In this document: positions 1-64,000 of the stretch, one piece after another | Layout: the number at the start of each line of letters is the position of its first letter | How positions within the stretch are numbered: the stretch's first letter is position 1 | Assembly: GCA_045545475.1 (NCBI GenBank) | Contig: JAZQAZ010000040.1 | Location: forward strand, 9,136-73,135 | Length of the DNA stretch: 64,000 nt | Reading direction: 5' to 3' | Origin: Clostridia bacterium | GTDB lineage: Bacteria > Bacillota > Clostridia > CAKSNL01 > HGM11501 | The notes under the pieces: model-generated | Databases searched by the model: none | What the model was told of the DNA's origin: nothing | What the model saw: only the letters and a program-made list of their open reading frames with translations | Translations under genes and position numbers: made by a program

Positions 1-132
1 AAGCCTCTTCGGCTTTTGCACGTTTCACTCGTTAAAAGCCTTTTGGGCTTTTCTTCGGCAATTTTCGTCTCGGTCGTAAAAATTGCCTATGACTCGCAAA
101 ACTTCGCTCCGTAAAAACTTTGTTGTTTTTAC
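1..132. repeat. Structured dispersed repeat, copy A (variant)
   Basis: gtttcactcgtt-AAAAgcc-ttttg-ggcTTTT ... ctcgcAAAACTTCGCTCCG-taaaaac-tttgtt-gttttta, shared with copies at 8012, 21120, 28390, 37034 and 39855. Confidence 0.75.
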
Positions 133-175
133 TTCGCTTAGGCACTCTGTTTTTATATGCATATATTATACCACA

Positions 176-499
176 CTATTTAGAAAAAATCAAATTAATT
201 TTTCCACACCTCCTGCATTTGATGCTTACAACGCCGTGTTTATGCCTCTTTTCGTATCGAAACAAAACCTTGTTGCAATATTCACACCTTACTGTATCAA
301 AGTCCTCATCCGTTAAAAGTTCCGGACATTTAACAACCTTATAGCTTTCCACTTCTTTCTCTGATTCATGGATAACAGTCCTTTTCGCTTCCCATCCTTT
401 CACAGGCTTGCCGTCCTTAATCCATGCACATTTATAATTTTTACACCATTGACAGAGAGAGCCTCCTCCAACAGTATAACTTCTCGCCACATCACTCAC
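176..499 (-). CDS. Phage protein with C-terminal Mu Com-like zinc ribbon
   Basis: C-terminal VRCEYCNKVLF...IKCRRCGKIN matches the Com-family CxxCxKxL...IKCxRCxxxN pattern. Confidence 0.65.
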   Translation of the reverse strand: MSDVARSYTVGGGSLCQWCKNYKCAWIKDGKPVKGWEAKRTVIHESEKEVESYKVVKCPELLTDEDFDTVRCEYCNKVLFRYEKRHKHGVVSIKCRRCGKINLIFSK

Positions 500-835
500 T
501 CCCTTTCATATCCTCAAAGCAAATTTGCAAAATAAATTTCACTCTTTGCTTTTTCGCTCTTAAACTTTACTCATTTACAAGGCTTTAAAAAACACTTACT
601 TTCGAAAGTGTTATGTACACCCGTGAGAAAGCTGCAAATTCATTTGAGGCTTTCAAACGGGTCCGAACACTCCGCAGAGTGTTCCCCCGCAAAACCATTT
701 TTGGGTTTTGATTTCTCTTTAGTCCAAACAGCTAAATATGAGAAAAAACAACGACATCGAGTCTGTTGTTTTTTGCTCAAAAATTTTTACGCCCATTTCG
801 GGCTAAGAAAATTTTTATCGCATTCCTTTTCGGAC

Positions 836-1591
836 TTATTCACGCTGTTCAGACTTCGTTTCGCTAATTGCTTCCTTGCAATTAGCTACACTCACATACT
901 TAAACCACATATATCCGTACCGTGTCACCTTACACTCAACCAACTTGTATCCCGCCGGTGCCTTCGGAGGCTTCGCCTCGGAATACTCCCTCTTAATCTC
1001 CTTCGGTTCCTCGCTCTCAGGATGCTTCACATTCCTCGAAGCTTTGTACCTGTGGCCACCAAACTCCGGTTTCCAATGGTCAAATAGATAGTTGGCGAGC
1101 CCGGTGTAGTCCTGCCCATAATCAACGCCGTCATACTTGTTATGCTCTCGCAGGTGCTCAATACGGCATATCTCGCCATAGGGCCATTGCTTAATTATGT
1201 ACTCTTCCGGAATCCCGTCGGATATCATGTGCAGGTGATAACGGTCTGTCACCGCTCCACGGCCGATATAAATGTTAATCTTCGCATCCGGGTACTTATA
1301 AAGGAGACGTCTGTAAAACCTGTCACGGACCGTCTTCGCTTCCTTGTATGTATGAATTTCGTTCTCCGTGTCAAACGTTAATGTCGAATATAAGCTCTCG
1401 GGAGAATAGTTTTCATTAATCAAACGCGCGTGGCGACGCCTTGAAATACCGTCCCTATGGGCTTGTCTCTCCGCCTCATCCTTAAAGCGGAGACGAGGCA
1501 GCGTCGTTTTGACGCTCCCTCGTGATGATATAGAATATATTTCCTGCTCAAGTACCGCACCCGAAAATGTGCGTTTTTTAACCTTTCTCAT
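836..1591 (-). CDS. HUH endonuclease, rolling-circle Rep-like protein
   Basis: Motif I STLTF, motif II YHLHMI (HUH) and motif III LANYLFDH in the correct order. Confidence 0.7.
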   Translation of the reverse strand: MRKVKKRTFSGAVLEQEIYSISSRGSVKTTLPRLRFKDEAERQAHRDGISRRRHARLINENYSPESLYSTLTFDTENEIHTYKEAKTVRDRFYRRLLYKYPDAKINIYIGRGAVTDRYHLHMISDGIPEEYIIKQWPYGEICRIEHLREHNKYDGVDYGQDYTGLANYLFDHWKPEFGGHRYKASRNVKHPESEEPKEIKREYSEAKPPKAPAGYKLVECKVTRYGYMWFKYVSVANCKEAISETKSEQRE

Positions 1592-1612
1592 ACTCTTTCT
1601 CCTTAGCTCCCC

Positions 1613-1762
1613 TCAAGCCTCTTTTCTTCTTCCGGCCTCGCAATAGCCATTTTCCTTGCATAAACGGTTGTGATAAATGCAAAACATTGCCACTTTACCC
1701 TTATACTTAAACTGTTCTTCGTCAAACGGCACACGGTTCACGCAATCTCTACAAGTTGCCAT
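1613..1762 (-). CDS. Small Cys-rich phage protein (49 aa, not in ORF track)
   Basis: Manual translation MATCRDCVNRVPFDEEQFKYKGKVAMFCIYHNRLCKENGYCEAGRRKEA; start overlaps yopX stop; paralogous to the C-terminus of 7312..7560. Confidence 0.75.
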   Translation of the reverse strand: MATCRDCVNRVPFDEEQFKYKGKVAMFCIYHNRLCKENGYCEAGRRKEA

Positions 1763-2163
1763 CACCCCTCACCGCCTAATAATTCAGGGTTATCGTGTAT
1801 GTTGCCGATTATTTTCACCGAATCTCTGCGACTACCCAAATTAACAACATAATCAGGTTGTTTATCACTATAAATTTGATATTGAGTTAATGCGGGGTTG
1901 TAAATAACAACGCCTACAAAACCAAATTTTTCCTTGCTGTACTTATCAATTACAATATCCCCTTCAAAAATCTTCGTGCCGTTCTTGTCGGGCAATCCCG
2001 TGTACTGTCCAACTGTTTCGGGGATGATTTCGTAAGACACTCTTTCGCCTATATTTTTGAAGTAAGAAATAAAATCAATGTTAGCAAACAGACCTCTATC
2101 TAAATCGCCTTGCTCCCACTCACCGTTGTCTACTCGTTTACCTCTAAACAAAATCTCTCGCAT
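1762..2163 (-). CDS. YopX-family phage protein
   Basis: MREILFRGKRVDNGEW, GQYTGLPDKNGTKIFEGDIV, IIGNIHDNPELL. Confidence 0.9.
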   Translation of the reverse strand: MREILFRGKRVDNGEWEQGDLDRGLFANIDFISYFKNIGERVSYEIIPETVGQYTGLPDKNGTKIFEGDIVIDKYSKEKFGFVGVVIYNPALTQYQIYSDKQPDYVVNLGSRRDSVKIIGNIHDNPELLGGEG

Positions 2164-2363
2164 TATTCAACACCGCCTTTCTCGGTTGGGTGGTCTTGTA
2201 TACGGCTTAACAATACCTTTTTATCGCATTTGACACACCAAGCATACTGTGTTTCATTCATCCAATCGGCAGTTCCACAAGGCTCACCATTGCAATCATA
2301 ATATTGTTCTGATTGAAACTTTGTGTAAAATCCGTTTTCACTTCCACACTTCGGGCATTTCAT
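2163..2363 (-). CDS. Small Zn-finger phage protein
   Basis: CPKC...CVKC; translationally coupled to neighbours. Confidence 0.6.
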   Translation of the reverse strand: MKCPKCGSENGFYTKFQSEQYYDCNGEPCGTADWMNETQYAWCVKCDKKVLLSRIQDHPTEKGGVE

Positions 2364-2965
2364 TTTCCCTCATCTTCCTTTCCCTCGACATAACACCAAC
2401 TCTGTGGCGGTCTTGTAAGTGGTTTTTCGCCCTCAACTGTGCATTCGTGTAGCATATCCGCACAATTAAAAAAATAATACTTGCAACCCAAACATTTAGT
2501 GTCAAAATATTCCTTTTCCCATTCGGGACAAATAGTAATAAAATCGCTTAACTCCTTCGGCTTGTCATAGATCACAAGATTTGATATGTGCCAACCGTAC
2601 ACGTCACTCCCATTTGAGTATGAATCAATGCTAAAATAGGACAATTTACATTTTTCTAAGTATTCGTTGCTTAATTCTTTGGTGTAAAATTTCTCATCAA
2701 CAATCCTTAGCCTGATATCACTATTGCAAGTCCCACAATGCGCCATCCTATCAATCTTTTCACATACAAACTCACCTATTACTTTACCGTCAAGCCGTTC
2801 TTTCCTCAAAAAATCAAACCATCCGTGTTTGTCTTTGGTGCAATAGATGTAGCACTTAAAAGGCACATCAAGCTTCGGCTTTGTTTTCCTTACTTCAACC
2901 AGCTTTTTGAACTGGGTGATAAGCTCGCACCACTTTGGCTGTATGCTTATTAAAACCGCTTTCAC
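2360..2965 (-). CDS. ASCH/PUA-like domain phage protein
   Basis: LISIQPKWCELI..KKLVEVRK, YIYCT, GKVIGEF, YGWHISNL, RPPQSWCYV. Confidence 0.8.
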   Translation of the reverse strand: MKAVLISIQPKWCELITQFKKLVEVRKTKPKLDVPFKCYIYCTKDKHGWFDFLRKERLDGKVIGEFVCEKIDRMAHCGTCNSDIRLRIVDEKFYTKELSNEYLEKCKLSYFSIDSYSNGSDVYGWHISNLVIYDKPKELSDFITICPEWEKEYFDTKCLGCKYYFFNCADMLHECTVEGEKPLTRPPQSWCYVEGKEDEGK

Positions 2966-3174
2966 TTCGAATCACCTTTCAGAAAATCCTTAAACAGTGC
3001 AAGTTTTGTATTTACGTAAATATCAAATAAACGGTCAGCTTCTTTTTTACATTCGGGACACACCTCAATGCCTTTCACAGATAAGTAATATTTTGATATT
3101 CTTTTATCCGGAATAATAATACCTTTTAACTTATAGCATTTTGCTCCACATCTATCACAAATATTTTTTTTCAT
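2962..3174 (-). CDS. Hypothetical phage protein (CxxC...CxxC)
   Basis: Coupled ORF in early operon; CDRC and CPEC. Confidence 0.55.
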   Translation of the reverse strand: MKKNICDRCGAKCYKLKGIIIPDKRISKYYLSVKGIEVCPECKKEADRLFDIYVNTKLALFKDFLKGDSK

Positions 3175-3178
3175 CCGA

Positions 3179-3492
3179 TTACACCTTCCCCAACAGCTTA
3201 ACCTTTGAGCTTTTCTTTCTCGTCACTTCCGCCACATCGGTGAAATTAAGCACCGCACTGCTTCCGTCGTCAAGCGAAATCGTAACTCTTCTGAATCCGC
3301 CGTCCATGCAGGCACGAAGATTTGCCTTAAGCCTCTCAACAGTTTCCTCGCTCACAGGATAAAAGCCGTATTCCTCGCACCTCTCGCCAAAAAGCTCCTC
3401 TATTCTCTCAAATCCGCTTCCCTTTTGCTATCAACCTCTACATCAAGAGTCAAAATCTGCCCGCAAAATTCACACGCTCCCGATAAAAACAT
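3179..3492 (-). pseudogene. Frameshifted phage gene
   Basis: MFLSGACEFCGQILTLDVEVDSKREADLRE* stops early; another frame continues ERIEELFGERCEEYGF...KLLGKV* to 3179. Confidence 0.6.
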
Positions 3493-3497
3493 AAAAA

Positions 3498-3836
3498 TCA
3501 CTCCTCTGCAATGTTACCGGTGTCTTCGTTGTTCTCTTTACACTCTGTTCTGTCATTCTGAGCGGAGCGAAGAATCTCTTTCTCCGCCTCATCCAACGAT
3601 ATATCTTCTATCTCCGCCCTTACTTCAAGGCAATACAGATAGTCACCCATATGCTTTTTCTGCTCTTTAAGTAAATCAATACTGCACGAAGGCGTAAAGT
3701 TAAGTGTTTTTGCCTCATACTTAACTACCATTTTGTGAAGCTTTTCGTATCTTATCTTCGCCTGCATATACTCTGCAATAAATCTATCCTTATAGTCCGC
3801 ACTGTTCATCATCTTAACAGTATCTTTCAATTCCAT
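3498..3836 (-). CDS. crAss001_48-like phage protein
   Basis: MELKDTVKMMNSADYKDRFIAEY.Q.KIRYEKL...LLKEQKKHMGDYLYCLEVRAEIE pattern. Confidence 0.7.
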   Translation of the reverse strand: MELKDTVKMMNSADYKDRFIAEYMQAKIRYEKLHKMVVKYEAKTLNFTPSCSIDLLKEQKKHMGDYLYCLEVRAEIEDISLDEAEKEILRSAQNDRTECKENNEDTGNIAEE

Positions 3837-3885
3837 AAAATCAACTTCTTTCTTAAAATCCTTAAACAGTTTTATAAAAATATCA

Positions 3886-4042
3886 TTATACAGATGAGGA
3901 TTTGCACCTCATATAGAATGATTAACACCGCATCCTCGCCTTACGCGACTGCTTTTTCCCTACTCAAGAGGTGTCGGGGGCAGTGGTTCATTCCAGTACT
4001 GTTGCCCCTTTTTCCTGCGTCTACCTATTCCGCCACCATATA
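3886..4042 (-). ncRNA. tRNA-like RNA with ~100-nt insert replacing the anticodon and variable arms
   Basis: Acceptor TATATGG/CTGTATA, Leu-type D arm TGGCGGAATAGGTAGACGC, T arm TGAGG-TGCAAAT-CCTCA. Confidence 0.6.
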
Positions 4043-4205
4043 CCTTAAAATCGTTCTTTTATCATTTACCCGTACCTTCTTTCCTCCAGTCCCGCTCCAT
4101 AGCTCTGAACTTCATCCGGCACCGTTTCCAAGTCTTATTTTTCCTCATCCATCGCCGGCAATAAAACTTATACCTGATTTTCTTAAACATAACCTGCCCT
4201 CACGT

Positions 4206-5522
4206 TCACTTAAACAATTCGTGTGTACCGTCGCACAAAGCCTTTTCTTCGTCTGACATTTCATATCCCAATAGCTCAAGTTTTTTATATACGAAGTCAA
4301 GATTTTCGTTTTTCTTATATGTAGGAAGGCTTGTCCCATACCCCTGATAATAATATCCGTTGTTTTTGTCATCATTGCTCATCGCATAAATCATAAGTGC
4401 AAGTATATTCCCCGGTTCCTTCTCGGCATAATCCTGCAGTTTTTCGTTATCAACTGAATATTTATGCTTGGTATACTTTTCTCCGAGTTTTTCACATAAA
4501 AGTTCTACATTAGCACCGTAAATGTGATGTCCTGTAAGGTCTCTTTCGATAAACTCTCTCAGCCATAAATTCAAAACGCTCTCATACTTTTTCCCGGAAG
4601 AAAACTCACTTATAAATTCTCTTCTCATATGATAAGCCTTCTCCGTCACTTTCCCAAGTGCTGCATTTCGTTCCTCTACCTTAATTTCTTTGGGAGATTT
4701 CTTAGGCTTTTCCGCCTTCTTTTTAGGCTTCTTAACATACAGTCTGTAATTGTTGCTTCTTACGTTCCAAAAGTATTCTTTCCCTTCCTTGACTTTATCG
4801 GAAAAGAATCCTTCTGTATATTCTTCCGCACTTACGGATGCGACTTCCTCATAGTCTCCCGCCCAGGTATAAATAGAATCGTCCTTCTTTGCACTGATTT
4901 TTTTCATCTCGGCTTTAACTTTCGGCATTGTCGCATCAAGCGCCTGCTTTTCAAGTGCCTCTCTGAGTTTCCAGTTAAAATTATTCGTACCCACACATTC
5001 AAGCACTTTGTTTCTTTCTTTTTCATTAACTATGTCGGAAACTTTAATATAATCTTCAAGCTTTCCGCCACGCTCTTCCGCCTGCTGAAACTTCGCCTTG
5101 TCGAGATTTAACAGCTTAAGTCTTCGCTGTACGGTAGACTGAGAAAAACCTATCTTTTCTGAAATCTGCAACTCTGTATCTCCTAGGTCAAGCATCATCT
5201 GTATGCCTTCAGCTTCTTCGTATTTTGTAAGGTCAGACCTTTGCATATTTTCCAGGAGCATTGTCGCTATCTGCTCCTTATAGCTCATCCCTGTCGCCAC
5301 GGCACAAGGTAACTCTTTAAGTCCCGCCGCTTTTGCCGCCGCCAGTCTTCTGTGTCCGATTATAACGGTATATCCGTCCTTTTCAGGAACAACCGTTAAA
5401 TTCTGCATTATACCGCTTCTGGCAACCGAAGCGGTAAGCTCTGTAAGGTCGCCAAGTTCTTTTCTCGGATTGTCTTTGTGCGGCCTCAATAAATCAATAC
5501 TTATATTCTTAATTTCATTCAT
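4206..5522 (-). CDS. ParB/RepB/Spo0J-family phage protein
   Basis: ParBc domain: LRPHKDNPRK, GIMQNLTV, IGHRRLAAA, ENMQRSDL, followed by HTH. Confidence 0.88.
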   Translation of the reverse strand: MNEIKNISIDLLRPHKDNPRKELGDLTELTASVARSGIMQNLTVVPEKDGYTVIIGHRRLAAAKAAGLKELPCAVATGMSYKEQIATMLLENMQRSDLTKYEEAEGIQMMLDLGDTELQISEKIGFSQSTVQRRLKLLNLDKAKFQQAEERGGKLEDYIKVSDIVNEKERNKVLECVGTNNFNWKLREALEKQALDATMPKVKAEMKKISAKKDDSIYTWAGDYEEVASVSAEEYTEGFFSDKVKEGKEYFWNVRSNNYRLYVKKPKKKAEKPKKSPKEIKVEERNAALGKVTEKAYHMRREFISEFSSGKKYESVLNLWLREFIERDLTGHHIYGANVELLCEKLGEKYTKHKYSVDNEKLQDYAEKEPGNILALMIYAMSNDDKNNGYYYQGYGTSLPTYKKNENLDFVYKKLELLGYEMSDEEKALCDGTHELFK

Positions 5523-5525
5523 CGC

Positions 5526-6899
5526 TTAGCCTCTTTCCCTCATATATTTTCTTATATATTTCTTCTTTCGTGCTTCTCTGCAACTCTTGCAGAAGCGGTT
5601 TTCCTTTCGCTCGATAAATGTATCTCCGCATCTTGCACAATACTGTGGCTTTATTCTTAAAAACTCTGTGCAGTCGTCACAGCTCTCGCATTCTTTCCTG
5701 CAGCCAATAATGTCGTCCCAGTGCATACACATATCCTTTTGGAAATAATAATCGTATATTTCTCCGGCATTGCTGCGCTTTACCGCCCAGGCATGGAGTA
5801 TTCCCGCCATAAGCTCCATTTGCTCTTTTGCCAAAACCTTTTCTTCCGGAGGCATTATCCTTAAATGCTTAAGCTTCCTCTCCGGGAGATTATCTCCGAA
5901 TTTACCGTTTCCGACCATAGCACGAACCGCATCTGCATTTTCCGTGAGATAATACCTGTATACAAGCCCTCTTAAAGCTTTCTCGCTACGATCAGGAAGA
6001 TTCAATGCAATGTCCCGAAACTTTTGTCCCTGCTTTATTCCTTCGGTAATTATCTCAAATTCTGCAGCTGTCCATTCCGTATGGTTTTCCGCCTTGATGG
6101 GAGTAGTCTTTATTTTAAGTTCCGAAAGCCGTCTTATAACCGCCCCTTCTGTTCTTTCTACCAAACGTGCAACTTCTTTAAGTCCGTATTCTTTTCTTTC
6201 AACCAGTTGCTTTAAGCGAAAATCTTCTTCCGCAGTCCAAGGTGTCTGCCTGGGTGCCCTGGCATCCCGACGTCGCTTGCCTTTAACCCAGGCAGGTTCA
6301 AAACCTAAAGCGTTCTCTTCAAAATGAGAAAAGTCTAAAAACGCCTGATTTTCTTCGGCCCATTTCCAGAAGTCGTCAAGATAAATAACCTTTACCTTCT
6401 TTTCGCTGAGAGTTTTGTATTTCACCGGGAATCCTCTGTTTTCTACCCAGCTTTTCATCTTGTAACTGTCTGATCCGCTACCTAAACCTAAAGCAATATA
6501 AAGCTGATGACAAGTTATGTAATCGCCCGATTCTAAAAACGGGCCCAGATTAAGCCTGTTTCTCATAACATCGATGGCGTTTTTGCTTCTGCCAAGATGT
6601 TCACATATGGCATTAACCGACTTTACGCCCCAAAATTCCGCCAGGTATTCTTTTTCTTCTTCGCTGCCTTTAACTCCCGCAAAAACAATGGTACCTAAAA
6701 AGTCAATACCGAAAAGCGTCATATTGTAGGGTAAATTGCGAAGTCGCCCTTCTTCATTGCAAATAATCACCAAATCCGTCGCAACCGTAACGGTCTCTAT
6801 ATCACCGCCAACCAACTGCTGAAGACTCTGAATCTCGTTTCTCACAGTTCTAACTTCGGGAGCCTTCCCCGGAACCTTAACAATAACCTTTATCTTCAT
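5526..6899 (-). CDS. DUF3846-like N-terminus fused to Myb/HTH-repeat phage protein with C-terminal Zn finger
   Basis: N-terminal LQQLVGGDIETV..IICNEEGRL; WTAEED and WTAAEF repeats; C-terminal CARC...CKSC. Confidence 0.6.
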   Translation of the reverse strand: MKIKVIVKVPGKAPEVRTVRNEIQSLQQLVGGDIETVTVATDLVIICNEEGRLRNLPYNMTLFGIDFLGTIVFAGVKGSEEEKEYLAEFWGVKSVNAICEHLGRSKNAIDVMRNRLNLGPFLESGDYITCHQLYIALGLGSGSDSYKMKSWVENRGFPVKYKTLSEKKVKVIYLDDFWKWAEENQAFLDFSHFEENALGFEPAWVKGKRRRDARAPRQTPWTAEEDFRLKQLVERKEYGLKEVARLVERTEGAVIRRLSELKIKTTPIKAENHTEWTAAEFEIITEGIKQGQKFRDIALNLPDRSEKALRGLVYRYYLTENADAVRAMVGNGKFGDNLPERKLKHLRIMPPEEKVLAKEQMELMAGILHAWAVKRSNAGEIYDYYFQKDMCMHWDDIIGCRKECESCDDCTEFLRIKPQYCARCGDTFIERKENRFCKSCREARKKKYIRKYMRERG

Positions 6900-6917
6900 T
6901 TCTTCACTTACTTCCCT

Positions 6918-7100
6918 TCAATTTTTGTAGGGGCTGATGCCCACATTAGCCCGCTTCTTCACTTTTCCTTTCAGCACTTTAATAATCTGCTGTAAAATCT
7001 TAATCTTCTCCTTAAGCGATTTGTTCTCTGCGCTGAGCTTCCTGTTTTCTTCCATAAGCTCCCCGCACACCGCCTCAGGCGTATCATATCCGGTTAACAT
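6918..7100 (-). CDS. Small coiled-coil phage protein
   Basis: ATG after GGCGG RBS, coupled to the upstream stop. Confidence 0.5.
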   Translation of the reverse strand: MLTGYDTPEAVCGELMEENRKLSAENKSLKEKIKILQQIIKVLKGKVKKRANVGISPYKN

Positions 7101-7315
7101 TATTCCGCCTTCTTCTCTTTCCAGTAATCCATAACAACTATGTATGTAAGAAACACCAGCACCGGCACCAACGCTTCCCCGCCTATGCCTTCGCTCGTTC
7201 CTCTTTCCATTATAGCGAACTCTCTGCAAGGAATGTAAACCGCCACAGCCAAAACCACCATAAGTATAAAACCGATTACATCAAATATAATTTCTTCACG
7301 TTTTTCCTTCTTCAT
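7100..7315 (-). CDS. Small two-TM membrane phage protein
   Basis: Two hydrophobic segments around ERG..GIGGEAL. Confidence 0.65.
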   Translation of the reverse strand: MKKEKREEIIFDVIGFILMVVLAVAVYIPCREFAIMERGTSEGIGGEALVPVLVFLTYIVVMDYWKEKKAE

Positions 7316-7560
7316 TTTTCTCTCCTTATTCCTTCATCACAATAGCCGTTTTCGTTGCATAAAGCATTCTTACGTATGCAAAACATAGCCGCCTTGCCCT
7401 TAAAAGAATACTGTTCTTCGTCAATCGGTACCCGGCTCACGCAATCCTTGCACCTTACAACTAAAACTAAGTCCTTATGCTGAAAACAACTATGCATGGA
7501 ATCGTTGTGAGCATCACAATATTCCGTTCCTTCATGTTTGCATTCATTACAATTTGCCAT
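7312..7560 (-). CDS. Cys-rich phage protein
   Basis: MANCNECKH...VVRCKDC...FC...YC; GGGAG RBS. Confidence 0.6.
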   Translation of the reverse strand: MANCNECKHEGTEYCDAHNDSMHSCFQHKDLVLVVRCKDCVSRVPIDEEQYSFKGKAAMFCIRKNALCNENGYCDEGIRREK

Positions 7561-7578
7561 TTTTCTCCCGCCTTTCTT

Positions 7579-7735
7579 TAAGGGCTCCCTTGTGTAAAGC
7601 CCCGCTGTTCTCGTCACTCCACCCTCAAGGCTCCCCTGTGTAAGGGGAGCTGTCATCGGAGATGACTGAGGGGTTGTCGTTCCTCGCTCGCTCCGGCTGT
7701 CAGCCTTTGGCTGACTGAGGGATTGTTACCACCCT
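7579..7735. repeat. Cluster of clostridial REP-like palindromes (GGCTCCCCTGTGTAAGGGGAGCTGTCA...TGACTGAGGG)
   Basis: One full and two partial copies with internal hairpins GCTCCCC/GGGGAGC and GTCA/TGAC. Confidence 0.65.
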
Positions 7736-7997
7736 CCAAAAACTCCTCCGCTTCTTCTCTTGTAGCAAAAAGCTTGTCCGCTCCTAAGTACTCAATCCGC
7801 TTCACGTCGCCCTGCACTCTCTGACAGATGCAAAATAAATGTCCCAGCTCGTCAAGCTTGTATCCCACCACAACCCAGTCGGTTATAATGTTGGTCTTGT
7901 CTCCTCTATCATTAATAAGGGAATACACCGCCTGAAAAACTTTCTGTCCGACATAAAATGGTATGTCAAGTGTAATTCTCATAAATTCTCTCCTCAT
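7653..7997 (-). CDS. Hypothetical phage protein (C-terminus runs into REP-like repeat)
   Basis: IPFYVGQKVF...KLFATREEAEE phage-type motif. Confidence 0.55.
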   Translation of the reverse strand: MRREFMRITLDIPFYVGQKVFQAVYSLINDRGDKTNIITDWVVVGYKLDELGHLFCICQRVQGDVKRIEYLGADKLFATREEAEEFLEGGNNPSVSQRLTAGASEERQPLSHLR

Positions 7998-8011
7998 TGT
8001 CGCTCATTTTG

Positions 8012-8136
8012 GTTTCACTCACTAAAACCCTTTTCGGGTTTTATCACCGATTATCACCAAGTAAATGCTCCGCAAAACTTGGTTGCATCGGTGTCGTTCG
8101 CAAAACTTCGTTCCGTTTTTTCTTTGTTGAAAAAAC
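8012..8136. repeat. Structured dispersed repeat, copy B
   Basis: AAAAccc-ttttc-gggTTTT; caccgat..ccaagt-AAATGCTCCGCAAA-acttgg..atcggtg; AAAACTTCGTTCCG. Confidence 0.85.
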
Positions 8137-8137
8137 T

Positions 8138-8563
8138 TCACTTACCAATCACCTTAACCTCTGTGCCTATTTCTTCAGCTGTAAATGTAAAATTGATATT
8201 GGGAATAATAAATGCACTCGCATCGGGAGGCGTTATCCTCTTGCAGACATATGCCGCCTCGCAAACTTCAAAGCGTGTTCCGCCCTTATCTTCAACTATG
8301 TACCCCTTCTCGGGAAAATCAGCCTTCGGAAACAGCGGCACTACACCGCTATCATCATGAGCGCCCACGCTGTCATTCTGAGCCTTCAGGCGAAGAATCT
8401 CTGCGCTCATTTCAAAAATTCCCTCTGCAATATACTGCTGCTCCGGAATACCCTTCGCCTTTATTCGCTCCGCAAACTCAATCAACTCTCTATATTTCTC
8501 CACGAGTAAATCTCCTCCCGAGAAAATCTTCAAAGCTTCCGCTCCGCTTTTCTGCATCTTCAA
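8138..8563 (-). CDS. Hypothetical phage protein (start uncertain)
   Basis: ORF in co-oriented early operon. Confidence 0.45.
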   Translation of the reverse strand: MKMQKSGAEALKIFSGGDLLVEKYRELIEFAERIKAKGIPEQQYIAEGIFEMSAEILRLKAQNDSVGAHDDSGVVPLFPKADFPEKGYIVEDKGGTRFEVCEAAYVCKRITPPDASAFIIPNINFTFTAEEIGTEVKVIGK

Positions 8564-8780
8564 GCCTTTCTTTTATCTCTCCAACCGTAACTCCGGTTCC
8601 TTTCCATAACGGAGACTGCTCTTCTGTCACCAGTTTGTATATCATTGAAGCCATATCCAGCCTCATATCCGCAGGGCTGTTCTCCACCAAAAGACTTATG
8701 GCCATTGCAATGTCAGTAACAATATCAGTCGCCTCACCGCTTACAATAAACCTTCCTTCGTTTCTGTCAATCTTTATCAT
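8490..8780 (-). CDS. Hypothetical phage protein
   Basis: AGGAGG RBS; directly follows xis-like gene. Confidence 0.55.
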   Translation of the reverse strand: MIKIDRNEGRFIVSGEATDIVTDIAMAISLLVENSPADMRLDMASMIYKLVTEEQSPLWKGTGVTVGEIKERLEDAEKRSGSFEDFLGRRFTRGEI

Positions 8781-8781
8781 C

Positions 8782-8997
8782 TTATACTATCCTCCTGAAA
8801 TTAAAATCCTTCTTTATAACGATATGCTCCACACCACCGGGACGGTTTTCGTAATCATCCACTGCCTTGCTTGTTACACGCCAGGCACCTCCAACCTTAA
8901 AGCCCTTAAGCTTTCCTTGAGCAAGCTCCTCATAAATCACGCGGATAGAAATCCTCCACCGCTTCGCCAGCTCATTAACCGTAAATACCGCCTGCAT
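8782..8997 (-). CDS. Excisionase-like HTH_17 DNA-binding protein
   Basis: FTVNELAKRWRIS...IY...GKLKGFKVGGAWRV. Confidence 0.8.
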   Translation of the reverse strand: MQAVFTVNELAKRWRISIRVIYEELAQGKLKGFKVGGAWRVTSKAVDDYENRPGGVEHIVIKKDFNFRRIV

Positions 8998-9015
8998 AAA
9001 ATCACGCTCCTTTTA

Positions 9016-9133
9016 TTGACATTTTTCAAACACCGTGTTATAATAACTACGTTATTAAATTTCCCATTTGTTCATAGTGAACAAAAATTTCCTCAAGCAC
9101 TCACTGCGCCAACAGTGGGTGCTTTTATTTTTT
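9016..9133 (+). ncRNA. Promoter-driven small RNA antisense to the cro-xis transcript (putative)
   Basis: TTGACA-17-TATAAT at 9016..9044, no RBS-led ORF, terminator AAGCACTCACTG-CGCCAA-CAGTGGGTGCTTTT. Confidence 0.6.
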
Positions 9134-9165
9134 CTCGGACTCGCTCTGCTCATAAAAAAGCCTCC

Positions 9166-9342
9166 TTAAAATAAATCATTTACCGTACAATCAAGAATTT
9201 TTGCCAATATAGGAAGCTTGTCTGTCCTCGGCGTTGATTCTCCAGTTTCCCATTTCGCGACAGTGCTTCTATCTATATTGAGTTCCTTAGCAATATCTTC
9301 TTGTTTTAATTTTTTCTTTTCTCTCAGTTCTTTTATCTTCAT
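9166..9342 (-). CDS. Cro-like XRE HTH repressor (58 aa, not in ORF track)
   Basis: Manual translation MKIKELREKKKLKQEDIAKELNIDRSTVAKWETGESTPRTDKLPILAKILDCTVNDLF; GGAGGTG RBS. Confidence 0.9.
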   Translation of the reverse strand: MKIKELREKKKLKQEDIAKELNIDRSTVAKWETGESTPRTDKLPILAKILDCTVNDLF

Positions 9343-9388
9343 TCCATCACCTCCAAAAAGTGCACCAATTTCATTTTTTAATTATAAT

Positions 9389-9504
9389 ATGAATTATATT
9401 CACATTATAATTCCTGTTTTTACCTTTGTCAATACTTTTTGTGAATTTTATTCATATTTTTTTGTTCGAAAAATATTTACAAAGTGAATTTTATTCACTA
9501 TAAT
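9389..9504. promoter_or_regulatory. Lysis-lysogeny switch: divergent promoters with three 15-bp operators
   Basis: RTGAATTWTATTCAY at 9389, 9441 and 9484; minus-strand TTGACA-17-TATAAT (9432..9404); plus-strand TTTACA-17-TATAAT (9476..9504). Confidence 0.8.
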
Positions 9505-9525
9505 GATATTAAAGGTGGTGATATT

Positions 9526-9867
9526 ATGTTTTCAGCTATCTTAAAAAAACTGAGAACTGAAAAGAAAATTACTCAAAAAAAATTAGCAGAGCAGCTTTTT
9601 GTAGACTGTTCTACGGTTACAAAATGGGAGACTGGAAAAGCCTTCCCCGACTTTAAAAAGCAACAAATGTTAGCAGAAATATTTGATGTCTCTATAGACT
9701 ACCTCTTTGGTCGAGAAGACAAAAAAGAAAAGCCCGCCGAAAACGACGAGCTTGAAAATAAAAATGTTAAATTTATAGGCAGGGACGGAACAGTCAAGTT
9801 CAAAAAGCTTTCTCCTGAAATGATTGCTATGCTTGAACAGCTTCCCGATTCAGGCGATGATCTTTAA
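9526..9867 (+). CDS. CI/ImmR-like XRE HTH repressor
   Basis: LKKLRTEKKITQKKLAEQL...TVTKWETGKAFPD...IFDVSIDYLFG; divergent from cro. Confidence 0.88.
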   Translation: MFSAILKKLRTEKKITQKKLAEQLFVDCSTVTKWETGKAFPDFKKQQMLAEIFDVSIDYLFGREDKKEKPAENDELENKNVKFIGRDGTVKFKKLSPEMIAMLEQLPDSGDDL

Positions 9868-10399
9868 TAAAATTCTTAAATCGTTTTTTAACCTTTCGTT
9901 CCAAAGGATGTAAATAGAATTTGTTCCGCTCCGTAAGGACTTTAAAACGTTTAAGTCTTATCTCCGCTGCAGCCTTGCTTACATCACATAAAAGCATAAT
10001 GTCCTCTGCCGTTTGTACATTGCATTCCTTAAGTATGCAGGCAGGCATAAGAAGCCTGGATGCAAAAACATCCGCTTCAACTTCTCTGTCTTCTACCTCT
10101 GTTTCATTATGGCCGAGTAATATGTGCCCTATTTCGTGAGCAATGGTAAAGCGTTGCCTTTTAGAATTTACACTGTCATTGTAAAATATGTATGCTTTTT
10201 TTCCGATAACAACAGAAAACCCATCACCTACTTTCGGAACTCTCGGAGCTTCAGAATATTTAATAGCCTTAATTCCAAGCTTCTTGCATAAAGGAATTAC
10301 TTTTACCGGTAATTCGCTTATATGCTCTTTAACCATTATCTCCCACGCTAAATTACGGGAGAATTTATATCGTGTGTATTTCATACACATCACCTCCAC
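9827..10399 (-). CDS. ImmA/IrrE-family metallopeptidase
   Basis: RQRFTIAHEIGHILLGH (HExxH), EVEADVFASRLLMP. Confidence 0.9.
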   Translation of the reverse strand: MEVMCMKYTRYKFSRNLAWEIMVKEHISELPVKVIPLCKKLGIKAIKYSEAPRVPKVGDGFSVVIGKKAYIFYNDSVNSKRQRFTIAHEIGHILLGHNETEVEDREVEADVFASRLLMPACILKECNVQTAEDIMLLCDVSKAAAEIRLKRFKVLTERNKFYLHPLERKVKKRFKNFIKDHRLNREAVQA

Positions 10400-10518
10400 C
10401 TCTCATAATAAGGTGGAATATGACAAAATTCTACAGGAATATATTGTAAAAAGTTTTTGAATCCCGAGGAAAAATAAATATAAAAGCAGTTGAATTTCTC
10501 GTAAAATAAGGAGTTATA

Positions 10519-12840
10519 ATGGACACTATCAGGTCTTATCTTGCAAATAGTGCTAAAACATATTATGAATATTTAACCCAGAACGACAAAGGAGTTTCCC
10601 GCATAAAAGTCAGAAGCATTTCTATTATCCAGCAAAACAAAATTAATTTATCATTGGATTCTGAACTTTCTGATATATCTTTCTTGAAAGCTCTTATTGC
10701 AGACGGCAAAAAGCTCTCTTTAGATGCTTGTGAGATTTCGCTTATATCTCCGATGATTATTTCACTTGAAGCCGAAATTGCTTTGATTAACAGGCTTATG
10801 GATGCTAAAGGAATATATTTAATTATCGATTTTCGTATTTTGGTTAAAAGAATTCAAGAAAAATATGAAGAATCAGCCGAGACACTGAAACTTCCGAATA
10901 ATCCTCCCGCACTCAAATTTCCACTAAAAACTTTTGGGCAAGTCCCATTCACCGTTTCACAGCAGGAAGCAATAAATAATATTTTTGCTTCTCCTATTTC
11001 TTATATATGGGGCGGAGCAGGAAGCGGAAAAACTCGTTTTGTACTTGCCTATTCAATATTAGCCTATCTTTTATCAAAAAGAAGGGTTCTTCTTTGTGCA
11101 CCCACAAATATTGCTTTGGAAAATGCATTAAAAGAGATTATTCCTATCGCCGTATCGTACGGGATTGCACCGTCACAAATTTATCGTCACGGAAAGCCCT
11201 CTGCAGATTTTACCGCTAAATATCCTGAATCCTGCAACAATGCTATAAGTAAAGAATTAAAAAATGCACAAAGTACAAAAACACGTTTAGAGCGACTGCT
11301 CCGTGCTGAACAAAAATTGCAATGGCTTTTTGAACTTAATGAAATTATAGATTCTGCAATTACACTCTCTTCCGAGATTAAGCGTAAAACCGCTTTGATT
11401 GATGCGATTTCAATAAAACAAAACTTAAATCTCCAAGCCATATTATCTAAAGAAACGGCTATTGCTATACTGAACGGCAAAATTAATGCACAAAAAAGAA
11501 GCCTTCAATTCAAAATTAAAAGTTTCTTTAATAAAAAACATTATACTCAAATTTTATCTCCCATGCTTAATGAACTTGGAAAGCTCAACTCTGAGCATAT
11601 AGATTTAACCGAAGAAAAACATTCTCTAACCAAAGAATCGGAAGTGATAAAGAAAGATATCCTACATATTCTGCGACAACTGCAGGACATACATAACAAA
11701 ATAAAACATCGGGCATCAAATTTAAAAATCAATGTGAATTTGTTGAAATTGGATATTCTTCAAATCCGCATACACAAACGTATACATTACGGAAAAGATT
11801 ATATTGGAAAAGAGAAAATTGCTCTTGCTCCGCTTAATCTGCTGACAACCGAAGATATAAAAAGAAATATAGAACAGACTGATAAATTGATTGCCGATTT
11901 AACTGCAAGGCATGAGGAAAAAAATAAAGCTATACTTCTTCACGGATGCACTCTTGATGGGTTAGTATCTATATCTGATGACTATATCTTTTCCCATGCT
12001 TTTTTGGATGAAGCATGTTATTCTTGCATCGCAAAGACATCTCTGTTGTTTTTCCTTAAATGTCCTGTTACATATCTCGGAGACCATATGCAGCTCCCTC
12101 CTGTGTCAGAAATTAATGATATCGAAAAACTTGGCCGTAATGAAGGAGAGCTTCTTTGCTTATGGGAACAAAGCGGCATATATTCAAGTTCTATTTTTGA
12201 AAAAAACTTTTCAAAAATATATGATGATTATATAAATGGCACAGAATCCCTTCCTGGTATGCTTTCTATTTCTGTTCTTCCTGAGACTCACCGCTTCGGA
12301 AAAACACTTTCTTATATTTTGAATAAGTATGTATATAAAAACGGTTTTACATCTATAAAAGAAAACGAAACTTTTATTTCAGTAATACACGCTTCTAAAA
12401 AAACTCCGTGCAAAGACTACAGGGAAAATATTGACGAAGTAAATGCCATAAAAAATTATCTAAATAAAAATCATACTATTAATGACTTTGCAATACTAAC
12501 TCCATATGTAAAGCAAGCCAAGCTCTTAAAAAATAGTTTATCTAAAGAATATACTCAAAACATTTTAACCGTTCATAAATCTCAAGGACAAGAATGGGAT
12601 ACGGTTATTTTGAGCGTATCAGACACTTCCAATAAGTTTTTTACCGATGTAAATAACCCTTCTTCGCGTGGAAAACAGCTCCTAAATACAGCTATAAGCC
12701 GTGCAAGAAAAAATTTAATTATTGTCTGTGATACTGATTACTGGGCTGGCATTAACAATCAGCTGATTTCAGAATTAATACGTATTTCTATACCCACACA
12801 AACGAAAGGAGGCCCGCAATGGCAAGAAAAGGACTCTTAA
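10519..12840 (+). CDS. SF1 (Upf1/DNA2-like) helicase with coiled-coil insert; prophage cargo
   Basis: GGAGSGKT, CAPTNIAL, LDEA, GDHMQLPP, THRF, LTPY, TVHKSQGQEWD, NTAISRARK. Confidence 0.85.
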   Translation: MDTIRSYLANSAKTYYEYLTQNDKGVSRIKVRSISIIQQNKINLSLDSELSDISFLKALIADGKKLSLDACEISLISPMIISLEAEIALINRLMDAKGIYLIIDFRILVKRIQEKYEESAETLKLPNNPPALKFPLKTFGQVPFTVSQQEAINNIFASPISYIWGGAGSGKTRFVLAYSILAYLLSKRRVLLCAPTNIALENALKEIIPIAVSYGIAPSQIYRHGKPSADFTAKYPESCNNAISKELKNAQSTKTRLERLLRAEQKLQWLFELNEIIDSAITLSSEIKRKTALIDAISIKQNLNLQAILSKETAIAILNGKINAQKRSLQFKIKSFFNKKHYTQILSPMLNELGKLNSEHIDLTEEKHSLTKESEVIKKDILHILRQLQDIHNKIKHRASNLKINVNLLKLDILQIRIHKRIHYGKDYIGKEKIALAPLNLLTTEDIKRNIEQTDKLIADLTARHEEKNKAILLHGCTLDGLVSISDDYIFSHAFLDEACYSCIAKTSLLFFLKCPVTYLGDHMQLPPVSEINDIEKLGRNEGELLCLWEQSGIYSSSIFEKNFSKIYDDYINGTESLPGMLSISVLPETHRFGKTLSYILNKYVYKNGFTSIKENETFISVIHASKKTPCKDYRENIDEVNAIKNYLNKNHTINDFAILTPYVKQAKLLKNSLSKEYTQNILTVHKSQGQEWDTVILSVSDTSNKFFTDVNNPSSRGKQLLNTAISRARKNLIIVCDTDYWAGINNQLISELIRISIPTQTKGGPQWQEKDS

Positions 12841-13916
12841 CCGCCACACTCACGCTTCCCGGCGGAAAGAGAAAATATATCTACGGAAAAACCAAAGCCG
12901 AGCTTGAAGAAAAACTTCTTGAAGCCAAACTTCTGCTTAAGGCAGGAGTGAATCCCGGAAACGATGTAACCTTTTATGAATATGCTCAGGCTTGGTACAA
13001 TTCCTATAAGAAGCCTTATCTCAGAGATACAAGCCGGGAAAATCTTCTCTACACCCTCAATAGCTATATAGTCCCGTACCTTTCTTCTGTAAAGATGTCA
13101 GACGTAACTCCGATGCATATTCAGCAAATTCTTTCCTCGGTATCGGAAAAGAGCCGAAGCCTTAATAATAAAGTGCTGCAGACATTAAGACACATATTTG
13201 ATACAGCTGTAGATAATAACGTGATAGCCAAAAGCCCGGTTCCCTTAAAGCAAAAAACCGCCGGCAAGAAAACTGAAGAAAAAAAGCCCCTTACAAAGGA
13301 GCAGGAAAATATACTTATAGACGCTTTGGAAGGAACACGTGCAAGCCTGTTCGTCCTCATAGGCTTAAAAACAGGTATGAGACGCGAAGAAATCCTCGGA
13401 CTTAATTGGGACTGTGTTGACCTTGAAAAACGCCTGATTCACGTCAAGAGAACGCTATTGCTTACTGACAAGGCTTCAAAGATTTCCGAAACTACAAAAA
13501 CGGATTCGGGAAACCGCTTAATCCCCATTCCTGACTCACTTCATAAAATTCTTACAGAAGAAAAAGAGAAATCGAATTCAGAATGGCTTTTTACAACACA
13601 GGAAGGAAATCCTTTAACCCGCTCTTCTTTCAGACGGATGTGGACCGCTGTAGAAACCCGTTATGTGAAAAATAAGACGGAACTCAATGAAAAGCACCGA
13701 CCGGAAGTAAAAAGAATAATAAGCTTCCACGTTACACCACATATACTTCGCCATACATATATAACAAGACTTTTCGAAGCAGGGCTCGATGTCAAACAGG
13801 TTCAATACCTCGCAGGACATAAAACTCCGGATATAACTATGAAAATTTATATTCATTTCTGTGAGGAAACTCGAAGAGATTCCACTTTTGATATGGCAAA
13901 GGCAGCTATCGGCTAA
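12819..13916 (+). CDS. int: Tyrosine recombinase / phage integrase
   Basis: TGMRREEILGL (R), TKT (K), HILRHTY (HxxR), LAGH, IYIH (Y); N-terminal RKYIYGKT arm-binding region. Confidence 0.95.
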   Translation: MARKGLLTATLTLPGGKRKYIYGKTKAELEEKLLEAKLLLKAGVNPGNDVTFYEYAQAWYNSYKKPYLRDTSRENLLYTLNSYIVPYLSSVKMSDVTPMHIQQILSSVSEKSRSLNNKVLQTLRHIFDTAVDNNVIAKSPVPLKQKTAGKKTEEKKPLTKEQENILIDALEGTRASLFVLIGLKTGMRREEILGLNWDCVDLEKRLIHVKRTLLLTDKASKISETTKTDSGNRLIPIPDSLHKILTEEKEKSNSEWLFTTQEGNPLTRSSFRRMWTAVETRYVKNKTELNEKHRPEVKRIISFHVTPHILRHTYITRLFEAGLDVKQVQYLAGHKTPDITMKIYIHFCEETRRDSTFDMAKAAIG

Positions 13917-13919
13917 GCT

Positions 13920-13939
13920 GTACCACACGCGTACCACAC
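13920..13939. repeat. Direct repeat GTACCACAC x2, probable integrase arm-type sites
   Basis: Immediately after int stop, between int and the tRNA att region. Confidence 0.55.
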
Positions 13940-14005
13940 ATAAAGAGGTATAAAGCATTAGAAAGCGTTCAAAATACGCTTATTTATTTTTTACTTCGAA
14001 AACAC

Positions 14006-14052
14006 AAAAAGACCGCAACCCCTTGTAACACAAGGATTTGCGGTCTTTTTGT
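14006..14052 (-). terminator. Terminator downstream of tRNA-Lys
   Basis: AAAAAGACCGCAA...TTGCGGTCTTTTT inverted repeat. Confidence 0.7.
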
Positions 14053-14053
14053 T

Positions 14054-14129
14054 TGGTGACCCATCGGAGATTCGAACTCCGGACACCTTGATTAAAAGTC
14101 AAGTGCTCTGCCAACTGAGCTAATGGATC
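14054..14129 (-). tRNA. tRNA-Lys (UUU); probable prophage attachment site
   Basis: GATCCATTAGCTCAGTTGG...CTTGA-CTTTTAA-TCAAG...GTTCGAATC...CCA. Confidence 0.97.
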
Positions 14130-14136
14130 ATATTAT

Positions 14137-14211
14137 TGGCTGGGCTGGCTGGACTCGAACCAGCGAATGCCAGAGTCAAAGTCTGGTGCCTTACCACTTG
14201 GCGACAGCCCA
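14137..14211 (-). tRNA. tRNA-Gln (UUG)
   Basis: TGGGCTGTCGCCAAGTGGTAAGGC...CTTTGAC...CCA. Confidence 0.97.
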
Positions 14212-14246
14212 GTATAACTCAAGGCGTAATACCAATATAAAAAAAA

Positions 14247-14324
14247 TGGGGTGGATAGTGGGACTCGAACCCCCGGCCTCCAGAGCCACAATCTGGCGCG
14301 CTAGCCAACTGCCCCATACCCACC
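14247..14324 (-). tRNA. tRNA-His (GUG)
   Basis: Anticodon loop TTGTGGC, G-1, CCA end. Confidence 0.95.
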
Positions 14325-14333
14325 ATAAAAAAA

Positions 14334-14410
14334 TGGCGTGCCTGCGGGGACTCGAACCCAGGACCTACTGCTTAGAAGGCAGTTGCTCTATCCAGCTGAG
14401 CTACAGGCAC
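14334..14410 (-). tRNA. tRNA-Arg (UCU)
   Basis: Anticodon loop CTTCTAA, TTCGAG T loop, CCA. Confidence 0.97.
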
Positions 14411-14417
14411 AAAATAA

Positions 14418-14491
14418 TGGAGCGGGTGATGGGAATCGAACCCACGCGATCAGCTTGGAAGGCTGAGATTCTACCATTGAACTACACCCGC
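14418..14491 (-). tRNA. tRNA-Gly (UCC)
   Basis: GCGGGTGTAGTTCAATGG...CTTCCAA...CCA. Confidence 0.97.
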
Positions 14492-14521
14492 TTATAAGTA
14501 TTAAATTCAAACGACTTAGCT

Positions 14522-14550
14522 ATTATAGCAAAGCTTTTCGGTTTTGTCAA
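14522..14550 (-). promoter_or_regulatory. Sigma-A promoter of the tRNA operon
   Basis: TTGACA-17-TATAAT with extended -10 TG. Confidence 0.85.
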
Positions 14551-14628
14551 TACCTTTTTTAATTTTTTATCAAATATTTTTCTCCGATACCCCAAAGAAG
14601 TATCGGAGAAAAATGCTAATTATCCCTA

Positions 14629-15720
14629 TTATTCATCCGTCTTTATTGATTCAAGAACAGCCTTAAAATCATTATATATATTTTTGTCAAATGCAGGATA
14701 CCCCAACTTATTAAGTTCCGCTATGTTGTTGAGATTGTTTTTTACCAGATTTAAGATTCCCGCTTCCATTCCGTAAACAGCTTGTGTCATATGTGCATCC
14801 ATAAGGTAATAAGATTGACCGTCAGATATAATTTCCTTTGCATACTCATTGGCAACATCATAATTCCCAAAGGAGGCCAAAAAGCACATATAGGTATAGT
14901 TTCCGTACTGTAATTCATCCGATTTCTGAATGCCTTTACTTTCAGAAATTCCGATAAATGTACTTAGTGCAAAAACAATGAGCAAAGCTATAGCAGTAAG
15001 CTTGCGGGAGGTTATAAGCTTTTTCCTGCTTCTTGCACTCAGACAGACGCAAGTCATAAGATATCCTCCAAAAAGTCCGCCGAAATGAGCCAGGTTATTA
15101 ATCCCTCCCGTAAAGCTGTAAAGTGTTGTTATTATAACACAGGAAATTACGCCCCTCATCATCATGCGGTTCATTGCCGTGGGATTTATATAATATATTG
15201 CAACAATCGCTCCCAAAAGGCCGAAAATCGCACCTGATGCTCCGATAGACGGGTTCTTCATAAAGGCAAATGTAAGAAAATTACCTAACAGTCCGCCGAC
15301 AAAATATATAAGTAAATACTTAATCCTTCCTACCGCCGGCTCAAGTAATGTACCGTAAACATATAAGGCATAACAGTTGGATAAAAGATGGAACAAACCT
15401 TCATGAGTAAAAATCGACGTTACAATGCGGTAAACCTGCCCCGAAGCCACTGCTCCTCTGTGCATGGATAAAATACTTGCCAAATCGCTCCCGTTAAAAT
15501 TAAGAATTCTTATAACTAAAAATACTAAAACATTTATTGCTATAAGCGTAATAGTTGCTTTTGGTTTAACATAAGAGTACTTAACTCCGGAGCGAACGTA
15601 TTTTTCCGGCTCATACGAATTTTCCGATTTATTCTCTTTATCAAATCCGTTATGGCCGCAAACCGGACAAAAGTCGCAATTATCCGAAAGACATTGTCCG
15701 CAGGATGAGCAATATTTCAC
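14629..15720 (-). CDS. Rhomboid-family intramembrane serine protease with N-terminal zinc ribbon
   Basis: HLLSN, GASGAIFG, AHFGG; multiple TMs. Confidence 0.9.
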   Translation of the reverse strand: MKYCSSCGQCLSDNCDFCPVCGHNGFDKENKSENSYEPEKYVRSGVKYSYVKPKATITLIAINVLVFLVIRILNFNGSDLASILSMHRGAVASGQVYRIVTSIFTHEGLFHLLSNCYALYVYGTLLEPAVGRIKYLLIYFVGGLLGNFLTFAFMKNPSIGASGAIFGLLGAIVAIYYINPTAMNRMMMRGVISCVIITTLYSFTGGINNLAHFGGLFGGYLMTCVCLSARSRKKLITSRKLTAIALLIVFALSTFIGISESKGIQKSDELQYGNYTYMCFLASFGNYDVANEYAKEIISDGQSYYLMDAHMTQAVYGMEAGILNLVKNNLNNIAELNKLGYPAFDKNIYNDFKAVLESIKTDE

Positions 15721-16934
15721 TCTTTTGTTCCTCCTTCCTCTTTATGCAAGCCAAACTTTTCAGTTGTCTTTTCTTTATGCGAAATAAAGAACCAGTCAAA
15801 AAGTCCGACATCGTAAAACTTATACAATAACGTTGCAACTATAGGCATTATAAGCATACCGATAAATCCGTAAATTTTATATCCCACCCATATGGATATC
15901 AGAGACGTAAGCGGTCCTATTCCAATTGAATCCCCCAAAATCTTTGGCTGTACTATGTTCCTTACGGAAAGGCATATAAGATAAAGAACCAACATTCCTA
16001 TGGTAATGAAGATGCTTCCTCCTGCAAGAAGGTTTATAAGCGACCAGGGAATAAGTACTGTACCAACTCCGAGAATAGGAAGCATATCCACAATTGCTAC
16101 CACTATGGCCAACAGAGCCGCATTATCAATCCCCATTATAATAAAGCCTACAAAAAGTAATGCAGATGTTATCAAAGTAAGTATAATTTGTGCTTTAAGT
16201 GTTCCCAGAAGTGCTCCGAAGCATTCGTTTTTAACAAGATGCATTCTTTCTTTGAATCCTTCCGAAACATTTTCCTGATACCAAAGAGCATATTTTTCCT
16301 TTCCGCTTGTAAAAAAGTAAGTAGAAAGCATAAGCATAACGATAAAAATTATAGCTCCGGGCAGGCTTTTAACAACAGAAATGGTTCCCGTTGCAAAGTT
16401 TCCTGCAAAAGGTCTCAAAACATCGGTAAGCTGTGACATAAAATCCGAGCTTAACTCCGTAATGTCCTTCCCCACATTATAGCCTCCGCTATGAGCAGCA
16501 GGTTTATTTATCTTCATCATTTCCATAAAGTCAAACGGAAGACTGTCAGACCATTCAACCAAGCCCTTATATGCAGAATTGAAATAGTCCGCCGCACCAT
16601 TAATTATCATTTCCCAGTTCTTAATCACATAGCTCGACGCATCAGACACCAGTGACACTAAAAGTACCACTAAAAGAGCCAGTAAAGTGAGCAAAATAAG
16701 AACCGTAATCACAGCACTTATTTTATAAGGAACATGCAGCTTCTTTTTAAGAAATTTAACCATGGGAGACGCCACAAGCGAAACACCCCATCCTATGATA
16801 AACGGCATAAACAGTACAATTGCATACGGCAACACTCTGAATGCAAGCACAACTACTCCTATTAAAAGCAACATCAAAAAATACCTTGAGTATTTTTTAT
16901 GAAAATTGTTAAGCCTCTCAAAAAATTCTTCCAT
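15717..16934 (-). CDS. YtvI-like AI-2E family membrane protein
   Basis: VDMLPILGVGTVLIPW, RNIVQPKILGDSIG. Confidence 0.8.
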   Translation of the reverse strand: MEEFFERLNNFHKKYSRYFLMLLLIGVVVLAFRVLPYAIVLFMPFIIGWGVSLVASPMVKFLKKKLHVPYKISAVITVLILLTLLALLVVLLVSLVSDASSYVIKNWEMIINGAADYFNSAYKGLVEWSDSLPFDFMEMMKINKPAAHSGGYNVGKDITELSSDFMSQLTDVLRPFAGNFATGTISVVKSLPGAIIFIVMLMLSTYFFTSGKEKYALWYQENVSEGFKERMHLVKNECFGALLGTLKAQIILTLITSALLFVGFIIMGIDNAALLAIVVAIVDMLPILGVGTVLIPWSLINLLAGGSIFITIGMLVLYLICLSVRNIVQPKILGDSIGIGPLTSLISIWVGYKIYGFIGMLIMPIVATLLYKFYDVGLFDWFFISHKEKTTEKFGLHKEEGGTKE

Positions 16935-16967
16935 ATAGTTTCTCCTTTAACTTAAAAAAGGGGTATC

Positions 16968-18170
16968 TTAAAGGGAAAGCAGTTTTGCCATTATTTCAAA
17001 ACCGTTTTCTATAAATTCTCCATACTTTTCCGCCTCATCCTCAGAAAAAGCAGATGCTCCATTGCCATAATCCCGTCCAGACTCAAATATCACCGCCGGC
17101 ACCGGATCCGAAATGTGAGTCTTAATAGACACCGGTGTGGGATGGTCAGGCATAACAAGAAATCTGTAATCTTCTCCGGCTTCTTCCATGGCTTTCCTTA
17201 TTGGGGCAATAATCTTTTCATCAATAAGACTTACCGCACGTACCTTTCCTGAAAGGTCACCCTGATGTCCGCACTCATCCGGACCCTCTAAATGTATATA
17301 GATAAGGTCATTTCCGTCTTTTAATGCTTTAACGGCCGCTTCAGCTTTACCGTCATAATTTGTATGAACCGTTCCTGTTATTCCATCAACCGGATAAACC
17401 GTCATATCGGCACATGCCGCAATACCTTTTATCAAGTCAACCGCAGAAATAACCGCACCTTTTTTTCCGTAAATATCATAAAACTTTGAAAGTGCGGGAC
17501 GTGTTCCCTCTCCCCAGATCCAAAGTGAAGTAGCAGGATTTTTTCCTTCCGCAATGCGTTTTTGGTTTACCGGGTGATTCAAAAGAAGTTTCTCGCTCTT
17601 TTTCATTATCTCCAAAATCACTTCATTATCAGGAAGATACTCTCCCACCACCTTATCCGATATGTCATGAGGGGGAGTAAGTGTAAACTTACGCAAATCT
17701 GTCTCCCAACGCATAATATGGCGATAGCTTGTACCTGCAAAAAATCTTATCTTATCTGTCTTTAAATTTTCGTCAATATAGGAAATAAGCTCAGCAGCTT
17801 CGCTTGATGAAATTTCACCTGCACTGTAATCAAGCATTGTTTTGTCTTCATAATTTTCCTCAGATGAAAGCGTAACCAGATTAGCTCTGAAGCACATATC
17901 AGCATCTGTCAGCTTCACACCAACACTGGCTGCTTCCAAAGGAGAACGTCCGGTATAGCATTCCTTCGGTGAAAATCCCATTACAGAAAGATTTGCCACA
18001 TCGCTTCCGGGCTTAAATCCGTCAGGCACTGTCTTAACCTTAAAAAGCCTTCCGCATCTTGCAAACTCATCCATATTCGGAATATCTGCCGCCTCGTAAA
18101 CAGTTTTTCCCGAAAGGCTGTCAATTTTATAATCTGCTGCACCGTCAGTCAATACTACTATGTATTTCAT
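16968..18170 (-). CDS. Cofactor-independent phosphoglycerate mutase (ApgM type)
   Basis: DGAAD, PGSDVANLS, GRSPLEAA, PDECGH, PDHPTP. Confidence 0.88.
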   Translation of the reverse strand: MKYIVVLTDGAADYKIDSLSGKTVYEAADIPNMDEFARCGRLFKVKTVPDGFKPGSDVANLSVMGFSPKECYTGRSPLEAASVGVKLTDADMCFRANLVTLSSEENYEDKTMLDYSAGEISSSEAAELISYIDENLKTDKIRFFAGTSYRHIMRWETDLRKFTLTPPHDISDKVVGEYLPDNEVILEIMKKSEKLLLNHPVNQKRIAEGKNPATSLWIWGEGTRPALSKFYDIYGKKGAVISAVDLIKGIAACADMTVYPVDGITGTVHTNYDGKAEAAVKALKDGNDLIYIHLEGPDECGHQGDLSGKVRAVSLIDEKIIAPIRKAMEEAGEDYRFLVMPDHPTPVSIKTHISDPVPAVIFESGRDYGNGASAFSEDEAEKYGEFIENGFEIMAKLLSL

Positions 18171-18372
18171 CAATCTCATTCCTTATCTAATATCGTCTTA
18201 ATACCGGTCGGATATACCGATTCATACTAATTATACACCAAAACAGTTAAAAGTACAATAACAAACTTATTAATATATTGTAAAATTTTTCTTCTTTTAT
18301 ATTGTAAATTACGTTATTTTGTGCTATACTATTATATTATAATGTAATTTAATGAAAGGAACTCTATCAAAA

Positions 18373-21096
18373 ATGGGATTATTCACTAAAATCTTCGGTA
18401 CTCACAGTGACCGTGAAATAAAAAAGATAATGCCTGTTGTTGAAAAAATTTTGGCTTTGGAACCCTCCATGCAGGCACTTTCCGACAGCGAGCTTTCTGC
18501 CCAGACAGAAAAATTCAAAGAACGCTATAAAAACGGAGAAAGCTTGGATTCCCTTCTTCCCGAAGCCTTTGCCACGGTAAGGGAAGCTTCTTTCAGAGTT
18601 TTGGCAAAGAAACCCTTCCCAGTTCAGCTTATGGGCGGTATAATTCTCCACGAAGGAAGAATTGCCGAAATGAAAACAGGTGAAGGAAAAACCCTTACCG
18701 CAACGCTTCCGGCATACCTTAATGCAATTGCAGGAGAAGGCGTCCACGTCGTTACCGTAAACGAATACCTTGCCTCCACCCAGGCAGAAGAAATGGGAAA
18801 ACTTTTTAACTTCCTTGGTCTATCCGTGGGCACCACTTTAAGCGGAAGAAGTCCCGAGGAGAAAAGAGCTGCATACAATGCCGATATCACCTACGGAACA
18901 AATAACGAATTCGGCTTTGACTACCTGCGTGACAATATGGTTATCTATAAAGAAAACATGGTTCAGCGTCCGCATGCCTTTGCAATTGTTGACGAAGTAG
19001 ACTCCATATTAATCGACGAGGCAAGAACCCCTCTTATTATAAGCGGTCGTGGCGAGGAATCATCCGTTCTGTACACCCATGCAGACCGATTTGCCAAAAC
19101 GCTCAAAGCTTTCTATATCAAGGAAACCAACGACAAGGAAAGTAACGATAACATTGATGCTGACTATATCGTTGAAGAACGCACCAAATCTGTAACGCTT
19201 ACCGCAAACGGTATTAAAAAGGCAGAAATAGCATTTAATATTGAAAACCTGTCTGATCCGGAAAATATGACCTTAAGCCACCATATCAATCAGGCTGTAA
19301 GGGCAAATTCTATTATGAAACGTGACGTTGACTATGTGGTGAAGGACGGAGAAATCATCATTGTTGACGAATTTACAGGCCGACTTATGTACGGAAGACG
19401 ATATAACGAAGGCTTGCATCAGGCAATAGAGGCAAAGGAAGGCGTAAAAGTAGCAAACGAATCAAGAACGCTTGCAACCATCACTTTCCAGAATTATTTC
19501 AGACTTTATAAAAAGCTTTCGGGTATGACCGGTACCGCCATTACAGAGGAAGAAGAATTCAGGGAAATATACCGACTTGACGTTGTATCAATCCCCACAA
19601 ACCGACCCATGATAAGAGTTGACCATGATGACAGAGTTTATAAAAACGAACGTGGCAAATTTATGGCAATTGCCGCACAGGTGGAAGAGTGCCACAAAAA
19701 AGGTCAGCCGATTCTGGTAGGTACCATTTCCATTGAAAAATCAGAAGCACTTTCTGCTCTCTTAAAGAAAAAAGGTATCCCCCATCAGGTTCTTAATGCA
19801 AAACACCACGAAAAGGAAGCTCATATCGTCGCTCAGGCCGGAAGAAAAGGTGCAGTTACCATATCCACCAATATGGCCGGCCGTGGAACAGATATTCTTC
19901 TTGGCGGTAATCCGGAAATCATGGCTCTTGATCAGATGAGAAAAGAAGGCTATGAGGAATCCGTTGTTGCCGAAGCCAATATCCACACCCCCACCGTCGA
20001 TCCTGAAATTCTTTCCGCCAGAGAGCACTTCAATGAGCTCTATAAGGAATTCAAGGTCGAAACAGACAAGGAGCACGAAGAGGTTGTATCTTCAGGCGGT
20101 CTTTTCATCCTTGGTACCGAGCGTCATGAATCAAGACGAATTGACAATCAGCTCCGTGGACGAAGCGGAAGACAGGGTGATCCCGGCGAATCAAGATTTT
20201 TAATCGCACTTGACGATGATCTGATGCGACGTTTCGGCTCCGACAGGATAGAGACCATCATGAGCATGACAGGTTTTTCCGATGATGAGCCTATTGAAGC
20301 AAAAATGCTTTCCGGCGTAATAGAAAACGCTCAGAAGAGAGTTGAAAGCAACCACTTCGCTGTCAGACGTAATGTTCTAAGATACGACGATGTCATAAAC
20401 CAGCAAAGAAGTGTAATGTATGCACAGCGTGCAATGGTTCTTGATAACAAGGATTTGAAGCAGAACATCATATCCATGGCGGAAAAGGTGTTCTCCGAAA
20501 TCTTAAGCGTATATGCTTCAGACAACTATGCCGATAACTGGGAATGGGAAGGTTTAAATGCCGCTGTTTCCAAAATACTCCCCCTTGAAGCTCCATTAAA
20601 CTATGACCGAGACACATATGACCGTCTCTCACGAGAATGGGTTCTTGAAGATTTAATGAAGCTTTTCAATGAAAACTATGAAAAGCAGGAGGAAATCTTC
20701 GGCGACGAAATGCGTGAGGTTGAGCGTGTAATCATGCTTCAGGTGGTTGACCGTCACTGGATGCAGCATATCGATGACCTTGCACAGCTTCGTGAAGGTA
20801 TTTCTCTACGTGCCTATGCACAGCACGATCCGGTGGTTGAATATCAATCTGTAAGTTCAGAAATGTTCGATGAAATGAATGCATCAATCAGAGAGGAAAC
20901 CGTAAGCGGAATTATGCATGTAAGAAAAAGAAGCGATGCAACCGAGCGTAAACAGGTTGCAAAAGCGGTCTCCACAGGCGAAAGCAAGGAAGTTGCAAGA
21001 AAACCCGTGGTAAACGAAGAAAAGAAAGTTGGCAGAAACGATCCCTGTCCCTGCGGCAGCGGCAAGAAATATAAACAATGTTGTATGGAAAAATAA
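18373..21096 (+). CDS. secA: Preprotein translocase ATPase SecA
   Basis: [35 protein letters not shown]-terminal [18 protein letters not shown]. Confidence 0.99.
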
Positions 21097-21119
21097 ATTC
21101 AATAAAGAATTTATTTTTC

Positions 21120-21222
21120 CAAAATTGTGCGAGCGTTGCCGACGTAGCCGAGTTTTACGGAGTATTTACTCGGCGTAAGTCGGCTGTAAAACGCGAACAG
21201 CCTTTTGTGCACTGCTCGGAAC
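21120..21222. repeat. Structured dispersed repeat, copy F (inverted orientation)
   Basis: Reverse complement reads gccgac-ttac-gccgagt-AAATACTCCGTAAA-actcggc-tac-gtcggc. Confidence 0.8.
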
Positions 21223-21275
21223 AAACTCTATATCAAAAAAATCCTTCAACAATCTCCAGAAAGGAATAAATAACC

Positions 21276-22388
21276 ATGCTTGAATTTGACGAATACAGAT
21301 TAAACCTTGCCAGAAAGGAAGAACCTTTGGCACAATTAAATCAGTCCATGAACATACCCGGACTCGAAACACAGATTGAGGAAAAGGAAAAGCTTACCTT
21401 AGACCCCAACTTTTATAATGACACCAAGGAATCCCAGAAGGTACTCAAGGAAATAAATCTCCTTAAGAGTAAGGTTGCAAAATATAAGAGCGTTTACTCT
21501 ACCTGGGAGGATTTAACCTCTCTTTGTGAGCTTGGCGACGAAATGGAGGACTTATCTGTCCTCGAGGAGCTTGCAGCAGGAATTGAGGCTTTTGAAAAAT
21601 CCCTTGAGGATCTGCGTCTTGAAACCCTTCTCTCCGGTCCCTATGACAGAAACAATGCACTTATGACAATCCATGCAGGTGCAGGCGGAACCGAAGCACA
21701 CGACTGGGCGGAAATGCTCCTTCGTATGTATGAACACTGGGCTGAACGCAAAGGTTTCACAGTTAAACTTCTTGACTGTCTCGACGGAGAAGAAGCCGGT
21801 GTAAAGAGTGCAACCCTTTCCATTGAAGGCGAAAACGCTTACGGCTATGCCAAGGCCGAAAACGGAGTTCACCGCTTGGTTCGTATCTCCCCCTTTGACT
21901 CTGCCAGCCGTCGTCATACCTCATTTGCTTCCTGCGAAGTAATCCCAGAAATAGATGAGGACTTGAACGTAGAAATCAATCCTGATGACTTAAGAGTTGA
22001 CACCTATCGATCCAGCGGTGCAGGCGGTCAGCACGTTAATAAAACCGAATCTGCAATAAGAATAACCCATATTCCCACGGGTATCGTTGTCTCTTGTCAG
22101 AACGAGCGAAGCCAGATTCAGAACAGAGAAACAGCAATGAAAATGCTCAAATCCAAGCTTGTTGAAATTGCAGAGCGTGAGCATTATGAGAAAATTTCAG
22201 ACATTAAGGGTGTGCAGAAGGATAATGCCTGGGGTAGCCAGATTCGTTCCTACGTTTTCTGTCCCTACACTATGGTAAAGGACCACAGAACCAACTTCGA
22301 AGTTGGTAATATTGATGCCGTAATGGACGGAGAAATTGACGGATTCATCAACGAATACTTAAAGGCTGCAAACCTCGGCACACTGTAA
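21276..22388 (+). CDS. prfB: Peptide chain release factor 2 (continuous ORF, no frameshift)
   Basis: SPF motif (RISPFDS), GGQ motif, RRHTSFAS. Confidence 0.97.
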   Translation: MLEFDEYRLNLARKEEPLAQLNQSMNIPGLETQIEEKEKLTLDPNFYNDTKESQKVLKEINLLKSKVAKYKSVYSTWEDLTSLCELGDEMEDLSVLEELAAGIEAFEKSLEDLRLETLLSGPYDRNNALMTIHAGAGGTEAHDWAEMLLRMYEHWAERKGFTVKLLDCLDGEEAGVKSATLSIEGENAYGYAKAENGVHRLVRISPFDSASRRHTSFASCEVIPEIDEDLNVEINPDDLRVDTYRSSGAGGQHVNKTESAIRITHIPTGIVVSCQNERSQIQNRETAMKMLKSKLVEIAEREHYEKISDIKGVQKDNAWGSQIRSYVFCPYTMVKDHRTNFEVGNIDAVMDGEIDGFINEYLKAANLGTL

Positions 22389-22407
22389 AAGAAAGGAGGC
22401 TCTCCGT

Positions 22408-22902
22408 ATGGAAAAATGGGATATACTGAATTCTGCCGGAGAACCTACCGGAGAAACAGTAGTAAGATCGGCCAACGCATTAAAGGAAGGCCAGTATCAC
22501 CTGGTGGTGCATATCTGGGTTATAAACGATAAGAAGAAAACACTCATTCAAAAGCGAAGTGATACGGTGAATATTCTCCCGGGCATTTGGGCAACCACAA
22601 GCGGATCTGCTTTAAGCGGAGAAACGGAATTGGATGCCGCTAAGAGAGAGCTTTCCGAAGAGCTTGGGATTAAATCCGGCGACGAGGAGCTGATACTTAT
22701 AAAGAAGTATCGAGGCAGAAACAACTTCGTTTACGTTTATGCCGTACATAAAAATGTAGGAATCTCTGAAATCACAATGCAGGCGGAAGAGGTTCAGGCA
22801 GTAAAGTGGGTCACTTCTGATGAACTTTCGGATATGGTACATAAAAAGCAGTTTCATCACTATAACTATATGGCTGAGCTTTATGAATATATGAATAAAT
22901 AA
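22408..22902 (+). CDS. NUDIX hydrolase
   Basis: Nudix box GSALSGETELDAAKRELSEELG. Confidence 0.9.
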   Translation: MEKWDILNSAGEPTGETVVRSANALKEGQYHLVVHIWVINDKKKTLIQKRSDTVNILPGIWATTSGSALSGETELDAAKRELSEELGIKSGDEELILIKKYRGRNNFVYVYAVHKNVGISEITMQAEEVQAVKWVTSDELSDMVHKKQFHHYNYMAELYEYMNK

Positions 22903-22929
22903 ACGGTTGGGTGTTCCCCAACCGTTTTT
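22901..22929 (+). terminator. Intrinsic terminator after secA-prfB-nudix
   Basis: AAACGGTTGGG-tgttc-CCCAACCGTTTTT. Confidence 0.8.
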
Positions 22930-22932
22930 CTG

Positions 22933-23043
22933 TTGACCGTTCTCTTTTTTCGTGCTATACTGTTTTCAGAGGTTGACTCATTTTTATATCTGAAGCAGCA
23001 TTTTTGCTGTGAGGTAGGTAGGAGTCAGCCTCTTTTCTCATTT
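22933..23043 (+). ncRNA. Promoter + hairpin small RNA cassette 1 (putative)
   Basis: TTGACC-17-TATACT with TG; RNA AGAGGTTGACTC...GAGTCAGCCTCT followed by T-tract. Confidence 0.6.
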
Positions 23044-23045
23044 AT

Positions 23046-23073
23046 GACACCTTGACTTTTAATCAAGTGCTCT
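23046..23073. other. 28-bp copy of tRNA-Lys anticodon arm with inverted 7-nt loop
   Basis: GACACCTTGA-CTTTTAA-TCAAGTGCTCT versus 14082..14109 GACACCTTGA-TTAAAAG-TCAAGTGCTCT. Confidence 0.8.
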
Positions 23074-23076
23074 TTC

Positions 23077-23198
23077 TTGACAAATTTAAATAAATCTGCT
23101 ACAGTATATGTAGTAGTTGAAATGTTTTTTGTGGAGCCGCCGCTACGAGTTTTCTCGAAAGTGCGTCCTCCAACATTATCAGCTACTTTTTTCATTTC
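23077..23198 (+). ncRNA. Promoter + hairpin small RNA cassette 2 (putative)
   Basis: TTGACA-17-TACAGT with TG; RNA AGTAGTTGA...TCAGCTACT followed by T-tract. Confidence 0.6.
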
Positions 23199-23202
23199 CG
23201 CC

Positions 23203-23237
23203 AAATAAAAAATCCCCTTATCGGGGATTTTTTATTT
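23203..23237. terminator. Bidirectional terminator
   Basis: AAATAAAAAATCCCC-ttatc-GGGGATTTTTTATTT. Confidence 0.8.
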
Positions 23238-25221
23238 AATCAAGTTCTTTTTTTCCTGTATAAAGTTCGTAATAGCGTCCCTTTAATTTGAGAAGCTCGT
23301 CGTGAGTTCCCTCTTCCATAATTTCGCCCTTTTCAAGAACAATAATTTTATCCGCATTTCTTACGGTGGAAAGACGGTGAGCAATTACAAAGGTGGTACG
23401 CTCCTTCATAAGGCGATCCATACCGTGCTCGATGTGCATTTCCGTACGGGTGTCGACGGAGCTTGTCGCCTCGTCAAGCACTAAAATCGGAGCCTTACTT
23501 ATTGCCGCACGGGCAATGTTAAGTAGCTGCCTCTGACCCTGGGAAAGGTTTTGACCATCTCCCATAATTTCCGTTTCGTAACCCTTTGAAAGCCTCATAA
23601 TAAAGCTGTGGGCACTGGCGGTTTTTGCCGCTGCAATAACATCTTCATCCGTGGCATCAAGTCTGCCATATCGGATATTTTCCATAATTGTACCGGAGAA
23701 AAGATGGGTATCCTGAAGCACCATGGCAATGTTTTCACGAAGGGATTCCCTCGTATATCCCTTAATCGGTACACCGTCAATGGTTATCTCTCCGCTTCCC
23801 ACATCGTAAAATCTGTTGATAAGATTTGTGATGGTTGTCTTTCCCGCACCGGTTGACCCTACAAAGGCAACCTTTTCACCGGGACGTGCCACAACGGAAA
23901 GATTTTTAAGGATAAGCCTTTCTTCCGTGTAGCCGAAGTTTACGTTTTTAAGGATAACCTCGCCCTTTATTTCGCCCATTTCTACTGCATCAGTACTGTC
24001 TGCTATCTCCGGAGAGGTATCCATAACCTTAAACACACGCTCCGCACCGGCAAGAGCGGAGAACACATTACTCATTTGCATGGAGATCATATTAATAGGC
24101 TGGGCAAACTGCCTGGAATAGTTGGCAAATACCGTAAGTGCACCGGGGGTGAATCCGCTTGTTATCATCATAATACCGCCGATTCCCACAGTAATGGCAT
24201 AGGTAATCTGGCTTGTATTTCCCATAACGGGCCCCATAATACCGCCGTAAAACTGAGCTTTAAACTGAGTGTCACGAAGATCATTGTTGAGAAGCAAAAA
24301 CTCATCCTCGCATACGCTTTCGTGGTTAAACACCTTAACAACCTTCTGACCTGTTACGCTTTCCTCAATATAACCGTTAACCGCACCCAATGATGCCTGC
24401 TGACCTTTGTAGAAGCGACGGCCTCTTTTAGATATTGCCGCTCCGCCGAAAACAAAGATTGGCACAAATAAAACGGTAACCATTGTAAGTACCCAGTTGG
24501 TTGTTATCATGAATACAAATGTACCAACAAGGGAGATAGAGCCTGAAATAAGCGATACAAGAGAGTTGTCAAGCATCATACCGATGTTGTCAACGTCGTT
24601 GGTAAAACGGCTCATAACGTCGCCTGTACTCTCGTTGTCAAAATACTTTAACGGGAGGGACTGAAGCTTTGCAAAAAGCTCGTTTCTTATCCTCTCCAAA
24701 GAGCCTTGGGTGATGGAAAGCATAAGTCTCGACTGAAAATATCCGGATAAAGCACCCACAAGATAAATTGTAAGAAGAATAACAATTCCCGCTATCATGT
24801 AGGTTAATACCTCGTAAAGCCTGCCTTCGGCAAAGATTCCCGAAAGAAACTCCGTTTTGGTAAGCGAGGTAATAATTTTGTCTGCAAACTCCTCAAGAGC
24901 ACTTACTTCAACCTCTGCATCAGGCGATGCCGTAAGGGCAATTTTGTCTATTATGGGAGCCAGCATGAATGAACCGAAAAGTGCTGTCAACGTATGAGTA
25001 ACCATAAGAAGCATAACAAGTGCAAGCTTGAACTTATAGCTTGCCATATACTTCCAGAGTCTCTTAACTGTTTTACTTGTATCCTTAGGCTTTCCTCCGA
25101 GACCTCTCGCCATAGGTCCACCTCTGCCCGGGCCACCCGGTCCTCTTCCCTGAGCACCCGTAGCCATATTATTATGGCCGGTGTTATACTGCTTTTTAAG
25201 TTCGTCAATATTTCTTGCCAT
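23236..25221 (-). CDS. ABC exporter ATP-binding/permease subunit
   Basis: TMD + GSTGAGKT, LSQGQRQ, LDEAT, AHRL. Confidence 0.95.
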   Translation of the reverse strand: MARNIDELKKQYNTGHNNMATGAQGRGPGGPGRGGPMARGLGGKPKDTSKTVKRLWKYMASYKFKLALVMLLMVTHTLTALFGSFMLAPIIDKIALTASPDAEVEVSALEEFADKIITSLTKTEFLSGIFAEGRLYEVLTYMIAGIVILLTIYLVGALSGYFQSRLMLSITQGSLERIRNELFAKLQSLPLKYFDNESTGDVMSRFTNDVDNIGMMLDNSLVSLISGSISLVGTFVFMITTNWVLTMVTVLFVPIFVFGGAAISKRGRRFYKGQQASLGAVNGYIEESVTGQKVVKVFNHESVCEDEFLLLNNDLRDTQFKAQFYGGIMGPVMGNTSQITYAITVGIGGIMMITSGFTPGALTVFANYSRQFAQPINMISMQMSNVFSALAGAERVFKVMDTSPEIADSTDAVEMGEIKGEVILKNVNFGYTEERLILKNLSVVARPGEKVAFVGSTGAGKTTITNLINRFYDVGSGEITIDGVPIKGYTRESLRENIAMVLQDTHLFSGTIMENIRYGRLDATDEDVIAAAKTASAHSFIMRLSKGYETEIMGDGQNLSQGQRQLLNIARAAISKAPILVLDEATSSVDTRTEMHIEHGMDRLMKERTTFVIAHRLSTVRNADKIIVLEKGEIMEEGTHDELLKLKGRYYELYTGKKELD

Positions 25222-25224
25222 GAC

Positions 25225-26958
25225 TCACACCTCCTTCCCCGACATCTGCGAGGTATAAATTTCCTTATATTCCTCGTTGGATGAAAGAAGCTCGTCATGA
25301 GTTCCGACACCGGTAATCACGCCGTCGTCCATAACAATTATTTTATCAGCTTCCATAACAGAAGAAATTCTCTGTGCAATAATAATTTTGGTAGAATCCG
25401 GAATTTCTGCCTTAAGTGCCGCCCTTATCTTTGCCTCAGTCGCCGTATCAACAGCACTGGTGGAATCATCGAGTATCAAAATTTTCGGCTTTTTTATTAA
25501 AGCTCTTGCAATGCAAAGTCTCTGTTTCTGACCTCCGGATACGTTCACACCGCCCTGCTCAAGCTCCTTTTCATAGCCTTCAGAGGAAGCTTCGATAAAT
25601 CCTCTGGCCTGAGCACTTTCACTTGCCTTTACAATATCTTCATCGGTGGCGTTTTCATCGCCCCATAATAAATTATCACGAATAGTACCCGAGAATAAAA
25701 TGTTTTTCTGAAGCACCATACCAACGCCGTCTCGTAAGTTTTTAAGACTGTATTCCGATACCGGCACACCGTCAACCAAAACTTCTCCCTCATCGGGATC
25801 GTACAGTCTCGGAATCATGGAAACCAACGTGGTTTTACCGCAGCCGGTGGAACCGATTATACCCACCGTCTCCCCTGCTTCTATTTTCACATTGATGTTT
25901 TTAAGCACTTCGTCGGGACTGTCCTTGTAATAGCGGAAGGACATATCACGAAATTCCACTTCTCCACGTGTAACTTTAAGTTCGGGATATTTTGCATCAT
26001 CGTCAGTAATATCCGACTTTTCATCCAGAACCTCTTTTATTCTTCTTGCGGAAGCAAGAGCACGGGATGAATGCATAAGCATCATTGTTACCATCATTAA
26101 TGATGATAAAATCTGAGTAACGTATGTAATAAAGGAAGAAAGGTCGCCTATAGGCATGGGAAAATCCACATCAAGCACCATTTTTCCGCCAAACCACAAA
26201 ACTGCAATGGTAGTAAAGTTCATAAATATGGTCATTACGGGGCCCATAAAAATCATAACTTTAACTGCAGACATATTCGCTTCCTTAAGATCGGCATTGG
26301 CGTTTCCAAACTTTTCGATTTCATGCTGTTCACGGACAAAGGATTTTACAACACGGACATTTGTGATATTCTCCTGCACCGTTGAGTTAAGCTTATCTAC
26401 CTTGACCTGCATTTTTCCGAATCTGGGAAAACCTGTTCTTATGATGAATATAACAGAAACAAGCATAAGAGGAATTGTAACAGCTAAAACCACCGCAAGA
26501 GATGGCTTTAACCTTATTGCCATAATAAGTGCACCGATAAGCATACCGGGCGAACGAAGGAACATACGAAGCAGCATATTCACAAAGTTCTGCACCTGGG
26601 TTACGTCGTTGGTAAGACGGGTAACAAGGGAGCCGGTTGAAAATTTGTCAATATTGGCAAAGGAAAAGCCCTGTACCCTTTTATAAATATCCTGTCTCAA
26701 ATCTGCCGCAAAATTAACCGACGCCTTTGCTCCGAAATATGCACCGCCGACACCGCCTGCCATCATAATGAGGGCAAGACCAATCATACAAAGTGACATT
26801 TCAATGGAAAAGCCTATACCCTTTGCAACGCTTTCATTGATAATTCCGGCAAGAAAGCGAGGCATAAAAACTTCGCCGATAACCTCGATAATCATACAAA
26901 GAGGTCCCAAGATGAAATACAATAGATACGGTTTTATGTATTTAGTCCACCGTTTCAT
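25225..26958 (-). CDS. ABC exporter ATP-binding/permease subunit (degenerate-site partner)
   Basis: GSTGCGKT, VSGGQKQ, ILDDST, IAQR. Confidence 0.95.
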   Translation of the reverse strand: MKRWTKYIKPYLLYFILGPLCMIIEVIGEVFMPRFLAGIINESVAKGIGFSIEMSLCMIGLALIMMAGGVGGAYFGAKASVNFAADLRQDIYKRVQGFSFANIDKFSTGSLVTRLTNDVTQVQNFVNMLLRMFLRSPGMLIGALIMAIRLKPSLAVVLAVTIPLMLVSVIFIIRTGFPRFGKMQVKVDKLNSTVQENITNVRVVKSFVREQHEIEKFGNANADLKEANMSAVKVMIFMGPVMTIFMNFTTIAVLWFGGKMVLDVDFPMPIGDLSSFITYVTQILSSLMMVTMMLMHSSRALASARRIKEVLDEKSDITDDDAKYPELKVTRGEVEFRDMSFRYYKDSPDEVLKNINVKIEAGETVGIIGSTGCGKTTLVSMIPRLYDPDEGEVLVDGVPVSEYSLKNLRDGVGMVLQKNILFSGTIRDNLLWGDENATDEDIVKASESAQARGFIEASSEGYEKELEQGGVNVSGGQKQRLCIARALIKKPKILILDDSTSAVDTATEAKIRAALKAEIPDSTKIIIAQRISSVMEADKIIVMDDGVITGVGTHDELLSSNEEYKEIYTSQMSGKEV

Positions 26959-27416
26959 TTAATCTGTCCTTTCTCTTTTAGATTTTCTTTCATTTTTTTA
27001 AGTGTTTCGATAAATGCAACAAGCTCATCCTCCGTTACTCCCGTAACCATATCCTTGTCGATGGAGTCGAAAATTTCCCGTGAACGCATAACGACGTTTC
27101 TGCCCTTTTCTGTGATTGTAACATCGTTGTATCTTGCATCCTTGTCGGAGGTTTTTCTCTGGATATACCCTCCCTCTATAAGTTTCTTAACAGAAACTGC
27201 TGCAGCCGCAGGCGTTATGGAAAGAGACTCTGCCAATTCTTTCTGCGAAACCGCCTTTCCGAAACGGTAAAGATGCATAAGCATAACGTGCTGACTTCTG
27301 TGAAGCTTAATTTCTTCAAGCCTCTTTTCAACAACCTTTTTGTGCAAACGGTCCGTGCACATAAAAAGCCCCACCGCCTCGTGATAGAGACTTTTTTCCT
27401 TTGTATTTTTCTCCAT
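26955..27416 (-). CDS. MarR-family regulator
   Basis: SQKELAESLSITPAA...GYIQRKTSDKDARYNDVTITEKG; first gene of ABC operon. Confidence 0.9.
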   Translation of the reverse strand: MEKNTKEKSLYHEAVGLFMCTDRLHKKVVEKRLEEIKLHRSQHVMLMHLYRFGKAVSQKELAESLSITPAAAAVSVKKLIEGGYIQRKTSDKDARYNDVTITEKGRNVVMRSREIFDSIDKDMVTGVTEDELVAFIETLKKMKENLKEKGQIK

Positions 27417-27487
27417 AGGTCACCTCCTGAAATAAATAGAAGACAGTTAAAGCGTTAATAATTAACACCTTAACCGTTAACTATTTA

Positions 27488-27516
27488 ATTATATTATAAT
27501 GCGGTGCTTTTGTCAA
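27488..27516 (-). promoter_or_regulatory. Promoter of marR-ABC operon, followed by TTAA-rich putative operators
   Basis: TTGACA-17-TATAAT; several TTAAC/GTTAA half-sites at 27445..27482. Confidence 0.65.
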
Positions 27517-27550
27517 TAGAAAAAGGAGCTTTTTCACCCCTCCCTCACAT

Positions 27551-27613
27551 ATGTCATTCTTCCATCGGAGATTTTCCAGTCAGAGACGAAAATCTCCGAT
27601 GGAAGAATCTCAC
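27551..27613. repeat. Long palindrome of the TGTCATTCT...GAAGAATCT REP-like type
   Basis: ATTCTTCCATCGGAGATTTTC...GAAAATCTCCGATGGAAGAAT; related ends at 3551 and 37021. Confidence 0.6.
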
Positions 27614-27616
27614 TTC

Positions 27617-27740
27617 TTGACAAATTCAAATAAATCTGCTACAGTATATGCAGAGGTTAGATTTTTCGATGTGTATTCTGAAGTCGGATTTGTTCCGGCT
27701 TTAAGGACACCTGAAATGTCAACCTCATTTTTTATTTCCC
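27617..27740 (+). ncRNA. Promoter + hairpin small RNA cassette 3 (putative)
   Basis: Promoter nearly identical to cassette 2; RNA AGAGGTTAG...TCAACCTC followed by T-tract. Confidence 0.6.
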
Positions 27741-27785
27741 ACCTTGCATTTCACACTTAAAAAACGCCCGCTTCCGGGCGTTTTT

Positions 27786-28337
27786 TTATCTCCTGTAGCA
27801 CATACAATCCTTTGAATGTCCGTTTATTATCCCCATGGACTGCAGATAGGAATATATAATGGTAGAGCCCACAAAGCTCATCCCTCGCTTTTTAAGGTCC
27901 GCCGATATGGCATCTGAAAGCGGCGATGTTGTCCTTTCCGTAAACTCCTCATTAATAATTTCGGGTGCAAAGCTTCTCAAATATCCGTAAAAGGAGCCCT
28001 TCTCCTTCACGATTTCCTTAAATATCCTGCTGTTTTTTATTGCCGCCTTAATTTTAAGACGGTTTCTTATTATGAGGGGATTTTCCATAAGCTCCGCAAT
28101 TTTTTCTTCGCCATAGGCACTTACCTTATCAATGTCAAAATTGTCAAACGCCGCCCTGAAATATTCCCTTTTGTTAAGGATACATTCCCAGGAAAGCCCC
28201 GCCTGAAAGGATTCCAAAATTAAAAGTTCATAAAGCCTTCCATCCTCCGTCAGAAGCCTTCCCCATTCCTCATCGTGATATTTAATGTATTTTTCATTTT
28301 TAAGATTAACCCAGCTGCACCTTTTACACATAAGCAC
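27786..28337 (-). CDS. tag: DNA-3-methyladenine glycosylase I
   Basis: RCSW...YHDEEWG, LESFQAGLSW, IIRNRLKI, NGHSKDC. Confidence 0.93.
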   Translation of the reverse strand: MLMCKRCSWVNLKNEKYIKYHDEEWGRLLTEDGRLYELLILESFQAGLSWECILNKREYFRAAFDNFDIDKVSAYGEEKIAELMENPLIIRNRLKIKAAIKNSRIFKEIVKEKGSFYGYLRSFAPEIINEEFTERTTSPLSDAISADLKKRGMSFVGSTIIYSYLQSMGIINGHSKDCMCYRR

Positions 28338-28389
28338 CGCTCCTTAAAGAAAAGGGAAAAGCTGTGCTTTTCCCTTTTATCCGTACCGT

Positions 28390-28584
28390 CGTAAAAAATT
28401 GCTTTGTTGCAATTCCTAAGAAAACCCTCTTCGGGTTTTCTTTTTTTATTAATCAGCCTCGCTAAAAACCTTTTCGGCTTTTAACGACACCTTTCGCTGA
28501 TTTAAATGCTCCGCAAAAAATCAGCACGGTGTCCACGCTCGCTGATTCTTCAGTAAAAAAATTGCTTTGTTGCAATTTTTTTAC
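28390..28584. repeat. Structured dispersed repeat, copy C
   Basis: gacacc..gctgattt-AAATGCTCCGCAAA-aaatcagc..ggtgtc; flanking AATTGC-tttgtt-GCAATT hairpins. Confidence 0.85.
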
Positions 28585-29699
28585 TTTCGCCAGAATCCCT
28601 TATCCTTCTTTATGCCTGCATAATTTTTATCGCCGGTCATTTCGGCAAATTCTAAAAGCTTCGCCTTCTGTTCCTTGCTTAAGTTTTTGGGCGTATCAAC
28701 GATAATCGTTACATATTCGTCGCCCTTCTGAGGGTTATGAAGCTTCTGAATTCCCTTTTCCTTAAGACGGAAAATGGAATTTGACTGTGTTCCCTCCGGG
28801 ATGGTAAATTCCACATCGCCGTGAATTGTGGGAACCTGACAGGTTGCACCAAGGGCCGCCTCCGTTATGCTGATGTGCTTTTCAACATAAACATCAAAGC
28901 CCTTTCTCTTAAAGGTTTTGTCGGGAGTAATTGCAACGGTTACAAGTAAATCGCCGTTGGGACCTCCACGAAGGCCGCATTCGCCCTCGCCTGACACGCT
29001 CATCGTCTGTCCGTGATCGATACCGGCCGGAATATTAACCTCAACTGTCTTCGTTCTTCTTACGCTTCCTCTTCCACGACAGCTTTCGCAGGGAGTTTTT
29101 ATAATCTTACCGCTACCAGAGCAGCTCTGACAGGTTGTAACCGTGGAGAAAAAGCCACCCATGGTGTTTCTCACCTGACCTGTACCGTGACAAACCGAGC
29201 ATGTTTCAGCAGTAGTTCCCGCCTTAGCACCGGAACCTCCGCAAGTGTCGCACTTTTCGCTTCTGTAAACCTCTATTGTCTTCTTACAGCCGAAAGCCGC
29301 CTCGGAAAACGTAAGGTTTATCTGCTTATTCAAATCGTTTCCGCGTACAGGGCCGTTTCTTCTCTGACCGCCGCCACCGAAAAAGCTTCCGAAAATGTCA
29401 CCAAGGTCAACATCAAAGCCTCCGAAGCCGCCGTTAAAGCCACCTCCGTATCCGCCGCCCTGAGTCTGATCAAAGGCCGCGTGACCGAAACGGTCGTACT
29501 TTGCCTTCTTATCCGCATCGGATAAAACCTCATATGCCTCGTTTACTTCCTTAAACTTAACTGCCGCACTCTCAGGATCGTCCTTATTCAAATCGGGGTG
29601 GTACTTTTTCGCAAGTGAACGGTACGCCTTTTTAATTTCTTCGTCCGTCGCTCCCTTGGAAACGCCCAGCACCTCGTAATAATCTCTTTTATCTGCCAT
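28581..29699 (-). CDS. dnaJ: Chaperone DnaJ
   Basis: J domain HPD, G/F region, four CxxCxGxG repeats. Confidence 0.98.
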
Positions 29700-29780
29700 A
29701 AATATAGTCCTTTCGCATTAAATGCAATATCTATGTAAACAGTATATGCCGGACGGCGCTTACCGTCCGGCTTAAATCTA

Positions 29781-31601
29781 TTAGTTTACGTCTGTAAAGT
29801 CAGCGTCCTGTGCACCTGCGGGGCCTTCCTGACCTGCACCAGCATTACCCTGAGCCTGCTGCTGTGCAGCTGCTTCCTGGTATACTCTCTGACCAATCTG
29901 GCTCATCTTCTGCATAAGAGCATCGCTTGCAGCTTTGATTGCCTCAGTATCTGTGCCCTTAAGAGATTCCTTAACCTTGTCAGCTTCTGCCTTAAGGTCG
30001 TTCTTTTCGTCCTCAGACATCTTGTCGCCCATATCTGTTATGAGCTTTTCTGACTGATAAACCATCTGGTCTGCTGAGTTTCTTATATCAACCTCTTCCT
30101 TACGCTTCTTATCCTCAGCAGCATACTGCTCTGCTTCCTTAACAGCCTTATTAATCTCGTCCTCGGAAAGATTTGTAGATGCAGTGATTGTGATATTCTG
30201 CTCATTACCTGTTCCTAAATCCTTTGCAGATACGTGAACGATACCGTTAGCGTCAATATCGAATGTAACTTCGATCTGGGGGATTCCTCTGGGAGCGGGA
30301 GCAATGCCTGAAAGCTGGAAGTTACCCAATGTCTTATTATACTGTGCCATTTCTCTTTCACCCTGAAGAACGTGAACGTCAACAGAGGGCTGATTATCTG
30401 CAGCTGTGGAGAAAATCTGGCTCTTCTTTGTGGGGATTGTGGTGTTTCTTTCAATAATCTTTGTAAATACTCCGCCCATGGTTTCGATACCGAGTGAAAG
30501 AGGAGTTACGTCAAGAAGTACTAAATCGTCAACGTCACCGGAAAGTACGCCACCCTGGATTGCGGCACCCATAGCAACACATTCGTCTGGGTTGATTTCC
30601 TTACTGATTTTGGATCCAACAAGCTTTTCAACAGCTTCGCATACGGCAGGGATTCTTGTGGAACCGCCAACCATAAGTACCTTCTTTATGTCGCTTGTGG
30701 AAAGACCTGCATCGGATAATGCCTTCTTAACGGGAACCATTGTTTCTTCAACAAGGTCAGCTGTAAGTTCATTAAACTTTGCTCTGGTTAATGTCATATC
30801 AAGATGTAAGGGGCCTTCTGCACCTGCAGAAATATAGGGAAGATTGATGGATGCGCTTGTAACGGAAGAAAGCTCGCACTTAGCCTTTTCAGCCGCTTCC
30901 TTAAGACGCTGAGAAGCCATCTTGTCGTTTCTTAAGTCAATGCCGTTGTCCTTCTTGAATTCCGATGCGATATAGTCGATGATTCTGTTATCGAAGTCGT
31001 CACCGCCAAGTCTGTTGTTACCGCAGGTGGCCATAACCTCGAATACGCCGTCGGAAATGTCAAGGATGGATACGTCGAATGTACCGCCACCTAAGTCAAA
31101 TACCATAATCTTACCGTCAGGATCCTTGTCTGCGCCGAAAGCAAGAGCTGCAGCTGTGGGCTCGTTTATAATTCTCTGAACATCAAGACCTGCAATCTTA
31201 CCTGCATCCTTTGTTGCCTGTCTCTGAGCGTCTGTGAAGTATGCGGGAACTGTGATAACAGCCTGTGTTACAGTTTCGCCCAAATAGCTTTCAGCGTCTG
31301 CTTTAAGCTTACCTAAAATCATAGCGGAAATTTCCTGAGGAGTGTAATTCTTTCCGTCAATGTCCACCTTGTAGGAAGAACCCATTTCTCTCTTGATGGA
31401 GATTATTGTTCTGTCGGGGTTGGATACAGCCTGACGCTTTGCAACCTGACCAACAAGTCTCTCACCATTCTTTGTGAAACCAACAACAGAGGGAGTTGTT
31501 CTCATACCCTCAGCGTTAGCGATAACCACTGCGCTTCCGCCTTCTAAAACGGCTACGCAGGAGTTTGTTGTACCTAAGTCTATACCGATAATCTTTGCCA
31601 T
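29781..31601 (-). CDS. dnaK: Chaperone DnaK
   Basis: [31 protein letters not shown]. Confidence 0.99.
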
Positions 31602-31621
31602 AATATATTCCTCCAATTAAA

Positions 31622-32224
31622 TTAGTTTGCTACTTTTACTACTGAATGTCTTATTACTCTGTCGCCGGTTTTGAATCCCTTTTGGAATTCTTCAACGATT
31701 ACGCCTTCTCCTGCATTCTCGTCCTCAACGTGCATAACAGCGTTGTGAAGCTCGGGGTTAAACTCCTCGCCCACAGCGTCTATCGCCGTAACTCCGAGAG
31801 AAGTAAGGATGTCAGCCATCTGCTTTTTCATAAGGTCAACGCCCTCGGAAAATGCTTTCCATTCGCCGGATGCGTCAGTTGGCTTAACCTTTATTGCCTT
31901 TTCAATATTATCGAAAAGAGGCAAAAATGCAGCAACCGTATCGGCCTTTGCCATTTCATATAAGCTTTCCTTTTCCTTGGCTGTCCTTTTTCTGTAGTTT
32001 TCATACTCTGCAGTAATTCGGAGTATCTTGTCAGAAAGCTCCGCTATCTTTTTCTCGTTTTCGTCAACTAAAACTTCTTCTGTCACTTCTTCAACTGTCG
32101 ACTCCTCTGCTGTAACTTCCTCAGCCTTTGCTTCTTCAGCTACTTCCTTTTCTATATCATCCTTTTTCTTCGTCACTTTTTTCATCCCTTTCTGTAGAGA
32201 GCCTTGCATCTTCTGACTTATCAC
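31622..32224 (-). CDS. grpE: Nucleotide exchange factor GrpE (true start probably slightly downstream)
   Basis: AEYENYRKR, FNPELHNAV, GFKTGDRVIRHSVVKV. Confidence 0.96.
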   Translation of the reverse strand: MISQKMQGSLQKGMKKVTKKKDDIEKEVAEEAKAEEVTAEESTVEEVTEEVLVDENEKKIAELSDKILRITAEYENYRKRTAKEKESLYEMAKADTVAAFLPLFDNIEKAIKVKPTDASGEWKAFSEGVDLMKKQMADILTSLGVTAIDAVGEEFNPELHNAVMHVEDENAGEGVIVEEFQKGFKTGDRVIRHSVVKVAN

Positions 32225-33252
32225 GGCTCAAGTATGTGTCTTAATATATTATCCATCGCTTCTGCCATATATTCAAGTGTTGACATAACACGGGAATAAT
32301 CCATTCTTGCCGGGCCGATAATTCCTATTGACCCCTTCATATTGTCTGATGCACTGTAGGATTTCACCACCAGTGAACAGTCGGAAAGTGCCGATATTCC
32401 TGTTTCCCTTCCGATTACCGTAAGGCACGAATCCTCCTCTGATGCATCGCGGACAAGTAGCTTTAAATTTTCATCGTCATCCACAAAATCTAGCAGAGCC
32501 CTTGCCTTATCCACATCGTGATATTCTCTGTAACGGAAAATGTTTGAGGCACCGTCTGTGAAAACCTCTCCGTCATTTCCGGAAAGTGCCGATGTGATAA
32601 ACTCGGAAAGAGCAGGTGTAAGATTTGGCCAGAAACGTGAAACCTCACGGAATACCGCCGCATTAAAGTCCATCTCATCGGGAGTTTTCATCGCCAGAAG
32701 CTCCGTTATAATTCCGCTTAAACGGTCTGCAAACTCCTGATTTATCTCCATGGGAGCTTTTATTTTCTTATCCTTTATAACGTCTCCTGTTGCAACCAAA
32801 ACAGCCAGCACTAATCCTTCCTGCACAACGATAAGCTTTAAGCTCTTAAGACGAAGCCTTACAGTAGAAGGCGTAATTACAAAGGATGTGTAATTGGTGA
32901 TTGCAGAAAGCGTTTCTCCCGCTCTTTTTGCAATTCCCGAAAGCTCTCTTGCTTTTGTCTCCATTCTGTGTGCCAGGTCATCCATCTCCGACAATGTAAG
33001 ACGGTATTTTTCCATCAGTATATCCACATATAAGCGGTAACCAAGATATGATGGAATTCTTCCTGCCGAGGTGTGGGGTTTTTCCAAGTACCCCGCCTCC
33101 TCCAAAAACGCCATTTCGTTTCTTATGGTAGCAGATGAACAATCCTTAAGTATATTTTTCTGAATTGTTGATGAGCCGATGGGTTCTGCCGTTTCAATGT
33201 ATCCGTCAATAATGGCCTTTAATATTTTAAGCCTTCTTTCGGACAAATCCAT
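32221..33252 (-). CDS. hrcA: Heat-inducible transcription repressor HrcA
   Basis: SSATIRNEMAFLEEAGYLEKPHTSAGRIPS, IIGPARMDY. Confidence 0.97.
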   Translation of the reverse strand: MDLSERRLKILKAIIDGYIETAEPIGSSTIQKNILKDCSSATIRNEMAFLEEAGYLEKPHTSAGRIPSYLGYRLYVDILMEKYRLTLSEMDDLAHRMETKARELSGIAKRAGETLSAITNYTSFVITPSTVRLRLKSLKLIVVQEGLVLAVLVATGDVIKDKKIKAPMEINQEFADRLSGIITELLAMKTPDEMDFNAAVFREVSRFWPNLTPALSEFITSALSGNDGEVFTDGASNIFRYREYHDVDKARALLDFVDDDENLKLLVRDASEEDSCLTVIGRETGISALSDCSLVVKSYSASDNMKGSIGIIGPARMDYSRVMSTLEYMAEAMDNILRHILEP

Positions 33253-33281
33253 TTATCTCACCAACCCCTCATTTTTTATTT

Positions 33282-33308
33282 TTAGCACTCTACCCAAGAG
33301 AGTGCTAA
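33282..33308. promoter_or_regulatory. CIRCE element (HrcA operator)
   Basis: TTAGCACTC-N9-GAGTGCTAA; promoter TTGACA-17-TATAAC at 33341..33313 on the minus strand. Confidence 0.97.
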
Positions 33309-33364
33309 AAATGTTATACCACTTTTATCCTCATTTGTCAAGGGGTATATTGAATTTTTTAAAA

Positions 33365-33401
33365 TTATAAAGGACACTTCATTCAGAAGTGCCCTTTATA
33401 A
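33365..33401 (-). terminator. Hairpin terminator originally following clpP
   Basis: TTATAAAGGACACTTC-attca-GAAGTGCCCTTTATAA adjacent to the left TSD. Confidence 0.65.
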
Positions 33402-33534
33402 TTATTCTCCCATTTCTAGATAAGTATTGATAATTAATTTTTTCAAAAAATACTAGTAAATATGCATAAAAACATTTTATGACTACAGAAAAATATACGA
33501 TTAAGTATAAATATTTTTCTGTGGAGGTTATAAA

Positions 33535-34791
33535 ATGGCAAAGTTAAAGGATTTAAAAGATTTAGTTCAAAATGTCAATTTGACAGAAGAACAGATTGCA
33601 GAACTTCTCACTATCATTATTGATATGAAGAAGAAAAATGACAATGCTGAAAAAGGTAAGGTCGTGTTACCACCCGAATTAGTGGCATTATTAGAAAAAT
33701 GCACTATAAACAGAGGTGAAGAATTAGTTTGTCCTTTATGTGGTAGCACTTCTGTAAATAAAAATGGTAAAAAAGATGGTAGACAAAGATACTTATGCAA
33801 GTCTTGTGTTAAAACTTTTGGAGATACTTATGGAACTTTGCTTTATCATTCAAAATTAACAGTAAAGCAATGGATTGAGTTTTTGACCTTAACCCTTTAT
33901 AATGCAAGTCTAAACAGAATTAAAAAGGATATGGGTATCAACCTCGCAACTGCTTGGTACAACAGACACAAGGTATGCTCTCTTATAATGCAGTTAGAAG
34001 GCGAACAAGATAGTTTTCCCTCTATTGTTGAAGGTGACGAGTTCTTTATTCCGCTGTCTTTCATTGGTGAGAGAAACAAGGCTTTCTTCATTGAAGAATT
34101 GAAAAGAATGCCACGTCACCATCGTAACAGAGCAGCAAAGTTTGAATATATTGAACAGGCTGGCTATGAAGTTGCAGAGGTTGAAGATATGGATGGCTTT
34201 TACGATGATGAAACTATCCCCTCTAATCTTTCAGTATCAAAGGAATTGAATGGTCTTGATAAGGAAGAAAAGAGAAAAAGAGGTATCAGCAACGAACAGG
34301 TTTGTGTTATTACTGCTGTGGATAAATTACAGAATGCTTATCTCGCGCCTACTTGCTTGGGTAAGATTGAACCTAAACATTTAGAACAGCATTTGAGTGG
34401 CAAGTTTGCTGAAGATAGTATTCTTGTTACTGATAGTTTGAGAGCATACAGAACATTTGCTAATAACAACAAGATACATTTAAGACAGATACCTTCAGGC
34501 AGACATACTTCTGGTCCATTCAATTTAGGTAAGGTTAATTCCTATCATTCCAAAATGACTGACTTTTTTGACAGATACAAAGAAGTTGGCTCAAAGTATT
34601 TAGACCACTACCTCGCTTTGTTTAGGTGGCAAGAAAAAGGGTTCAATTCCAGAACAGCAGACAGAGTTAATATGTTACTTGATATGCTGACAAAAGGTGT
34701 ACCCGAAAAAGTGGAATTCCAAAAATTGAAATATAGACCTTTTCCTTTTGATACTAAAAATATTGTGAGGGTAGAGACAATTTCCGCATAA
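33535..34791 (+). CDS. IS1595-family transposase (DDN-type)
   Basis: Zn ribbon CPLCGS...YLCKSC; VEGDEFF, LVTDS, VNSYHSK, YLDHYL. Confidence 0.9.
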   Translation: MAKLKDLKDLVQNVNLTEEQIAELLTIIIDMKKKNDNAEKGKVVLPPELVALLEKCTINRGEELVCPLCGSTSVNKNGKKDGRQRYLCKSCVKTFGDTYGTLLYHSKLTVKQWIEFLTLTLYNASLNRIKKDMGINLATAWYNRHKVCSLIMQLEGEQDSFPSIVEGDEFFIPLSFIGERNKAFFIEELKRMPRHHRNRAAKFEYIEQAGYEVAEVEDMDGFYDDETIPSNLSVSKELNGLDKEEKRKRGISNEQVCVITAVDKLQNAYLAPTCLGKIEPKHLEQHLSGKFAEDSILVTDSLRAYRTFANNNKIHLRQIPSGRHTSGPFNLGKVNSYHSKMTDFFDRYKEVGSKYLDHYLALFRWQEKGFNSRTADRVNMLLDMLTKGVPEKVEFQKLKYRPFPFDTKNIVRVETISA

Positions 34792-34941
34792 TGTGGTATA
34801 ATTATATTGAAAATTGGAACATTTTTCTAATTTTTCAGTCTATATGAGTAGAAAGAGTTAGACAAACTTGAATTTGAAGGTGAATCATAAAACAACGCTA
34901 TGCTTCTTGAAGAAGTAATAGAAAGAGGAGAATTTTGGATA

Positions 34942-36099
34942 ATGAAAAAAAATATAAAAATATTTATTATTTTATCTCTCATTTGCTGTATTGGTGTCTT
35001 ATGTTATTTATTAACCACTAATTTTGAGAGTAGTAAAAAAGTATCTGTGCACAAAGAAATAGGAAACGAATTGCAAGATGATATAAGTGCTATGTTGTGT
35101 TATAGCGAAGGTCATTCAGAAATTGCAAAAAGCGAAACCTTTTTTTACACAAAAGATTACCTAAATAAATCTGAAAATCAATATTATTTAGGTGTTTCAC
35201 ACGTTTTCCCTGATGAAATAATTACAGAAAGATTTGCGATTCCTTTAGGATATAAAAATAGTAAGGAAATGGCATCTAATTTAGGACAAATTCTTGATTA
35301 TACTAATTATGAGAAAGCAGAAATACTAATTTTAAATGATTGGTATAATGAAAATAAGAAAATTATTGTTGCTTATATTATAGATAATGATTTGAAAACA
35401 GTTGAATTTTCAGTTGAAGACGAAGCTTATTTAGGAACATATGTAGATAATAGCACAATTTATACTTTGATAAATTCAAAGAACCAATTGATAATTTCTT
35501 CTATTGACACGGCAAATAACAATAATGAAATAACAACTGTTTCTTATTCAGGACTTGTTCGAGATAGAGCAGATTTGTCAGGCTCATATACCCTTATAAA
35601 AAACAGTATTTTATATTTGGGCGAAGCTACATACGATACAAAAAGTGATACAGTCTTTTCTACAATTTCTATGCTTAATTTAGCTAATAATGAAACTTAT
35701 AGTATTACATTTGAAAATGAATGGATTTATAATCTTTTGCATAATGATAATGAAATAGTTGCATTGATGGGTGCTGGAAAAGATGATATAGGATATTATC
35801 AAGATATAGTGTGCAATATTATTGATTTAAATTTAGATGCTATATCTACTCATTCGATTATGGGACTACCTGATAATATTGATACAGTGAATTTTGCAGA
35901 TAGAAGTCAAATATATAATGGGATACTTTACACAATAATAAACGGAACAACTTTAGGGAAAAATCATCTACTTGCTTATAACATAAAAGAAAAAGAAATT
36001 ATTTTTCAAGCTGAACTTGAAACAAAAATGGTAAATAAATATTTATTTGATTGGAATTTTTATATTTATAGCAATAATAATTATTACGAAATACCCTAA
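34942..36099 (+). CDS. IS passenger gene: N-terminally anchored/secreted protein of unknown function
   Basis: AGGAG RBS; MKKNIKIFIILSLICCIGVLCYLL hydrophobic leader; beta-rich composition. Confidence 0.7.
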   Translation: MKKNIKIFIILSLICCIGVLCYLLTTNFESSKKVSVHKEIGNELQDDISAMLCYSEGHSEIAKSETFFYTKDYLNKSENQYYLGVSHVFPDEIITERFAIPLGYKNSKEMASNLGQILDYTNYEKAEILILNDWYNENKKIIVAYIIDNDLKTVEFSVEDEAYLGTYVDNSTIYTLINSKNQLIISSIDTANNNNEITTVSYSGLVRDRADLSGSYTLIKNSILYLGEATYDTKSDTVFSTISMLNLANNETYSITFENEWIYNLLHNDNEIVALMGAGKDDIGYYQDIVCNIIDLNLDAISTHSIMGLPDNIDTVNFADRSQIYNGILYTIINGTTLGKNHLLAYNIKEKEIIFQAELETKMVNKYLFDWNFYIYSNNNYYEIP

Positions 36100-36301
36100 T
36101 TGTTGAAGTAGAAAAGAAAGCCAAGGGAATTTATATGAAGTGTAAATGAAGCATTAATAAAGCGAGATTGTGAAAAATAAATTCCAATTTGTTGAACTAA
36201 ATACATATATGATATGGTGCATACTATAAATGTATCAATATTTCTGTATGCACCTTTTTGTATACTTTTACACATCAATACTTATCTAGAAATGGGAGTA
36301 A

Positions 36302-36880
36302 TTATTTAATTATTCCGTCGATAATGCCGTAAGCAACAGCCTCTTCTGCATTTAAAATATAATCACGTTCAGTATCACGTGTTATATCCTCCATGGTTTT
36401 CCCTGTGTTTTCGGCAAGGATACCGTTTAAGAGTCTCTTTGTCTTAAGCATATCCTTCGTGTGAATATCCATATTGGTTGCCTGACCGCCGACACCGCCA
36501 AGTACCTGATGGATTAAAATTTTTCCATTCTTCATGGAATAACGCTTGCCCTTAGCTCCGCCTGAAAGAAGCACCGCCCCCATGGAAGCGGCAAGTCCCG
36601 CACAGATTGTGGTAACAGGGCTTTTTATTGACTGCATGGTATCATAAATAGCAAGACCGGCAGATACCGAACCACCGGGGGAATTTATATACATCTTAAT
36701 TTCCTCACCGGGAGCAATACTGTCAAGATATAAAAGCTGCGAAACAATGGATGCAGACAAGTCATCGTCAACCTCTGAAAAAAGAAATATCTTTCTTTCC
36801 TTCAAAAGTTCAGAATAGCAATTTGTTTTTGCCAGCGAGCCATCCTTGCTCTCTTTTAATATAATGGGATCAATTATCAT
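36302..36880 (-). CDS. clpP: ATP-dependent Clp protease proteolytic subunit
   Basis: YINSPGGSV, GLAASMG (Ser), LIHQ (His), ERDY (Asp). Confidence 0.93.
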   Translation of the reverse strand: MIIDPIILKESKDGSLAKTNCYSELLKERKIFLFSEVDDDLSASIVSQLLYLDSIAPGEEIKMYINSPGGSVSAGLAIYDTMQSIKSPVTTICAGLAASMGAVLLSGGAKGKRYSMKNGKILIHQVLGGVGGQATNMDIHTKDMLKTKRLLNGILAENTGKTMEDITRDTERDYILNAEEAVAYGIIDGIIK

Positions 36881-37033
36881 AAGTCTTATCCTTTCCCGCC
36901 TCAGGCGTCTTTCTCTGTTTTTGAAAAGTAGTATATCACAAAAACCAAAACAATGCAAGTAAAAGAATTTTCTTTTTTTGGACAAATTTTGTTAGTAAGA
37001 ATTTATCTTTCAATCGAATTATGTCATTCTTCC

Positions 37034-37472
37034 GTGCACAAAAGGCTTTTTGCCTTTTGCTGTCGACTTACTTCGGGCAGTGCACAAAAGGCTTTTCGCC
37101 TTTTGCTGTCGACTTACTCCGGGCAGTGCACAAAACCCTCTTCGGGTTTTGATTTTTTGTTTCGCTCACTAAAACGCTTTTCGCGTTTTACTGTCGACTT
37201 ACAGCAATTTAAATGCTCCGCAAAAAATTGCTACGTCGACCACGTTCGCAAAACTTCGTTCCGTAAATTGCTTTGTTGCAATTTACTGCACTCATTTCTT
37301 TATGGAAATTTTCCAGAAAGCTTTTCGCTTTCTGCTTTTTTTGTTTCACTCGCTAAAAGGCTTTTCGCCTTTTTCCACCCATTTACGCCAAGTAAATGCT
37401 CCGCAAAACTTGGCTACATCGGTGACGCTCGCAAAACTATCGTATAAAAATTTCTTTATGGAAATTTTTATA
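37034..37472. repeat. Structured dispersed repeat cluster D (46-bp tandem x2 plus two full cores)
   Basis: Period-46 units at 37034, 37080 and 37126; AAATGCTCCGCAAA loops at 37211 and 37394. Confidence 0.88.
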
Positions 37473-39009
37473 CTAAAAACCAGCTATATGCTTCCACATA
37501 AACACCCGTTGGGCTTATTTTCGGAATAACAATGTTTTTCTTCGCAGCAACCTCTGTAGTTTTGAAATAAATTCCCACAAGCGGAGCACTTTCCGCCATA
37601 GCTTTACCAAACTTCTTTGCCTCAGAAAGAAGGCTTTCACCTTCAGCCGCCGCAAGTGCCGCAATTCTCATATCCATAACTCCGCCGGAATAACCAAATA
37701 CATTGGCACTTCCGCCGCTACCTATAAGAAAAGCAAAATTAGCAGCATTTCCTATGGTACATCCTCCAATAAAAGCATCATAATTACCCGATGTAAGTCT
37801 TTCCTTATAGCTTGAATATGATAAAATTTCCACATCCGCAGAAATTCCGTAATTAAGCAACCAATGGCTAAGGAAATTAGCAATACCGACACGGACAGAA
37901 TCATCTTCATTTACTATTATGCTGAATTTTAAACTTTTTCCGTCTTTTTCATAAACGCCGGCTCCGCCCATTTTCCATCCGTCTCTCGTGAGTATATCCG
38001 AAACCTCTCCTATATCCGTCTCGTCAGTCTCAAATGCGTAAAAATACGCCGCCGGATTTACAGGAGTAGAAGCAGCTGTTTCCACCTCTTCAAATTCATC
38101 CGCCAATGAAGCCTTTCTGCAGGCGGCAAAAATTGCTCTTCTTGCCGATTCCTCCGAGAAAAGATTTCCTGCCGAATTAAATCCGAGAAATTCAAATCTG
38201 TTGCTTTTACCTTTGTAAATCTTAATTCCTTTTCCCGACTTATCAGCAGTATTATCAGGATTTATGAGTATGTCGGTTTCTCCCGATAAAAAGCTGGTTT
38301 CAGCTTTTATATCCGTATTCATATACAAAACTTCAATTTCATCTATATACGGACGCCCCAAATGATATGAGCTGTTTTTTTCACACACCAGAGAAGTATA
38401 GCCAACATCCTCCTTGCGGCAGATAAACTGGCCTGTTCCGTTTGGCATATCCATTTTTCCGGGAGAACCATCCTTTATTATTGGAAACGTAAGCATTGAT
38501 GCAAAATTAGCTTCAGGATTGTAAAGTTCTATCACAATTTCTCCCGAATCTGATATTTCTGCATTTTTAATATTTCTGACACAGCCGGAAAAACTTCCTC
38601 CATTGTATCTTATATAATCAATGGTATACTTAACGTCATAATTGGTAAGTGACGATCCGTCTGCAAAGGTGATACCGCCCTTTATTTTAAGTCTGGCCGT
38701 GAGATAATCATCAGACATGGAATACTCCGACACAAGATTTTTCTTTACGTTAAAATCATCATCCAAAGTAAAAAGACCATCATAAAAAAGATACAAAAGT
38801 TCTCTGCAGCTTTCATAGTTTGTGGCAAGGGGATTAAACGTGTCGGGTTTTCTTGAAGAAACCCTTATTTTTCCTCCCTGTATCATGTTCTCCGTTGATG
38901 TTTTTTCCGTCTCCGTTACATTTTCAGTAATTTCTTCTGTAACTTCCTTGCTGCAACCCACACAAAAAAGCATGGCGATAACAGTAATCATTGTAAAAAT
39001 TTTTTTCAT
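37468..39009 (-). CDS. ABC transporter substrate-binding lipoprotein (SBP family 5)
   Basis: Lipobox VGC; PDTFNPL, FADGSSLT..DVKYT, PNGTGQF. Confidence 0.8.
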   Translation of the reverse strand: MKKIFTMITVIAMLFCVGCSKEVTEEITENVTETEKTSTENMIQGGKIRVSSRKPDTFNPLATNYESCRELLYLFYDGLFTLDDDFNVKKNLVSEYSMSDDYLTARLKIKGGITFADGSSLTNYDVKYTIDYIRYNGGSFSGCVRNIKNAEISDSGEIVIELYNPEANFASMLTFPIIKDGSPGKMDMPNGTGQFICRKEDVGYTSLVCEKNSSYHLGRPYIDEIEVLYMNTDIKAETSFLSGETDILINPDNTADKSGKGIKIYKGKSNRFEFLGFNSAGNLFSEESARRAIFAACRKASLADEFEEVETAASTPVNPAAYFYAFETDETDIGEVSDILTRDGWKMGGAGVYEKDGKSLKFSIIVNEDDSVRVGIANFLSHWLLNYGISADVEILSYSSYKERLTSGNYDAFIGGCTIGNAANFAFLIGSGGSANVFGYSGGVMDMRIAALAAAEGESLLSEAKKFGKAMAESAPLVGIYFKTTEVAAKKNIVIPKISPTGVYVEAYSWFLV

Positions 39010-39022
39010 ATCTTCATTTCCT

Positions 39023-39817
39023 TTATTCAAGCTCTATTATTGCACCCAACGATCCGAATTTCCCTTTTCCTGCTCTGCTGGAAAAATAAAGCTGATTGTT
39101 ACAAACCGTGCATTCTCCTGCCAGGGAAATATTTTCGTCCTTAAGCCCCGCTTCAATAAGGGTGCGTCTCACTGCTTCCCATAAATCGGCCCGATAATGT
39201 ATACCGTCGCCTTCTTCTTTTATAAATGACAAATCCCGGAAGCTTTCCGAAAACGCATCATATACATCTTTTTTAATTTGAAAACAGCACTTTCCGATGG
39301 ATGGACCTATTGCTGCCAGAATATCTGCCGGGTCGCTTCCGTATTCATTCACCATCGCCTTAACAGCATTCAGCACTATTTTTTTCACAGTGCTCTTCCA
39401 TCCTGAATGTATGGATGCACACACCTTTTTTTCTCTGTCATACAAAAGCACCGGCACACAATCGGCAGATGTGGAAAGAAGGGGGATTCCGCCTTTATCT
39501 GTAACGAGAGCATCACAGCCGACAGATACCTTTACAGGCTCTTTTAAAATAGCAACCTTACTGTCATGCACCTGATTTGTTCTGCTTAAGTTTTCTTCTG
39601 TAAATGAAAGAGCTGAGCATACGATGTTTACATTCTTTATAACAAATTCATCTCTGTCTCCCCTTAAAAAACCCAGATTTAAAGACGACAGATGTTCCTC
39701 TTCCGAAACCCCTCCGAGTCTCGTAGTGAAACAGTGTTTTACGCCCTCCTTTTCCAAAAGGGGACTTATAAGATATTCAAAATTTCCGCATTTTCTGTGT
39801 TCAAAACCAATTTTCAT
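39023..39817 (-). CDS. pgeF: Peptidoglycan editing factor PgeF / YfiH laccase-domain protein
   Basis: FTTRLGGVS, NQVHD, ADCVPVLL, HSGWK, GPSIGKCCF. Confidence 0.9.
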   Translation of the reverse strand: MKIGFEHRKCGNFEYLISPLLEKEGVKHCFTTRLGGVSEEEHLSSLNLGFLRGDRDEFVIKNVNIVCSALSFTEENLSRTNQVHDSKVAILKEPVKVSVGCDALVTDKGGIPLLSTSADCVPVLLYDREKKVCASIHSGWKSTVKKIVLNAVKAMVNEYGSDPADILAAIGPSIGKCCFQIKKDVYDAFSESFRDLSFIKEEGDGIHYRADLWEAVRRTLIEAGLKDENISLAGECTVCNNQLYFSSRAGKGKFGSLGAIIELE

Positions 39818-39854
39818 AGTTTCTCCTCTGGCTATCCGGCTTTCACCGGTTTTC

Positions 39855-40176
39855 GTGCAAAAGGCTGTTCGCCTTTTTTCTGCAGTTCTTTCGCAGTTAT
39901 CGCACAAAACCCTATGCTTCGCTCCGGGCTTTCGTCGTCTGCGGAACCCGCCTTTCGGCACGTTCCTCGCTTGCCTATGCTTCGCTCCGCAAAACGCCTT
40001 ATTGCGTTACTCCTGCACAAAAGGCTATTCGCCTTTTGATACTGATTTGTTTCACTCGCTAAAACCCTGTTCGGGTTTTAACACCGACTTCCGACAATTT
40101 TAATGCTCCGCAAAAAATTGTCACGTCTCCACGCTCGCAAAACTTCGCTCCGCAAAACGCCTTATTGCGTTTTGCT
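39855..40176. repeat. Structured dispersed repeat cluster E
   Basis: gacaattt-TAATGCTCCGCAAA-aaattgtc; repeated AAAAggc-tgttc-gccTTTT and TTCGCTCCGCAAAACGC modules. Confidence 0.85.
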
Positions 40177-40180
40177 ACGC

Positions 40181-40852
40181 TCAATCCACCTTATGCACTC
40201 CCTCAAGACCAATAAGGGAAGTGAAAATCTCCTCACTGCTCTTTCCCTGTCTGAGCTGCACCGTAAATAACAGCAAAACATTTTTATCATCTTCTGTTGC
40301 TGTAAAATCAATATTTTTAATTTCTGTACAGTAAATATGAATTACCGAAAGAATATTAGCCACAGTCTCCGTATTGTTGTCCGCAGCAACATGAATTACA
40401 GCAAACCCTTCACCGTTTCGCTTTGTCATTATGTATCCTAAAACTCTTAAAACGATAAGCATCATAAATGCCGCCGCAATAGCTCCGCCGTAATATCCGA
40501 TTCCGATGGCAAGACCAACGCAAGCTATGGCCCAGAGTGTTGCCGCCGTGGTAAGACCACGTACTCTGTCGCCCTCTCTCAAAATCGTTCCGGCACCGAG
40601 AAAACCAATGCCTGATATAACCTGAGCGCCGAGACGTGCCACATCCGTAGAAAGTCCTTCCGTCACCATAAACGAACTTATCATCATTGTAAGGCAGGCT
40701 CCCATACACACAAGTATGTGGGTTCGAAGTCCCGCAGGTCTGTGTTTATGTTCTCGCTCTATGCCGATAATACCGCCAAGTATTCCGGCAAGTACCATCT
40801 TAAGCAGAATAATCCCCAGTTCTTCAAGATGAGCAATAGTAAACCAATCCAT
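40181..40852 (-). CDS. MgtC/SapB-family membrane protein
   Basis: IGIERE...AGLRTH, RLGAQVISGIGFLGAG, GLTTAA. Confidence 0.92.
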   Translation of the reverse strand: MDWFTIAHLEELGIILLKMVLAGILGGIIGIEREHKHRPAGLRTHILVCMGACLTMMISSFMVTEGLSTDVARLGAQVISGIGFLGAGTILREGDRVRGLTTAATLWAIACVGLAIGIGYYGGAIAAAFMMLIVLRVLGYIMTKRNGEGFAVIHVAADNNTETVANILSVIHIYCTEIKNIDFTATEDDKNVLLLFTVQLRQGKSSEEIFTSLIGLEGVHKVD

Positions 40853-40983
40853 ACTAACCCTCCAAAATTAAATAAAAAATGCACAGAATAATACACATAT
40901 AAACTCATGCTACTTACTCTCTGCATTTTATTATACTATTATATTATGTAGAATTATACTATATTTTATCTCTGTTGTCAAGA

Positions 40984-41790
40984 TTACATTTCAATTTCCA
41001 GGCAGACAGGATAGTGGTCAGAAAGAAGAATTCCATTTTCCTTATCATTCCATAAATTAACATTGTGCGTTTTCCCGGAAGTTTCCTTATCCGCAAAAAT
41101 ATAATCTATTTTAGAGGCTTCTTTTCTTTCTATATTCTGCGGAGACGCACTGTCTCGAAAACCGTGAAATGTAATTTCTATATGTTCAGTCAAATCCTTA
41201 TATTCCCCTCCGTTATATTCCTTAAGGAAGGTTATGGTCTTTGAATCCGGCTGTGCATTGAAATCTCCCAAAATAAATGTGGGACAATCAATCTTATCTT
41301 TATACTCTTTTGCCATTCCGACAATCTGGCATATGCCTTTTATTCTTGCATCATCGCTTATATGGTCAAGATGTACGTTATATAAGCTTATAGGCTCATC
41401 CATATCCTTATGCTTTAATACTGCGTGAGGACATATTCTCGGATATTCGCTCTGAATCTCATATCTTGAAGCAGGAACATAGGGTGTCGGAGAAAGCCAG
41501 AAGCTTTCAAAAGCTAAAAGCTCCATGGAGTCCTTTCTGTATGCAACGGATAAGCCTTCACCTGTATAGTCAGATTGTCTTCCGTGACCCAGAATGATAT
41601 AATCCTGAAGATAGTTTCTTAAAAATTCTCTTATGGGATCGGATATTTCCTGAAAGCAGATAACGTGAGGAGCTTCCTTTCTTATTTTTTCAAGTATCAT
41701 ACCTGCACGGTGAATAAAAGAATTAGCACCGTCCATAGGATGTGAGTACAAAGTTCTAATATTGAAGCTTACAATCTTCAGCTTGCTCAT
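40984..41790 (-). CDS. Endonuclease/exonuclease/phosphatase family protein
   Basis: SFNIR, CFQE, HLDH, GDFNA, IDYIF, SDHYPV. Confidence 0.9.
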   Translation of the reverse strand: MSKLKIVSFNIRTLYSHPMDGANSFIHRAGMILEKIRKEAPHVICFQEISDPIREFLRNYLQDYIILGHGRQSDYTGEGLSVAYRKDSMELLAFESFWLSPTPYVPASRYEIQSEYPRICPHAVLKHKDMDEPISLYNVHLDHISDDARIKGICQIVGMAKEYKDKIDCPTFILGDFNAQPDSKTITFLKEYNGGEYKDLTEHIEITFHGFRDSASPQNIERKEASKIDYIFADKETSGKTHNVNLWNDKENGILLSDHYPVCLEIEM

Positions 41791-41802
41791 TTTAAGCCCT
41801 CC

Positions 41803-42270
41803 TCAAACAACAACATCAATTATATGTTTTTTGTTTTCTTTTGCATAACATCTGGTATAGTAACTTCCACCCTCTGTTTTTATGCAATACGATATCAAAA
41901 AATCAGAATTATCAACCATATAGCGGTTTCTTACATGCATGCATCCGTCATAGTAGTGCTCAGCAAGAGTTTCAATATCGTCCGCCATCTCAATAATACG
42001 ACGGTATCTCTCTTTGTCGCACCTGCTGTAATAGCGTTCTTGTCCTTTACACGGAACTGCAACAACCAATTTTACCGATGCATATTTTTTTGCCTCAATC
42101 ACAGTTTCTGCCGCAAGCATATCATAGCCTGCCGCACCGCCGGTTATAAATTCTGTAACGCCTCTGGCAATAAGCAAATCCACCGTCTTTTTTGTAAAAT
42201 CCCTTACTGCTGCAAAATCCTTTGCCGGAATATCACGATGCCCTGTAAATGCACAAACAAGTCCGCTCAT
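41803..42270 (-). CDS. SLOG superfamily (DUF1273/YspA-like) protein
   Basis: AFTGHR, TGGAAGYD, RNRYMVD, GGSYYT. Confidence 0.85.
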   Translation of the reverse strand: MSGLVCAFTGHRDIPAKDFAAVRDFTKKTVDLLIARGVTEFITGGAAGYDMLAAETVIEAKKYASVKLVVAVPCKGQERYYSRCDKERYRRIIEMADDIETLAEHYYDGCMHVRNRYMVDNSDFLISYCIKTEGGSYYTRCYAKENKKHIIDVVV

Positions 42271-43292
42271 CTATGGAATTTAAATTCTGTTATGGTGTCA
42301 TACACTTCGCCTTTTTTAAGCACAGGAGAAGGGAAATGACTGTATTCCATGGCATTGGGGAATACCTGCGTCTCTAAACAAAGACCGCCGTGAACTGGAT
42401 ATTTCGCTCCGTTTTTGCATACTCTTTCGGTCTGTATGCCATTACCTGTGTAAAGCTGTACAGCAGGTCTGTCTGTATAGGAGTCCATAACTATTCCTGT
42501 CTTATCTCCCGTAAGAGTTGAGAATTTGCGGAAACCAAAACCATCAAGTGCAAAGTTATGGTCATATCCGCCAAAAAGGTTAACCTGGGGATGATTTGAC
42601 GCAAAACCGTCATACATCTTAATCCCTTCTCTGAAGTCAAATGCACCACCGGAAACGTCTTCTACAACGCCATAGGGCATGCACTCTTCGGTGTTGGGAG
42701 TATAGAAGCTTGACTGAATCATTAACGTATGGCCGTCAACAGTTCCCGAATCATGACCGTTTAAATTAAAATATGTGTGATTTGTCATGTTAAGAAGAGT
42801 GTCAGCGTTGGCCTTTCCTTCATAATGAATTTTAAGGCTGTTTTCTTTTGTAAGAGTATAAGTAACCTTTACCTTTACCTTTCCAGGGAAACCTTCATCT
42901 CCGTCCTCCGATGTAAGTGTAAGAATCAGCGAAGGCTCTGCCTTATCCACAGCCTTTCCTTCCCACACTCGCTTTCCGAATCCTCTGTTTCCTCCGTGAA
43001 GATTGTTATTTCCGTTGTTTTTTGCAAGGGTATACTTTTTTCCGCCCAGAGTAAATTCGCCCTTAGCGATACGATTGGAGTTTCTTCCGATCAAAGCACC
43101 GTAGCAACCGTTGTTCTCCATATACTCTTCCAAAGTATCACGACCGAGAACAACGTCAACTCCATCATAACAAAGAGTTCTTATAATCCCGCCATAGGTT
43201 ATTATTTCCGCTGTAAGCCCTTTGCCGTTATCCATCTTAAAAAGGTAAACCTCATCGGGTCCGACTTTTCCGTAAAGTATTTTTTCAATCAT
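42267..43292 (-). CDS. galM: Aldose 1-epimerase (galactose mutarotase)
   Basis: NRIAKG, LHGG, TNHTYFNL, YDHNF, CLETQ. Confidence 0.92.
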   Translation of the reverse strand: MIEKILYGKVGPDEVYLFKMDNGKGLTAEIITYGGIIRTLCYDGVDVVLGRDTLEEYMENNGCYGALIGRNSNRIAKGEFTLGGKKYTLAKNNGNNNLHGGNRGFGKRVWEGKAVDKAEPSLILTLTSEDGDEGFPGKVKVKVTYTLTKENSLKIHYEGKANADTLLNMTNHTYFNLNGHDSGTVDGHTLMIQSSFYTPNTEECMPYGVVEDVSGGAFDFREGIKMYDGFASNHPQVNLFGGYDHNFALDGFGFRKFSTLTGDKTGIVMDSYTDRPAVQLYTGNGIQTERVCKNGAKYPVHGGLCLETQVFPNAMEYSHFPSPVLKKGEVYDTITEFKFHR

Positions 43293-43311
43293 TTTTATCT
43301 TCCTTTCCCTC

Positions 43312-43968
43312 TTAAAGTGATTTTATAAATGCTGCCAGCCTGTCCGCAATTCTCTCATGACCTCTGTCAGAGGGGTGAAGGCCGTCAGGCATATAAAGTT
43401 TCTGAATTTCAGGAATTTCGGGATTTATTCCGCTCAACTTAAATAAGTCAAGAAGCGGCAAAGAATAATATTCCGCTACCTCACGTAACGCTTCAACATA
43501 TGTTTTCAAGGGATGATTAATCTCTCTGTTGGGGCTTCCCGCACCCAATGTATCCCCAAGTCTGTGAAGAGGAGTCATAATTATAATTGTAGCAAGAGGA
43601 TATTTTTCTATAAGTCCTCGGAAAAGATAGTGGCATGCACCATAAAATGTATCCGGGGTTCTGTCCTTCATTTCTCCCAAAGGTGCATCGCCGTGTCCAT
43701 AGTCATTGGTTCCGCCAAAAACCACGATAAAATCCGCATCCGCCATCGGAACATATCTTGTACAAAAATCCATTTCAAAGCTCTCAGGCTGTCCTTCAAT
43801 ATGTATTCTCTGCTTTGCGATTCTTGTTCCGCTTAATCCGTAATTATTAACCTCAGCGCCGTATTTTCTTCCGAAAACCGTTGTATACATATAGTCGTGT
43901 CCCGAAGAGCCCACACCCTGGGTTATCGAATCTCCGAGAAAATTAAAAATCTTACCTCTGATCTCCAT
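43312..43968 (-). CDS. SGNH/GDSL hydrolase
   Basis: GDSIT, GTND, DGLHP. Confidence 0.9.
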   Translation of the reverse strand: MEIRGKIFNFLGDSITQGVGSSGHDYMYTTVFGRKYGAEVNNYGLSGTRIAKQRIHIEGQPESFEMDFCTRYVPMADADFIVVFGGTNDYGHGDAPLGEMKDRTPDTFYGACHYLFRGLIEKYPLATIIIMTPLHRLGDTLGAGSPNREINHPLKTYVEALREVAEYYSLPLLDLFKLSGINPEIPEIQKLYMPDGLHPSDRGHERIADRLAAFIKSL

Positions 43969-44096
43969 AGTGTCCCTCCATATAGATTTATACCTTAATA
44001 ATAGCACTATATTAAAAAAATTACAAGTATTTATTGCATTATCGGAAAAAATGTTTTATACTATAGAAGGAATATTTTCCGAAAGGACTGTTTTTA

Positions 44097-45206
44097 TTGG
44101 TACATAAATTTTCATCATCCGTAAACATGATTATCGAAAAGGGTGCCGTTAAGAATAATAAAGAGCTTATCGCTTCTCTTGGAAGCAAAGCACTTATTGT
44201 TACAGGAAAAACTTCTGCTGAAAAAACCGGGGCACTTTCCGATGTGACAAATGCTCTTGAAGTTACAGGCATCCACTACGAAATATATTCCGGCGTGGAA
44301 CCCAACCCCACATATAACAGTGTATTGGACGCCGCCGGAAAAGGAACAAAAGCAGGTTGTGACTTTGTAATCGGTATCGGCGGCGGAAGTCCGCTTGACG
44401 CTGCAAAAGCAATTGCCGCCGTTATGAAAAATCCCGACATATCAGAAGAAGATGCTTTTTCTGCAAAATACAAAAACGGTGCATACCCTATCGTTGCAAT
44501 CGGCACTACTGCAGGCACGGGAAGCGAGGTTACTCCCTATGCAGTAATAACCGGAAACGACGGAAGAAAAAAAAGCATGCGTTCACCCCACCTTCTTCCG
44601 AAAGTTTCCTTAGGAGACATAACATATATTTCTCAAATGAGCGAAGCTCTTATTAAAAATACGGCACTTGATGCATGCTGTCATGCCTTTGAAAGTTATT
44701 TATGCAAAGCAGCAAACGACTTTACAAAAACCTTTGCTCTGCGTGCTATAAAGCTTTTAATTCCGGAATTTGAAACCATATCAGCTTACGGCACAGAAGG
44801 TCTTGACGACGAGGATTTTGAAAATCTCTACCTTGCGTCAATTTATGCAGGCTATGCTATTTCCGTAACCGGAACCGCAATGTGCCACACCCTAAGCTAT
44901 TATTTGTCTGAAAAGAAAGGCATTCCCCACGGAAGGGCCTGTGCACTTTATCTTCCCGCATTTATCCTTCACAATATAAAATGGGCCCCAAAGGAATCGG
45001 CCGAGCTTTATGACGAAATATTGCGTACAGACGAGGAAATCAGAACTCTTGTCACGGACCTTACAGGCACTTGTGAGCTTAAGCTTACGGAAGAAGACCT
45101 TGAAATAATCCGCCCGAGGCTCGTAAATAATCCAAGCCTGGAAAAGTGCCTTGGCGAATGCCCGCCTGCTTACGCAGAGGAGATATTAAAGGCATTATTT
45201 TCATAA
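44097..45206 (+). CDS. Iron-containing alcohol dehydrogenase family protein
   Basis: VEPNPT, GGGSPLD, TTAGTGSE, DACCHAFE, PHG. Confidence 0.9.
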   Translation: MVHKFSSSVNMIIEKGAVKNNKELIASLGSKALIVTGKTSAEKTGALSDVTNALEVTGIHYEIYSGVEPNPTYNSVLDAAGKGTKAGCDFVIGIGGGSPLDAAKAIAAVMKNPDISEEDAFSAKYKNGAYPIVAIGTTAGTGSEVTPYAVITGNDGRKKSMRSPHLLPKVSLGDITYISQMSEALIKNTALDACCHAFESYLCKAANDFTKTFALRAIKLLIPEFETISAYGTEGLDDEDFENLYLASIYAGYAISVTGTAMCHTLSYYLSEKKGIPHGRACALYLPAFILHNIKWAPKESAELYDEILRTDEEIRTLVTDLTGTCELKLTEEDLEIIRPRLVNNPSLEKCLGECPPAYAEEILKALFS

Positions 45207-45255
45207 AATTAAAGCAAAATGCTTTAATATAAATCAAAAGAGAGGAAAATACACT

Positions 45256-46650
45256 ATGCAAAGAGAAAAATTCGGTTCAAGACTTGGCTTCATCCTGATT
45301 TCTGCAGGCTGTGCCATCGGACTCGGTAACGTTTACCGTTTCCCCATTTTAACAGGAGGCTACGGCGGTGGCTTCTTTGTACTCATTTATATCGCATTCC
45401 TTTTACTTCTGGGTCTTCCCATTATGACTGCAGAGCTTACTGTCGGCCGTGCCAGTCAGAGAAGCATCGCATCAAGCTTTGACGTGCTTGAAAAACCCGG
45501 TCAGAAATGGCATTGGATGAAGTATATGGGCATCGCCGGAAACTATCTTTTAATGATGTTCTACACCACCATTTCATCCTGGATGCTTATCTATTTCGGT
45601 AAGTATATTACAGGCTCTATCCTTACCGCACAGACCGTGCCTGAGCTTGGCGACGTATTCGGTGCAACCGTTACAAACACTCCCTTAATCATAATTATGA
45701 CCTTTGCTGTTATCATTTTATGCTTCGGCATTTGCTCACTCGGTCTTCAGAAGGGCGTTGAAAGAATAACCAAGGTTATGATGATACTCCTTTTCGTACT
45801 TATGATAGGCCTTGCAATTTACTCCTGTACACTTAAGGGTGGCCTTGAAGGTCTTAAGTTCTACCTTATTCCTTCCGTTGAAAATCTTCAGAAGGCAGGT
45901 GTATGGACAGTAATTTCCGCAGCTATGGGACAGGCTTTCTTCTCACTTAGTATCGGTATCGGTTCAATTGCAATCTTCGGTTCCTACATCAGTAAGGAAA
46001 AGAGACTTATGGGAGAAGCTGCCACAATCATTTCCCTTGATACATCTGTTGCTTTAATTTCCGGCCTTATAGTATTCCCCGCTTGCTTTGCTTATGCAGG
46101 TGGCGTAAACGCAGACCCCGGAACAGTTGGTGCAAGCTTCTTATTTACCACACTTTCTTCCATTTTCAATGCAATGGCTCAGCCTATCGGACAGATAGTC
46201 GGTATCCTTTTCTTCCTGTTTATGATTTTTGCTGCACTTTCAACAGTTATCGCAGTGTTCGAAAATATCATGTCCTTCTGGCTTGAGCTTACAAAGTTCA
46301 ACAGAGTACAATCTGCAATTATAAACATCGTGCTTATGTGCGTTCTTTCCCTTCCCTGCATCCTTGGCTTTACCGTATGGTCAGGCTTTGCGTGGGGTCC
46401 CGGCCTTTCCAAGGGAATCATGGACCTTGAAGACTTCATCATAAGTAATAACCTCCTTCCCTTAGGTTCACTTTGTTATGTACTTTTCTGTACTTACAAT
46501 AAGCACGGCTGGGGCTGGAGTAACTTCATGACCGAGGTTAACACAGGTCAGGGTCTCGCTTTCCCCAAGTGGCTGAGAGTATATGTAAAATATGTTCTCC
46601 CCTTAATCATCCTTATCGTATGGATTCAGGGCTGGGTTACAATGTTTTAA
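45256..46650 (+). CDS. Sodium-dependent transporter (SNF/NSS family)
   Basis: AIGLGNVYRFP, GGGFF, QAFFSLSIG; many TMs. Confidence 0.92.
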   Translation: MQREKFGSRLGFILISAGCAIGLGNVYRFPILTGGYGGGFFVLIYIAFLLLLGLPIMTAELTVGRASQRSIASSFDVLEKPGQKWHWMKYMGIAGNYLLMMFYTTISSWMLIYFGKYITGSILTAQTVPELGDVFGATVTNTPLIIIMTFAVIILCFGICSLGLQKGVERITKVMMILLFVLMIGLAIYSCTLKGGLEGLKFYLIPSVENLQKAGVWTVISAAMGQAFFSLSIGIGSIAIFGSYISKEKRLMGEAATIISLDTSVALISGLIVFPACFAYAGGVNADPGTVGASFLFTTLSSIFNAMAQPIGQIVGILFFLFMIFAALSTVIAVFENIMSFWLELTKFNRVQSAIINIVLMCVLSLPCILGFTVWSGFAWGPGLSKGIMDLEDFIISNNLLPLGSLCYVLFCTYNKHGWGWSNFMTEVNTGQGLAFPKWLRVYVKYVLPLIILIVWIQGWVTMF

Positions 46651-46723
46651 TTAAACAAAAAAGAGCATCGGAAAATTCCGATGCTCTTTTTATACTATTG
46701 TATCTTTTCTCCTATGCTTCACT

Positions 46724-46748
46724 GTAGGGAACGGATTTATCCGTTCCG
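46724..46748 (+). repeat. GTAG-type REP-like palindrome
   Basis: GTAG-GGAACGGA-ttta-TCCGTTCC between convergent genes. Confidence 0.55.
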
Positions 46749-46794
46749 CAAAAAGCATTACAAAAACGTGGCACTCAGAAGAGTACCACGTTTT

Positions 46795-48663
46795 TTACCT
46801 TTTCACTTCGCCGAAATATTCAAGCAGCATTTCCATCATCCTTGAGCTTCCGCTTCCGTTTGGTTGCCAGGGGCAATATCTTGGATTTATGGAACAATAT
46901 CTTTCAGAAACCACCATTTCGCTTGTCATGCCGTAATGCATCATGGCAGAAAGGGTATGAAAAGCCTTTTCCAGCTCTCCCGATGCCACCCACGCCTTAA
47001 GCCAGTAGGTTTCACTCTGCATTGTGTACCACACATCGCCATAACCGCCGAAATATGCCTCGTCCCACATGCTTTCACAGCTTGTCATTCTTCCCGTAAG
47101 GCCTTTTTCAAACTGTCCGCGTTTTATAAAATAATTTTCCATCTGCTTCATCATCTTGCTTCCCGGCTCGATAAAACCGGTATAAAGCAAAAAGGGTGCT
47201 CCGTCGGTATAATAGCTGTAGGTATGACTGTCGCAAAAATCTATTCCAAGCTCGTGAGGAAAAATATATTCCTCATCATCTTCATGCCCTTTCCAAAGAG
47301 AATCCCTTATATCAAATACAGCCTTTTTATAGCTTTCATATATAGCCTTGGTTTTTCCGTATTCTTCATGACCGAACGCCCCGAGTGCCTCAACCATAAA
47401 AGCTAACGCCTTTACGTTATAGCTGTCTGTAAATGTCCAAAACTGTGCCACGTCATTCCAGTCGCTTCCCTTTCCCGGAGGAAAGATTCCATTATATCCG
47501 CCACTTCTTTCTGACGTTCTCTTTTTCTCAATCCAATCCCTCATTGAAATAAGATGAGGAATAAAATAGTTAAGTTCACTTTTATTCTTTGTTGCAATAA
47601 GATGGGAACTTATCGCCCATATAACAGCACCGGTAAAGTTTTCCCAGCCTGCCGTGCTTCCTATTTTCCCTTTATCATGGCCTTCCTTTATAAGCCAGCG
47701 TTCACAATAATATCTGCAGGCTTCAAAGGTGTAGTCGGAAAGGCCTACCCTGTCAAGCATAGAAATCACCTGTGCCCCCTCATAGGGCCACACAAATCTT
47801 CCTACATCTCCCTGACGTACCGTAACAAGGTCGCTCCCCTCGTAATGTGCCAGCATCTGCATTAGCTGAGCTGCCATATGGTAAAATACATCAAGATATA
47901 TTCCTTCTGCATCGGGCGTAGTTTTTATTTTTCTTTTAATACCTTCCCAAAAGGAAACTGCTTTTTCCCTTTCATCATCATAAGAAAAGTTCCCGATTTC
48001 GCCATTTTCGCAAATAGCACCCGTATAGCTTATGCTCTCTCCCGGCATAAGGAAATAGTCAAGTTTAAAATAGTCTGAAGGATAAAAGCTATACCCTTCT
48101 GTCTCACCGGTAACCCAAGACACATCCCCATTAATTTTAATCGTCGAAGTTCCGCTTTTTGCTTCGCCGCATCCTGTTTCACACCATGTCCTTTTAATCA
48201 AAAACCAGTTTTTATAGTTGGGTTCGTACGGAGAATAGCCCTCCTGATGCTGATTAAGCATATACTTTTCGTTTCCCGAACGCACCATTATTCCGATGGA
48301 ATTTTCCACCCTGTTTTCCGTATTATTTGAAAGTGTAATCCTGAAATACACTTTCGGGTTTCTGCCTTCTCCTGTGAAAGCCTCAAACTTCACGGTACAT
48401 TCCGCTTCATTTGTCATCTCATAAATCGGAACTCCCGGCGTGGGAGGTAAAAATACCGTTTTATCCATTAAAAAACCTTCCATTTTTTCTCCGTGAAGCA
48501 GAATAATACCTATTCCGGGCTGCCCCACATGAGTTCCGTCATCAAGAAGTGACGAATTTAAAATTTTCATGTCGGGACACATCATTATAAGCCTCTCCGA
48601 AAGAGGACGCTGAAGGTATATTTTGTTGGTAAGTGGCCTTTGCCACATCAGTTTTTCACCCAT
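46795..48663 (-). CDS. Putative six-hairpin glycoside hydrolase-like protein
   Basis: FVWPYEG near the start of a helical domain; C-terminal VSER...PW; family not resolved. Confidence 0.45.
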   Translation of the reverse strand: MGEKLMWQRPLTNKIYLQRPLSERLIMMCPDMKILNSSLLDDGTHVGQPGIGIILLHGEKMEGFLMDKTVFLPPTPGVPIYEMTNEAECTVKFEAFTGEGRNPKVYFRITLSNNTENRVENSIGIMVRSGNEKYMLNQHQEGYSPYEPNYKNWFLIKRTWCETGCGEAKSGTSTIKINGDVSWVTGETEGYSFYPSDYFKLDYFLMPGESISYTGAICENGEIGNFSYDDEREKAVSFWEGIKRKIKTTPDAEGIYLDVFYHMAAQLMQMLAHYEGSDLVTVRQGDVGRFVWPYEGAQVISMLDRVGLSDYTFEACRYYCERWLIKEGHDKGKIGSTAGWENFTGAVIWAISSHLIATKNKSELNYFIPHLISMRDWIEKKRTSERSGGYNGIFPPGKGSDWNDVAQFWTFTDSYNVKALAFMVEALGAFGHEEYGKTKAIYESYKKAVFDIRDSLWKGHEDDEEYIFPHELGIDFCDSHTYSYYTDGAPFLLYTGFIEPGSKMMKQMENYFIKRGQFEKGLTGRMTSCESMWDEAYFGGYGDVWYTMQSETYWLKAWVASGELEKAFHTLSAMMHYGMTSEMVVSERYCSINPRYCPWQPNGSGSSRMMEMLLEYFGEVKR

Positions 48664-48666
48664 ATT

Positions 48667-49761
48667 TTATTCTGCTCCGTTAAAATAGTCATACGCCATA
48701 CCCGAAATTTTCTGTATGGTGTTTGCCCCATAAGTCACATTTCCGTTTCCAAGCACGCAGATTATATAATCGCCGCCCGGAGAGAAGACAATGGCTATAT
48801 CGGAGTTCGCCGTATTTGTTTCTCCGGTTTTATTGGCAACCACAGTTCCCTCAGGAAGTCCTGCAGGAATTTTCCAACGTCTGGTCTGGTCAAGAAGTAA
48901 AGAAAGCATTTCTTCCGATGCACTTTCCGACACAAGTTCCTTTTTGTATATTGCTTTAAGTATTCTGCCGCAGTCCCTGGGTGATGTATAATTGTTATGG
49001 CGATAAGTCCCTCTTCTTCCTGATGCGTCCACAAGATAGGATCCTCGCTCGGTATTTTCGCAACCCAGCTCCTTTGCTATTTCGTTTTCTCTGTCAAAAC
49101 CCAAGCCTTCATTTCCATCTCCGTTTTTAATGGTGAGATAATTGCAGGCATCGTTACTGCTCTCTGTTATCATAATACGAAGGCGATAATCTATATCTGA
49201 ATTCTTTTCAATATTACCCTTTTCAATTTCGCTGTAGGTTGCCGCCATTGTATAAACTTTAACCAGGCTTGCGGCCGAATAGCGGGCTTCGTTTATTAAA
49301 AGATATTCATTATTTGATAAATCCTGAATAAACACACCCCAGGATCCGTTTTGAGTTTTTATATAGTCTTCAATTTCAGTTTTTAATTCCGCAAGTCCTT
49401 CATGGTCAGGCGGAGTGGCATACCAGCCGTCAGATAAATAGTCTTCGTATTTGCTTTCCACCACCATCATAACTTCTGCCGTGTCTGAATATACCGTCTT
49501 AAAAGGCTCCTTTGCCCACTCCTCGGAATCGTATCCCTCAAAGCTTTCCTCTGTAATAAGAAGTGAACCTCCATCCTTGTTATATATCCTTACAACAGGC
49601 ACCTCATACCATCCGTCTTCTATATAGACGGAAGCTTCCTTTGCCTTTATTTCTTTCACTTCATTCTCTCGATAAACCGTAATCCTACGCTCTCTGGTGT
49701 AAATAACCGCCGCAGAAAAAATAAGCACTATCAACAGCAAAATACATAGCAGTTTTTTCAT
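48667..49761 (-). CDS. Class A beta-lactamase-like serine hydrolase with N-terminal anchor
   Basis: AASLVK (SxxK), SSN, NKTG. Confidence 0.8.
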   Translation of the reverse strand: MKKLLCILLLIVLIFSAAVIYTRERRITVYRENEVKEIKAKEASVYIEDGWYEVPVVRIYNKDGGSLLITEESFEGYDSEEWAKEPFKTVYSDTAEVMMVVESKYEDYLSDGWYATPPDHEGLAELKTEIEDYIKTQNGSWGVFIQDLSNNEYLLINEARYSAASLVKVYTMAATYSEIEKGNIEKNSDIDYRLRIMITESSNDACNYLTIKNGDGNEGLGFDRENEIAKELGCENTERGSYLVDASGRRGTYRHNNYTSPRDCGRILKAIYKKELVSESASEEMLSLLLDQTRRWKIPAGLPEGTVVANKTGETNTANSDIAIVFSPGGDYIICVLGNGNVTYGANTIQKISGMAYDYFNGAE

Positions 49762-49865
49762 GTTATCACCTTTTATCCGTCATTTTTCGATAGTTCAATT
49801 TTATCACATCGCTTTAAAAAAATCAATCAGTTTAATCAAAAAATCACATTCTTGGACGATTTAAT

Positions 49866-50328
49866 AAAACGCCTATAACAAGTTCAAATCTCTCATAAAA
49901 ATTAAAAAGGAAAAGTCATTCTAAAGAACAACTTTTCTTTTTTGGCGGAGTAGGAGAGATTTGAAACGTAAACGTCCACTCAAAAACATATAAGCCTGTA
50001 GCGTTCGCAAGCTCACTTTCAGGCTTCTTGTTTTCTCCCTTTTCGCGTTCCCTTCATCCGCCACCGGCGGCGGTCACGCTCAAACCCCCGCCGGTACCCG
50101 TCGCTCGAGTTCAAATCTTATGCATATAAAACAAAAAAGCACATCCTTTCGGATATGCTTTTTTGTTGGCGGAGTAGGAGAGATTTGAGGCGCAAAGCTT
50201 CGCTTTGTCAGCCCTTCGGCGTTTTAGCAAAACGCCTATGACAAGTTCAAATCTCTCGTAAAAATTAAAAAGGAAAAGTCATCCTAAAGAACAACTTTTC
50301 CTTTTTGGCGGAGTAGGAGAGATTTGAA
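49866..50328 (-). repeat. tRNA-Ser 3'-end-linked repeats
   Basis: TGGCGGAGTAGGAGAGATTTGA at 49943, 50167 and 50306; ~100-bp direct repeat 49866..49965 / 50229..50328. Confidence 0.85.
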
Positions 50329-50397
50329 CTCTCGCGCCGGTTTCCCGACCTACGCCCTTAGCAGGGGCGCCTCTTCGGCCAACTTGAGTACTACTCC
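50306..50397 (-). tRNA. tRNA-Ser (GCU)
   Basis: Loop CTGCTAA, long variable arm, GCCA end. Confidence 0.96.
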
Positions 50398-50452
50398 AAG
50401 ATATAGCCGCAGCTTTCTGCACACTTATTAAATTGTCGCCTGAATAAAAAAA

Positions 50453-50541
50453 TGGCGGAGAGGGTGGGATTCGAACCCACGCGCCCTTTCGGACAAACGG
50501 TTTTCAAGACCGCCTCGTTATGACCACTTCGATACCCCTCC
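50453..50541 (-). tRNA. tRNA-Ser (UGA)
   Basis: Loop CTTGAAA, long variable arm, GCCA end. Confidence 0.96.
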
Positions 50542-50556
50542 GCAGTCACAAAAGGT

Positions 50557-50647
50557 ATTATAACATCTTTTCATTTGTTTGTCAACTGTTTTTTTACAGA
50601 AAATCCTGAAAAAAACTCTTGACATCCGCCCCATTTTTTGCTATAAT
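50557..50647. promoter_or_regulatory. Divergent sigma-A promoters for tRNA genes
   Basis: Minus TTGACA-17-TATAAT (50585..50557); plus TTGACA-17-TATAAT (50619..50647). Confidence 0.85.
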
Positions 50648-50665
50648 AGCTTTTGCATGAGATTT

Positions 50666-50742
50666 GGACCATTAGCTCAGTTGGTTAGAGCAACCGGCTC
50701 ATAACCGGTCGGTCCGGGGTTCGAGTCCCTGATGGTCCACCA
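50666..50742 (+). tRNA. tRNA with CAU anticodon, probably tRNA-Ile2
   Basis: GGACCATTAGCTCAGTTGGTTAGAGC...CTCATAA...CCA; body resembles Firmicute Ile2, not initiator. Confidence 0.9.
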
Positions 50743-50881
50743 AATAAAAAGCGTATCCGAAAGGATATGCTCTTTTGCTTTTCTTACAGATTTTCTACAG
50801 TCCAATCAGCGTCGCTCACCTTCGCTTCTTGGTCAGGGACTTTCGCCCGTAAAATCATACCCAATGTTTTTACAGCCTCAA

Positions 50882-50935
50882 CTGATGGTCCACCAAATAA
50901 AAAAAGACACCTTCGGCGGGTGTCTTTTTTATTTT
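50882..50935 (+). repeat. Duplicated tRNA-Ile2 3' end plus second terminator
   Basis: CTGATGGTCCACCAAATAAAAA at 50729 and 50882. Confidence 0.8.
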
Positions 50936-50939
50936 TACA

Positions 50940-53354
50940 TTAAAGGGGTTTTGTAATTGTAATCGTCTGAGTTGCACCATCCCATGCTACATCATAGCCA
51001 AGATGCTCAGATATGAATCTTAACGGAATAAAGGTTCTGGAATTTACTATTCTGGGCGCAACGGTCATCGAATAACGTCTGCCACCGATATCCACAACCT
51101 CATGCTCTACCTGCATAGTCATGGTTTCATTACCTTTCTTATTTACGGTAATCTGATCTATCGTTCCGTCCCATGTAATTTCCGCACCCATCTCTTCAAG
51201 GAGTCCGCGAAGAGGGATCATAGTCGTTCCTCCTACGATAAATGGCTCAACGTCAAGGGCAATATCCTTCACTTCTTTACCGTGAGTTACATTTATTACA
51301 TTACTTCCGATTTTCAAAACATAAATTTCACGATTGTTTTCGAAGTATTCCTCCTGATCTTCCTTGAACTGATAGAAGGCAAGTTCCTGACAAGCTGCAT
51401 GTCCTCCTCTGCCGTTCAACACCTCAAAGCGGAAATAACGTGCCGTAACAGGTTCATCAAAGCGGATTGTTACTGTATCAAAGCTTGCAGGATCTAATCT
51501 TCTTCCTTCAATAACAGGAGTATAATTTTCTCCGTCAACGGATGAAAGGAGATTAAACTCAACCCAGTGACCTGATGTGTCCTTAGCTCTTGGGGTATAG
51601 GCAAATGCCGCAACCCTTGCAACGCCGTTTAAGTCAACATCAAGTGTAACGGGCATAGGTGTTCCGGGCTTATAGTGCCACATCTTATCGCCGGAAGGAG
51701 AAGCGTCAAATACGTTCTGTCCTACAAAATCATCGCCCCATACGGAATCGCTCCACGCACGAAGGAAGGTTTTATCCATTTCGTAAAGCTTCATGGATTC
51801 CTGATTTTTAACATATTCTTCCAAGGACATTTCCTTGTATCCCTCTGTAGGAGGACGAACATCTATTTCCGCAATTACGCCATAGTTGTTAAGACCTTCT
51901 GTTACAACTATCTTAAGTCTCTTAACCATTATATTTGCAGCAAGCTCCATGGTCTTTACATTCTTATCCTTTGCCAAAGTGTATTCCCCAAGCTGTAAAA
52001 ATTCTCCTTCATCGGAATCCGATGCGTAAATTACCATCTTGCTTACGATACCGGAATCAGAAGTTCCTGTAGTTCTGGGAGTGTAAATAAAACCGGAGAT
52101 ATCGGTAAGTGCAGGAAGAGTTATATAAATTTCAAAGGGAGGAAGTGTCTTGGGATCTGTTATGGGAGAGTGCCAGAAGGTTGCAATATCGCCGTCAATC
52201 ATATTCCCGGCAGTGCCTTGGGCGTGAGAAGCCTCAACTTTCCAGCCTTCCTTCGCTCCCTTACCGGAAGCAGCTCCTGTCGCCTCTTCCTTCTTTTCTT
52301 CTTCCTTCTTAGGCTCTTCTGTAACTTCTACCTTTTCGCCTGTTACCTTGTCCTTTGAAAGAACATCAATCTCAGCAATTACGCAATAGTTTCTTACACT
52401 CTTGGTAACGGTAATTTTTATCTTCTTTGCCTTAAATGCTTCGCCGAAAGGAATTTCTGTGGGATCAAAGCTCTTGTCTATGCTGAAAGTCTTAACCTTT
52501 TTCCACGCACCGTTATCTGTTTCTGCGATATAGATATCACCGCCCATAACGATTCCGGCATCGGAATTTTTGTTCTGTCTGGGGGTATATAATATACCGC
52601 CGATTTCAGTTACATTAGGCATTGTAATTTCAATGTCATAAGGAAGTGCAGGGATGGGCTGTTCTGTAGGAGAATGCCAGAAGGTATCGGCACTTCCGTC
52701 AAGGATTTTCGCAACTCCCTCTGTATTATATCTTGCAGATGCCGACGCATTTGTGATTTCAATCTGCCAGCCTGCTTTTTCTCCACCAGATATTATATAA
52801 GGATTTGAATCAGGCATGGAAGCCGTTTCTTCCTTTTCGGGAGCAGATGCCTCAGCATCTGTAAGAAGGTCAATTTCAGATACTACGCAGTAGTTTCTTA
52901 TTGCTCTTACAACAGAAAGCTTTACTTTTTTAGCTTTTACGGCTTCCCTAAACACAACCTCAGAAGGATCAAAGCTTTTTTGAATGTCAAAGGTACCAAT
53001 CATAGTCCAGTTGTCTGAATCGTCATTAGTATAGTAAGCCTCAAATCTTGTCCATATACCTGCATCGGAGTTGCCTGTCGATCTGGGAGTATATCTTACT
53101 CCGTTAATTTCTGTAACCGAAGGAAGAGTTATTACTATATCATAGGGAAGCGGAGGAAGATTCTCCACTATCGGAGAATGAAAGAAGTTGTTTGTCTTAC
53201 CGTCAATCATAACTTCCGCTTTTTCATAGCTCTCGCCTGTTGCCTGGTTTGTTATTTCAATTTTCCAGTTTTCTTTTCCTGATAAATCTGCAGCGGAAAC
53301 CGCTATGCAGGGAATCATCATTAAACAGAGTAATAATGCAATTATCTTTTTCAT
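50940..53354 (-). CDS. Secreted protein with four discoidin (F5/8 type C, CBM32-like) domains and a C-terminal copper-amine-oxidase N-type domain
   Basis: Signal peptide; four repeats DG...WHS...YTPR; C-terminal TMIPLRGLLE and RTFIPLRFISE. Confidence 0.8.
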   Translation of the reverse strand: MKKIIALLLCLMMIPCIAVSAADLSGKENWKIEITNQATGESYEKAEVMIDGKTNNFFHSPIVENLPPLPYDIVITLPSVTEINGVRYTPRSTGNSDAGIWTRFEAYYTNDDSDNWTMIGTFDIQKSFDPSEVVFREAVKAKKVKLSVVRAIRNYCVVSEIDLLTDAEASAPEKEETASMPDSNPYIISGGEKAGWQIEITNASASARYNTEGVAKILDGSADTFWHSPTEQPIPALPYDIEITMPNVTEIGGILYTPRQNKNSDAGIVMGGDIYIAETDNGAWKKVKTFSIDKSFDPTEIPFGEAFKAKKIKITVTKSVRNYCVIAEIDVLSKDKVTGEKVEVTEEPKKEEEKKEEATGAASGKGAKEGWKVEASHAQGTAGNMIDGDIATFWHSPITDPKTLPPFEIYITLPALTDISGFIYTPRTTGTSDSGIVSKMVIYASDSDEGEFLQLGEYTLAKDKNVKTMELAANIMVKRLKIVVTEGLNNYGVIAEIDVRPPTEGYKEMSLEEYVKNQESMKLYEMDKTFLRAWSDSVWGDDFVGQNVFDASPSGDKMWHYKPGTPMPVTLDVDLNGVARVAAFAYTPRAKDTSGHWVEFNLLSSVDGENYTPVIEGRRLDPASFDTVTIRFDEPVTARYFRFEVLNGRGGHAACQELAFYQFKEDQEEYFENNREIYVLKIGSNVINVTHGKEVKDIALDVEPFIVGGTTMIPLRGLLEEMGAEITWDGTIDQITVNKKGNETMTMQVEHEVVDIGGRRYSMTVAPRIVNSRTFIPLRFISEHLGYDVAWDGATQTITITKPL

Positions 53355-53367
53355 CGTTTCCGCCTCC

Positions 53368-56049
53368 TTACAGTATGTTTGCAGCCGAAGTTACTGCATT
53401 CGCATCAACGCTTACTCCTGCTTCTGCTACGGTATAAGCGTTTCCGTCGAAGTTTACGGTATAGCCAAAGCAATCGGAAAGGTATGTGAGTGGCACGTAA
53501 ACCACGCCGTTTTCAGCCAGTATGGGATTAGTAAGTCTTGCAGCACTTCCGTTAATCTTTACATCGTATGAACCAAGTGTTGTATATGTCCACTTGTAGT
53601 TTTCAATTTCTCCTTCTGCTCCATAGGTGTAATTCTTAACCTTGAGCATTCCTCTTTCATAGTCCCATATTGTCTTTGTTCTTCCGTAGCCCATAATGTC
53701 ATTTAAGGCAATTTCCGGAACATAAAGCGTTCCGTTACGCTCAATTGTTGTAATTCTTACATCAGGCTCGTAAACGCCCATCTTGGCACCGGATACAACC
53801 ATCTTATTGCTTCCTGCCTTAAATACGCTTACTCCCTTTAATGCTGCCCTTGTTTCTGCATAAAGAGACTTTTGCTGAATTTCTGTAAAGAGATAGTTAA
53901 AGCGTCCCATAGGAGCAACACTGCCGTCTGTATACCAAAGAAGTATGTCCCCGTTTTCTCTTACTCCGTCAACCCATTTAAATTCAAGGTCAACAATACT
54001 TGTTTCAGAAAGAGTAGTTCTTGAAAGTGCAAGAGTCATATATGCACCGGAAATGTGAGTGTATACATCAGAAATGTCTGTTACAGTTCCGTCAGCGGCA
54101 AATGCTTTAAGCTTTCCGCCATCCACAATGTAGTCATAACCCTTCCAGCCTGTTGCCGCATTTCTGTCAATGTTTATGTAAAGTCGTAAAAAGTCATTAT
54201 GCTTTTCGATATTTTCTCTGGTCTTTACCATAAAGTAAAGATTTTCTGCATCGAATGTAACCTTCGCACTTTCGATGGAGTTGATTACGGTTGTTGTATA
54301 GTGGAAATGCTGGTATCCGTCTGCATCACGTTCATAAGAATCGTCATCGTTCAAGAAGATAGGTCCAACCTCTGCCCACTGAGCTACATCTCCTGCAACA
54401 TCAATAGTCTTAGTGCCTGTTGCAACAGGAGCCTTTCTCACACCCTCATGCTTTCTTACAAAGTCAACAAGCATATTATAGTGACCGTCTCCCATAGCAC
54501 CACGGGAAGGTTCAAAGTCACGGCTTGATTCATCGTCGAATGTATCAACGAATGCATTTACAAAGCCATTATAAAGCTTCTGACGACCGGTCACCCATTC
54601 GTTCCATCCGTCAAGAAGTACGATTTTCGGGTTATGCTCCAATGCCCAGCCCGCTTCTTCACGGAAGAAGTACATCTGCCAAGCCGCCTCGGGACGCAAA
54701 TCGTCACCAAAGCCTTCAGAATATGCTTTACCCTTTGAATAAGGATCAGAAAATACGCCTGCACCCTTCGCATTAGGCTTTACATAGGATTCGTTCTTGC
54801 CCATACCAACGGACATTGCCTCAACGCTTCCGTCCTCTGCATATGCAATGTGCTGGGGGAAGGTGTCAAGCCATGTCCAGGCTCCTTCACCCTCTCCCAC
54901 AGGAATAAAGGTGAAGAAATCGCTGATTTCTTCCATCATTTTAACTTCCTCGGGATCTTCGGGATTTAAGCAGAGAGGATCATAGTTCTCAGGCAGATTG
55001 CTTCCGAAAAGGAGGGGCTTTCCGTTCCAGTTAAACCAGAGGTCGGAATATTTACCGTCCTTAAAATAGTTAAGGTAAAGCATCTTGAGCTGATTACGTC
55101 TGTAGTCAACATTCGGGCTCCAGGAATCGAAATAGCAGATTTTAGGAGCATTTACACCTGACTCCCTTGCATCGTGGAACGCCTCGTAAATTGTGGCAAG
55201 AGCGTTTGCAAAGCAGTTGTCATTATTTGTAAAGTCAAAGAATATTACGTCAACACCCGCATTTTTAAGCATAACGGCATGTTTTCTGTATACCCAATAA
55301 TCTGTGCTTGAGTAAAAGCCTAAGAGAGGCTCGGACCAAAAGGACTTTTTGCTTGCCCATGCCGGATGGTCATAGTCATCCTTTGCTTCGGGATATTCCT
55401 TTATTATCTCAGAAGGAATCTGAACACCAAGCTGATCCGCCTGTGTATGCCATATCCAATAAAATATTCCGGAATATTTTTCTCCCTTTACATCGCCTGC
55501 TTCTTCATAATCGGCAATTGCTCTGCCGTAATCGTCAACAGCCACCCATGTATCGTGGTATGTATCAATTATTGTGCTTTCTGGGATGGGCTCATAAGGC
55601 TTACTTTCAACAACTTCGGAAGAAAATACCACAGAAGTAACTGTAGCATAATCGTGATGAGAGTAGTTGGAAAGAAAATATACATCATGTACGCCTTCTG
55701 TCGCCTCTATCGCTCCCTTAAATTCAGTGGCACCGCCCTTATTAATATGCACATAACCGATTGTCTTTCCCGTGGGAGAATCAAGACGAACGGATATGGT
55801 GTCGCCATTGTTTCCGTTCTTATCAGTGTATGTACCTTTGAGAATTACGGAATTAATTCCGGTGAGATCCACACCTTCAAATCCGATGTAGCCACCGTAA
55901 TGCCATTTCTTTATGACATCGTTTGTCACCTCAACATTAGCTTCCGACTTTGCTGCAACATCTTTGGGCTTATATTCTTTGTCTGCCGCAAATACTGCTG
56001 TGGGAAGAATCATGATGAGTGCCAGAATGAGTGCAAGTATTTTTTTCAT
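53368..56049 (-). CDS. Secreted CBM6-like + GH99-like glycoside hydrolase + copper-amine-oxidase N-type domain
   Basis: VRLDSPTG..IG, GVHDVYF; FYWIWH, EPLLGFY, GWNEW, RDFEP; VYVPLTYL. Confidence 0.65.
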   Translation of the reverse strand: MKKILALILALIMILPTAVFAADKEYKPKDVAAKSEANVEVTNDVIKKWHYGGYIGFEGVDLTGINSVILKGTYTDKNGNNGDTISVRLDSPTGKTIGYVHINKGGATEFKGAIEATEGVHDVYFLSNYSHHDYATVTSVVFSSEVVESKPYEPIPESTIIDTYHDTWVAVDDYGRAIADYEEAGDVKGEKYSGIFYWIWHTQADQLGVQIPSEIIKEYPEAKDDYDHPAWASKKSFWSEPLLGFYSSTDYWVYRKHAVMLKNAGVDVIFFDFTNNDNCFANALATIYEAFHDARESGVNAPKICYFDSWSPNVDYRRNQLKMLYLNYFKDGKYSDLWFNWNGKPLLFGSNLPENYDPLCLNPEDPEEVKMMEEISDFFTFIPVGEGEGAWTWLDTFPQHIAYAEDGSVEAMSVGMGKNESYVKPNAKGAGVFSDPYSKGKAYSEGFGDDLRPEAAWQMYFFREEAGWALEHNPKIVLLDGWNEWVTGRQKLYNGFVNAFVDTFDDESSRDFEPSRGAMGDGHYNMLVDFVRKHEGVRKAPVATGTKTIDVAGDVAQWAEVGPIFLNDDDSYERDADGYQHFHYTTTVINSIESAKVTFDAENLYFMVKTRENIEKHNDFLRLYINIDRNAATGWKGYDYIVDGGKLKAFAADGTVTDISDVYTHISGAYMTLALSRTTLSETSIVDLEFKWVDGVRENGDILLWYTDGSVAPMGRFNYLFTEIQQKSLYAETRAALKGVSVFKAGSNKMVVSGAKMGVYEPDVRITTIERNGTLYVPEIALNDIMGYGRTKTIWDYERGMLKVKNYTYGAEGEIENYKWTYTTLGSYDVKINGSAARLTNPILAENGVVYVPLTYLSDCFGYTVNFDGNAYTVAEAGVSVDANAVTSAANIL

Positions 56050-56370
56050 ATTTTTACCCTTCCTTTCATTGTGCTTAATTTTATAATACTATATTTTTAT
56101 TAAAAAAACAATGTCTTTAAAGATATTTTCATTTATGATTTCAGACACTTTTTAAACATTGCCCTTATTTTTAATTATATCATACAAAAAGCCCTAATTC
56201 CTTAATTTTTTTGTCATCATAACGCAATTTCTTAGTTTTTTTATCTTTTTCCAATATTATATTACCATACATTCCCTATTTACACAAGATGCTGTATTTT
56301 TCAAATTTGGTATTATTTTTCACAAAAAAACACGCTTTGATTTTCAAAGCGTGTTTCTCATTCATTAGCA

Positions 56371-56688
56371 TCAGACCTTACCAAATTCGTTTACATCAAG
56401 AACGAAATATGTTGCACCGCCGACCTTAACTTCTTCAGCAAGGCTTCCGTTGTTAAGTCCTCTTCCAAGCTGAGGTGTCTTCTGTGTTCTTGTGGAGCAG
56501 TACTGGGACAAAAGCTCCTTTATCTTATCCACCTTGTCATCATCTGTACCGATCATAAGTGTACGGTTCCCCGCCATAAGAAAACCACCTGTGGTTGATA
56601 ATGTGGTTACGAAAAAGCCCTCATTCGTCAGTGCTGATGTCACAATGGCACTGTCATCGTTATTTACAACTGCCAATACGAGTTTCAT
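56371..56688 (-). CDS. darA: Cyclic di-AMP receptor (PII-like DarA/PstA)
   Basis: MKLVLAVVNNDD, LSTTGGFLMAGN, VGGATYFVLDV. Confidence 0.9.
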   Translation of the reverse strand: MKLVLAVVNNDDSAIVTSALTNEGFFVTTLSTTGGFLMAGNRTLMIGTDDDKVDKIKELLSQYCSTRTQKTPQLGRGLNNGSLAEEVKVGGATYFVLDVNEFGKV

Positions 56689-56746
56689 TTAATCATTTCT
56701 CCTTTATTAATTAGTGATTCAGATTTATAAAATGACTTTCGTAATT

Positions 56747-57235
56747 TTATAAATCGGTCGCTATCTTCTTATAGCTCTTTATGTCAAGCTGTTCCCAGTC
56801 GGGGATTTCATAACGGTTATCGTCGGAGTCCTTGATTAAAACTCTGTTTCCGTAGATGGTTTTAATATCACTCTGACGGTTTCTTATGTCAAAGCTTCTT
56901 ATGCCTCTGTCGGTTTCAACTGTCCATTTAAGTATACCATATTTTTCTTCTCTGTCAAGTATTCTGCTTATCTTAGGAATAAGGTAATACTCCCTCAGTG
57001 CATCTTCCACCGCTTCCTTAGACTCTTTCATCAATGTGTCAAGGTTTCTTATAACCGCAATTTCCTTTCCCTCGGAATCAAGCATAGTTATATACCTTCT
57101 CGGTCCCGATATGGGGAAAAGAGACCTTACTTCCACATCCTCATATTTTCTGCCGTCGTAAAATTCGAGATTTACCGTATAGGCATTTCCCCTTGTAATT
57201 CTGACTTCATCGGAGTCTATATATTGTCTTGCCAT
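56747..57235 (-). CDS. DUF1854-like protein
   Basis: RSLFPIS..YIT, YYLIPKISRI, WTVETDRG, IKDSDDNRYEIPD. Confidence 0.75.
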   Translation of the reverse strand: MARQYIDSDEVRITRGNAYTVNLEFYDGRKYEDVEVRSLFPISGPRRYITMLDSEGKEIAVIRNLDTLMKESKEAVEDALREYYLIPKISRILDREEKYGILKWTVETDRGIRSFDIRNRQSDIKTIYGNRVLIKDSDDNRYEIPDWEQLDIKSYKKIATDL

Positions 57236-57248
57236 TTTTAATCCCTCC

Positions 57249-59522
57249 TTAGTCAAGTGTGATTTCGTCGCTTCTTGAATTAAGCGACTGAATCTTAATG
57301 AGCTTATAATACTTGCCCTTCTTCGCCATAAGCTCATCGTGGCTTCCGTTTTCAATTATTCTTCCCTTGTCAACAACTAAAATTCTGTTTGCCTTTCTCA
57401 GGGTTGAAAGTCTGTGGGCAATCATAAATGTGGTTCTTCCGCTTATCAGGTTGTCAATAGCCTTCTGAATCATTTCTTCGGTTTCCGAGTCAACCGCAGC
57501 GGTTGCTTCATCGAATATCAGAATACCGGGATTTTTAAGAATTGCTCTTGCAATGGAAATTCTCTGTCTTTCACCGCCGGACAAACCTACACCACGCTCG
57601 CCCAGCATAGAGTCATATGCATCGGGCTGCATTATGATAAAGTCGTGAGCATTGGCAACATCCGCCGCGTGCATAACCGCTTCGGGAGGAGCCTCGGGAT
57701 CGCCATAGGCAATGTTGTTGTAAATGGTATCAGAGAACATCATAGGCTCCTGCTGAACATAGCCGATGCTTCCTCTGTAATGCTGAATATCCATATCACG
57801 GACATCCACGCCGTCAACATAAATATTACCTTCGTAGTTGTCATAGTAGCGCATTAAAAGATTTATAAGTGTTGACTTACCGCTGCCCGTAGTACCAACA
57901 ATACCCACTATTTCACCGGGCTGTATCTCAAAGTTTACATCGTGCAATACCTTTTTAGTCTTATCAAATGAGAAGTTGACGTTTCTGAACTCTACCTTAC
58001 CCTTGATATGCTCAAGCTTTATTGCATCTTCCTTATCAACTTCTGGTTCTGCATCGATTATATCCATAATACGCTCAATTGAAGAAAGGGTTGACTGCCA
58101 GGTATTACCCAATGATGCAAAGAACTGTATAGGATGATAGAACATAGACGTATAGGAAATAAAGGAAACAAGGTCACCTGCCGTCAGGTTCCAGTCCGCA
58201 ACGCCGGTTTCAACATCTATTACCCAGTTTCCGCCAAATGCCCATATTGCAAGGGTTCCGATGGTTATTAAAAAGCCCATAAGCTGAGGATATACGCTTG
58301 TTATTTTACTTGCTTTGATATTTGTAGTTGCCCATTCGTCATTGTACTTGACAAATTTGTTTACCGCTCTCTTTTCTCCGGCAAAGGCTTTTACCACTCT
58401 TATGCAAGGAATGCTGTCTGTAAGAATGGATGTAACGCTTGCCCATTTACGCCATATTCTTCTGTAGTAGGGAGCAACTTTTTTACCGAAGGCACGGCCA
58501 CACCATACAACAAAGGGAACGGGAATAAGAGAAATAAGCGTAAGACGCCAGTTCATTACAAGCATAGTTACCATAATACCCAGGAATAAAAGTATCTGTT
58601 GGAGTGCCGTCTGCGTCATGGTAAGCATAAAGGACTGAATGGTGGAGGTATCTCCGCCTATTCGGTTTATAACGTGACCTGTAGGAGTTTTATCATAAAA
58701 CTTCATAGGAAGGTGCTGTGCCTTTTCATAAACATCATTTCGTAGGCGGGAAACAATTTTCGTTCCGCTCCTGCTTAAAAGGAAGCCGGAAAATGCCGCC
58801 ATTCCATAGTGTACTATGTATGCAAAAAACATAAATACAACTATTATCCAGAGCATACCTCTGTCCTTATCGGGCAGAATCTGGTCGATAATCATTTTTG
58901 AGGTTAACGGAGGCAGAAGCTCAATTACAATCAGAAGGATAGAAATAAGGAAGCAACATACCAAAATAGGAATTTCCGGCTTTATGTATTTGAAAAACTT
59001 TCCTAAAACCTTGCTCTTTGACTGGCACTTGATGCAATCTGCCCCGGGATGAAGAAGCGTTCTTCCGCACTTGGGGCAAACGCACATCAGTTTTTCATAG
59101 GTTCCCTCGACGGTACGCATTTCGTCTTCGAAGGAATTTCCCGCCGCCATGTTCTTTATAAAGGTGGAAGCCATATCCATAAGGGCGGCAACCGCAAAGG
59201 TGAAGCGGGCAACAACTTCCTTGCTTCCGTCCTTTTTCGTGATTTCCATATAGGCGTTTGAGTACATTCTCTTTATGCGGGTAGATTCCACATCGGAGAT
59301 TTTATACTCCTTTGCCGTATTTTCGGAAAAATCCAAAACAAAAAACCTTTCCCTTGTTACGACAACAGCAGTCTGCCCATACTCCTGATTAAGAGTAAGG
59401 TCCCCTACAATTGCGAACAGAAAAGGTTCGTCCTTTCTTTCATACGGCTTCAAAAGCTCACCGAAAGATTCGGGAGCCGCTTTGTTGATAAGCAGTGAAT
59501 CCATATTTGACATATAAAACAC
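57249..59522 (-). CDS. ABC transporter ATP-binding/permease with N-terminal extension and CxxC..CxxC
   Basis: GTTGSGKST, LSGGERQ, FDEAT, AHRL. Confidence 0.9.
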   Translation of the reverse strand: MFYMSNMDSLLINKAAPESFGELLKPYERKDEPFLFAIVGDLTLNQEYGQTAVVVTRERFFVLDFSENTAKEYKISDVESTRIKRMYSNAYMEITKKDGSKEVVARFTFAVAALMDMASTFIKNMAAGNSFEDEMRTVEGTYEKLMCVCPKCGRTLLHPGADCIKCQSKSKVLGKFFKYIKPEIPILVCCFLISILLIVIELLPPLTSKMIIDQILPDKDRGMLWIIVVFMFFAYIVHYGMAAFSGFLLSRSGTKIVSRLRNDVYEKAQHLPMKFYDKTPTGHVINRIGGDTSTIQSFMLTMTQTALQQILLFLGIMVTMLVMNWRLTLISLIPVPFVVWCGRAFGKKVAPYYRRIWRKWASVTSILTDSIPCIRVVKAFAGEKRAVNKFVKYNDEWATTNIKASKITSVYPQLMGFLITIGTLAIWAFGGNWVIDVETGVADWNLTAGDLVSFISYTSMFYHPIQFFASLGNTWQSTLSSIERIMDIIDAEPEVDKEDAIKLEHIKGKVEFRNVNFSFDKTKKVLHDVNFEIQPGEIVGIVGTTGSGKSTLINLLMRYYDNYEGNIYVDGVDVRDMDIQHYRGSIGYVQQEPMMFSDTIYNNIAYGDPEAPPEAVMHAADVANAHDFIIMQPDAYDSMLGERGVGLSGGERQRISIARAILKNPGILIFDEATAAVDSETEEMIQKAIDNLISGRTTFMIAHRLSTLRKANRILVVDKGRIIENGSHDELMAKKGKYYKLIKIQSLNSRSDEITLD

Positions 59523-59721
59523 CTCGGTTTCTTAAAGCAGTGATGCATTGATAAATTGTAGTTCCGCTTCTGAAATTCTGAGCTTTTAAAGGCACATACT
59601 AAACCAAAAAAATGATGTTTATTTTTATTACACTATAGCAGACCTTTTTTTAGATGTCAACCCCTTTTGACAAATTTTTCTCAAAAAAATTCTGCAGGCA
59701 AAACCTGCAGAATTTATGATT

Positions 59722-60600
59722 TTATTGTTTTTCCATCGTTATTTTTATCTCGTATTTCATGTTCATTTCGGTAACCACTTTTTCATAGGTATGTTCATAA
59801 GCTCCGCCACTTACAACCCCTTCTGAATCCATTGAAACGGGAATTTTTATAACCAAGGGCTCCGCTCCGCCTGCTGCAAAAAATTTCTGTTCTGTTCCCT
59901 TCATCTGAATACACATATAGCCCTCTTCATACCATGCGGAAAAAGCTTCCGGAGTGTTTCCTAATGCAACTTGTGCACCGTCAACAATCATTTCACCGGG
60001 AATAATCATCAAAGACATGTGATTGCCACCCTCGTCAAACGCCGACGCCGCACCTGTCGAAGTTATTACTTCCGTTACGGTTTCATAATCTCCCGACACA
60101 TCGGAATCCCAGTTTTTCTTCAAGCTGTAAGAATATGTCCATCCGCCTGCAAGAGACTCAGAATTAAGAAACTTAACCTCAGGAATCTCTGTAACTTCTG
60201 ATATAACCTCTTCCGCCTCAATTTCTTCAGGCTCGTTACCCAAATATCCCATCTTATCCATGATAATAACGGTATTTTCCGCAACAAGCATAACAGCAAG
60301 AAGAATCGCAATTGCGGCCCACACCTTTCCACGTTTAAGCTTTTTTCTGATTTTTTTATCTTCCTTGAGGCTCTTTTCCTGCATATGTACGGCTAAAGGC
60401 GAAGTTCTTACTCTCTCTTCCTTTTTTTCTTCCAAAGGCTTTTCCTCTGTTTCTTCATTTGTCTCAGGTAAATTTTCTTCCGTTTCGACAGTTTCTTCTT
60501 CGATAACTTCGGTCGCCTGTTCTTCAAACAAATCTTCTCCGCATTTCTTGCAATAAGAAGTACCTTCCTTATTTTCTGTTCCGCATTTTTCGCAAAGCAT
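59722..60600 (-). CDS. Zinc-ribbon domain single-TM protein
   Basis: CEKCG...CKKCG, acidic linker, one TM. Confidence 0.7.
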   Translation of the reverse strand: MLCEKCGTENKEGTSYCKKCGEDLFEEQATEVIEEETVETEENLPETNEETEEKPLEEKKEERVRTSPLAVHMQEKSLKEDKKIRKKLKRGKVWAAIAILLAVMLVAENTVIIMDKMGYLGNEPEEIEAEEVISEVTEIPEVKFLNSESLAGGWTYSYSLKKNWDSDVSGDYETVTEVITSTGAASAFDEGGNHMSLMIIPGEMIVDGAQVALGNTPEAFSAWYEEGYMCIQMKGTEQKFFAAGGAEPLVIKIPVSMDSEGVVSGGAYEHTYEKVVTEMNMKYEIKITMEKQ

Positions 60601-60735
60601 ATAAACAATCCTTTCATTTATAATAATCAATTCTTATTTTATTATACATTATACGACAGAAAAAAGCAACAGAAAAAGAAATTTTCTGTTGCTTTTTGTT
60701 ATTTTGTAAGTTTTAACACTCTTACGCCAAAGGCC

Positions 60736-61446
60736 TCAACCTTCCGCCTCCGTATCAATTATGTAATATGCCTTTTCATTTTCGCACATCGCCTTAAGCG
60801 TGATGTATTTAATTCCGCCTGTCACATTTTCTGCACCCTTGTGGTAATGCCCCTGAAAAACATTCCTAACCTTTCCGCTTTTCTTAAATATATCTCTCAT
60901 TTTGTCATCGTTTGAAAGGCGGTGATCCTCTCTTATATTCCCGTCCACATTCTGATGCATAAAGATAAAGGCATCACCCTTCAATGCCGAAAGCTTTTCT
61001 GAAAGCTTATCTGCATAGGGGTAAAAGGTGTCCGTCCAGTCATCATCAAAGGGCATATACCTTCTGCCGTCCGCGAAATAGCAGGCATCAACAAATAAGA
61101 GGCTTTCGTTTTCCGAAATCATATCAATGGGGCGTTTGTCCTCCCCAAGATGAGAATAAAACTCATCTTCCGCAAAGGTGAAAGCATCGTGATTTCCCAT
61201 CATTATATATGTTTTTATACCCGATGAATCAATTACTTCTTTTAATTCAAGGAGGTTTTTTATTTCCTTTTCTTTGTTGTCTTCCTTGTCCGTAATGTCC
61301 CCGAGACAGATTACAAGGTCGGCTTTTTCCTTTTTGAAAAAGTCATATGCTTCCTTAATTTTTTGGAGCGATTCGCTGTTATAGCGATTGCCGCAAGTAA
61401 TTGCCGCACTTGAATAATGGGAATCCGTAAAAAGCCCGATTTTCAT
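60736..61446 (-). CDS. Calcineurin-like metallophosphoesterase
   Basis: DSH, GDITD, GNHD, GHYH. Confidence 0.9.
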   Translation of the reverse strand: MKIGLFTDSHYSSAAITCGNRYNSESLQKIKEAYDFFKKEKADLVICLGDITDKEDNKEKEIKNLLELKEVIDSSGIKTYIMMGNHDAFTFAEDEFYSHLGEDKRPIDMISENESLLFVDACYFADGRRYMPFDDDWTDTFYPYADKLSEKLSALKGDAFIFMHQNVDGNIREDHRLSNDDKMRDIFKKSGKVRNVFQGHYHKGAENVTGGIKYITLKAMCENEKAYYIIDTEAEG

Positions 61447-62771
61447 AAAATCACCTTTACATTTACACTGTCGCCCGATACTTTGTAATCTGCTTTTTCG
61501 CCCTCTATATATAAAGAAAGGCTTATATCTTTTGTTACAGCAAGGTTTTCAAGGGCTAATTTTTCTCCCCTAAGTTCCTCTGTAAGCTTCGGAGAAATAA
61601 CGATTTCCTTATTTTCAGCATCATAGCTTATACCGAAAACAACTTCAATCAAAAGCTCCAGATACTGTGATGCCGTCCAGGCATATTTAATAACCCCGTG
61701 TCCCTTTCCGTCAAAGGGATTAATAAATTCCGATAAATTGTGGTTGAAAGCTCTCACAGTTTTAAGGGCAAGGTCTGCTGCCAGTGCCTCCTCCCCCGAA
61801 TCAATGAGCCCTCTCACCACCGCTTCATTTATAAGTGTCCAGCAGTTTCCGCTCCAGCTTGCATTTCCTATATAATCACCATCTGTTGTGGTGAACATTT
61901 TATCCTTTTTCGATACCGAGGTAAGGGGAATTGTGTTTATGTTAAAATGACTGTCATCTTTAAGAAGCTTTATAAGCTTTTCCTTTTTATCTCCGTCCGC
62001 AATGCCAAAACGCAAGGGATTAAAGGTTGACGCCATAAGAATATCCACATTCTTTTTCTCTCTTAAATCATAGGGGTAATATGCTCCTGCATCTTCGTCC
62101 CAGAGATATTTGTTTATGCTTTCCTTAAGCGATGCCTTTCTTTCTTCCAGAAGCTTTGCATATTCTTCATCGCCAAGCTCTTTTGCCAGAAGTGCGGTGT
62201 AGTGGCATCCTGCAAAAATTTCCACATTTGTATCAACTGCAGCATATTCCATAGCCGAGCCTAAATAAGGAATGAAGGTTTCCTCGAAAACCGAGCTTAT
62301 AAGTCCAGTTTCTTTATGAAAACGAGAGGTATACCACCATTCCAGATACTTTTTCATCATTTCATATGCCGATTTTTTCAATGCCTCATTATCTGAACCT
62401 TTAAGCACATAATAAGTAACTTCAAAAAGCTTGGGAAGGGACGATACGCCATCAATCTGCGAAAGCTTGTTTCCGCCTGCCACCTTACTTGGCAGTGTAT
62501 CTGCTCCCCACAGGCATATTCTTCCGTCTTCTTTCTGTGATTCGATAAAATTCCAAAGGGAAGTTTCGGAAAAACAGCGGTCAATCCACTTGTAGCCAGA
62601 AAGTGCCAATGATGAATCAAGCTGCCACCATTGCCTGCCATATGCTCCCCCGGGGGTAAAATAAGGATGCATAAAGCCATACTTTTCTGCCATGGGCTGC
62701 TTGCACTCATCCAGACACTCCAATGCATAAGCTATATCTTCATTTGTAATTCCGGGAAAAATAATGTTCAT
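61443..62771 (-). CDS. GH63/trehalase-like (alpha/alpha)6 glycoside hydrolase
   Basis: QWWQLDS, YLWDEDAGAY, SWSGNCW, EFINP..G, YAWTAS. Confidence 0.7.
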   Translation of the reverse strand: MNIIFPGITNEDIAYALECLDECKQPMAEKYGFMHPYFTPGGAYGRQWWQLDSSLALSGYKWIDRCFSETSLWNFIESQKEDGRICLWGADTLPSKVAGGNKLSQIDGVSSLPKLFEVTYYVLKGSDNEALKKSAYEMMKKYLEWWYTSRFHKETGLISSVFEETFIPYLGSAMEYAAVDTNVEIFAGCHYTALLAKELGDEEYAKLLEERKASLKESINKYLWDEDAGAYYPYDLREKKNVDILMASTFNPLRFGIADGDKKEKLIKLLKDDSHFNINTIPLTSVSKKDKMFTTTDGDYIGNASWSGNCWTLINEAVVRGLIDSGEEALAADLALKTVRAFNHNLSEFINPFDGKGHGVIKYAWTASQYLELLIEVVFGISYDAENKEIVISPKLTEELRGEKLALENLAVTKDISLSLYIEGEKADYKVSGDSVNVKVIL

Positions 62772-62893
62772 ATTGCGTGCTCCTTTTTTGTGATTTTAAG
62801 GATAACTTTTATTTTTTATATTTGCACTGCTTTTCAAAACCGCCGATAAATTCCGACAAACTTTATATAAAGACTGTATAATCTAGATGCCAA

Positions 62894-64000
62894 CTATAAA
62901 TGCACTATAATACTTGAAATTCTTTTAGCACTTTCAGGAAGACTTGACAAAATAGCATATTCTTCTACAGAATGAGCTCTTTCTCCGCCAATTCCTACCG
63001 AATCGATGCACGGAATCCCATGGGAGCTGACATTTGACGCATCAGAGCCGCCTCTGCGTTCTCCGATTTCAAGAGCAGAAAGTCCGTTTGCGGTAAAAAT
63101 TTTATTAATCTTATCTAAAAGTTCCATATTTCTCTCGTTTAATTCCATGGCGGTACGCATACTTATCTGACTGACTTCGGTTTTGCAGCCTTCAACATAA
63201 TTCATATCTGCCACATTTTTAACTATCCTCTTAGCTTCTTCGTATTCTTCATTGTTGGCAAAACGAACATCCACCTTAAATATGCACGAACCCGGTACTG
63301 TGTTTGGTGTTGTCCCACCTTCTATTACACCACAATTAAACGTTAGACCTTCGTCATTTTTTATTTTTTCAAGTTCAAGAATTTTATGAGCTGCTTCGGC
63401 AATAGCATTCGCTCCTTCTTTTGCACAGTATGAGGAGTGAGATTCTATTCCTTTTACCTTGAACAAAAACCTTGCAATTCCCTTACGCTTTAAGCAGGCC
63501 TTTCCTTCAAAATATCCCTCATGTCCCTCAAGATTAAGAAATGCCATCGATTTTTTTGAACTTTCACAAATATAATCAATTGTATCCCTGCTTCCGATTT
63601 CTTCATCGGACTGAAGTATCATTTTAACGGTTTTGTCCTTATATCCCGCATCAGAAAGTGCCTTCATAGCAAGGAATCCTGCTACAACGCCCCCTTTGCA
63701 ATCCATAGCACCAGGCCCAATCAACTTATCCCCTTCCCTTTTAGCTGGTGGATTCCCGAAAAGACCCACGGGATGAACCGTATCTATGTGACCGGAAAGG
63801 GTTATAACACCGCCGGTTGCATTTCTGTTCATAATCACAGTAACAACATCGCCGAAATCCTCGAATTTTTTAATTTCGATTTCCCATCCATTTTTATTTG
63901 AAAGCTCAATAAAATACCTACCTACTTCATCCACTCTATCTTTTTCAAGCGAAGGACTTTCTATATTTACAACATCTTCCAAAATATTAATATATTCATC
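62894..64000 (-). CDS. M20-family metallopeptidase (glutamate carboxypeptidase-like); 5' end beyond window
   Basis: GHIDTV, GPGAMDCKGG, DEEIGS, GGSDA, AHSVEE. Confidence 0.88.
   Translation of the reverse strand, partial: DEYINILEDVVNIESPSLEKDRVDEVGRYFIELSNKNGWEIEIKKFEDFGDVVTVIMNRNATGGVITLSGHIDTVHPVGLFGNPPAKREGDKLIGPGAMDCKGGVVAGFLAMKALSDAGYKDKTVKMILQSDEEIGSRDTIDYICESSKKSMAFLNLEGHEGYFEGKACLKRKGIARFLFKVKGIESHSSYCAKEGANAIAEAAHKILELEKIKNDEGLTFNCGVIEGGTTPNTVPGSCIFKVDVRFANNEEYEEAKRIVKNVADMNYVEGCKTEVSQISMRTAMELNERNMELLDKINKIFTANGLSALEIGERRGGSDASNVSSHGIPCIDSVGIGGERAHSVEEYAILSSLPESAKRISSIIVHL

Follow-up and report, generated by a model that had tools for sequence, protein, structure and literature searches.

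The window analysed here, a 64-kb stretch of DNA from a Clostridia bacterium, carries prophage genes and housekeeping genes, including secA, prfB, dnaJ and mgtC, together with arrays of a structured repeat (Table 1). The seven cores of this repeat listed in the first-pass annotation are present where they had been placed, in prophage as well as in core regions and all within the first 40.2 kb, and a covariance model search of the window detected no further full core beyond 40,200. Each core is one module of a bigger array, about 130-450 bp in length, in which modules are nested and amplified in tandem; because the cores lie in such arrays, the elements are longer than the ~120 bp initially assigned to them.

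Table 1. Repeat modules and neighbouring features in the window
Feature	Positions	Strand	Composition and remarks
Prophage array	1..141	-	Hairpin C, framed (102-141); closing helix; arm of E type replacing that with GGA; side hairpin at 34-52; another side hairpin, truncated where the window starts
Probable Rep nick site	562..585	-	Separate motif common to five phage relatives, outside the repeat; putative function
Array between Rep gene and nick motif	691..894	-	Module C (855-894) inside the ORF end; long helix 844-854/722-732 around both a GAAAA hairpin and module D, a double hairpin (739-822); side hairpin at 691-709
HUH-type replication initiator gene (prophage)	836..1591	-	phrog_3584, E 6.6e-35
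Module C and full core	8012..8144	-	Provides the stop codon of prophage ORF 8138-8563
secA-prfB array (head-on genes)	21086..21212	+	C-type hairpin across the stop codon of secA; after it the core, reading TAC-GGA-GTA and without right closing arm
TGTC-tagged REP-like hairpin with E-like arm	27551..27612	+	Only module read against the flanking genes
dnaJ array	28393..28594	-	C hairpin across the stop codon of dnaJ; core (28449-28554), in which the closing helix is site-specific; a second side hairpin; part of a C module
Largest array	37022..37473	-	C-type hairpin across the stop of a gene for a solute-binding protein; core 37341-37444, followed by a side hairpin; module C; core 37157-37261, again followed by a side hairpin; partial tandem units of 46 bp; TGTC tag at the end (37022-37034)
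mgtC array	39850..40183	-	Starts at the stop codon of mgtC, with module C; core at 40047-40150, its outer stem chimeric; side hairpin; part of a C module; junction modules of variant form (39850-39990)

The modules are C, the core (a three-way junction bearing the C-GGA-G mini-hairpin), side hairpins whose loops read GAANA, D and E. Their stems vary, and what stays fixed is the loops, the tandem G-A pairs and the internal loops closed by G-A. Arrays grow by tandem duplication (168-bp and 46-bp units), by nesting and by block replacement of stems, in support of the module shuffling proposed earlier. Module D is nested in three different loop contexts. When it is compared with MITEs and IS-derived elements, which have terminal inverted repeats and a target duplication, D has TG...CA ends preceded by A in 6/6 cases (by TA in 5/6), with varying right flanks. 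Inside arrays the modules are co-oriented and form no REP/iREP inverted dimers. TGTC tags adjoin modules at 27552 and 37022 and are found at no core; the first of these modules sits in a ~200-bp stretch missing from the orthologous L008 site. The tandem-GA/GC-GNA-GC head recurs in the TGTC-tagged REP-like repeat at 3551-3575, and the mgtC array ends before the probable start of a laccase gene near 39817.

The core is ~100 nt long and folds into a three-way junction that is complete on one strand only. A pattern consisting solely of loops and A/T runs matched six cores, with a mean of 0.00 and a maximum of 0 matches in 100 shuffles. Our alignment of 14 cores, from which the second L014 core and the L015 core are left out because module E replaces their outer left arm, has a likeness of ~87% in loops and ~53% in stems. 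With rows re-registered by fixed anchors, 318 of the 326 cells in the inner stems P2-P5 are Watson-Crick pairs, the remainder being three G-T pairs and five mismatches with no A-C; since a few stem variants have moved between sites as blocks, independent covariation events are fewer than copies. The arm-swap test on this alignment gave 1/720, and shuffles matched the observed covariation in 0/500 cases on four of five measures, the fifth (further pair types) being non-significant at 197/500. The MAFFT alignment misregisters four rows in P3 and three in the closing helix, and the shuffle test therefore undercounts pairs. In total, the pair counts and shuffles support selection for fold over stem sequence, as was proposed earlier, and the stems then quoted all occur in the sequence where quoted.

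The C-GGA-G mini-hairpin is invariant (14/14 cores) and tandem GA is kept in 12 of 13 intact closing helices, the ends of which differ among sites in three variants. The GC-GGA-GC apical loop described previously is right as to GGA in all 14 aligned cores; the copy at 21120, however, reads TAC-GGA-GTA in place of TGC-GGA-GCA, and its right closing arm is lost. As to the reported outer-stem pairing, this stem is chimeric and partly unpaired in the copy at 40050. The copy at 22 is a variant with the long arm exchanged for another hairpin, and a covariance model built without it recovers it (20-109, E 5e-8). On the GGA strand all seven copies fold better than shuffles (z -3.07 to -5.43), and the opposite strand of the same copies also scores (z -2.60 to -4.92). 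The claim that the closing helix, with its G-T and tandem G-A pairs, works on one strand is borne out: it forms on the GGA strand only, in three of seven DNA folds, and likewise on that strand in RNA-parameter folds of 8012, 37159 and 22. GTAG stands at the foot of the long arm in 7/16 cores, and 3/7 framed C modules have it too, the remaining copies having GCAG, GAAG, GTGC, GTGA, GCAA or ATAG. Side-hairpin loops read GAANA in 25 of 29 cases, position 4 alone being free, and presumably resemble boxB-type pentaloops. Inspection by eye of a possible pseudoknot pairing the C loop with the closing arm showed no covariation, and the pseudoknot was rejected.

Exact matches to the family occur in three related Clostridia genomes, which indicates a narrow range, with only one to five matches per genome, and several loci end in arrays. 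A genome scan yielded 11 loci, of which L011, L012 and L017 were excluded as chance matches; ten true matches scored at least 70.7 bits and these three at most 16.4 bits. At the gathering score Rfam 15 returned only tRNAs in the window, and down to E 10 none of its 19 matches within positions 1-41,000 overlapped a core, so the Rfam search that might have assigned the repeat to a described family left it unmatched. Searching phages and plasmids with the arrays by blastn gave no match or short ones only (E 0.4-9). The literature searched contained no description of the family, to which consensus sequences in supplements or figures could still match. When a spurious ORF across the largest array was used for a protein search, the sequence of the window itself and a single relative, P0122, were all that was retrieved; judging from its translation, P0122 may have a different module mix at the corresponding site.

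Three observations go beyond the first-pass annotation, namely sense-strand orientation, array starts at stop codons and strong conservation of orthologous copies. At 9/9 sites, the head-on secA operon among them, the strand that folds is the sense one, and at 7/9 sites the array starts at the upstream stop codon. The description of all copies as intergenic holds except that arrays overlap stop codons and that one module occupies the last ~17 codons of ORF 836-1591. Five of the nine sites lie in phage-like regions and four follow housekeeping genes. Terminator-like matches inside arrays are antisense in eight cases versus sense in three; a sense-strand terminator role is unsupported for the core or C, and only the second hairpin of D qualifies.

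Orthologous copies are 95-99% identical compared to 42-68% identity at four-fold (synonymous) sites, unlike the prediction for a purely selfish element. Ordinary core spacers are 87-99% conserved too, which makes the argument from conservation weaker outside the phage-like cluster. Taken together, sense orientation, stop-codon starts and orthologous conservation argue for constraint in place over a merely decaying mobile element. At the dnaJ site stems have been exchanged en bloc. The loci compared yielded no site that was cleanly empty of a core.

No RAYT/TnpA-Y1, GIY-YIG or DUF559 gene was found among the ORFs scanned in the window and eight related loci, and the repeat is likely non-autonomous, as had been proposed. 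As to a nuclease gene beside the modules, the only HUH gene present is the phage replication initiator (Rep); a single integrase was seen, of the ordinary prophage type. The HUH motif is found in 111 of 120 Rep homologues and the module-C tail in one; the 95% and 79% relatives carry other tails, suggesting that the end of the Rep gene is an insertion hot spot rather than that Rep is a partner. Rep has no PDB match by sequence. As its relatives lack the repeat, its closest homologues have other tails and it has its own conserved motif (562-585), Rep was rejected as a dedicated partner and is probably a neighbour and insertion hot spot, not the mobiliser.

Combining these data, we suggest, at roughly even odds, that the family is a lineage-restricted, non-coding, REP/BIME-like and non-autonomous repeat that is recognised as single-stranded DNA and kept in place as an intercistronic structure. 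In this model, an enzyme that acts in trans to cut and join, by analogy HUH/Y1-like and encoded at another place in the genome, would read the fold as single-stranded DNA and act on the sense strand, exposed either as lagging-strand template or as non-template strand in transcription. The only insertions to survive would be those at gene ends whose orientation gives no hairpin-plus-U run in the mRNA, in line with the mostly antisense terminator-like matches, and selection would then hold fixed copies as structures of intercistronic mRNA (or of transcription-coupled DNA). Mobility is supported by the C tail confined to one Rep homologue, the nesting of D, the tandem units and the dnaJ block swap. 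Published work describes GCGNAGC as a mini-hairpin of DNA, and for the related GCGAAAGC gives an RNA counterpart of much lower stability (PMC13037366). A single strand is read by TnpA-REP, which requires unpaired features (PMC8266576), and REPIN spacers undergo compensatory changes (PMC3116915). An enzyme that reads the fold and inserts at gene ends without gene breakage would, if it exists, be a new structure-guided recombinase.

Alternatively, and in our judgement rather unlikely, the family is a multi-copy structured RNA in the mRNA just past the stop codon, one that ordinary recombination has spread and that the host retains by selection as a processing or stabilisation site, an antitermination or protein-binding platform or possibly a catalytic element. 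Orientation follows transcription at head-on secA (one site, three genomes), for which RNA action is the simpler account, and the sense-strand rule, the stop-codon starts and the orthologous conservation point the same way, as do the GAANA loops with their single free position and, at the secA site, a C-G, T-G, T-A series at one P3 pair and tandem T-G/G-T in the closing helix. Moreover, intergenic stem-loops set operon stoichiometry in Clostridia (PMC4423207). However, the loop is an invariant GNA triloop and not a GNRA or UUCG tetraloop, G-T pairs are rare in the variable stems, the host genes (secA, dnaJ, mgtC, phage genes) share no function, the arrays nest and grow in tandem, ordinary spacers are conserved as well and an Rfam match is absent. 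A doubtful further proposal is a transcription-coupled class of element, in which an enzyme would read the branched sense-strand fold, install or exchange it at stop codons and swap helices while keeping the junction, and the host would use it as a post-stop control unit (or as a multi-copy catalytic or antiterminator RNA).

It is improbable that there is no dedicated enzyme and little function, with one hairpin arm corrected from the other by template switching and the hairpins spread by gene conversion and slippage, which would mimic covariation. Such events would account for multi-base mirrored changes, such as the L009b closing arm, changed to the exact complement of its partner arm, and the C hairpin tracking differing secA 3' ends, and for the dnaJ swap and the small number of one-sided intermediates, but arm copying would erase the asymmetric loops and the G-A and G-T pairs, which persist, and the strand bias and new sites are left unexplained. 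We give little credence to the modules being signals on a single strand that the prophage HUH Rep uses for initiation or recognition and has itself scattered: arrays lie to either side of the probable nick site, on the strand that codes for Rep, most sites are in phage-like regions and GNA mini-hairpins are known in phage and plasmid priming sites (PMC13037366), yet the core model found nothing better than E 4 in six loci with Rep relatives, and the differing tails, Rep's own motif and the four sites behind housekeeping genes speak against it. Highly improbable are attC-like folded single-stranded recombination sites of a tyrosine recombinase, which RNA-motif screens do pick up (PMC5737381) and which would fit structure conserved over sequence, a single strand and location after stop codons, because the fold is branched, the variable closing-helix ends are unconserved, conserved terminal boxes, a cassette array and an integron integrase were not found and the sole integrase is of ordinary prophage type. 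We presume, too, that the closing-helix ends do not follow attC box order.

Among known systems, GTAG- and CGTC/TGTC-tagged REPs and BIMEs (PMC3733652, PMC8266576) resemble the family as small extragenic palindromic modules near gene 3' ends in mosaics and tandem arrays, in strand-specific unpaired features and in location near or over upstream stop codons, which REPs often supply (PMC3733652). In the same sources REPs are single hairpins of 20-50 nt, whereas the core is branched; here stems vary and loops are fixed, neither GTAG nor CGTC/TGTC is an invariant tag, there is no inverted REP, the sense strand is used at all nine sites, and no tnpA-REP (RAYT) gene, which in a REPtron is flanked by the repeats, was seen among the ORFs scanned in the window and the eight loci. 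GTAG REPs carry their tag invariantly 5' of the hairpin, and REPs of the CGTC/TGTC kind have, besides the tag, a stem of 8-9 bp and a short tail. REPINs (PMC3116915) are likewise non-coding and hairpin-forming with compensatory stem changes and assumed single-stranded trans-mobilisation, but they are symmetric doublets with two invariant inverted 16-mers around a spacer, whereas the family is asymmetric and multi-branched with ends that differ by site. The predicted structured motifs DUF1874, GEBRO, ARRPOF and PAGEV (PMC5737381) share covarying multi-stem folds that may act as single-stranded DNA or as RNA; unlike them, our family has no Rfam match, is not plasmid-linked and does not lie in consecutive spacers. 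The BOX, Efa-1, Clop-1/Clot-1 and dRS3-mosaic repeats of Firmicutes and Neisseria, compared here by their descriptions, are also lineage-restricted, modular, structured and intergenic. Strong stem covariation is, to our knowledge, no trait of these repeats. REP-like repeats have been studied mostly in Proteobacteria and as simple hairpins; the branched, loop-defined family of Clostridia, with stasis, block swaps and nesting at orthologous sites, provides a tractable system for how repeats spread, for DNA versus RNA action and for domestication. It keeps a branched fold while stems are exchanged, and known mobile palindromic repeats are its nearest likeness.

The folding and search data identify a real family of structured repeats. 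A description was not found in the accessible parts of the literature searched (among them passages of PMC6006769, PMC3733652 and PMC2267715 that do not show consensus sequences), and the family is apparently undescribed so far. The cores located by the first-pass annotation are present in the sequence, and all seven copies fold better than shuffled sequences. A pattern of loop and A/T runs only gave six matches in the window and none in 100 shuffles, and a covariance model derived from 14 cores recovered the seventh copy (20-109), which was absent from its training set, at E 5e-8 and found no further full core in the window. The Rfam search proposed at first pass matched no family on the cores: at gathering score it returned only eight tRNAs from the window, and none of the 19 weak matches in 1-41,000 overlapped a core.

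Read on the GGA strand, the core forms a three-way junction: (i) the closing helix P1 has seven pairs, usually including tandem T-G/G-T, followed by tandem G-A and two further pairs, and forms in the folds only on the C-GGA-G strand, as initially proposed, (ii) the long arm comprises the 6-bp helix P2, an internal loop closed by G-A, the 7-8 bp helix P3, a T-rich loop and TRC-GGA-GYA, and (iii) a 7-bp hairpin capped by a GAANA loop makes up the short arm. In front of the core stands module C, a hairpin whose 8-15 bp stem pairs perfectly below an A-rich loop of six bases; the module is often framed by GA-GC-GNA and GGA-GC-GA, and 19 of its 21 matches lie inside arrays. A second side hairpin usually stands behind the core. 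The modules are shuffled, with module E taking the place of the long arm at copy 22; module D is a double hairpin running from TGCG to CTCA. Arrays have grown by tandem units of 46 bp and 168 bp.

The initial impression of constant loops with changing yet paired stems holds. Among the window copies, P2 and P3 are 53% identical versus 87% for the loops, and in 14 cores (six from the window and eight of the ten from related loci), whose rows are mutually related with a few stem variants travelling as blocks, the 326 cells of P2, P3, P4 and the side stem contain 318 Watson-Crick, three G-T, five mismatched and no A-C pairs. The pairing score of each core's own left and right arms (117) was reached by 1 of 720 permutations (mean 84). 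An automated count on the raw alignment gave 91.7% paired versus 79.5% when shuffled and 34-41% when slid; on four measures 0 of 500 shuffles did as well, and on the fifth 197 of 500 did. At the dnaJ site, two related loci (L008 and L010) have near-identical flanks, but their cores agree at only 80% of positions, and both cores pair completely.

Scanning 185,579 species genomes with the exact pattern gave 11 loci, eight of which, carrying 10 true cores, come from three Clostridia MAGs with genes 84-92% identical to those of the window; the remaining three were chance matches. Because true matches are confined to these MAGs and the phage and plasmid collections searched held nothing meaningful, the exact family is narrow in distribution, although the exact pattern is blind to diverged kin and several contigs stop inside arrays. 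The window itself belongs to a low-GC bacterium, and its prophage arm is followed by secA-prfB, the hrcA-grpE-dnaK-dnaJ operon, clpP and others. Three related loci (L014, L015 and L007) carry a phage-like cluster of holin, amidase, scaffold-like gene, capsid, array, small gene, terminase and portal; two genomes share this gene order, and a third has related genes. The cluster is possibly a domesticated gene-transfer-agent-like locus.

Features of the window and related loci (window positions unless a locus is named)
Feature	Position	Remark
Cores	22; 8012; 21120; 28452; two in 37034-37472; ~40050	
Prophage arm	about 1-14,000	
Rep	836-1591 (-)	phage replication initiator; HUH motif in 111/120 homologues
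Likely nick-site motif	562-585	in phage loci L001-L005, conserved directly after the PF23343-type HUH Rep genes that tailed phages carry; ~110 nt beyond it, L001/L002 show a hairpin with many GAA mini-loops
Module D	739-822	single copy; five in L014/L015, nested in other modules' loops
Module E, further copy	27551-27612	inside TGTC-tagged hairpin
128-bp duplication	1620-1747; 7319-7446	77%; between two small prophage ORFs
TGTC-tagged REP-like repeats	3551-3575; 8371-8405; L007 1415-1470; L013 600-690	two translated within 3' part of prophage ORFs
Classical REP-type hairpin	6915-6945	GTAG tag
Third repeat family	7610-7720; L007 3771-3850; L015 630-720	paired hairpins; L015 copy bears E-like arm; Rep homologue P0001 seems to terminate in its translation
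prfB	21276-22388	370 aa in a single open frame; lacks the programmed frameshift that many prfB genes have
Candidate small RNAs	23074-23236; 27614-27790 (+)	related promoter-like stretches, then ~100-150 nt, then two-way terminator; first replaced in locus L016, second within region absent from L008
IS1595-like transposase gene and low-GC 399-aa ORF	33535-36099	ORF without Pfam or PHROG match
Related 44-bp inverted sequences	33407-33450; 36255-36298	bracket the two preceding genes
GA-rich structured stretch	L007 3560-3680	splits duplicated gene start; resembles variant modules at window 39850-39990
tRNA-Ser end and flank	49851-50335	partly duplicated (115 bp, 92%), structured spacers; resembles old integration scars

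The folding strand coincides with the sense strand of the gene upstream at each of nine independent sites, of which seven are in the window and the others are L007 and the capsid-gene site shared by L014 and L015. At seven of the nine the upstream stop codon lies within the array's first ~15 bases or 2 bases ahead of it. Rep takes its last ~17 residues from module C; at copy 22 the stop codon is ~35 bases from the array. Given that the window has a single GC-skew polarity (the four-fold test is confounded by codon bias) and that secA/prfB oppose it, the orientation of the secA-site copy tracks transcription rather than the fork. The E-like arm at 27551 is a single arm reading in the opposite direction. 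Terminator-like signals within arrays number eight antisense versus three sense, and reversed insertions may therefore be polar and purged. For REPs, too, the accessible part of PMC3733652 describes clustering at 3' ends and stop codons that the repeat often provides. Orthologous copies are conserved in place: 73 of 76 positions are identical at secA (54% at four-fold sites), 105 of 106 at dnaJ (68%) and 323 of 330 in the capsid-site block (42-47%). This conservation calls for caution, as spacers in core genome regions are likewise 87-99% conserved; in the phage-like cluster they are at 59-82%, so that the contrast between repeat and neighbourhood is clearest there.

Combining these data, we suggest, with about even confidence, that family copies would spread as folded ssDNA through a trans-acting enzyme, that filtering would leave insertions at gene ends in sense orientation, and that surviving copies would be retained as intercistronic structure. 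The fold, the shuffling of modules, their position and their conservation are seen in the data, and we infer the enzyme, its action on ssDNA and a benefit to the host. Alternatively, the family may be a functional mRNA element, a less probable reading that draws on the sense orientation, the anchoring at stop codons, the conservation in place and the GAANA loops in 25 of 29 side hairpins, which we counted toward RNA action. Three features counted toward DNA action: the C-GGA-G triloop invariant across cores, the scarcity of G-T in stems and the GA-GC-GNA-GC-GA head, which recurs in the TGTC-type repeat at 3551-3575. In the accessible parts of the sources, triloops of this type are exceptionally stable as DNA and the RNA counterpart of a related tetraloop is weaker (PMC13037366), REPINs offer a precedent for compensated stem changes (PMC3116915) and strand-specific reading of unpaired bases has one in PMC8266576; DNA and RNA action are not reliably separable from sequence alone (PMC5737381).

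It is improbable that the covariation arose by enzyme-free correction of one arm by the other: some stem changes resemble copying from the partner arm and others go via T-G, but asymmetric loops and G-A pairs, which copying alone would erase, persist. Slightly less probable again is a Rep-linked signal. An array does lie between the Rep gene and a probable nick-site motif that five phage relatives share, but the module-C tail occurs in only 1 of 120 Rep homologues, the C-terminal peptide of the Rep relative P0001 (95%) resembles a different repeat, which lies at 7610-7760 and also in L007, and no core hit in six loci holding Rep relatives was stronger than E 4; we therefore read the Rep gene end as an insertion hot spot for the array. 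As to the proposed look for an HUH or RAYT gene near the repeats, an HUH Rep adjoins an array, but its relatives lack the core, and the scanned ORFs of the window and eight related loci include no RAYT, GIY-YIG or DUF559 gene. An attC-like site is the least credible reading, and very improbable.

The family has no invariant tag and no inverted dimers, and its core is a branched structure of 100 nt, so that it falls outside strict REP/BIME membership although it works similarly to REP/BIME mosaics.

What the first reader, a model, noticed from the sequence alone, without database searches (positions are those of the whole stretch)
3886..4042. Prophage tRNA-mimic RNA with a ~100-nt multi-branched domain replacing the anticodon arm
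Seen on the minus strand in an ORF-free gap of the early operon: a 7-bp acceptor stem TATATGG/CTGTATA, a Leu-type D arm TGGCGGAATAGGTAGACGC, and a T arm TGAGG-TGCAAAT-CCTCA with a non-canonical loop. Between them are helices GGGGCA/TGCCCC, GACACC/GGTGTT and TCGC-GTAAG-GCGA. There is no encoded CCA and no recognisable anticodon loop. It is too short for tmRNA or a typical group I intron. Inference: an RNase P/Z-processed phage ncRNA using the tRNA elbow as scaffold, possibly a decoy against tRNA-targeting defences or a transcript-processing signal.
Basis: partly seen in the sequence, partly recalled or inferred. Interest (0 to 1): 0.7.

Follow-up and report, generated by a model that had tools for sequence, protein, structure and literature searches.

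The report
Phage tRNA-Leu look-alike without anticodon arm
This prophage stretch encodes one member of a large, apparently undescribed family of phage RNAs that keep the top half of a leucine tRNA but replace the anticodon arm with a highly variable helix, so they look like tRNA without being able to decode.

Summary
Window 4042..3886 (minus strand) carries a 7-bp acceptor stem, a tRNA-Leu-type D arm and a T arm with the odd loop UGCAAAU. About 105 nt lie between them, and there is no anticodon arm and no CCA. ARAGORN and Rfam 15 do not call it.

It is not a one-off. A further 90 loci lie in bacterial genomes, mostly Bacillota. They include cultured Listeria and Lactobacillus phages, where the element is unannotated.

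The acceptor stem and a 6-bp T stem covary strongly. U8, the Leu-type D loop, an AU dinucleotide and the G55 T loop are conserved. The insert is hypervariable but usually closes in a helix directly before the AU, like an overgrown variable arm.

Members sit on the coding strand, often inside phage tRNA arrays at tRNA spacing. They lack the CCA that neighbouring phage tRNAs encode, and the discriminator base is not conserved.

Best reading: a tRNA-Leu-derived RNA, processed like a tRNA, not aminoacylated, acting as a tRNA mimic. Its partner is unknown. I found no published description. The closest old analogues are the T4 species 1 and 2 RNAs.

The parts
3886..4042 (-). Whole tRNA-Leu-like element (157 nt, element position p = 4043 - window coordinate)
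   Evidence: Sequence. Covariance model R1 scores 74.8 bits over the full model at 3886-4042 on the minus strand.
4036..4042 (-). Acceptor stem, 5' strand UAUAUGG (p1-7)
   Evidence: Pairs with 3887-3893. This helix covaries in the family, with all 7 pairs changing on both sides. Relatives in metagenome contigs have U5>C, which turns the U5-G152 wobble into C-G.
4017..4035 (-). U8, G9 and the tRNA-Leu-type D arm GCG-G-AAUAGGUAG-A-CGC (p8-26)
   Evidence: Identical to the D arm of real tRNA-Leu(UAA) genes in related bacteria (L033 and L167). U8 is present in 314 of 314 family members although it was not part of the search pattern.
3995..4016 (-). Linker after the D arm (p27-48); there is no anticodon stem-loop
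   Evidence: Linker length and sequence vary across the family, from 5 to 78 nt. ARAGORN with the intron option finds no anticodon arm.
3988..3994 (-). Closing helix, 5' strand GGAAUGA (p49-55)
   Evidence: Pairs with 3915-3921 (7 pairs, one of them G-U) and ends exactly before the conserved AU, as in most members.
3922..3987 (-). Variable inner domain (p56-121), including the hairpin UCGC-GUAAG-GCGA at p95-107 (window 3936-3948)
   Evidence: No conserved motif is shared across the family. In one relative contig (run X4) C96-G106 becomes U-A, a compensatory change, while C70>A breaks the proposed GACACC/GGUGUU helix.
3915..3921 (-). Closing helix, 3' strand UCAUUCU (p122-128)
3913..3914 (-). 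Conserved AU before the T stem (p129-130); the U is the likely partner of A15 (Levitt-pair analogue, inferred)
   Evidence: AU is present in 284 of 314 members. The U is invariant in 95 of 95 aligned sequences.
3894..3912 (-). T arm: 6-bp stem AUGAGG/CCUCAU with loop UGCAAAU (p131-149; G at the position of U55)
   Evidence: Four of the six stem pairs change on both sides in the family. All six pairs form in 292 of 314 members.
3887..3893 (-). Acceptor stem, 3' strand CUGUAUA (p150-156)
   Evidence: Relatives have U151>C, which turns the G6-U151 wobble into G-C.
3886..3886 (-). Discriminator-position A (p157); no CCA follows
   Evidence: Sequence. In the family this position is A 151, U 105, G 31, C 27, and CCA follows in 4 of 314.

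Best explanation
The stretch encodes one member of a large family of phage-borne RNAs derived from tRNA-Leu.

What the family keeps from tRNA-Leu:
- the 7-bp acceptor stem;
- U8;
- the Leu-type D arm;
- the residues that build the tRNA elbow.

What sets the family apart:
- a 6-bp T stem, giving a 13-bp acceptor/T stack;
- G in place of U55 in the T loop;
- no anticodon arm;
- a short linker plus a long, hypervariable helix at the position of the class II variable arm.

Most likely mechanism (inferred, not observed): the element is transcribed with the surrounding phage genes. RNase P cuts it out at the 5' side and RNase Z or a similar enzyme at the 3' side. It persists as a stable L-shaped RNA that cannot decode and is probably not aminoacylated. 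It then acts through its tRNA-Leu-like upper body as a mimic, that is a ligand, competitor or decoy, for some factor that binds tRNA.

My odds for each step: family membership and a real structured RNA about 0.97; tRNA-like processing to a stable RNA about 0.65; action as a mimic or decoy about 0.3.
For: Family size.
Together they gave 314 distinct sequences of 90-178 nt.
- A genome scan found 90 loci, mostly in Bacillota.
- Cultured Listeria and Lactobacillus phages carry the element, mostly with no annotated feature under the match.

Structure.
- On 95 sequences, 97.8% of cells pair against 73.9% in shuffles. There are 366 double-sided changes against 92 expected, and 0 of 500 shuffles reach the observed values. 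Slid controls pair at 36-47%.
- U8 is present in 314 of 314, AU before the T stem in 284 of 314, all seven acceptor pairs in 258 of 314 and all six T-stem pairs in 292 of 314.
- A closing helix of 6 bp or more ends exactly before the AU in 59% of members, against 18% after shuffling and 16% at shifted positions.
- The acceptor helix stops after 7-8 pairs. The pair -1:73 forms in 90 of 134; further out, pairing falls to background.

Not a decoding tRNA.
- ARAGORN of the 107 shortest members.
- Rfam gives no match to the element at E <= 1 in 20 loci.
- Model R1 separates members (53-88 bits) from real tRNA-Leu genes (23-46 bits).

Processed like a tRNA.
- 32 of 119 loci hold tRNA genes within the fetched flanks, all on the element's strand. 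Some lie at tRNA spacing, for example 2 and 9 nt in L082 and 7 and 10 nt in L057.
- 51 of 53 flanking ORFs with a PHROG hit lie on the same strand.
- In the window there is no promoter-like or terminator-like site on the minus strand nearby.

Probably not charged.
- CCA follows in 4 of 314 members. In the same arrays the true tRNAs encode CCA in 17 of 17 (L057), 14 of 14 (L082) and 7 of 9 (L117).
- The discriminator is not conserved.

The window copy.
- It scores 74.8 bits with R1.
- In all 3 relative contigs that cover it, the U5-G152 wobble is a Watson-Crick pair. In 2 of the 3 the G6-U151 wobble is too.
Against: - No RNA data. No RNA run holds this stretch, so transcription, processing and RNA ends are all inferred.
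- No partner protein is linked by gene neighbourhood. Neighbours range from late activators, terminase and HNH genes to DNA polymerase, ligase, endolysin and head genes.
- The 13-14 bp acceptor/T stack and the frequent -1:73 pair depart from a standard RNase P substrate.
- The D-loop and T-loop motifs were part of my search patterns, so their near-invariance is partly by selection. When I selected on the T arm alone, 53 of 114 had the exact D-arm motif, 32 had 1-3 substitutions and 29 had none within 3 substitutions. Of those 29, some carry indels or D-loop insertions and some are chance hits in coding sequence.
- Folding energy of the window copy is no better than shuffled sequence.
- Only 2 of 150 other genomes sampled from the phylum hold a member. 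In bacterial genomes it is rare.
Confidence: 0.5

Rival explanations
1. It is a cis-acting punctuation element. The tRNA-like fold serves only as an RNase P/RNase Z cutting site, or as a stabilising end structure, inside a polycistronic phage transcript. The excised RNA has no role of its own.
For: It is embedded on the coding strand between genes. The window has no promoter or terminator of its own nearby. The insert has no conserved sequence. Gene contexts are many and unrelated. It often lies between the late activator and the packaging genes, which was the case in 14 of the loci examined.
Against: Any tRNA or minihelix would serve as a cutting site. This reading does not explain why a Leu-type D loop, G55, the sixth T-stem pair and the AU are kept across hundreds of divergent phages. 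It also does not explain why the element sits inside arrays that are already full of tRNA cutting sites. A terminator-like site follows within 90 nt in only 33 of 176 members, against 14 in the reverse-complement control.
Confidence: 0.2
2. It is a natural tRNA scaffold that carries a hypervariable effector RNA. The conserved tRNA body provides processing and stability. The variable helix is the active part, for example a base-pairing small RNA or a specific ligand for a host or phage molecule.
For: The scaffold is conserved while the insert falls into 136 clusters among 184 members and spans 43-131 nt between the motifs. In some subgroups insert helices covary, for example L078/L109/L090 and L079/L118. 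A compensatory change occurs in the window's hairpin 95-107. Some inserts contain a second, T-arm-like minihelix.
Against: The window's insert has no complementarity to its own genome beyond chance; the best matches are 14-mers at E = 0.76. No shared loop motif exists. Linker-to-insert pairing is not better than shuffled across the family, with a median p of 0.47 over 54 members. This reading also does not explain why the scaffold must be Leu-type.
Confidence: 0.15
3. It is a chargeable tRNA-Leu-like molecule. It would receive CCA, be leucylated by LeuRS (which in bacteria does not read the anticodon; this point is recalled knowledge), and be used outside normal decoding, for example to titrate LeuRS or to donate leucine.
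For: The D arm is identical to that of real tRNA-Leu(UAA) genes. A15 and a U before the T stem, G18G19 and C56 are kept. The window copy and 151 of 314 members have A at the discriminator position.
Against: The discriminator is U, G or C in 163 of 314 members. CCA is encoded in 4 of 314, although neighbouring phage tRNAs encode it in 38 of 40 cases across three arrays. U55 is replaced by G, and the acceptor/T stack is one pair too long. The -1:73 pair is frequent.
Confidence: 0.1
4. It is a broken or interrupted ordinary gene: a tRNA-Leu pseudogene with a random insertion, an intron-bearing tRNA-Leu, or a small tmRNA.
For: The 5' 26 nt are those of a tRNA-Leu gene. Folding energy is not unusual.
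Against: All 314 relatives lack the anticodon arm and share derived characters under covariation. Members as short as 90 nt have no room for an anticodon arm plus an intron. ARAGORN with intron and tmRNA options finds nothing credible. Rfam gives no group I intron, tmRNA or tRNA match.
Confidence: 0.02

Closest known systems
Phage T4 species 1 and species 2 stable RNAs (rnaC, rnaD)
   Same: These are small stable RNAs of about 120-140 nt with no assigned function. They are encoded in a phage tRNA cluster on the tRNA strand (feature table). rnaC ends in a canonical T arm plus an acceptor-like 3' strand. Relatives of the window element lie inside phage tRNA arrays in the same way.
   Different: There is no sequence or model similarity: R1 gives no hit on the T4 locus. 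rnaC has no Leu-type D arm, has a normal UUCGAAU T loop, and its acceptor pairs in only 5 of 7 positions by eye. rnaD ends in CCA. That these RNAs are RNase P-processed is recalled knowledge, not checked here.
Bacterial class II tRNA-Leu, especially tRNA-Leu(UAA)
   Same: They share a 7-bp acceptor stem, U8 and an identical D arm (GGCGGAAUAGGUAGACGC in L033 and L167). They also share a helix at the variable-arm position followed by 1-2 nt and then the T stem, and the T-loop bases U54, C56 and A58.
   Different: The element has no anticodon arm, a 6-bp T stem, G55, no CCA, a variable discriminator and a variable-arm helix enlarged to 40-130 nt. ARAGORN and Rfam reject it. R1 scores real tRNA-Leu genes 23-46 bits against 53-88 bits for members.
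tmRNA tRNA-like domain
   Same: In both, a tRNA-derived acceptor/T-arm module has lost the anticodon arm. A long helix enters just 5' of the T arm (architecture recalled; the comparison is by inference).
   Different: The element keeps a full D arm. It shows no tag reading frame and no conserved pseudoknots, and it is 90-178 nt long. ARAGORN's tmRNA search and Rfam do not match it.
YrlA (Y RNA-like, RF02553) and other tRNA-like modules
   Same: A bacterial or phage ncRNA that imitates the tRNA elbow.
   Different: YrlA does not match the window at E <= 10. In YrlA the RNA ends lie in the Ro-binding stem, not in the acceptor stem (recalled). The weak YrlA matches fall on ordinary tRNA arrays, not on the element.

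Membership tests
Canonical tRNA (Rfam RF00005; ARAGORN) | Cloverleaf with a 5-bp anticodon stem and a 7-nt loop | tested here: not met
   No anticodon arm is found. ARAGORN gives nothing with default, intron or 90% settings. The linker after the D arm is as short as 5-10 nt in relatives.
Canonical tRNA (Rfam RF00005; ARAGORN) | Score at or above the Rfam gathering threshold (29 bits) | tested here: not met
   No tRNA match at E <= 10 on window 3700-4250. The 8 true tRNAs in the window score 48-71 bits.
Canonical tRNA (Rfam RF00005; ARAGORN) | 7-bp acceptor stem, D arm with G18G19, and a 5-bp T stem with a UUC-type loop | tested here: inconclusive
   The acceptor stem and D arm are met. The T stem has 6 bp and the loop is UGCAAAU, with G at position 55.
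tmRNA | tRNA-Ala-like domain plus a tag reading frame and pseudoknots; detected by ARAGORN -m or the Rfam tmRNA models | tested here: not met
   ARAGORN -m finds nothing. Rfam gives no match.
tRNA-Leu(UAA) gene with a group I intron | Anticodon-stem exons flanking an intron with a group I core | tested here: not met
   ARAGORN -i finds no exons. Rfam gives no intron match. Relatives are as short as 90 nt.
T4 rnaC/rnaD-type stable RNAs | Sequence or structure similarity to rnaC or rnaD | tested here: not met
   R1 gives no hit on T4 locus L161 at E <= 1. The sequences differ by eye.
T4 rnaC/rnaD-type stable RNAs | Encoded within a phage tRNA gene cluster | tested here: inconclusive
   Met for 32 of 119 relatives. 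Not met for the window copy, which lies between a ParB-like gene and a crAss001_48-like gene.
The family defined here (covariance model R1) | 7-bp covarying acceptor stem, U8, Leu-type D arm, AU, 6-bp T stem and loop UGCAAAU | tested here: met
   The window copy matches the full model at 74.8 bits. All listed features are seen in the sequence.
The family defined here (covariance model R1) | Closing helix of the insert ends directly before the AU | tested here: met
   GGAAUGA/UCAUUCU at p49-55/122-128. Family enrichment is shown.
The family defined here (covariance model R1) | Expressed and processed as a discrete RNA | not testable with these tools
   No RNA run holds the stretch. Only DNA contigs could be laid on it.

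The most novel reading that the evidence does not exclude
Phages of Bacillota carry a dedicated mimic of the upper body of a class II tRNA. It is a tRNA-Leu stripped of its anticodon arm and made unfit for EF-Tu, pseudouridine-55 formation and charging. It would bind a host tRNA-recognising factor, either to blunt tRNA-directed immunity or to take over a tRNA-Leu-specific enzyme. The hypervariable arm would be either a free-drifting spacer or a second, strain-specific recognition surface. This would be a new class of RNA-based counter-defence or host-takeover molecule, present in hundreds of phage lineages.
Probability: 0.2. Interest if true: 0.85.

Novelty: new variant of a known kind. Interest (0 to 1): 0.72.

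Why it matters
tRNA-like RNAs of unknown function have been known in phage T4 since the 1970s (recalled), but no general class has been defined. This is a sharply defined family that is easy to search for. It has hundreds of members and occurs in cultivable, genetically tractable Listeria and Lactobacillus phages, where it is currently unannotated.

The family offers three things:
- a direct experimental handle on what phages do with tRNA look-alikes;
- a natural example of a tRNA scaffold that tolerates 40-130 nt inserts;
- an explanation for a recurrent blank intergenic region between the late activator and the packaging genes of many temperate phages.

It also matters for annotation, because tRNA finders and Rfam 15 miss it.

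Tried and rejected
- **Synteny through the downstream gene.** 28 viral loci encode crAss001_48-like relatives, but none holds the element or the ParB-like neighbour.
- **The ParB-like protein** found no relative in viral contigs.
- **My first DNA pattern,** which tied the D arm to the window's own GUAAG hairpin, found nothing.
- **BLAST searches.** The window element found nothing in the phage collection. It found nothing in the 13 other genomes of its family or order beyond a 22-nt chance match. L082 as a BLAST query also found nothing.
- **A pseudoknot between the linker and the insert as a family feature.** It is not better than shuffled: median p 0.47, and 0 of 54 members at p <= 0.05. It remains possible in subgroups.
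- **A conserved motif in the insert.** None was found.
- **An antisense target of the window's insert in its own genome.** Only chance-level 13-14-mers turned up.
- **RNA evidence.** No RNA holder is listed for this stretch, so only DNA contigs were laid.
- **Earlier findings of this scan.** Nothing for this place or sequence. The word search returned only archaeal intron-bearing tRNAs and short-armed phage tRNA-Leu genes, which do not bear on this element.
- **Literature.** Eight full-text searches found no description. They covered tRNA-like, phage and anticodon terms, ROOL/GOLLD, rliG and the motif strings themselves. I read passages only of PMC10763512, PMC12968392, PMC7397523, PMC3105390, PMC10690425 and PMC5737381.
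- **The catalogue of 10,006 viral candidate structured RNAs (PMC10690425).** It may contain this family, but its large supplementary files could not be searched. I cannot say the family is absent from it.

Full report
**1. What is in the window.**

Read on the minus strand from 4042 to 3886, the sequence is, in order:

- UAUAUGG (acceptor, 5' strand);
- U8 and G9;
- GCG-G-AAUAGGUAG-A-CGC, a D arm of the tRNA-Leu type;
- 105 nt of insert;
- AUGAGG-UGCAAAU-CCUCAU (T arm);
- CUGUAUA (acceptor, 3' strand);
- A, followed by UGAU, so no CCA.

That fold is no more stable than shuffled sequence (z = -0.07).

ARAGORN finds eight ordinary tRNAs elsewhere in the window but nothing here. With intron and tmRNA options it still finds nothing credible. 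Rfam 15 gives no match at its gathering scores and nothing better than E = 4 in a sensitive scan.

The element lies in a 369-nt gap between a ParB-like gene (4206-5522) and a crAss001_48-like gene (3498-3836), all on the minus strand. Further down the same strand come a YopX-like gene and a replication-initiator-like gene. Just outside the window come terminase small and large subunits, portal, major head and tail fibre genes. This is a prophage or phage genome. No promoter-like or terminator-like site lies on the minus strand near the element.

**2. Finding relatives.**

Several routes failed. Synteny through the neighbouring genes gave nothing. BLAST in the phage collection and in the 13 other genomes of the host's family and order gave nothing.

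A class-wide genome BLAST returned only short matches to the D arm. Some of these lay in real tRNA-Leu genes, and others where ARAGORN calls no tRNA. Reading those places showed the same layout as in the window:

- a different but perfectly paired 7-bp acceptor stem;
- the same D arm;
- an unrelated insert;
- a T arm with a different stem but the same loop, UGCAAAU.

Together these gave 314 distinct sequences of 90 to 178 nt.

The same pattern found 90 loci in the one-genome-per-species collection. Most are Bacillota: Listeria, Paenibacillus, lactobacilli, Weissella and many Clostridia. A few metagenome-assembled genomes carry other labels.

BLAST with two members found the element in 41 Listeria phage records and 30 mainly Lactobacillus phage records, mostly with no annotated feature under the match. 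In Listeria phage LP-101 it lies unannotated between the RinA-family regulator and the genes before the HNH endonuclease. In phage P70 it lies in an unannotated intergenic gap.

**3. It is a real structured RNA family.**

On 95 aligned sequences, I counted the acceptor stem, the D stem and a 6-bp T stem together.

- They pair in 97.8% of cells, against 73.9% in column shuffles and 36-47% in slid controls.
- There are 366 cells changed on both sides, against 92 expected.
- No shuffle of 500 reaches the observed values.
- All seven acceptor pairs and four of the six T-stem pairs show double-sided changes.

The stems were not part of the search pattern, apart from the two G-C pairs next to the T loop.

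Across all 314 sequences:

| Feature | Count |
|---|---|
| All seven acceptor pairs form | 258 |
| All six T-stem pairs form | 292 |
| U8 present (not in the pattern) | 314 |
| AU precedes the T stem | 284 |

The sixth T-stem pair (G-C 80, A-U 8, C-G 4 and others) makes the acceptor/T stack 13 bp instead of the 12 bp of ordinary tRNAs. The helix often gains one more pair between position -1 and the discriminator (90 of 134 cluster representatives). Beyond that, pairing falls to background. So this is a helix of defined length, not part of a longer stem.

A covariance model built from the alignment (R1) gave these scores:

| Sequence | Bits |
|---|---|
| Window copy | 74.8 |
| Other members | 53-88 |
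| Real tRNA-Leu genes | 23-46 |

In a sample of 150 other genomes from the phylum, R1 found two further members without using the pattern. Both have the UGCAAAU loop. One has a compensatory C-G to U-A change in the D stem.

When I selected on the T arm alone, 53 of 114 distinct hits had the exact D-arm motif. Another 32 had one to three substitutions. The remaining 29 were a mix of indels, insertions inside the D loop, and chance hits in coding sequence. The D arm is therefore strongly but not absolutely conserved. Part of its apparent invariance in my main sets comes from how I selected them.

**4. Anatomy of the insert.**

The insert has no conserved sequence. 184 members fall into 136 clusters, and no k-mer stands out. 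None of the 107 shortest members is called a tRNA. In many, only 5-10 nt separate the D stem from the next helix, which leaves no room for an anticodon arm.

What recurs is a helix whose 3' strand ends exactly at the base before the conserved AU. An uninterrupted helix of 6 bp or more is present in 59% of members, against 18% after shuffling and 16% at shifted end points. This is the topology of the long variable arm of class II tRNAs, greatly enlarged, with the anticodon arm reduced to a linker.

In the window this helix is GGAAUGA (p49-55) with UCAUUCU (p122-128).

A linker-to-insert pseudoknot is not supported across the family (median p 0.47). A few subgroups do show covarying pairs of that kind.

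Contigs of close relatives, laid on the window, give a little direct evidence.

- All three contigs that cover the acceptor stem have U5>C, and two also have U151>C. These changes turn the window's two G-U pairs into Watson-Crick pairs.
- One contig changes C96-G106 to U-A, which supports the UCGC/GCGA hairpin.
- The same contig has C70>A, which breaks GACACC/GGUGUU.

**5. Setting and likely handling.**

In 32 of 119 loci, tRNA genes lie within the fetched flanks, all on the element's strand. In several large arrays the element sits at tRNA spacing, for example 2 nt after tRNA-Gln and 9 nt before tRNA-Glu in L082.

I submitted 96 of 142 candidate flanking ORFs to PHROGs, mostly leaving out the shortest. 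Of these, 53 had a hit, and 51 of the 53 lie on the element's strand. In 14 loci the upstream gene is a late activator of the ArpU/RinA, Alt or sigma type, and terminase or HNH genes follow. Other neighbours are unrelated: DNA polymerase, ligase, SSB, endolysin and head proteins.

A terminator-like site follows within 90 nt in 33 of 176 members, against 9 upstream and 14 in a reverse-complement control.

These facts fit co-transcription and excision by the tRNA-processing enzymes. That step is inferred, because no RNA run holds this stretch.

**6. Charged or not.**

In three arrays the true tRNAs encode CCA: 17 of 17 in L057, 14 of 14 in L082 and 7 of 9 in L117. The element in those arrays does not. 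Overall, CCA follows in 4 of 314 members, about the chance rate.

The discriminator position is A in 151 members, U in 105, G in 31 and C in 27. It is also often paired with position -1.

Bacterial LeuRS depends on A73 and on the D/T-loop contacts (recalled knowledge). With U55 replaced and the stack one pair too long, regular leucylation looks unlikely for the family as a whole. The window copy, which has A at that position, is not excluded.

**7. Interpretation.**

Shown here:
- a widespread phage family derived from tRNA-Leu;
- an intact elbow-forming core, no anticodon arm and a hypervariable enlarged arm;
- coding-strand and tRNA-array placement;
- no CCA.

Inferred:
- tRNA-like processing to a stable RNA;
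- no role in decoding or charging;
- action as a mimic of the tRNA upper body for some tRNA-binding factor.

The Leu-type D loop, G55 and the extra T-stem pair are kept, while everything that a synthetase's acceptor-end reading or the ribosome would need is free to vary. This argues for a specific partner that reads the elbow region.

Candidates are a tRNA-directed host defence enzyme, LeuRS or another tRNA-Leu-specific enzyme, or a phage protein encoded elsewhere. None is supported by linkage.

The rivals, in order of my odds, are a pure processing or stability signal, a scaffold for a variable effector RNA, and a chargeable molecule. A pseudogene, an intron-bearing gene or a tmRNA are effectively excluded.

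**8. Comparison with what is known.**

Rfam 15 has no model that matches the element, either in the window or in 20 member loci. Eight literature searches found no description.

A 2023 catalogue of 10,006 viral candidate structured RNAs mentions tRNA-like candidates in general (PMC10690425, passages read). Its large supplementary files could not be searched, so the family may be listed there without a description.

The nearest old analogues are the T4 species 1 and 2 RNAs. They are small stable RNAs in the T4 tRNA cluster. rnaC ends in a normal T arm with a partly paired acceptor. It has no Leu-type D arm and gives no R1 match.

In Listeria prophages the element lies directly after, or fused to, the rliG small RNA. 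rliG is reported as expressed in lysogeny and dispensable for virion production in phage phi10403S (PMC7397523, passages read). I did not check whether that phage carries the element.

**9. Verdict.**

The element is a new, well-defined variant of the known kind "phage tRNA-like RNA". Its function is unknown, and it is open to direct experimental test.

Noticed in passing
window 4062-4190 (minus strand): A 42-aa, extremely basic ORF (rich in K, R and W) fills most of the gap between the ParB-like gene and the element. It has no Pfam family. One relative contig carries a 1-nt insertion inside it (after 4079), so it is probably not coding.
   Followed up: partly
L032 (G152:C3), minus strand about 1660-570: The layout here is a tRNA-Leu(UAA) gene, then a truncated copy of the element's 5' end, then a full copy, then an ORF of about 230 aa, then a second, more divergent copy. 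The same leader of about 25 nt, which looks like a ribosome-binding site plus ATG, precedes all three 5' ends. This looks like recombination between copies, or a gene cassette flanked by them.
   Followed up: partly
L061 667-1248 (+), element at 1262-1385 (+): A full ROOL RNA (260.7 bits) lies 14 nt upstream of a family member on the same strand. Of the 20 loci scanned with Rfam, this was the only one with ROOL.
   Followed up: no
L112 1611-1776 (-) and L077 1703-1915 (-): In Listeria prophages the rliG small RNA (RF02415) lies directly upstream of the element. In L112 the last roughly 100 model positions of rliG are missing, and the sequence runs straight into the element's acceptor stem. In L077, rli62 also overlaps the rliG match.
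   Followed up: partly
L044 group, L048, L057, L091, L144, L147, L150 and L032 572-696: Several inserts contain a hairpin with a canonical T-arm sequence (GGUUCGAAUCC type). In some it is flanked by a short acceptor-like stem, giving a tRNA-like minihelix nested inside the tRNA-like element.
   Followed up: no
L551, L533, L590: These T-arm-selected relatives have a D loop interrupted by an insertion of tens of nucleotides, or a D loop reduced to AAUAGUAGAC with a single G. L039 1132-1252 is a degenerate second copy with a 3-nt D-loop deletion and the T loop UGAAAUU.
   Followed up: no
window 14054-14491 and 50306-50742: Two ordinary host tRNA clusters lie here: Lys, Gln, His, Arg, Gly; and Ser, Ser, Met. 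All are well scored by ARAGORN and Rfam and are unrelated to the element.
   Followed up: no
G000 contigs C19:1948-1961, C10:149557-149570, C2:38344-38357: The 14-mer at element positions 45-58 recurs three times in the host genome in the same sense. Each match alone is at chance level (E = 0.76). I did not look at what lies at those places.
   Followed up: no

Follow-up and report, generated by a model that had tools for sequence, protein, structure and literature searches.

What do three short promoter-hairpin units encode that lie in intergenic DNA of a Clostridia bacterium and are not followed by any gene? They were found in a stretch of 64,000 nucleotides (the window in the following), and the original prediction took them for independent promoter-RNA-terminator cassettes rather than leaders or plain terminators, for example orphan antitoxin or decoy RNAs or guide-like antisense RNAs. 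Our analysis supports the cassettes, and the idea of orphans fits as well, since the RNA gene of which unit 2 is a free-standing copy otherwise lies antisense inside giant phage ORFs.

Architecture of the three units

All three units conform to the one architecture that had been proposed for them, i.e. a TG-extended sigma-70-type promoter, an end-closed hairpin of 66-76 nt and a T-tract:

22933..22961, + strand: unit 1 promoter, TTGACC at 22933-22938, 17-bp spacer, TG-extended TGcTATACT ending at 22961; 10/12 matches
22968..23033, + strand: unit 1 RNA body, predicted rod-like hairpin of 66 nt, closed by a stem of 12 bp
23033..23043, + strand: unit 1 T-rich tail TTTTCTCATTT, by reading a weak intrinsic-terminator tract
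23052..23057, + strand: isolated TTGACT resembling a -35 element, in the gap separating unit 1 from unit 2, by reading without a -10 element or hairpin of its own
23077..23105, + strand: unit 2 promoter, TTGACA at 23077, 17-bp spacer, TG-extended TGcTACAGT; 10/12 matches
23112..23187, + strand: unit 2 RNA body, predicted 76-nt hairpin of the LPD3-linker RNA family, core GAGCCGCCGCTACG ... AAGTGCGTC
23187..23192, + strand: unit 2 terminator tract T6, read from the sequence
27617..27645, + strand: unit 3 promoter of the unit 2 type, TTGACA at 27617, 17-bp spacer, TGcTACAGT; 10/12 matches
27653..27726, + strand: unit 3 RNA body, predicted 74-nt hairpin; no homologue found
27728..27733, + strand: unit 3 terminator tract T6, by reading

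In a scan of positions 22000-29000 the three promoters ranked second to fourth among 22 sites and were surpassed only by the marR promoter. The spacing between each promoter and the RNA 5' end is correct, as is typical of stand-alone sRNA genes. The near-identity of the unit 2 and unit 3 promoters, already part of the original prediction, takes the form of an exact 34-mer that occurs twice in the window, where no such repeat is expected by chance. The closing stem of unit 1 pairs AGAGGTTGACTC with GAGTCAGCCTCT, as read from the sequence. Minimum free energies of -31.4, -28.4 and -31.6 kcal/mol were calculated for units 1, 2 and 3 (z = -5.63, -5.42 and -5.70), and none of 200 shuffles of any unit was as stable. 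The hairpins of unit 1 (-31.3 vs -18.0) and unit 3 (-30.1 vs -18.3) are stronger on the promoter strand than on the opposite strand, and the same holds for 15 of 19 hairpins taken from all unit types. The motif TCTGAAG, which had been pointed out as common to units 1 and 3, is near chance level (an estimate of about 0.25 for two 70-nt sequences).

That no RBS-led ORF follows the units is borne out: neither the ORF list nor a Pfam analysis of the surrounding genes revealed a downstream + strand gene after any of them, and by reading no consistent RBS-led ORF is present within the RNAs. The marR-ABC-ABC operon indeed lies between units 2 and 3, on the minus strand, and the neighbours of the units comprise Nudix, ABC exporter, MarR and methyladenine glycosylase genes (Pfam). 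Units 1-3 are not overlapped by any minus-strand ORF of at least 60 aa; the minus-strand frame across unit 2 extends over 56 codons by reading. From T-tract to -35, the antisense frame that is set by the -35 element is open in units 2 and 3, a feature of the linker modules described below, and is interrupted by one stop in unit 1.

Occurrence in the genome and in databases

When the 2.74-Mb genome was scanned under strict criteria (promoter, 5'/3'-closed hairpin of up to 80 nt and T-tract), eight matches were obtained, and none in the reversed-sequence control. Five of the eight are units 1-3 and two further units on contig C25. The other three are located on C3, C15 and C20, and two of them resemble plain terminators. 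The Rfam 15 covariance models did not assign the units to any family and detected only eight tRNAs in the whole window. At E-values up to 10, no match on 22800-27900 covered any unit body; the weak matches touching the units fell on 3' ends, T-tracts, downstream terminators or the unit 3 promoter (SSRC34_1, 27528-27643, minus strand), all of them at 14-26 bits, i.e. under half of the respective gathering scores. Rfam, named earlier as a check, thus offers no family that explains the units.

The genome itself contains no further copies of units 1-3 and no sequences complementary to them other than the units themselves, so that any target in trans would be foreign or unassembled. The unit 2 covariance model retrieved only unit 2 from this genome; contrary to the proposal, the three are not a single family in which a guide-like interior varies within a constant scaffold. 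In 50,697 phage records, BLAST detected nothing that matches units 1 and 2 or the C25 unit.

The unit 2 RNA family

Relatives of unit 2 were gathered by a promoter-blind pattern scan that demanded an exact match to 21 core bases and returned 33 loci. Twenty-five of these stem from Clostridia- or Bacillota-labelled MAGs and keep the whole architecture; together with unit 2 of the window, L102 and L104 they constitute the family of 28 considered here. An exact TTGACA -35 promoter is present at the same distance as in unit 2 in 22 of the 28 members, and in 23 a T-tract of T4 or longer begins 17-21 nt past the core. Among the 28 pairs of the family structure, 16 exhibit compensatory changes. Paired cells amount to 91.3%, compared with 80.2% in shuffles, none of which reached the observed value in 500 trials, and with 31-41% when the partners were slid. 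Pair 27:63, for example, is GC in 12 members, UA in 10, AU in four and broken in none. G.U pairs are far more frequent than A.C combinations (105 vs 10), an excess which argues that the fold belongs to the promoter strand. Unit 2 thus possesses the compensated stable fold of a stand-alone sRNA. The expectation of covarying closing stems among homologues holds for the unit 2 family; unit 1 has a single homologue, and for unit 3 none was found.

A variable interior, as originally envisaged, is not what the alignment displays: the interior core is most conserved and the closing stem and the terminal loop vary, although the invariance of the core is in part a matter of construction, because the family was collected via an exact match to 21 of its bases. 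The anti-SD-like CCTCC of unit 2, likewise emphasized before, is restricted to this copy; the other 25 aligned members have G in place of its T and read CCGCC, CAGCC or CTGCC.

Antisense copies inside polyvalent-protein ORFs

Unit 2-type RNA genes occur antisense and in frame within giant polyvalent-protein ORFs of phage and prophage DNA. The ORFs concerned comprise at least 1384, at least 1182, at least 2268, 633, at least 834, at least 2514 and 3059 aa, the last one residing on an IMG/VR viral contig. Unit 2 is identical to the unit within the ORF of at least 1384 aa (L048) at 108 of 122 positions. The order LPD3, unit, ART-PolyVal was found in all six ORFs scanned. Units of other types begin at the end of MuF_C in five out of five cases, and at least three unrelated RNA bodies were found after this domain. 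MuF_C is classed as a PBECR RNase-fold domain, and polyvalent proteins are noted for domain shuffling (Iyer et al., 2017, PMC5512222).

Translation of the core GACGCACTT gives GGRT in L048, L053, L058 and L071, whereas in L059 and L065 it gives ADAL, and the two reading frames come with compensating 1-nt indels. Since the core is translated in two frames, it is the RNA that is conserved and not the peptide. The units were also considered as minus-strand protein genes and rejected as such, because the frame changes within the conserved core, the copy in G011 has no start codon and compensatory changes alter amino acids. Literature searches covering main texts did not retrieve a description of antisense RNA genes within polyvalent-protein linkers; these texts hold no passage on 'linker' or 'internal promoter' (Iyer et al., 2017, PMC5512222) and none on 'linker', 'hairpin' or 'promoter' (Jamet et al., 2017, PMC5576092).

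Relatives of units 1 and 3

For unit 1 a single homologue was found, in G009, with 87% identity over 76 nt. Its fold is weaker (-17.6 kcal/mol, a value for one sequence only), and it adjoins a homologue of the in-ORF unit C25:16774. The body of unit 3 has no homologue among 14 family genomes; of 399 scored genomes of the class 35 contained short matches, which fell for the most part on the promoter or the T-rich tail and in no case spanned the body. In-ORF homologues of either body were not found in the genomes, viral or metagenome contigs searched. The two body patterns had no match in viral contigs, and a lone match of the unit 1 pattern in metagenome contigs lacked the unit architecture and was taken as chance. 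Related loci in viral contigs were not detected with the MuF_C tail of G008 as query; the 15355-type promoter pattern matched in three viral contigs.

The promoter type of units 2 and 3 sits on other RNA bodies in L086 and L087, and the combination of one promoter with different payloads, first noticed in the window, is therefore recurrent. Homology to in-ORF antisense linker copies exists for unit 2, and for unit 3 by promoter type only. Units 1 and 3 may belong to the same class, to which they are tied only by architecture and the open antisense frame (with one stop in unit 1), and further by the promoter type of unit 3 and the array neighbours of unit 1 in G009.

Stand-alone copies, arrays and variable slots

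What stand-alone copies retain is bounded by the -35 on one side and the T-tract on the other; judged by eye, their flanks are unrelated upstream of the -35 and from about 10 nt downstream of the T-tract. In G011 the homologue of unit 2 has rplQ and the gene for 5-FTHF cyclo-ligase as its neighbours, a position not syntenic with the window, and some 18 nt of flank of coding type remain there. Of 40 stand-alone units, 26 are open in the antisense frame that the -35 defines, compared with 2-14 in the other five frames. In other Clostridia (L052, L068 and L075), 4 to 10 or more units abut in one orientation to form chromosomal arrays, whose neighbours are housekeeping genes, e.g. infB and proS.

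Both slots of the window differ in congeners. Unit 3 is absent from G002 and G003, which carry TTGACA(gca/aca)TTTCCC instead, and in G003 two other units are found at its place. Judging from these 'empty' sites, the lone TTGACT at 23052..23057 is possibly the stump of a lost unit. The slot of units 1 and 2 is occupied by different DNA, 0.75 kb in G003 and 3.4 kb in G002; in the latter a C-terminal Toxin-deaminase fragment (PF14424, E 6.5e-9) precedes two small ORFs, of 162 and 173 aa, that are paralogous to each other. Neither a transposase nor target duplications nor terminal inverted repeats were seen with the units.

Possible function

Units 1-3 would be stand-alone sRNA genes, each equipped with a strong housekeeping-sigma promoter, a rod-shaped end-closed RNA and an intrinsic terminator. 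Such modules appear to have their usual home in Clostridia phages, in genes for giant 'polyvalent' virion proteins, on the strand opposite to the linkers between domains, with the giant ORF running in frame through the embedded module. Unit 2 would represent the module after LPD3 and before ART-PolyVal, unit 3 the same promoter with a different body and unit 1 a third type, and all of them would be orphans lodged in variable intergenic slots among housekeeping genes. As what look like captured copies of phage-linker RNA genes, they may silence or neutralise such phage proteins. Our preferred explanation, held tentatively, is that they are orphan antisense sRNA genes of the polyvalent-linker class, similar to OOP and RNA-OUT and acting in trans. 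The phage copy would then be a cis-antisense RNA that pairs with the giant mRNA at the linker and shuts it off or causes it to be cut, such that no toxic cargo protein is made except in lytic growth. Chromosomal orphans would act in the same way in trans, on related polyvalent mRNAs from elements that reside in the cell or enter it. Production of the RNAs, their pairing with a target and any effect of this pairing are predictions from sequence.

Lambda OOP RNA and IS10 RNA-OUT are cis-antisense control RNAs with a strong promoter of their own, a single stem-loop of about 70-80 nt and their own terminator. The units resemble them in these three respects and the phage copies, in addition, in lying on the strand opposite to a protein gene of a mobile element. 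Differences are that the phage copies reside in inter-domain linkers amid a giant ORF instead of at the 5' or 3' end of a gene, that several unrelated RNAs can occur per gene and that the three copies in the window overlap no gene; an opposite-strand target gene is overlapped only by the phage copies. Furthermore, classical antisense RNAs that pair first by loop contacts usually have a conserved and not a variable loop. The conserved internal-loop core and variable terminal loop of the unit 2 family are unlike this and favour recognition by a protein.

An RNA that binds protein, as an inhibitor, decoy or 'immunity RNA' for the adjacent polyvalent domain in the manner of type III antitoxins, is a rather unlikely alternative; orphans and arrays would then correspond, at the level of RNA, to arrays of orphan immunity genes and protect the cell against injected effector domains. 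Conservation of the internal-loop core with covariation of both flanking helices and a free terminal loop, maintenance of the core at the nucleotide level across two reading frames and the tight coupling of RNA type to neighbouring domains (LPD3-unit-ART in all six cases) agree with it, as does the lack of a cognate target in the genome, which would suit defence against incoming proteins. The Toxin-deaminase fragment of G002 with its paralogous ORFs has the layout of an orphan toxin-immunity cassette, and units come after MuF_C, classed as an RNase-fold domain (PMC5512222). However, binding and toxicity would both be conjectural, domain and RNA are not paired one to one given the unrelated bodies behind MuF_C, an antisense placement would be superfluous, and the way in which the family was collected accounts in part for the invariant core. 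The type III antitoxin RNA ToxI is a tandem 36-nt repeat in the operon of the toxin by which it is processed, and immunity arrays against polymorphic toxins encode proteins. An effector with an adjacent small neutralising product and orphans amassing in chromosomal arrays would be the common theme, conjectural for the units, which are neither tandem repeats of about 36 nt nor protein-coding; by reading, no small hydrophobic toxin ORF and no such repeats are seen near them.

The promoter and stem-loop blocks could also serve mainly as short homologies at which phage domains and chromosomal cassettes are swapped, the RNA being incidental, an explanation we regard as improbable. It would account for a shared 37-nt promoter preceding bodies that are unrelated (in units 2 and 3 as well as in L086 and L087), for the position of units exactly at domain borders of proteins described as prone to shuffling (PMC5512222) and for the differing slots of G002 and G003. 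PeSLs, i.e. strong sigma-70 promoters with terminator stem-loops, mediate modular exchange and lie in the most plastic parts of T4-type phage genomes (Arbiol et al., 2010, PMC2839356; Comeau et al., 2014, PMC4122927); the units share with them small size, repetition, a consensus promoter, a terminator-type stem-loop and location at borders of swapped modules. The short stem-loop of PeSLs, in contrast, overlaps or adjoins the promoter, ends upstream transcription and precedes SD and ORF (PMC2839356). Units 1-3 have none of this and do not lie in a T4-type hyperplastic region: their hairpin of 66-76 nt is downstream of the start site and itself the predicted transcript, no ORF follows, and modules of this kind covary and can sit in frame within ORFs. 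Exchange by homology would require neither a compensated 70-nt fold nor a G.U bias of one strand nor a terminator for a short RNA.

Very improbable, in our view, are relics or selfish passengers without present function in the host, be it decaying scraps of polyvalent genes or palindromes tolerated in frame. A coding past is indicated by the excess of stand-alone units open in the -35-set antisense frame. The coding-type flank in G011, low copy number and non-syntenic positions would fit relics or passengers as well. Decay, on the other hand, would not trim exactly from promoter to terminator, keep a consensus promoter in 22 of 28 members, preserve 91% of base pairs in stand-alone copies or create ordered arrays of abutting units in one orientation, and the hallmarks of transposition named above were not seen. 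Rickettsia palindromic elements are high-copy palindromic insertions in the frame of coding genes, without promoter or terminator. They resemble the units as hairpin-forming DNA of about 100 bp that is translated by host ORFs and also has intergenic copies; each unit type, however, is low-copy and has a consensus antisense promoter, a terminator and a strand-specific RNA fold.

Several further candidates were discarded. A -1 frameshift signal for the giant ORFs (A-tract and hairpin), judged from sequence only, leaves promoter and orphans unexplained, and retron RNA, type I/III antitoxins, plain terminators and attC sites do not agree with the anatomy. Integron attC sites consist of R''/R' boxes (RYYYAAC...GTTRRRY) and depend on an integrase, and MITEs have terminal inverted repeats, a target duplication and many copies. 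By reading, the stems of the units run GTT...AAC, the wrong way round for attC, and none of the genes that Pfam annotates between 18352 and 31616 is an integrase; the lack of further copies in the genome is at odds with a MITE.

Returning to the orphan antisense genes: if the RNAs are made, giant phage 'cargo' genes would conceal opposite-strand RNA genes that gene callers and Rfam overlook, and phage polyvalent effectors would be linked to an RNA countermeasure on the side of the host or prophage. That the variable arrays in Clostridia might have been captured, each unit from promoter to terminator, from the linkers of polyvalent effector genes of phages or conjugative elements and might constitute a heritable RNA immunity, by mRNA silencing or effector neutralisation ('immunity RNAs'), is a speculation to which we give little credence. 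Orphan copies, at times ten or more consecutively, are present in ordinary intergenic DNA of gut Clostridia. The unit 2 RNA and the LPD3-ART linker are a concrete, testable pair, and they illustrate clearly how selection maintains an RNA fold inside protein-coding sequence although the latter is translated in two registers.

Three stand-alone units and their setting

On the plus strand of the window, three candidate small-RNA genes (units 1 to 3) are present with the architecture that the original prediction had ascribed to them. According to a reading of the sequence, the spacer between -35 and -10 element measures 17 bp in every case.

Units 1 to 3 and neighbouring genes, in window order
Upstream, plus strand: secA, prfB and a Nudix gene, followed by units 1 and 2
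Unit 1, plus strand: -35 TTGACC 22933-22938; extended -10 TGcTATACT ending at 22961; hairpin 22968-23033; T-tract from 23033
Unit 2, plus strand: -35 TTGACA 23077-23082; extended -10 TGcTACAGT ending at 23105; hairpin 23112-23187; T6 23187-23192
Between units 2 and 3, minus strand: ABC, ABC and marR genes
Unit 3, plus strand: -35 TTGACA 27617-27622; extended -10 TGcTACAGT ending at 27645; hairpin 27653-27726; T6 27728-27733
Downstream of unit 3, minus strand: methyladenine glycosylase gene, dnaJ and dnaK

The marR-ABC-ABC genes thus lie where they had been placed, and the claim that the units lead no ORF also holds, the unit's own strand being empty downstream of each of them. A plus-strand ORF of 69 codons (window 27551-27760), which runs across an inverted repeat and unit 3 and begins upstream of the unit 3 promoter, is taken as a chance occurrence. 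The repeat itself is a perfect 21-bp inverted repeat at 27556-27608, just upstream of the unit 3 -35 element (ATTCTTCCATCGGAGATTTTC, an 11-nt loop, then the reverse complement); of the compared genomes, one (G003) has no more than part of its left arm and another (G002) lacks the repeat. The marR-ABC operon has a promoter of perfect 12/12 consensus (minus strand, 27516-27488), and between it and the marR start there is a 16-pair AT-rich palindrome (27477-27443, minus strand), likely a MarR operator.

In a promoter scan of positions 22000-29000, units 1 to 3 each scored 10/12 with TG and took ranks two to four among 22 sites, the marR promoter being first. The near-identity asserted for the promoters of units 2 and 3 is borne out by a 34-nt promoter sequence that occurs exactly twice in the window, where none is expected by chance. 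Each RNA is predicted to fold into a rod in which its own 5' and 3' ends are paired (minimum free energies of -31.4, -28.4 and -31.6 kcal/mol and z-scores of -5.6, -5.4 and -5.7 for units 1, 2 and 3), and 0 of 200 shuffled controls folded as well as the respective unit. A strict scan of the entire 2.74-Mb genome for the full architecture gave eight matches, as against none in the reversed sequence used as control; units 1 to 3 account for three of the eight, and a pair of units on contig C25 for another two.

Separate families of one class

At gathering score, Rfam yielded no match to units 1 to 3. With E-values up to 10, the unit bodies stayed uncovered and weak matches touched the unit edges only (T-tracts, downstream terminators and one minus-strand match reaching the unit 3 promoter). 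BLAST found no further copies of the three units in the genome. The suggestion that they form one family with a constant scaffold was not borne out, the unit 2 covariance model matching only unit 2 in the genome; units 1 to 3 are separate RNA families belonging to one common class.

Unit 1 has a homologue in one congener (G009; 87% identity over 76 nt) and unit 2 in another (G011; 71% identity over 125 nt), the latter in a non-syntenic position between rplQ and a 5-FTHF cyclo-ligase gene. No homologue of unit 3 was detected among 14 family genomes or 399 class genomes, the class genomes containing only short matches to its promoter and T-rich tail. When 185,579 species genomes were scanned for the unit 2 core with a pattern that disregards the promoter, 33 loci were returned. 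The whole unit is kept at 25 of these, all with Clostridia/Bacillota-type labels including Acutalibacteraceae, Oscillospiraceae, Ruminococcus, Feifaniaceae and Eubacteriales; the other eight, from other phyla and devoid of the unit architecture, are taken as chance. Together with the window, locus L102 and an IMG/VR viral contig (L104), the 25 loci constitute a unit 2 family of 28 members, 22 of which have an exact TTGACA -35 element and a good -10 element at the same distance, while 23 have a run of four or more T starting 17-21 nt after the core.

An RNA of the unit 2 type without promoter or T-tract is situated directly upstream of the apparent 5' part of a tRNA gene (L076, 154-244, minus strand), and two further loci (L046, L067) carry the core in a different closing stem, likewise without a promoter. 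Because of these three cases the unit 2 core may also occur inside longer transcripts.

A conserved RNA fold on the promoter strand

Homologues with covarying stems exist for unit 2. In an alignment of 26 relatives, 16 of the 28 pairs of the consensus fold show compensatory changes, and 91.3% of cells are paired, compared with 80.2% in shuffled alignments, none of 500 of which reached 91.3%; sliding the partners by one to three columns lowers pairing to 31-41%. Pair 27:63, for example, is GC in 12, UA in 10 and AU in four sequences and never broken, and pair 42:50 is GC in 15, AU in nine and GU in two. The core, with the parts GAGCCGCC... and ...AAGUGCGUC, is invariant partly by construction, as members were gathered by exact core match; the covariation of the two flanking helices is unaffected by this.

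Since G.U pairs in the unit 2 family far outnumber A.C mismatches (105 versus 10, one G.U being invariant) and since, across all unit types, the hairpin is more stable on the promoter strand in 15 of 19 cases (-31.3 versus -18.0 for unit 1, -30.1 versus -18.3 for unit 3), the fold is a property of the strand that the predicted promoter would transcribe. The giant ORFs of four loci (L048, L053, L058, L071) translate the conserved core GACGCACTT as GGRT, those of two others (L059, L065) as ADAL, the frame being restored by one-base indels on both sides. In the MuF_C-linked type, hairpin-preserving stem changes alter the amino acids (PRL versus TLKL; S/I and T/E/A around KLQLL). On the sequence evidence, RNA and not peptide is the conserved entity.

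Copies inside giant phage genes

A polyvalent-type ORF of 3168 codons on a phage-like contig (C25 10776-20279; L037 2777-12280, minus strand) contains the genome's two additional units, C25:15355 and C25:16774, in antisense orientation and reads through both in frame. Pfam places MuF_C at residues 1488-1601 of this ORF, and the first unit starts from about residue 1603; the ORF also matches phrog_22978 and has a GGGLGS-repeat C-terminus. In the protein sense, VNT(Y/Q)(S/Y)MQDGG(S/E)YS follows each of the two antisense units.

Units of the unit 2 type are antisense in seven ORFs (at least 1384, at least 1182, at least 2268, 633, at least 834, at least 2514 and 3059 aa), and all six scanned with Pfam have the order LPD3, unit, ART-PolyVal. 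Other unit types begin at the end of MuF_C in four of four ORFs and in the genome's own C25 ORF, and the promoter type of units 2 and 3 precedes other RNA bodies in ORFs 773 and 1009 aa long (L086, L087). The home of the unit modules, as judged from sequence, is inside giant phage genes. Such proteins have been described as polyvalent proteins that virions package, and MuF-C has been assigned to the PBECR RNase-fold domains; linkers, hairpins and internal promoters are not mentioned in the part of that paper considered here (Iyer et al., 2017; PMC5512222).

Orphans, arrays and variable slots

Stand-alone copies retain only the stretch from -35 element to T-tract; by eye, their flanks are unrelated beyond the -35 element on one side and some 10 nt after the T-tract on the other. 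At 108 of 122 positions unit 2 has the same base as the in-ORF unit of L048, and pairing in stand-alone copies of its family amounts to 91%. Among 40 stand-alone units drawn from all types, 26 have no stop in the antisense frame that the -35 element defines (16 stops in total), as against 2-14 open units and 39-130 stops for the other five frames, which points to a coding origin or to ongoing exchange with in-ORF copies. This frame is open in units 2 and 3 and has one stop in unit 1.

Other Clostridia MAGs also carry units in arrays of one orientation, each T-tract directly adjoining the TTGACA that follows: L068 has five units, L075 at least ten and L052 four. Among the neighbours are housekeeping genes, infB and proS for instance. 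In G009, hairpins stand in a row after two similar promoters, flanked by a hydrogenase gene and a gntR gene; contig C17 of this genome also carries two or three tandem units. A G-run/C-run element (GGGG..GGGGGAAATCGCAATCCCCCTGTCCCC-like) was seen beside arrays in two unrelated genomes (G003, L020 at about 1280-1340; L075, minus strand, between the units at 950 and 1507), and GACAAGGGGACGGTTCTGTTGT is repeated three times in L075.

Exactly at the unit 3 position, G003 has two other units; TTGACA(gca/aca)TTTCCC, present there in both G002 and G003, looks like an emptied site. The unit 1/2 slot is occupied in G002 by 3.4 kb of other DNA (L105, G002:C49:22900-26700) with a 57-aa C-terminal Toxin-deaminase fragment (PF14424) followed by two paralogous ORFs (162 and 173 aa), which look like immunity genes; the slot therefore collects conflict-system cassettes. 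In G003 it holds two overlapping small minus-strand ORFs (L106, G003:C489:8800-9800).

Possible function and precedents

The comparisons show short, strand-specific RNA folds that selection has kept between predicted consensus promoters and terminators, and they show the same candidate modules both as antisense copies within phage effector genes and as chromosomal orphans. Lambda OOP and IS10 RNA-OUT are cis-antisense RNAs. By analogy, the unit RNAs would be made from their predicted promoters, the copies in phage genes would act as cis-antisense RNAs and the orphans in trans on related mRNAs. We put this reading forward tentatively, at somewhat less than an even chance. Two observations speak against it: the genome is without a target complementary to units 1 to 3, and the conserved part of the unit 2 family is an internal-loop core rather than the terminal loop. 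Just such a core suits the main rival, unlikely as we consider it, in which a protein-binding RNA would serve the neighbouring domain as 'immunity' RNA or decoy.

A recombination module resembling the promoter and stem-loop cassettes (PeSL) of T4-type phages would account for common promoters on different bodies and for the slot polymorphism, but leaves the covarying, strand-biased fold unexplained and appears improbable. Least probable of all is a relic or selfish element: it agrees with the open antisense frames, but neither with units so trimmed and well preserved nor with ordered arrays. The nearest known kind would be the small genes for antisense RNAs that mobile elements carry. A literature search of main texts, with passages of Iyer 2017 and Jamet 2017 among them, found no description of such RNA genes; new are the orphan copies and arrays in chromosomes, the statistics on covariation and the observation that the core is read in two frames.

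Several otherwise different bodies after MuF_C have the terminal loop CAAUUGGAG (variants CAAUCGGAG and CAAUUGUAG) in common (L037 at 7356, L039, L041, L052, L053, L059, L060, L075, L082), on stems that covary (GUAAGC/GCUUAC versus GGGC/GCCC). As CAAUUG is self-complementary, loop-loop pairing of these units is conceivable.

Follow-up and report, generated by a model that had tools for sequence, protein, structure and literature searches.

tRNA-Lys is an object of phage–host conflict, as in the cases of PrrC and PARIS, and tRNA mimics or spare tRNAs are used in such conflicts. HP1, at tRNA-Leu, is an example of an anticodon-centred attB. Attachment sites of this kind are recognised as a major class, with 2083 islands in the Islander table (PMC4383910), and their layout at the anticodon has been discussed (bioRxiv 10.1101/2020.11.02.365908). 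Hairpin template switching keeps both flanks of a hairpin and reverse-complements the loop only, and the loop-only inversions ascribed to it include 7-8-nt loops in bacterial rRNA (PMC8794818). Small inversions between short inverted repeats have been described in plastomes (PMC6824564). The 28-mer analysed here, which would be a natural meeting of tRNA-targeted integration and hairpin template switching, lies in the window, that is, the whole stretch of 64,000 nt of clostridial DNA that was analysed.

We found that positions 23046-23073 of the window read GACACCTTGA-CTTTTAA-TCAAGTGCTCT, and that segment 14082-14109 of the tRNA-Lys(UUU) gene reads GACACCTTGA-TTAAAAG-TCAAGTGCTCT on the plus strand. 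The flanks (10 + 11 nt) were identical at 21/21 bases and in the same orientation, and the central 7 nt were the exact reverse complement; once a loop flip is allowed, the copy is perfect (28/28). An earlier note on this DNA had reported this relation and its abrupt end on both sides, and both statements were borne out by the sequence comparison, since local alignment returned pieces of 10, 17 and 11 nt only. The source of the copied sequence (14054-14129, minus strand; ARAGORN, and Rfam tRNA at 68.4 bits) is the single tRNA-Lys(UUU) gene of the genome, the other tRNA-Lys having the anticodon CUU. Counted from ARAGORN's anticodon position, the 28-mer corresponds to tRNA positions 21-48 in gene orientation. 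It takes in the D stem (3' strand), base 26, the anticodon arm, whose 7-nt loop is reverse-complemented, and the variable loop (pattern search, alignment and flip scan). Within it, the plus strand at 23051-23067 is identical over 17 nt to the anticodon arm as read on the sense strand (stem of 5 bp, loop CTTTTAA; pattern search) and is likely an attB core in reverse. When the sense of the 28-mer was reversed, just 2 of the 5-6 flank bases matched on each side.

A pattern with seven free central bases and up to three mismatches occurred at two places only in the window and at none in 100 shuffles. The 17-nt anticodon arm has two copies in the window, one on each strand (expectation 0.06 with up to two mismatches allowed), and the complete 2.74-Mb assembly likewise contains two. 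A flip scan then covered each of the genome's 35 tRNA genes; in it, centres of 4-9 nt were reverse-complemented and 7-nt flanks were retained. Its 14,387 flipped-centre variants matched solely 23046-23073 (two overlapping matches), and controls with centres reversed but not complemented gave no match in the genome; chance is therefore excluded for the 28-mer. Judged from its sequence, the 28-mer is a genuine ectopic copy of the middle part of the resident tRNA-Lys(UUU) gene. A tRNA gene or pseudogene is ruled out, as ARAGORN called none there and Rfam gave no tRNA match on 22850-23300 at E values up to 10. The 28-mer is not an intrinsic terminator either, with a stem of 5 bp, a fold of -4.1 kcal/mol and no call there in the terminator scan. 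The hairpin of the 17-nt arm folded no better than shuffled sequence (z -1.36).

The usual displaced att fragment was also rejected, because the copy spans positions 21-48 only and lies 8.9 kb from the tRNA gene, between a NUDIX gene and an ABC operon. Several short tRNA-derived fragments in the genome adjoin their tRNA genes, and no other tRNA has a distant internal copy. As a separate observation, 22-23-nt exact copies of the ends of tRNA-Ser(GCU) and tRNA-Pro(CGG) occur, each twice, a few hundred bases from the tRNA gene (window 49943-50190, i.e. G000:C40:59078 and 59302, where G000 is the genome of the window; G000:C6:5021 and 5119). These look like stacked att relics.

Downstream of secA and prfB, the 28-mer lies in a 333-bp spacer (22903-23235) that separates the NUDIX gene (22408-22902, plus strand) from an ABC-transporter pair (23236-26958, minus strand). 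The left edge of this islet is a two-way terminator-like hairpin after the NUDIX gene (22901-22927; terminator scan), and the right edge is a 15-bp perfect inverted repeat, the terminator of the ABC operon (23203-23237), where 40 nt show 100% conservation in both G002 and G003. Only these two edge terminators are common to the sister species. In G003 the spacer measures about 830 bp and contains an orphan 142-aa ORF (L005 730-1510), whereas in G002 it reaches about 3.5 kb and contains several orphan ORFs; the sequences compared were window 22903-23235, L005 730-1510 and L062. Made up of imported pieces, the spacer is a mosaic that differs between species. The 28-mer sits at a seam of this mosaic, 6 nt past the T run of cassette 1 and 3 nt ahead of the -35 hexamer of cassette 2, with a small-RNA gene (cassette 1) on one side and a 127-bp remnant of a polyvalent-protein gene on the other. 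The earlier note had placed it between two sRNA cassettes; this holds for cassette 1, which resembles a small-RNA gene, while cassette 2 proved to be a polyvalent-gene remnant carrying an antisense structured RNA.

The earlier note had named an assembly chimera as a possible refutation. Contigs from other samples and genomes of relatives were compared. Logan contigs from three runs of three studies covered 23046-23073 without any listed difference inside the 28-mer: X1 (record 2) covered 22811-23344 and differed from the window elsewhere at 7 bases, X2 (record 9) covered 22932-23176 and X3 (record 17) 22935-23192, each with 2 differences elsewhere. As the 28-mer was unchanged in contigs from three other studies, an assembly chimera is ruled out; as these contigs vary elsewhere, the 28-mer exists in slightly different strains. 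Its identity across the three samples fits recency and equally fits constraint, and the samples cannot distinguish the two because their divergence is roughly 1%. An un-flipped copy at the locus was found in no sample contig and no relative compared, with the proviso that Logan contigs are blind to rare variants and a minority un-flipped form is possible. The islet-spanning contig of X1 was without 26 nt of the NUDIX terminator hairpin (window 22906-22931). In run X7 no contig lay over 22936-23226, and two contigs matched the flanks (22600-22935 and 23227-23500) and then diverged from the window; they never join across the spacer and were not counted as absence of the islet.

The earlier note had asked whether the 28-mer is conserved beside such cassettes in relatives, and no such conservation was found: among 40 relatives searched, no spacer match spanned the 28-mer. 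The 17-mer was held by 8 of 13 family relatives, in tRNA-Lys only, and its two copies in G003 were two contig ends of one split tRNA-Lys gene. In public collections, where records from the window's own genome may be excluded, the exact flipped 28-mer had no match in genome_contigs or metagenome_contigs, the flipped 23-mer none in viral_contigs, and an ABC-terminator pattern meant to gather strains of the NUDIX-ABC locus none in metagenome_contigs.

We hypothesized, at a probability of about 0.45, that the 28-mer is a neutral, templated patch, that hairpin template switching flipped its loop, and that it is by accident a potential reverse-oriented secondary attB. A short stretch would have been copied from tRNA-Lys or att DNA while the pieces of the islet were joined, and a replication template switch across the 5-bp palindromic stem would have turned the loop over, the 28-mer being a neutral filler of the seam. 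The accidental outcome would be a plus strand with a perfect 17-bp anticodon arm and the probable attB core of the prophage in reverse, which could serve as a secondary attachment site. This reading agrees with what template switching leaves behind, as the loop is exactly reverse-complemented between perfectly pairing stem arms and the flanks are unchanged. It also agrees with the uniqueness of the 28-mer and its absence from relatives, with a spacer that varies between species and with remnant homology that stops 1-3 nt away; no RNA gene was called at the 28-mer, and its hairpin is weak by itself. Nothing suggests that the 28-mer is used or under selection. Just upstream of a second copy of the cassette-2 promoter, a hairpin with a stem of about 21 bp (27553-27609; repeat search and alignment) may be debris of the same type of mutation, and it was counted for this reading because inverted duplications too are products of template switching. 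On the other hand, no strain or relative carries an un-flipped copy at the locus, so that the inversion step is inferred rather than observed, and a 5-bp stem is short for template switching. The reading also leaves the transfer of 28 bp of tRNA-Lys DNA over 9 kb without explanation, and the other tRNAs of the genome are without a comparable distant internal copy.

The most serious rival is that the 28-mer is a working secondary or decoy attB, its 17-bp arm (23051-23067) being bound by the tRNA-Lys-specific integrase of the prophage or of similar elements; it would permit reverse-oriented integration in a harmless intergenic place or titrate the integrase. We consider this unlikely. The tyrosine integrase gene (12819-13916, plus strand; Pfam Phage_integrase at 1.4e-27, Phage_int_SAM_3 and Phage_int_M) does adjoin the 3' end of tRNA-Lys, as the earlier note had premised, and phage-type genes lie upstream of it (YopX, a crAss001_48-like protein, ParB-like, DUF3846, an HTH/ImmA pair and an SF1 helicase). 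The HTH/ImmA-type pair and the 773-aa SF1 helicase beside the integrase gave weak MkoA/GajB-like PADLOC matches and are possibly defence cargo. Since the integrase is without close relatives (none in viral_contigs; closest match in the phage collection 35.4% identical), no characterised att site could be borrowed.

The second att end, for which the earlier note had proposed a search, was found on a separate contig as a perfect 55-bp copy (G000:C25:10590-10644) of window 14044-14098, when the genome was searched with the tRNA region. The prophage at tRNA-Lys is spread over at least two contigs (window 1-14098; G000:C25:10590-12144). The identity block runs from 10 nt beyond the 3' end of the tRNA through the anticodon loop and stops exactly at the 5' edge of the loop, and the copy on C25 is flanked by the native tRNA-Lys downstream terminator, as in the sister species, on one side and by a tail-like phage gene on the other. 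This layout supports an anticodon-centred site, of which it would be expected. Because the block ends at the loop edge, the 28-mer holds the whole attB-like core: its loop CTTTTAA (23056-23062, plus strand) is the tRNA-sense loop of the att block, which is the case only when the site is read reversed.

For a working secondary attB, then, the 7-nt loop would be the likely crossover segment, and this overlap and both 5-bp inner arms are identical to attB. The rival also gains from the weight of anticodon-centred sites (the 2083 Islander islands; PMC4383910), from the report that 19 bp around the anticodon loop are sufficient for ICEAfe1 (bioRxiv 10.1101/2020.11.02.365908) and from a spacer that accumulates foreign DNA. 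However, no element is joined to the site in the genome or in the X1-X3 contigs, and the site is absent from all 13 family relatives searched. In the reversed reading, only 2 of the 6 outer bases on each side agree with attB, which would matter insofar as the integrase reads that far out. The reconstructed attP arm past the loop is unlike the attB arm, a reservation on the anticodon-centred layout as well, and because of this the crossover could be elsewhere in the 55-bp block, for example in the T loop; the attP-junction pattern had no match in viral_contigs. The tRNA-gene orientation of the outer flanks is likewise left unaccounted for.

Two rearrangements that the earlier note had raised did not survive comparison. 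An inversion of the ~9-kb segment 14092-23062 is contradicted by G003, which keeps tRNA-Lys and the ABC operon at the same spacing and orientation (17-mer at 16-32 and spacer at 8882 in G003:C489; 23222 and 32038 in G000:C40), and flipping this segment would destroy the sole tRNA-Lys(UUU) gene. Nor is the 28-mer the arm-swapped product of recombination between two sites, for each of its arms agrees with the intact tRNA gene and the loop alone is turned; recombination between the tRNA-Lys site and the 28-mer would give palindromic arms and a broken tRNA-Lys.

The neighbour on the right of the 28-mer bears on another possibility. Cassette 2 (23077-23200, plus strand; fold, alignment and covariation) consists of a promoter-like site (TTGACA, 17 nt, TACAGT) and a structured RNA of about 90 nt, antisense to a 43-codon remnant of a polyvalent-protein gene (23076-23204, minus strand; tblastn 81% over 43 aa, 3.6e-15), namely its LPD3/ART-PolyVal linker. 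Remnant homology ends in ...FVK(K) at window 23074-23076, leaving 1-3 nt to the 28-mer. We rejected a minus-strand protein gene of 55-59 aa (23025-23204), which has no Pfam or PHROG match and only 43 homologous codons, these being internal to a gene of more than 1400 aa. By tblastn the assembly contains no full copy of the polyvalent gene, only the 43-codon piece and a 14-codon piece (minus strand, 27616-27657).

The conserved core of cassette 2 was found at 27 loci in genome_contigs. The opposite strand was open across the whole ~830-nt locus in 6 of the 27, and several more had long open stretches with the same protein sequence. All 3 full-frame homologues scanned with Pfam carried LPD3 and ART-PolyVal domains; MuF_C, LPD3 and ART-PolyVal occur together in the 1457-aa product of one full gene, and one IMG/VR viral contig has the same polyvalent-gene arrangement. 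In a 26-sequence alignment, from which 2 of the 27 loci were left out (Chloroflexota and Saccharibacteria records, G+C-rich and without the flanking stem), compensatory changes occurred in 16 of 29 predicted pairs and 93% of cells paired; 11 invariant pairs are uninformative, the loci having been chosen by their conserved core. The covariation score was 0.375, against 0.186 in shuffles (0 of 500 reached 0.375) and 0.03-0.11 with slid partners. U-G and G-U pairs are frequent, which suits only the plus strand. The core is retained in two reading frames of the host gene, by an inner hairpin of 11 or 12 nt. Stand-alone copies with a broken reading frame still have both promoter hexamers (-35 and -10) as well as the T run. 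Rfam found only tRNAs in the whole window at gathering level and only noise in both spacers in E-value mode, leaving the cassette-2 RNA without a family. Cassette 2 is thus a unit of antisense RNA preserved in a cut-down remnant of a phage- or mobile-element-type gene. The antisense RNA occurs at loci L031-L057 and L061, with stand-alone remnants in chromosomes of gut Clostridia MAGs. Its possible roles are regulation of the host gene or, where the copy is chromosomal, an effect on incoming elements.

Based on this neighbour, the 28-mer could be a relic of the att region of a former tRNA-Lys-targeting element that arrived with the polyvalent-gene remnant, the att region itself having held an inverted copy of the loop core. 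We regard this as distinctly unlikely, even though the 28-mer adjoins what is left of a gene that phages and mobile elements typically carry. At the hairpin before the second remnant (27553-27609), both arms hold a 12-mer equal to tRNA-Lys gene 14061-14072 (E 0.012, suggestive only), which falls inside the att block and so within the segment duplicated by att sites. The same remnant lay within ~250 nt of a tRNA gene at 2 of 25 loci (L054 85-161 and L056 70-161, at tRNA-Arg CCG and tRNA-Ser GCU), which hints that remnants gather at integration hot spots. Against an att relic, the match spans tRNA positions 21-48 and stops short of the tRNA 3' end that displaced att fragments normally reach, the 28-mer includes the arm that is missing from the attP of the present prophage, and a nearby integrase and a second att copy are both absent. 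In G041 an intact polyvalent gene stands alone among housekeeping genes on a contig other than that of tRNA-Lys. A linkage of the polyvalent gene to tRNA-Lys elsewhere was rejected, as the two are on different contigs in both G041 and G043.

The two cassettes also suggest a role in cis. Cassette 1 (22933-23040, plus strand; terminator/promoter scan and fold) has a promoter-like site (TTGACC, 17 nt, TATACT) and a hairpin RNA of about 75 nt with a T run at its end; its RNA folds at -31.9 kcal/mol (z -5.2), and the T run has an interruption (TTTTCTCATTT). Intergenic sequence of G009 matches cassette 1 at 87% identity over 76 nt; three sequences of the cassette-1 RNA aligned poorly. The G009 homologue (L004 about 1290-1600, minus strand) lies in a gene-free stretch of ~700 nt, which holds two promoter-plus-RNA units with a near-identical promoter and different RNA bodies. 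In the window, a second copy of the cassette-2 promoter (34/35 bases) is fused to a cassette-1-like RNA (27614-27745, plus strand; repeat search, fold and tblastn), the resembling RNA following the promoter at 27650-27745. On the minus strand, this promoter copy is the 14-codon piece from the polyvalent-gene family.

The 28-mer might accordingly be a cis element of these cassettes, a small hairpin or a block of AT-rich sequence between -36 and -63 of the cassette-2 promoter that acts as an insulator after the weak cassette-1 terminator, as an UP-like element or as an operator. Its place, 6 nt past the one cassette and 3 nt ahead of the -35 hexamer of the other, would suit this, and the other copy of the promoter is likewise directly preceded by a hairpin. 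Nevertheless, we find it improbable: the terminator scan made no call, the fold was no better than shuffles, homologous cassettes at 25 other loci are without such an upstream hairpin, and the role would not need identity to a tRNA.

Transcription of the 28-mer by read-through from cassette 1 would turn it into a tRNA-Lys mimic, either a decoy for nucleases or modification enzymes directed at tRNA-Lys or an RNA that pairs with tRNA-Lys. Some read-through is plausible because of the interrupted T run, the 17 nt equal to the tRNA anticodon arm are on the plus strand, which is that of both cassettes, and in a modelled read-through transcript a small hairpin is predicted to form between the two RNA structures. 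However, a decoy needs the 17-mer only, and the other 11 bases, in the flanks, match in an orientation that does not suit an RNA mimic, pointing to a mutational origin. ARAGORN and Rfam found no tRNA-like RNA at the site, which is absent from relatives; no AAA_13 (PrrC/RloC-type) gene was found in the 95%-complete genome, and no anticodon nuclease is among the prophage genes beside the integrase. The nuclease decoy of the earlier note is thus very improbable. To the widest proposal, that the islet is a chromosomal set of RNA genes aimed at mobile elements, with an antisense RNA captured from the polyvalent gene and a transcribed free-standing tRNA-Lys(UUU) stem-loop that soaks up nucleases or modification enzymes, or whose DNA diverts integrases from the essential tRNA gene, we give hardly any credence.

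Under the preferred reading of a neutral patch with a template-switched loop, the 28-mer would show how a perfect pseudo-attachment site can originate by accident outside a tRNA gene. Should the integrase be able to use the site, this would be a reverse-oriented 'safe' landing site of natural origin, useful to gauge how much of a tRNA gene integrases read. The antisense RNA in polyvalent genes is the more promising lead, being covarying, conserved at the nucleotide level across two frames, present as stand-alone chromosomal pieces and without an Rfam family found.

Compared with tRNA mimics of the PrrC and PARIS conflicts, the 28-mer shares a perfect tRNA-Lys(UUU) anticodon stem-loop sequence on the plus strand. 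Unlike them, it is without a full tRNA fold, lies in a chromosomal spacer and not in a phage, and has no cognate nuclease found in the genome. Displaced tRNA fragments at island ends are, like the 28-mer, short, exact, tRNA-derived and outside the tRNA gene; they are co-oriented, reach the 3' (or 5') end of the tRNA and adjoin it, whereas the 28-mer is an internal piece 9 kb away, between housekeeping genes and with its loop inverted. The likeness to an anticodon-centred attB, as described for Islander class 'A' (PMC4383910) and ICEAfe1 (bioRxiv 10.1101/2020.11.02.365908), lies in the 7-nt loop within a palindromic stem, at which the att block of the resident prophage ends. The 28-mer differs from it in being outside a tRNA gene, in having its loop reversed relative to the outer flanks and in having nothing integrated. 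With the template-switch loop inversions described in PMC8794818 it has in common a loop that is the exact reverse complement between intact stem and flanks; those inversions were seen in place in orthologous sequences, whereas here the inverted form is ectopic and no un-inverted state was found at the locus. The 28-mer is a combination of known footprints, namely tRNA-derived debris and the inversion of a hairpin loop.
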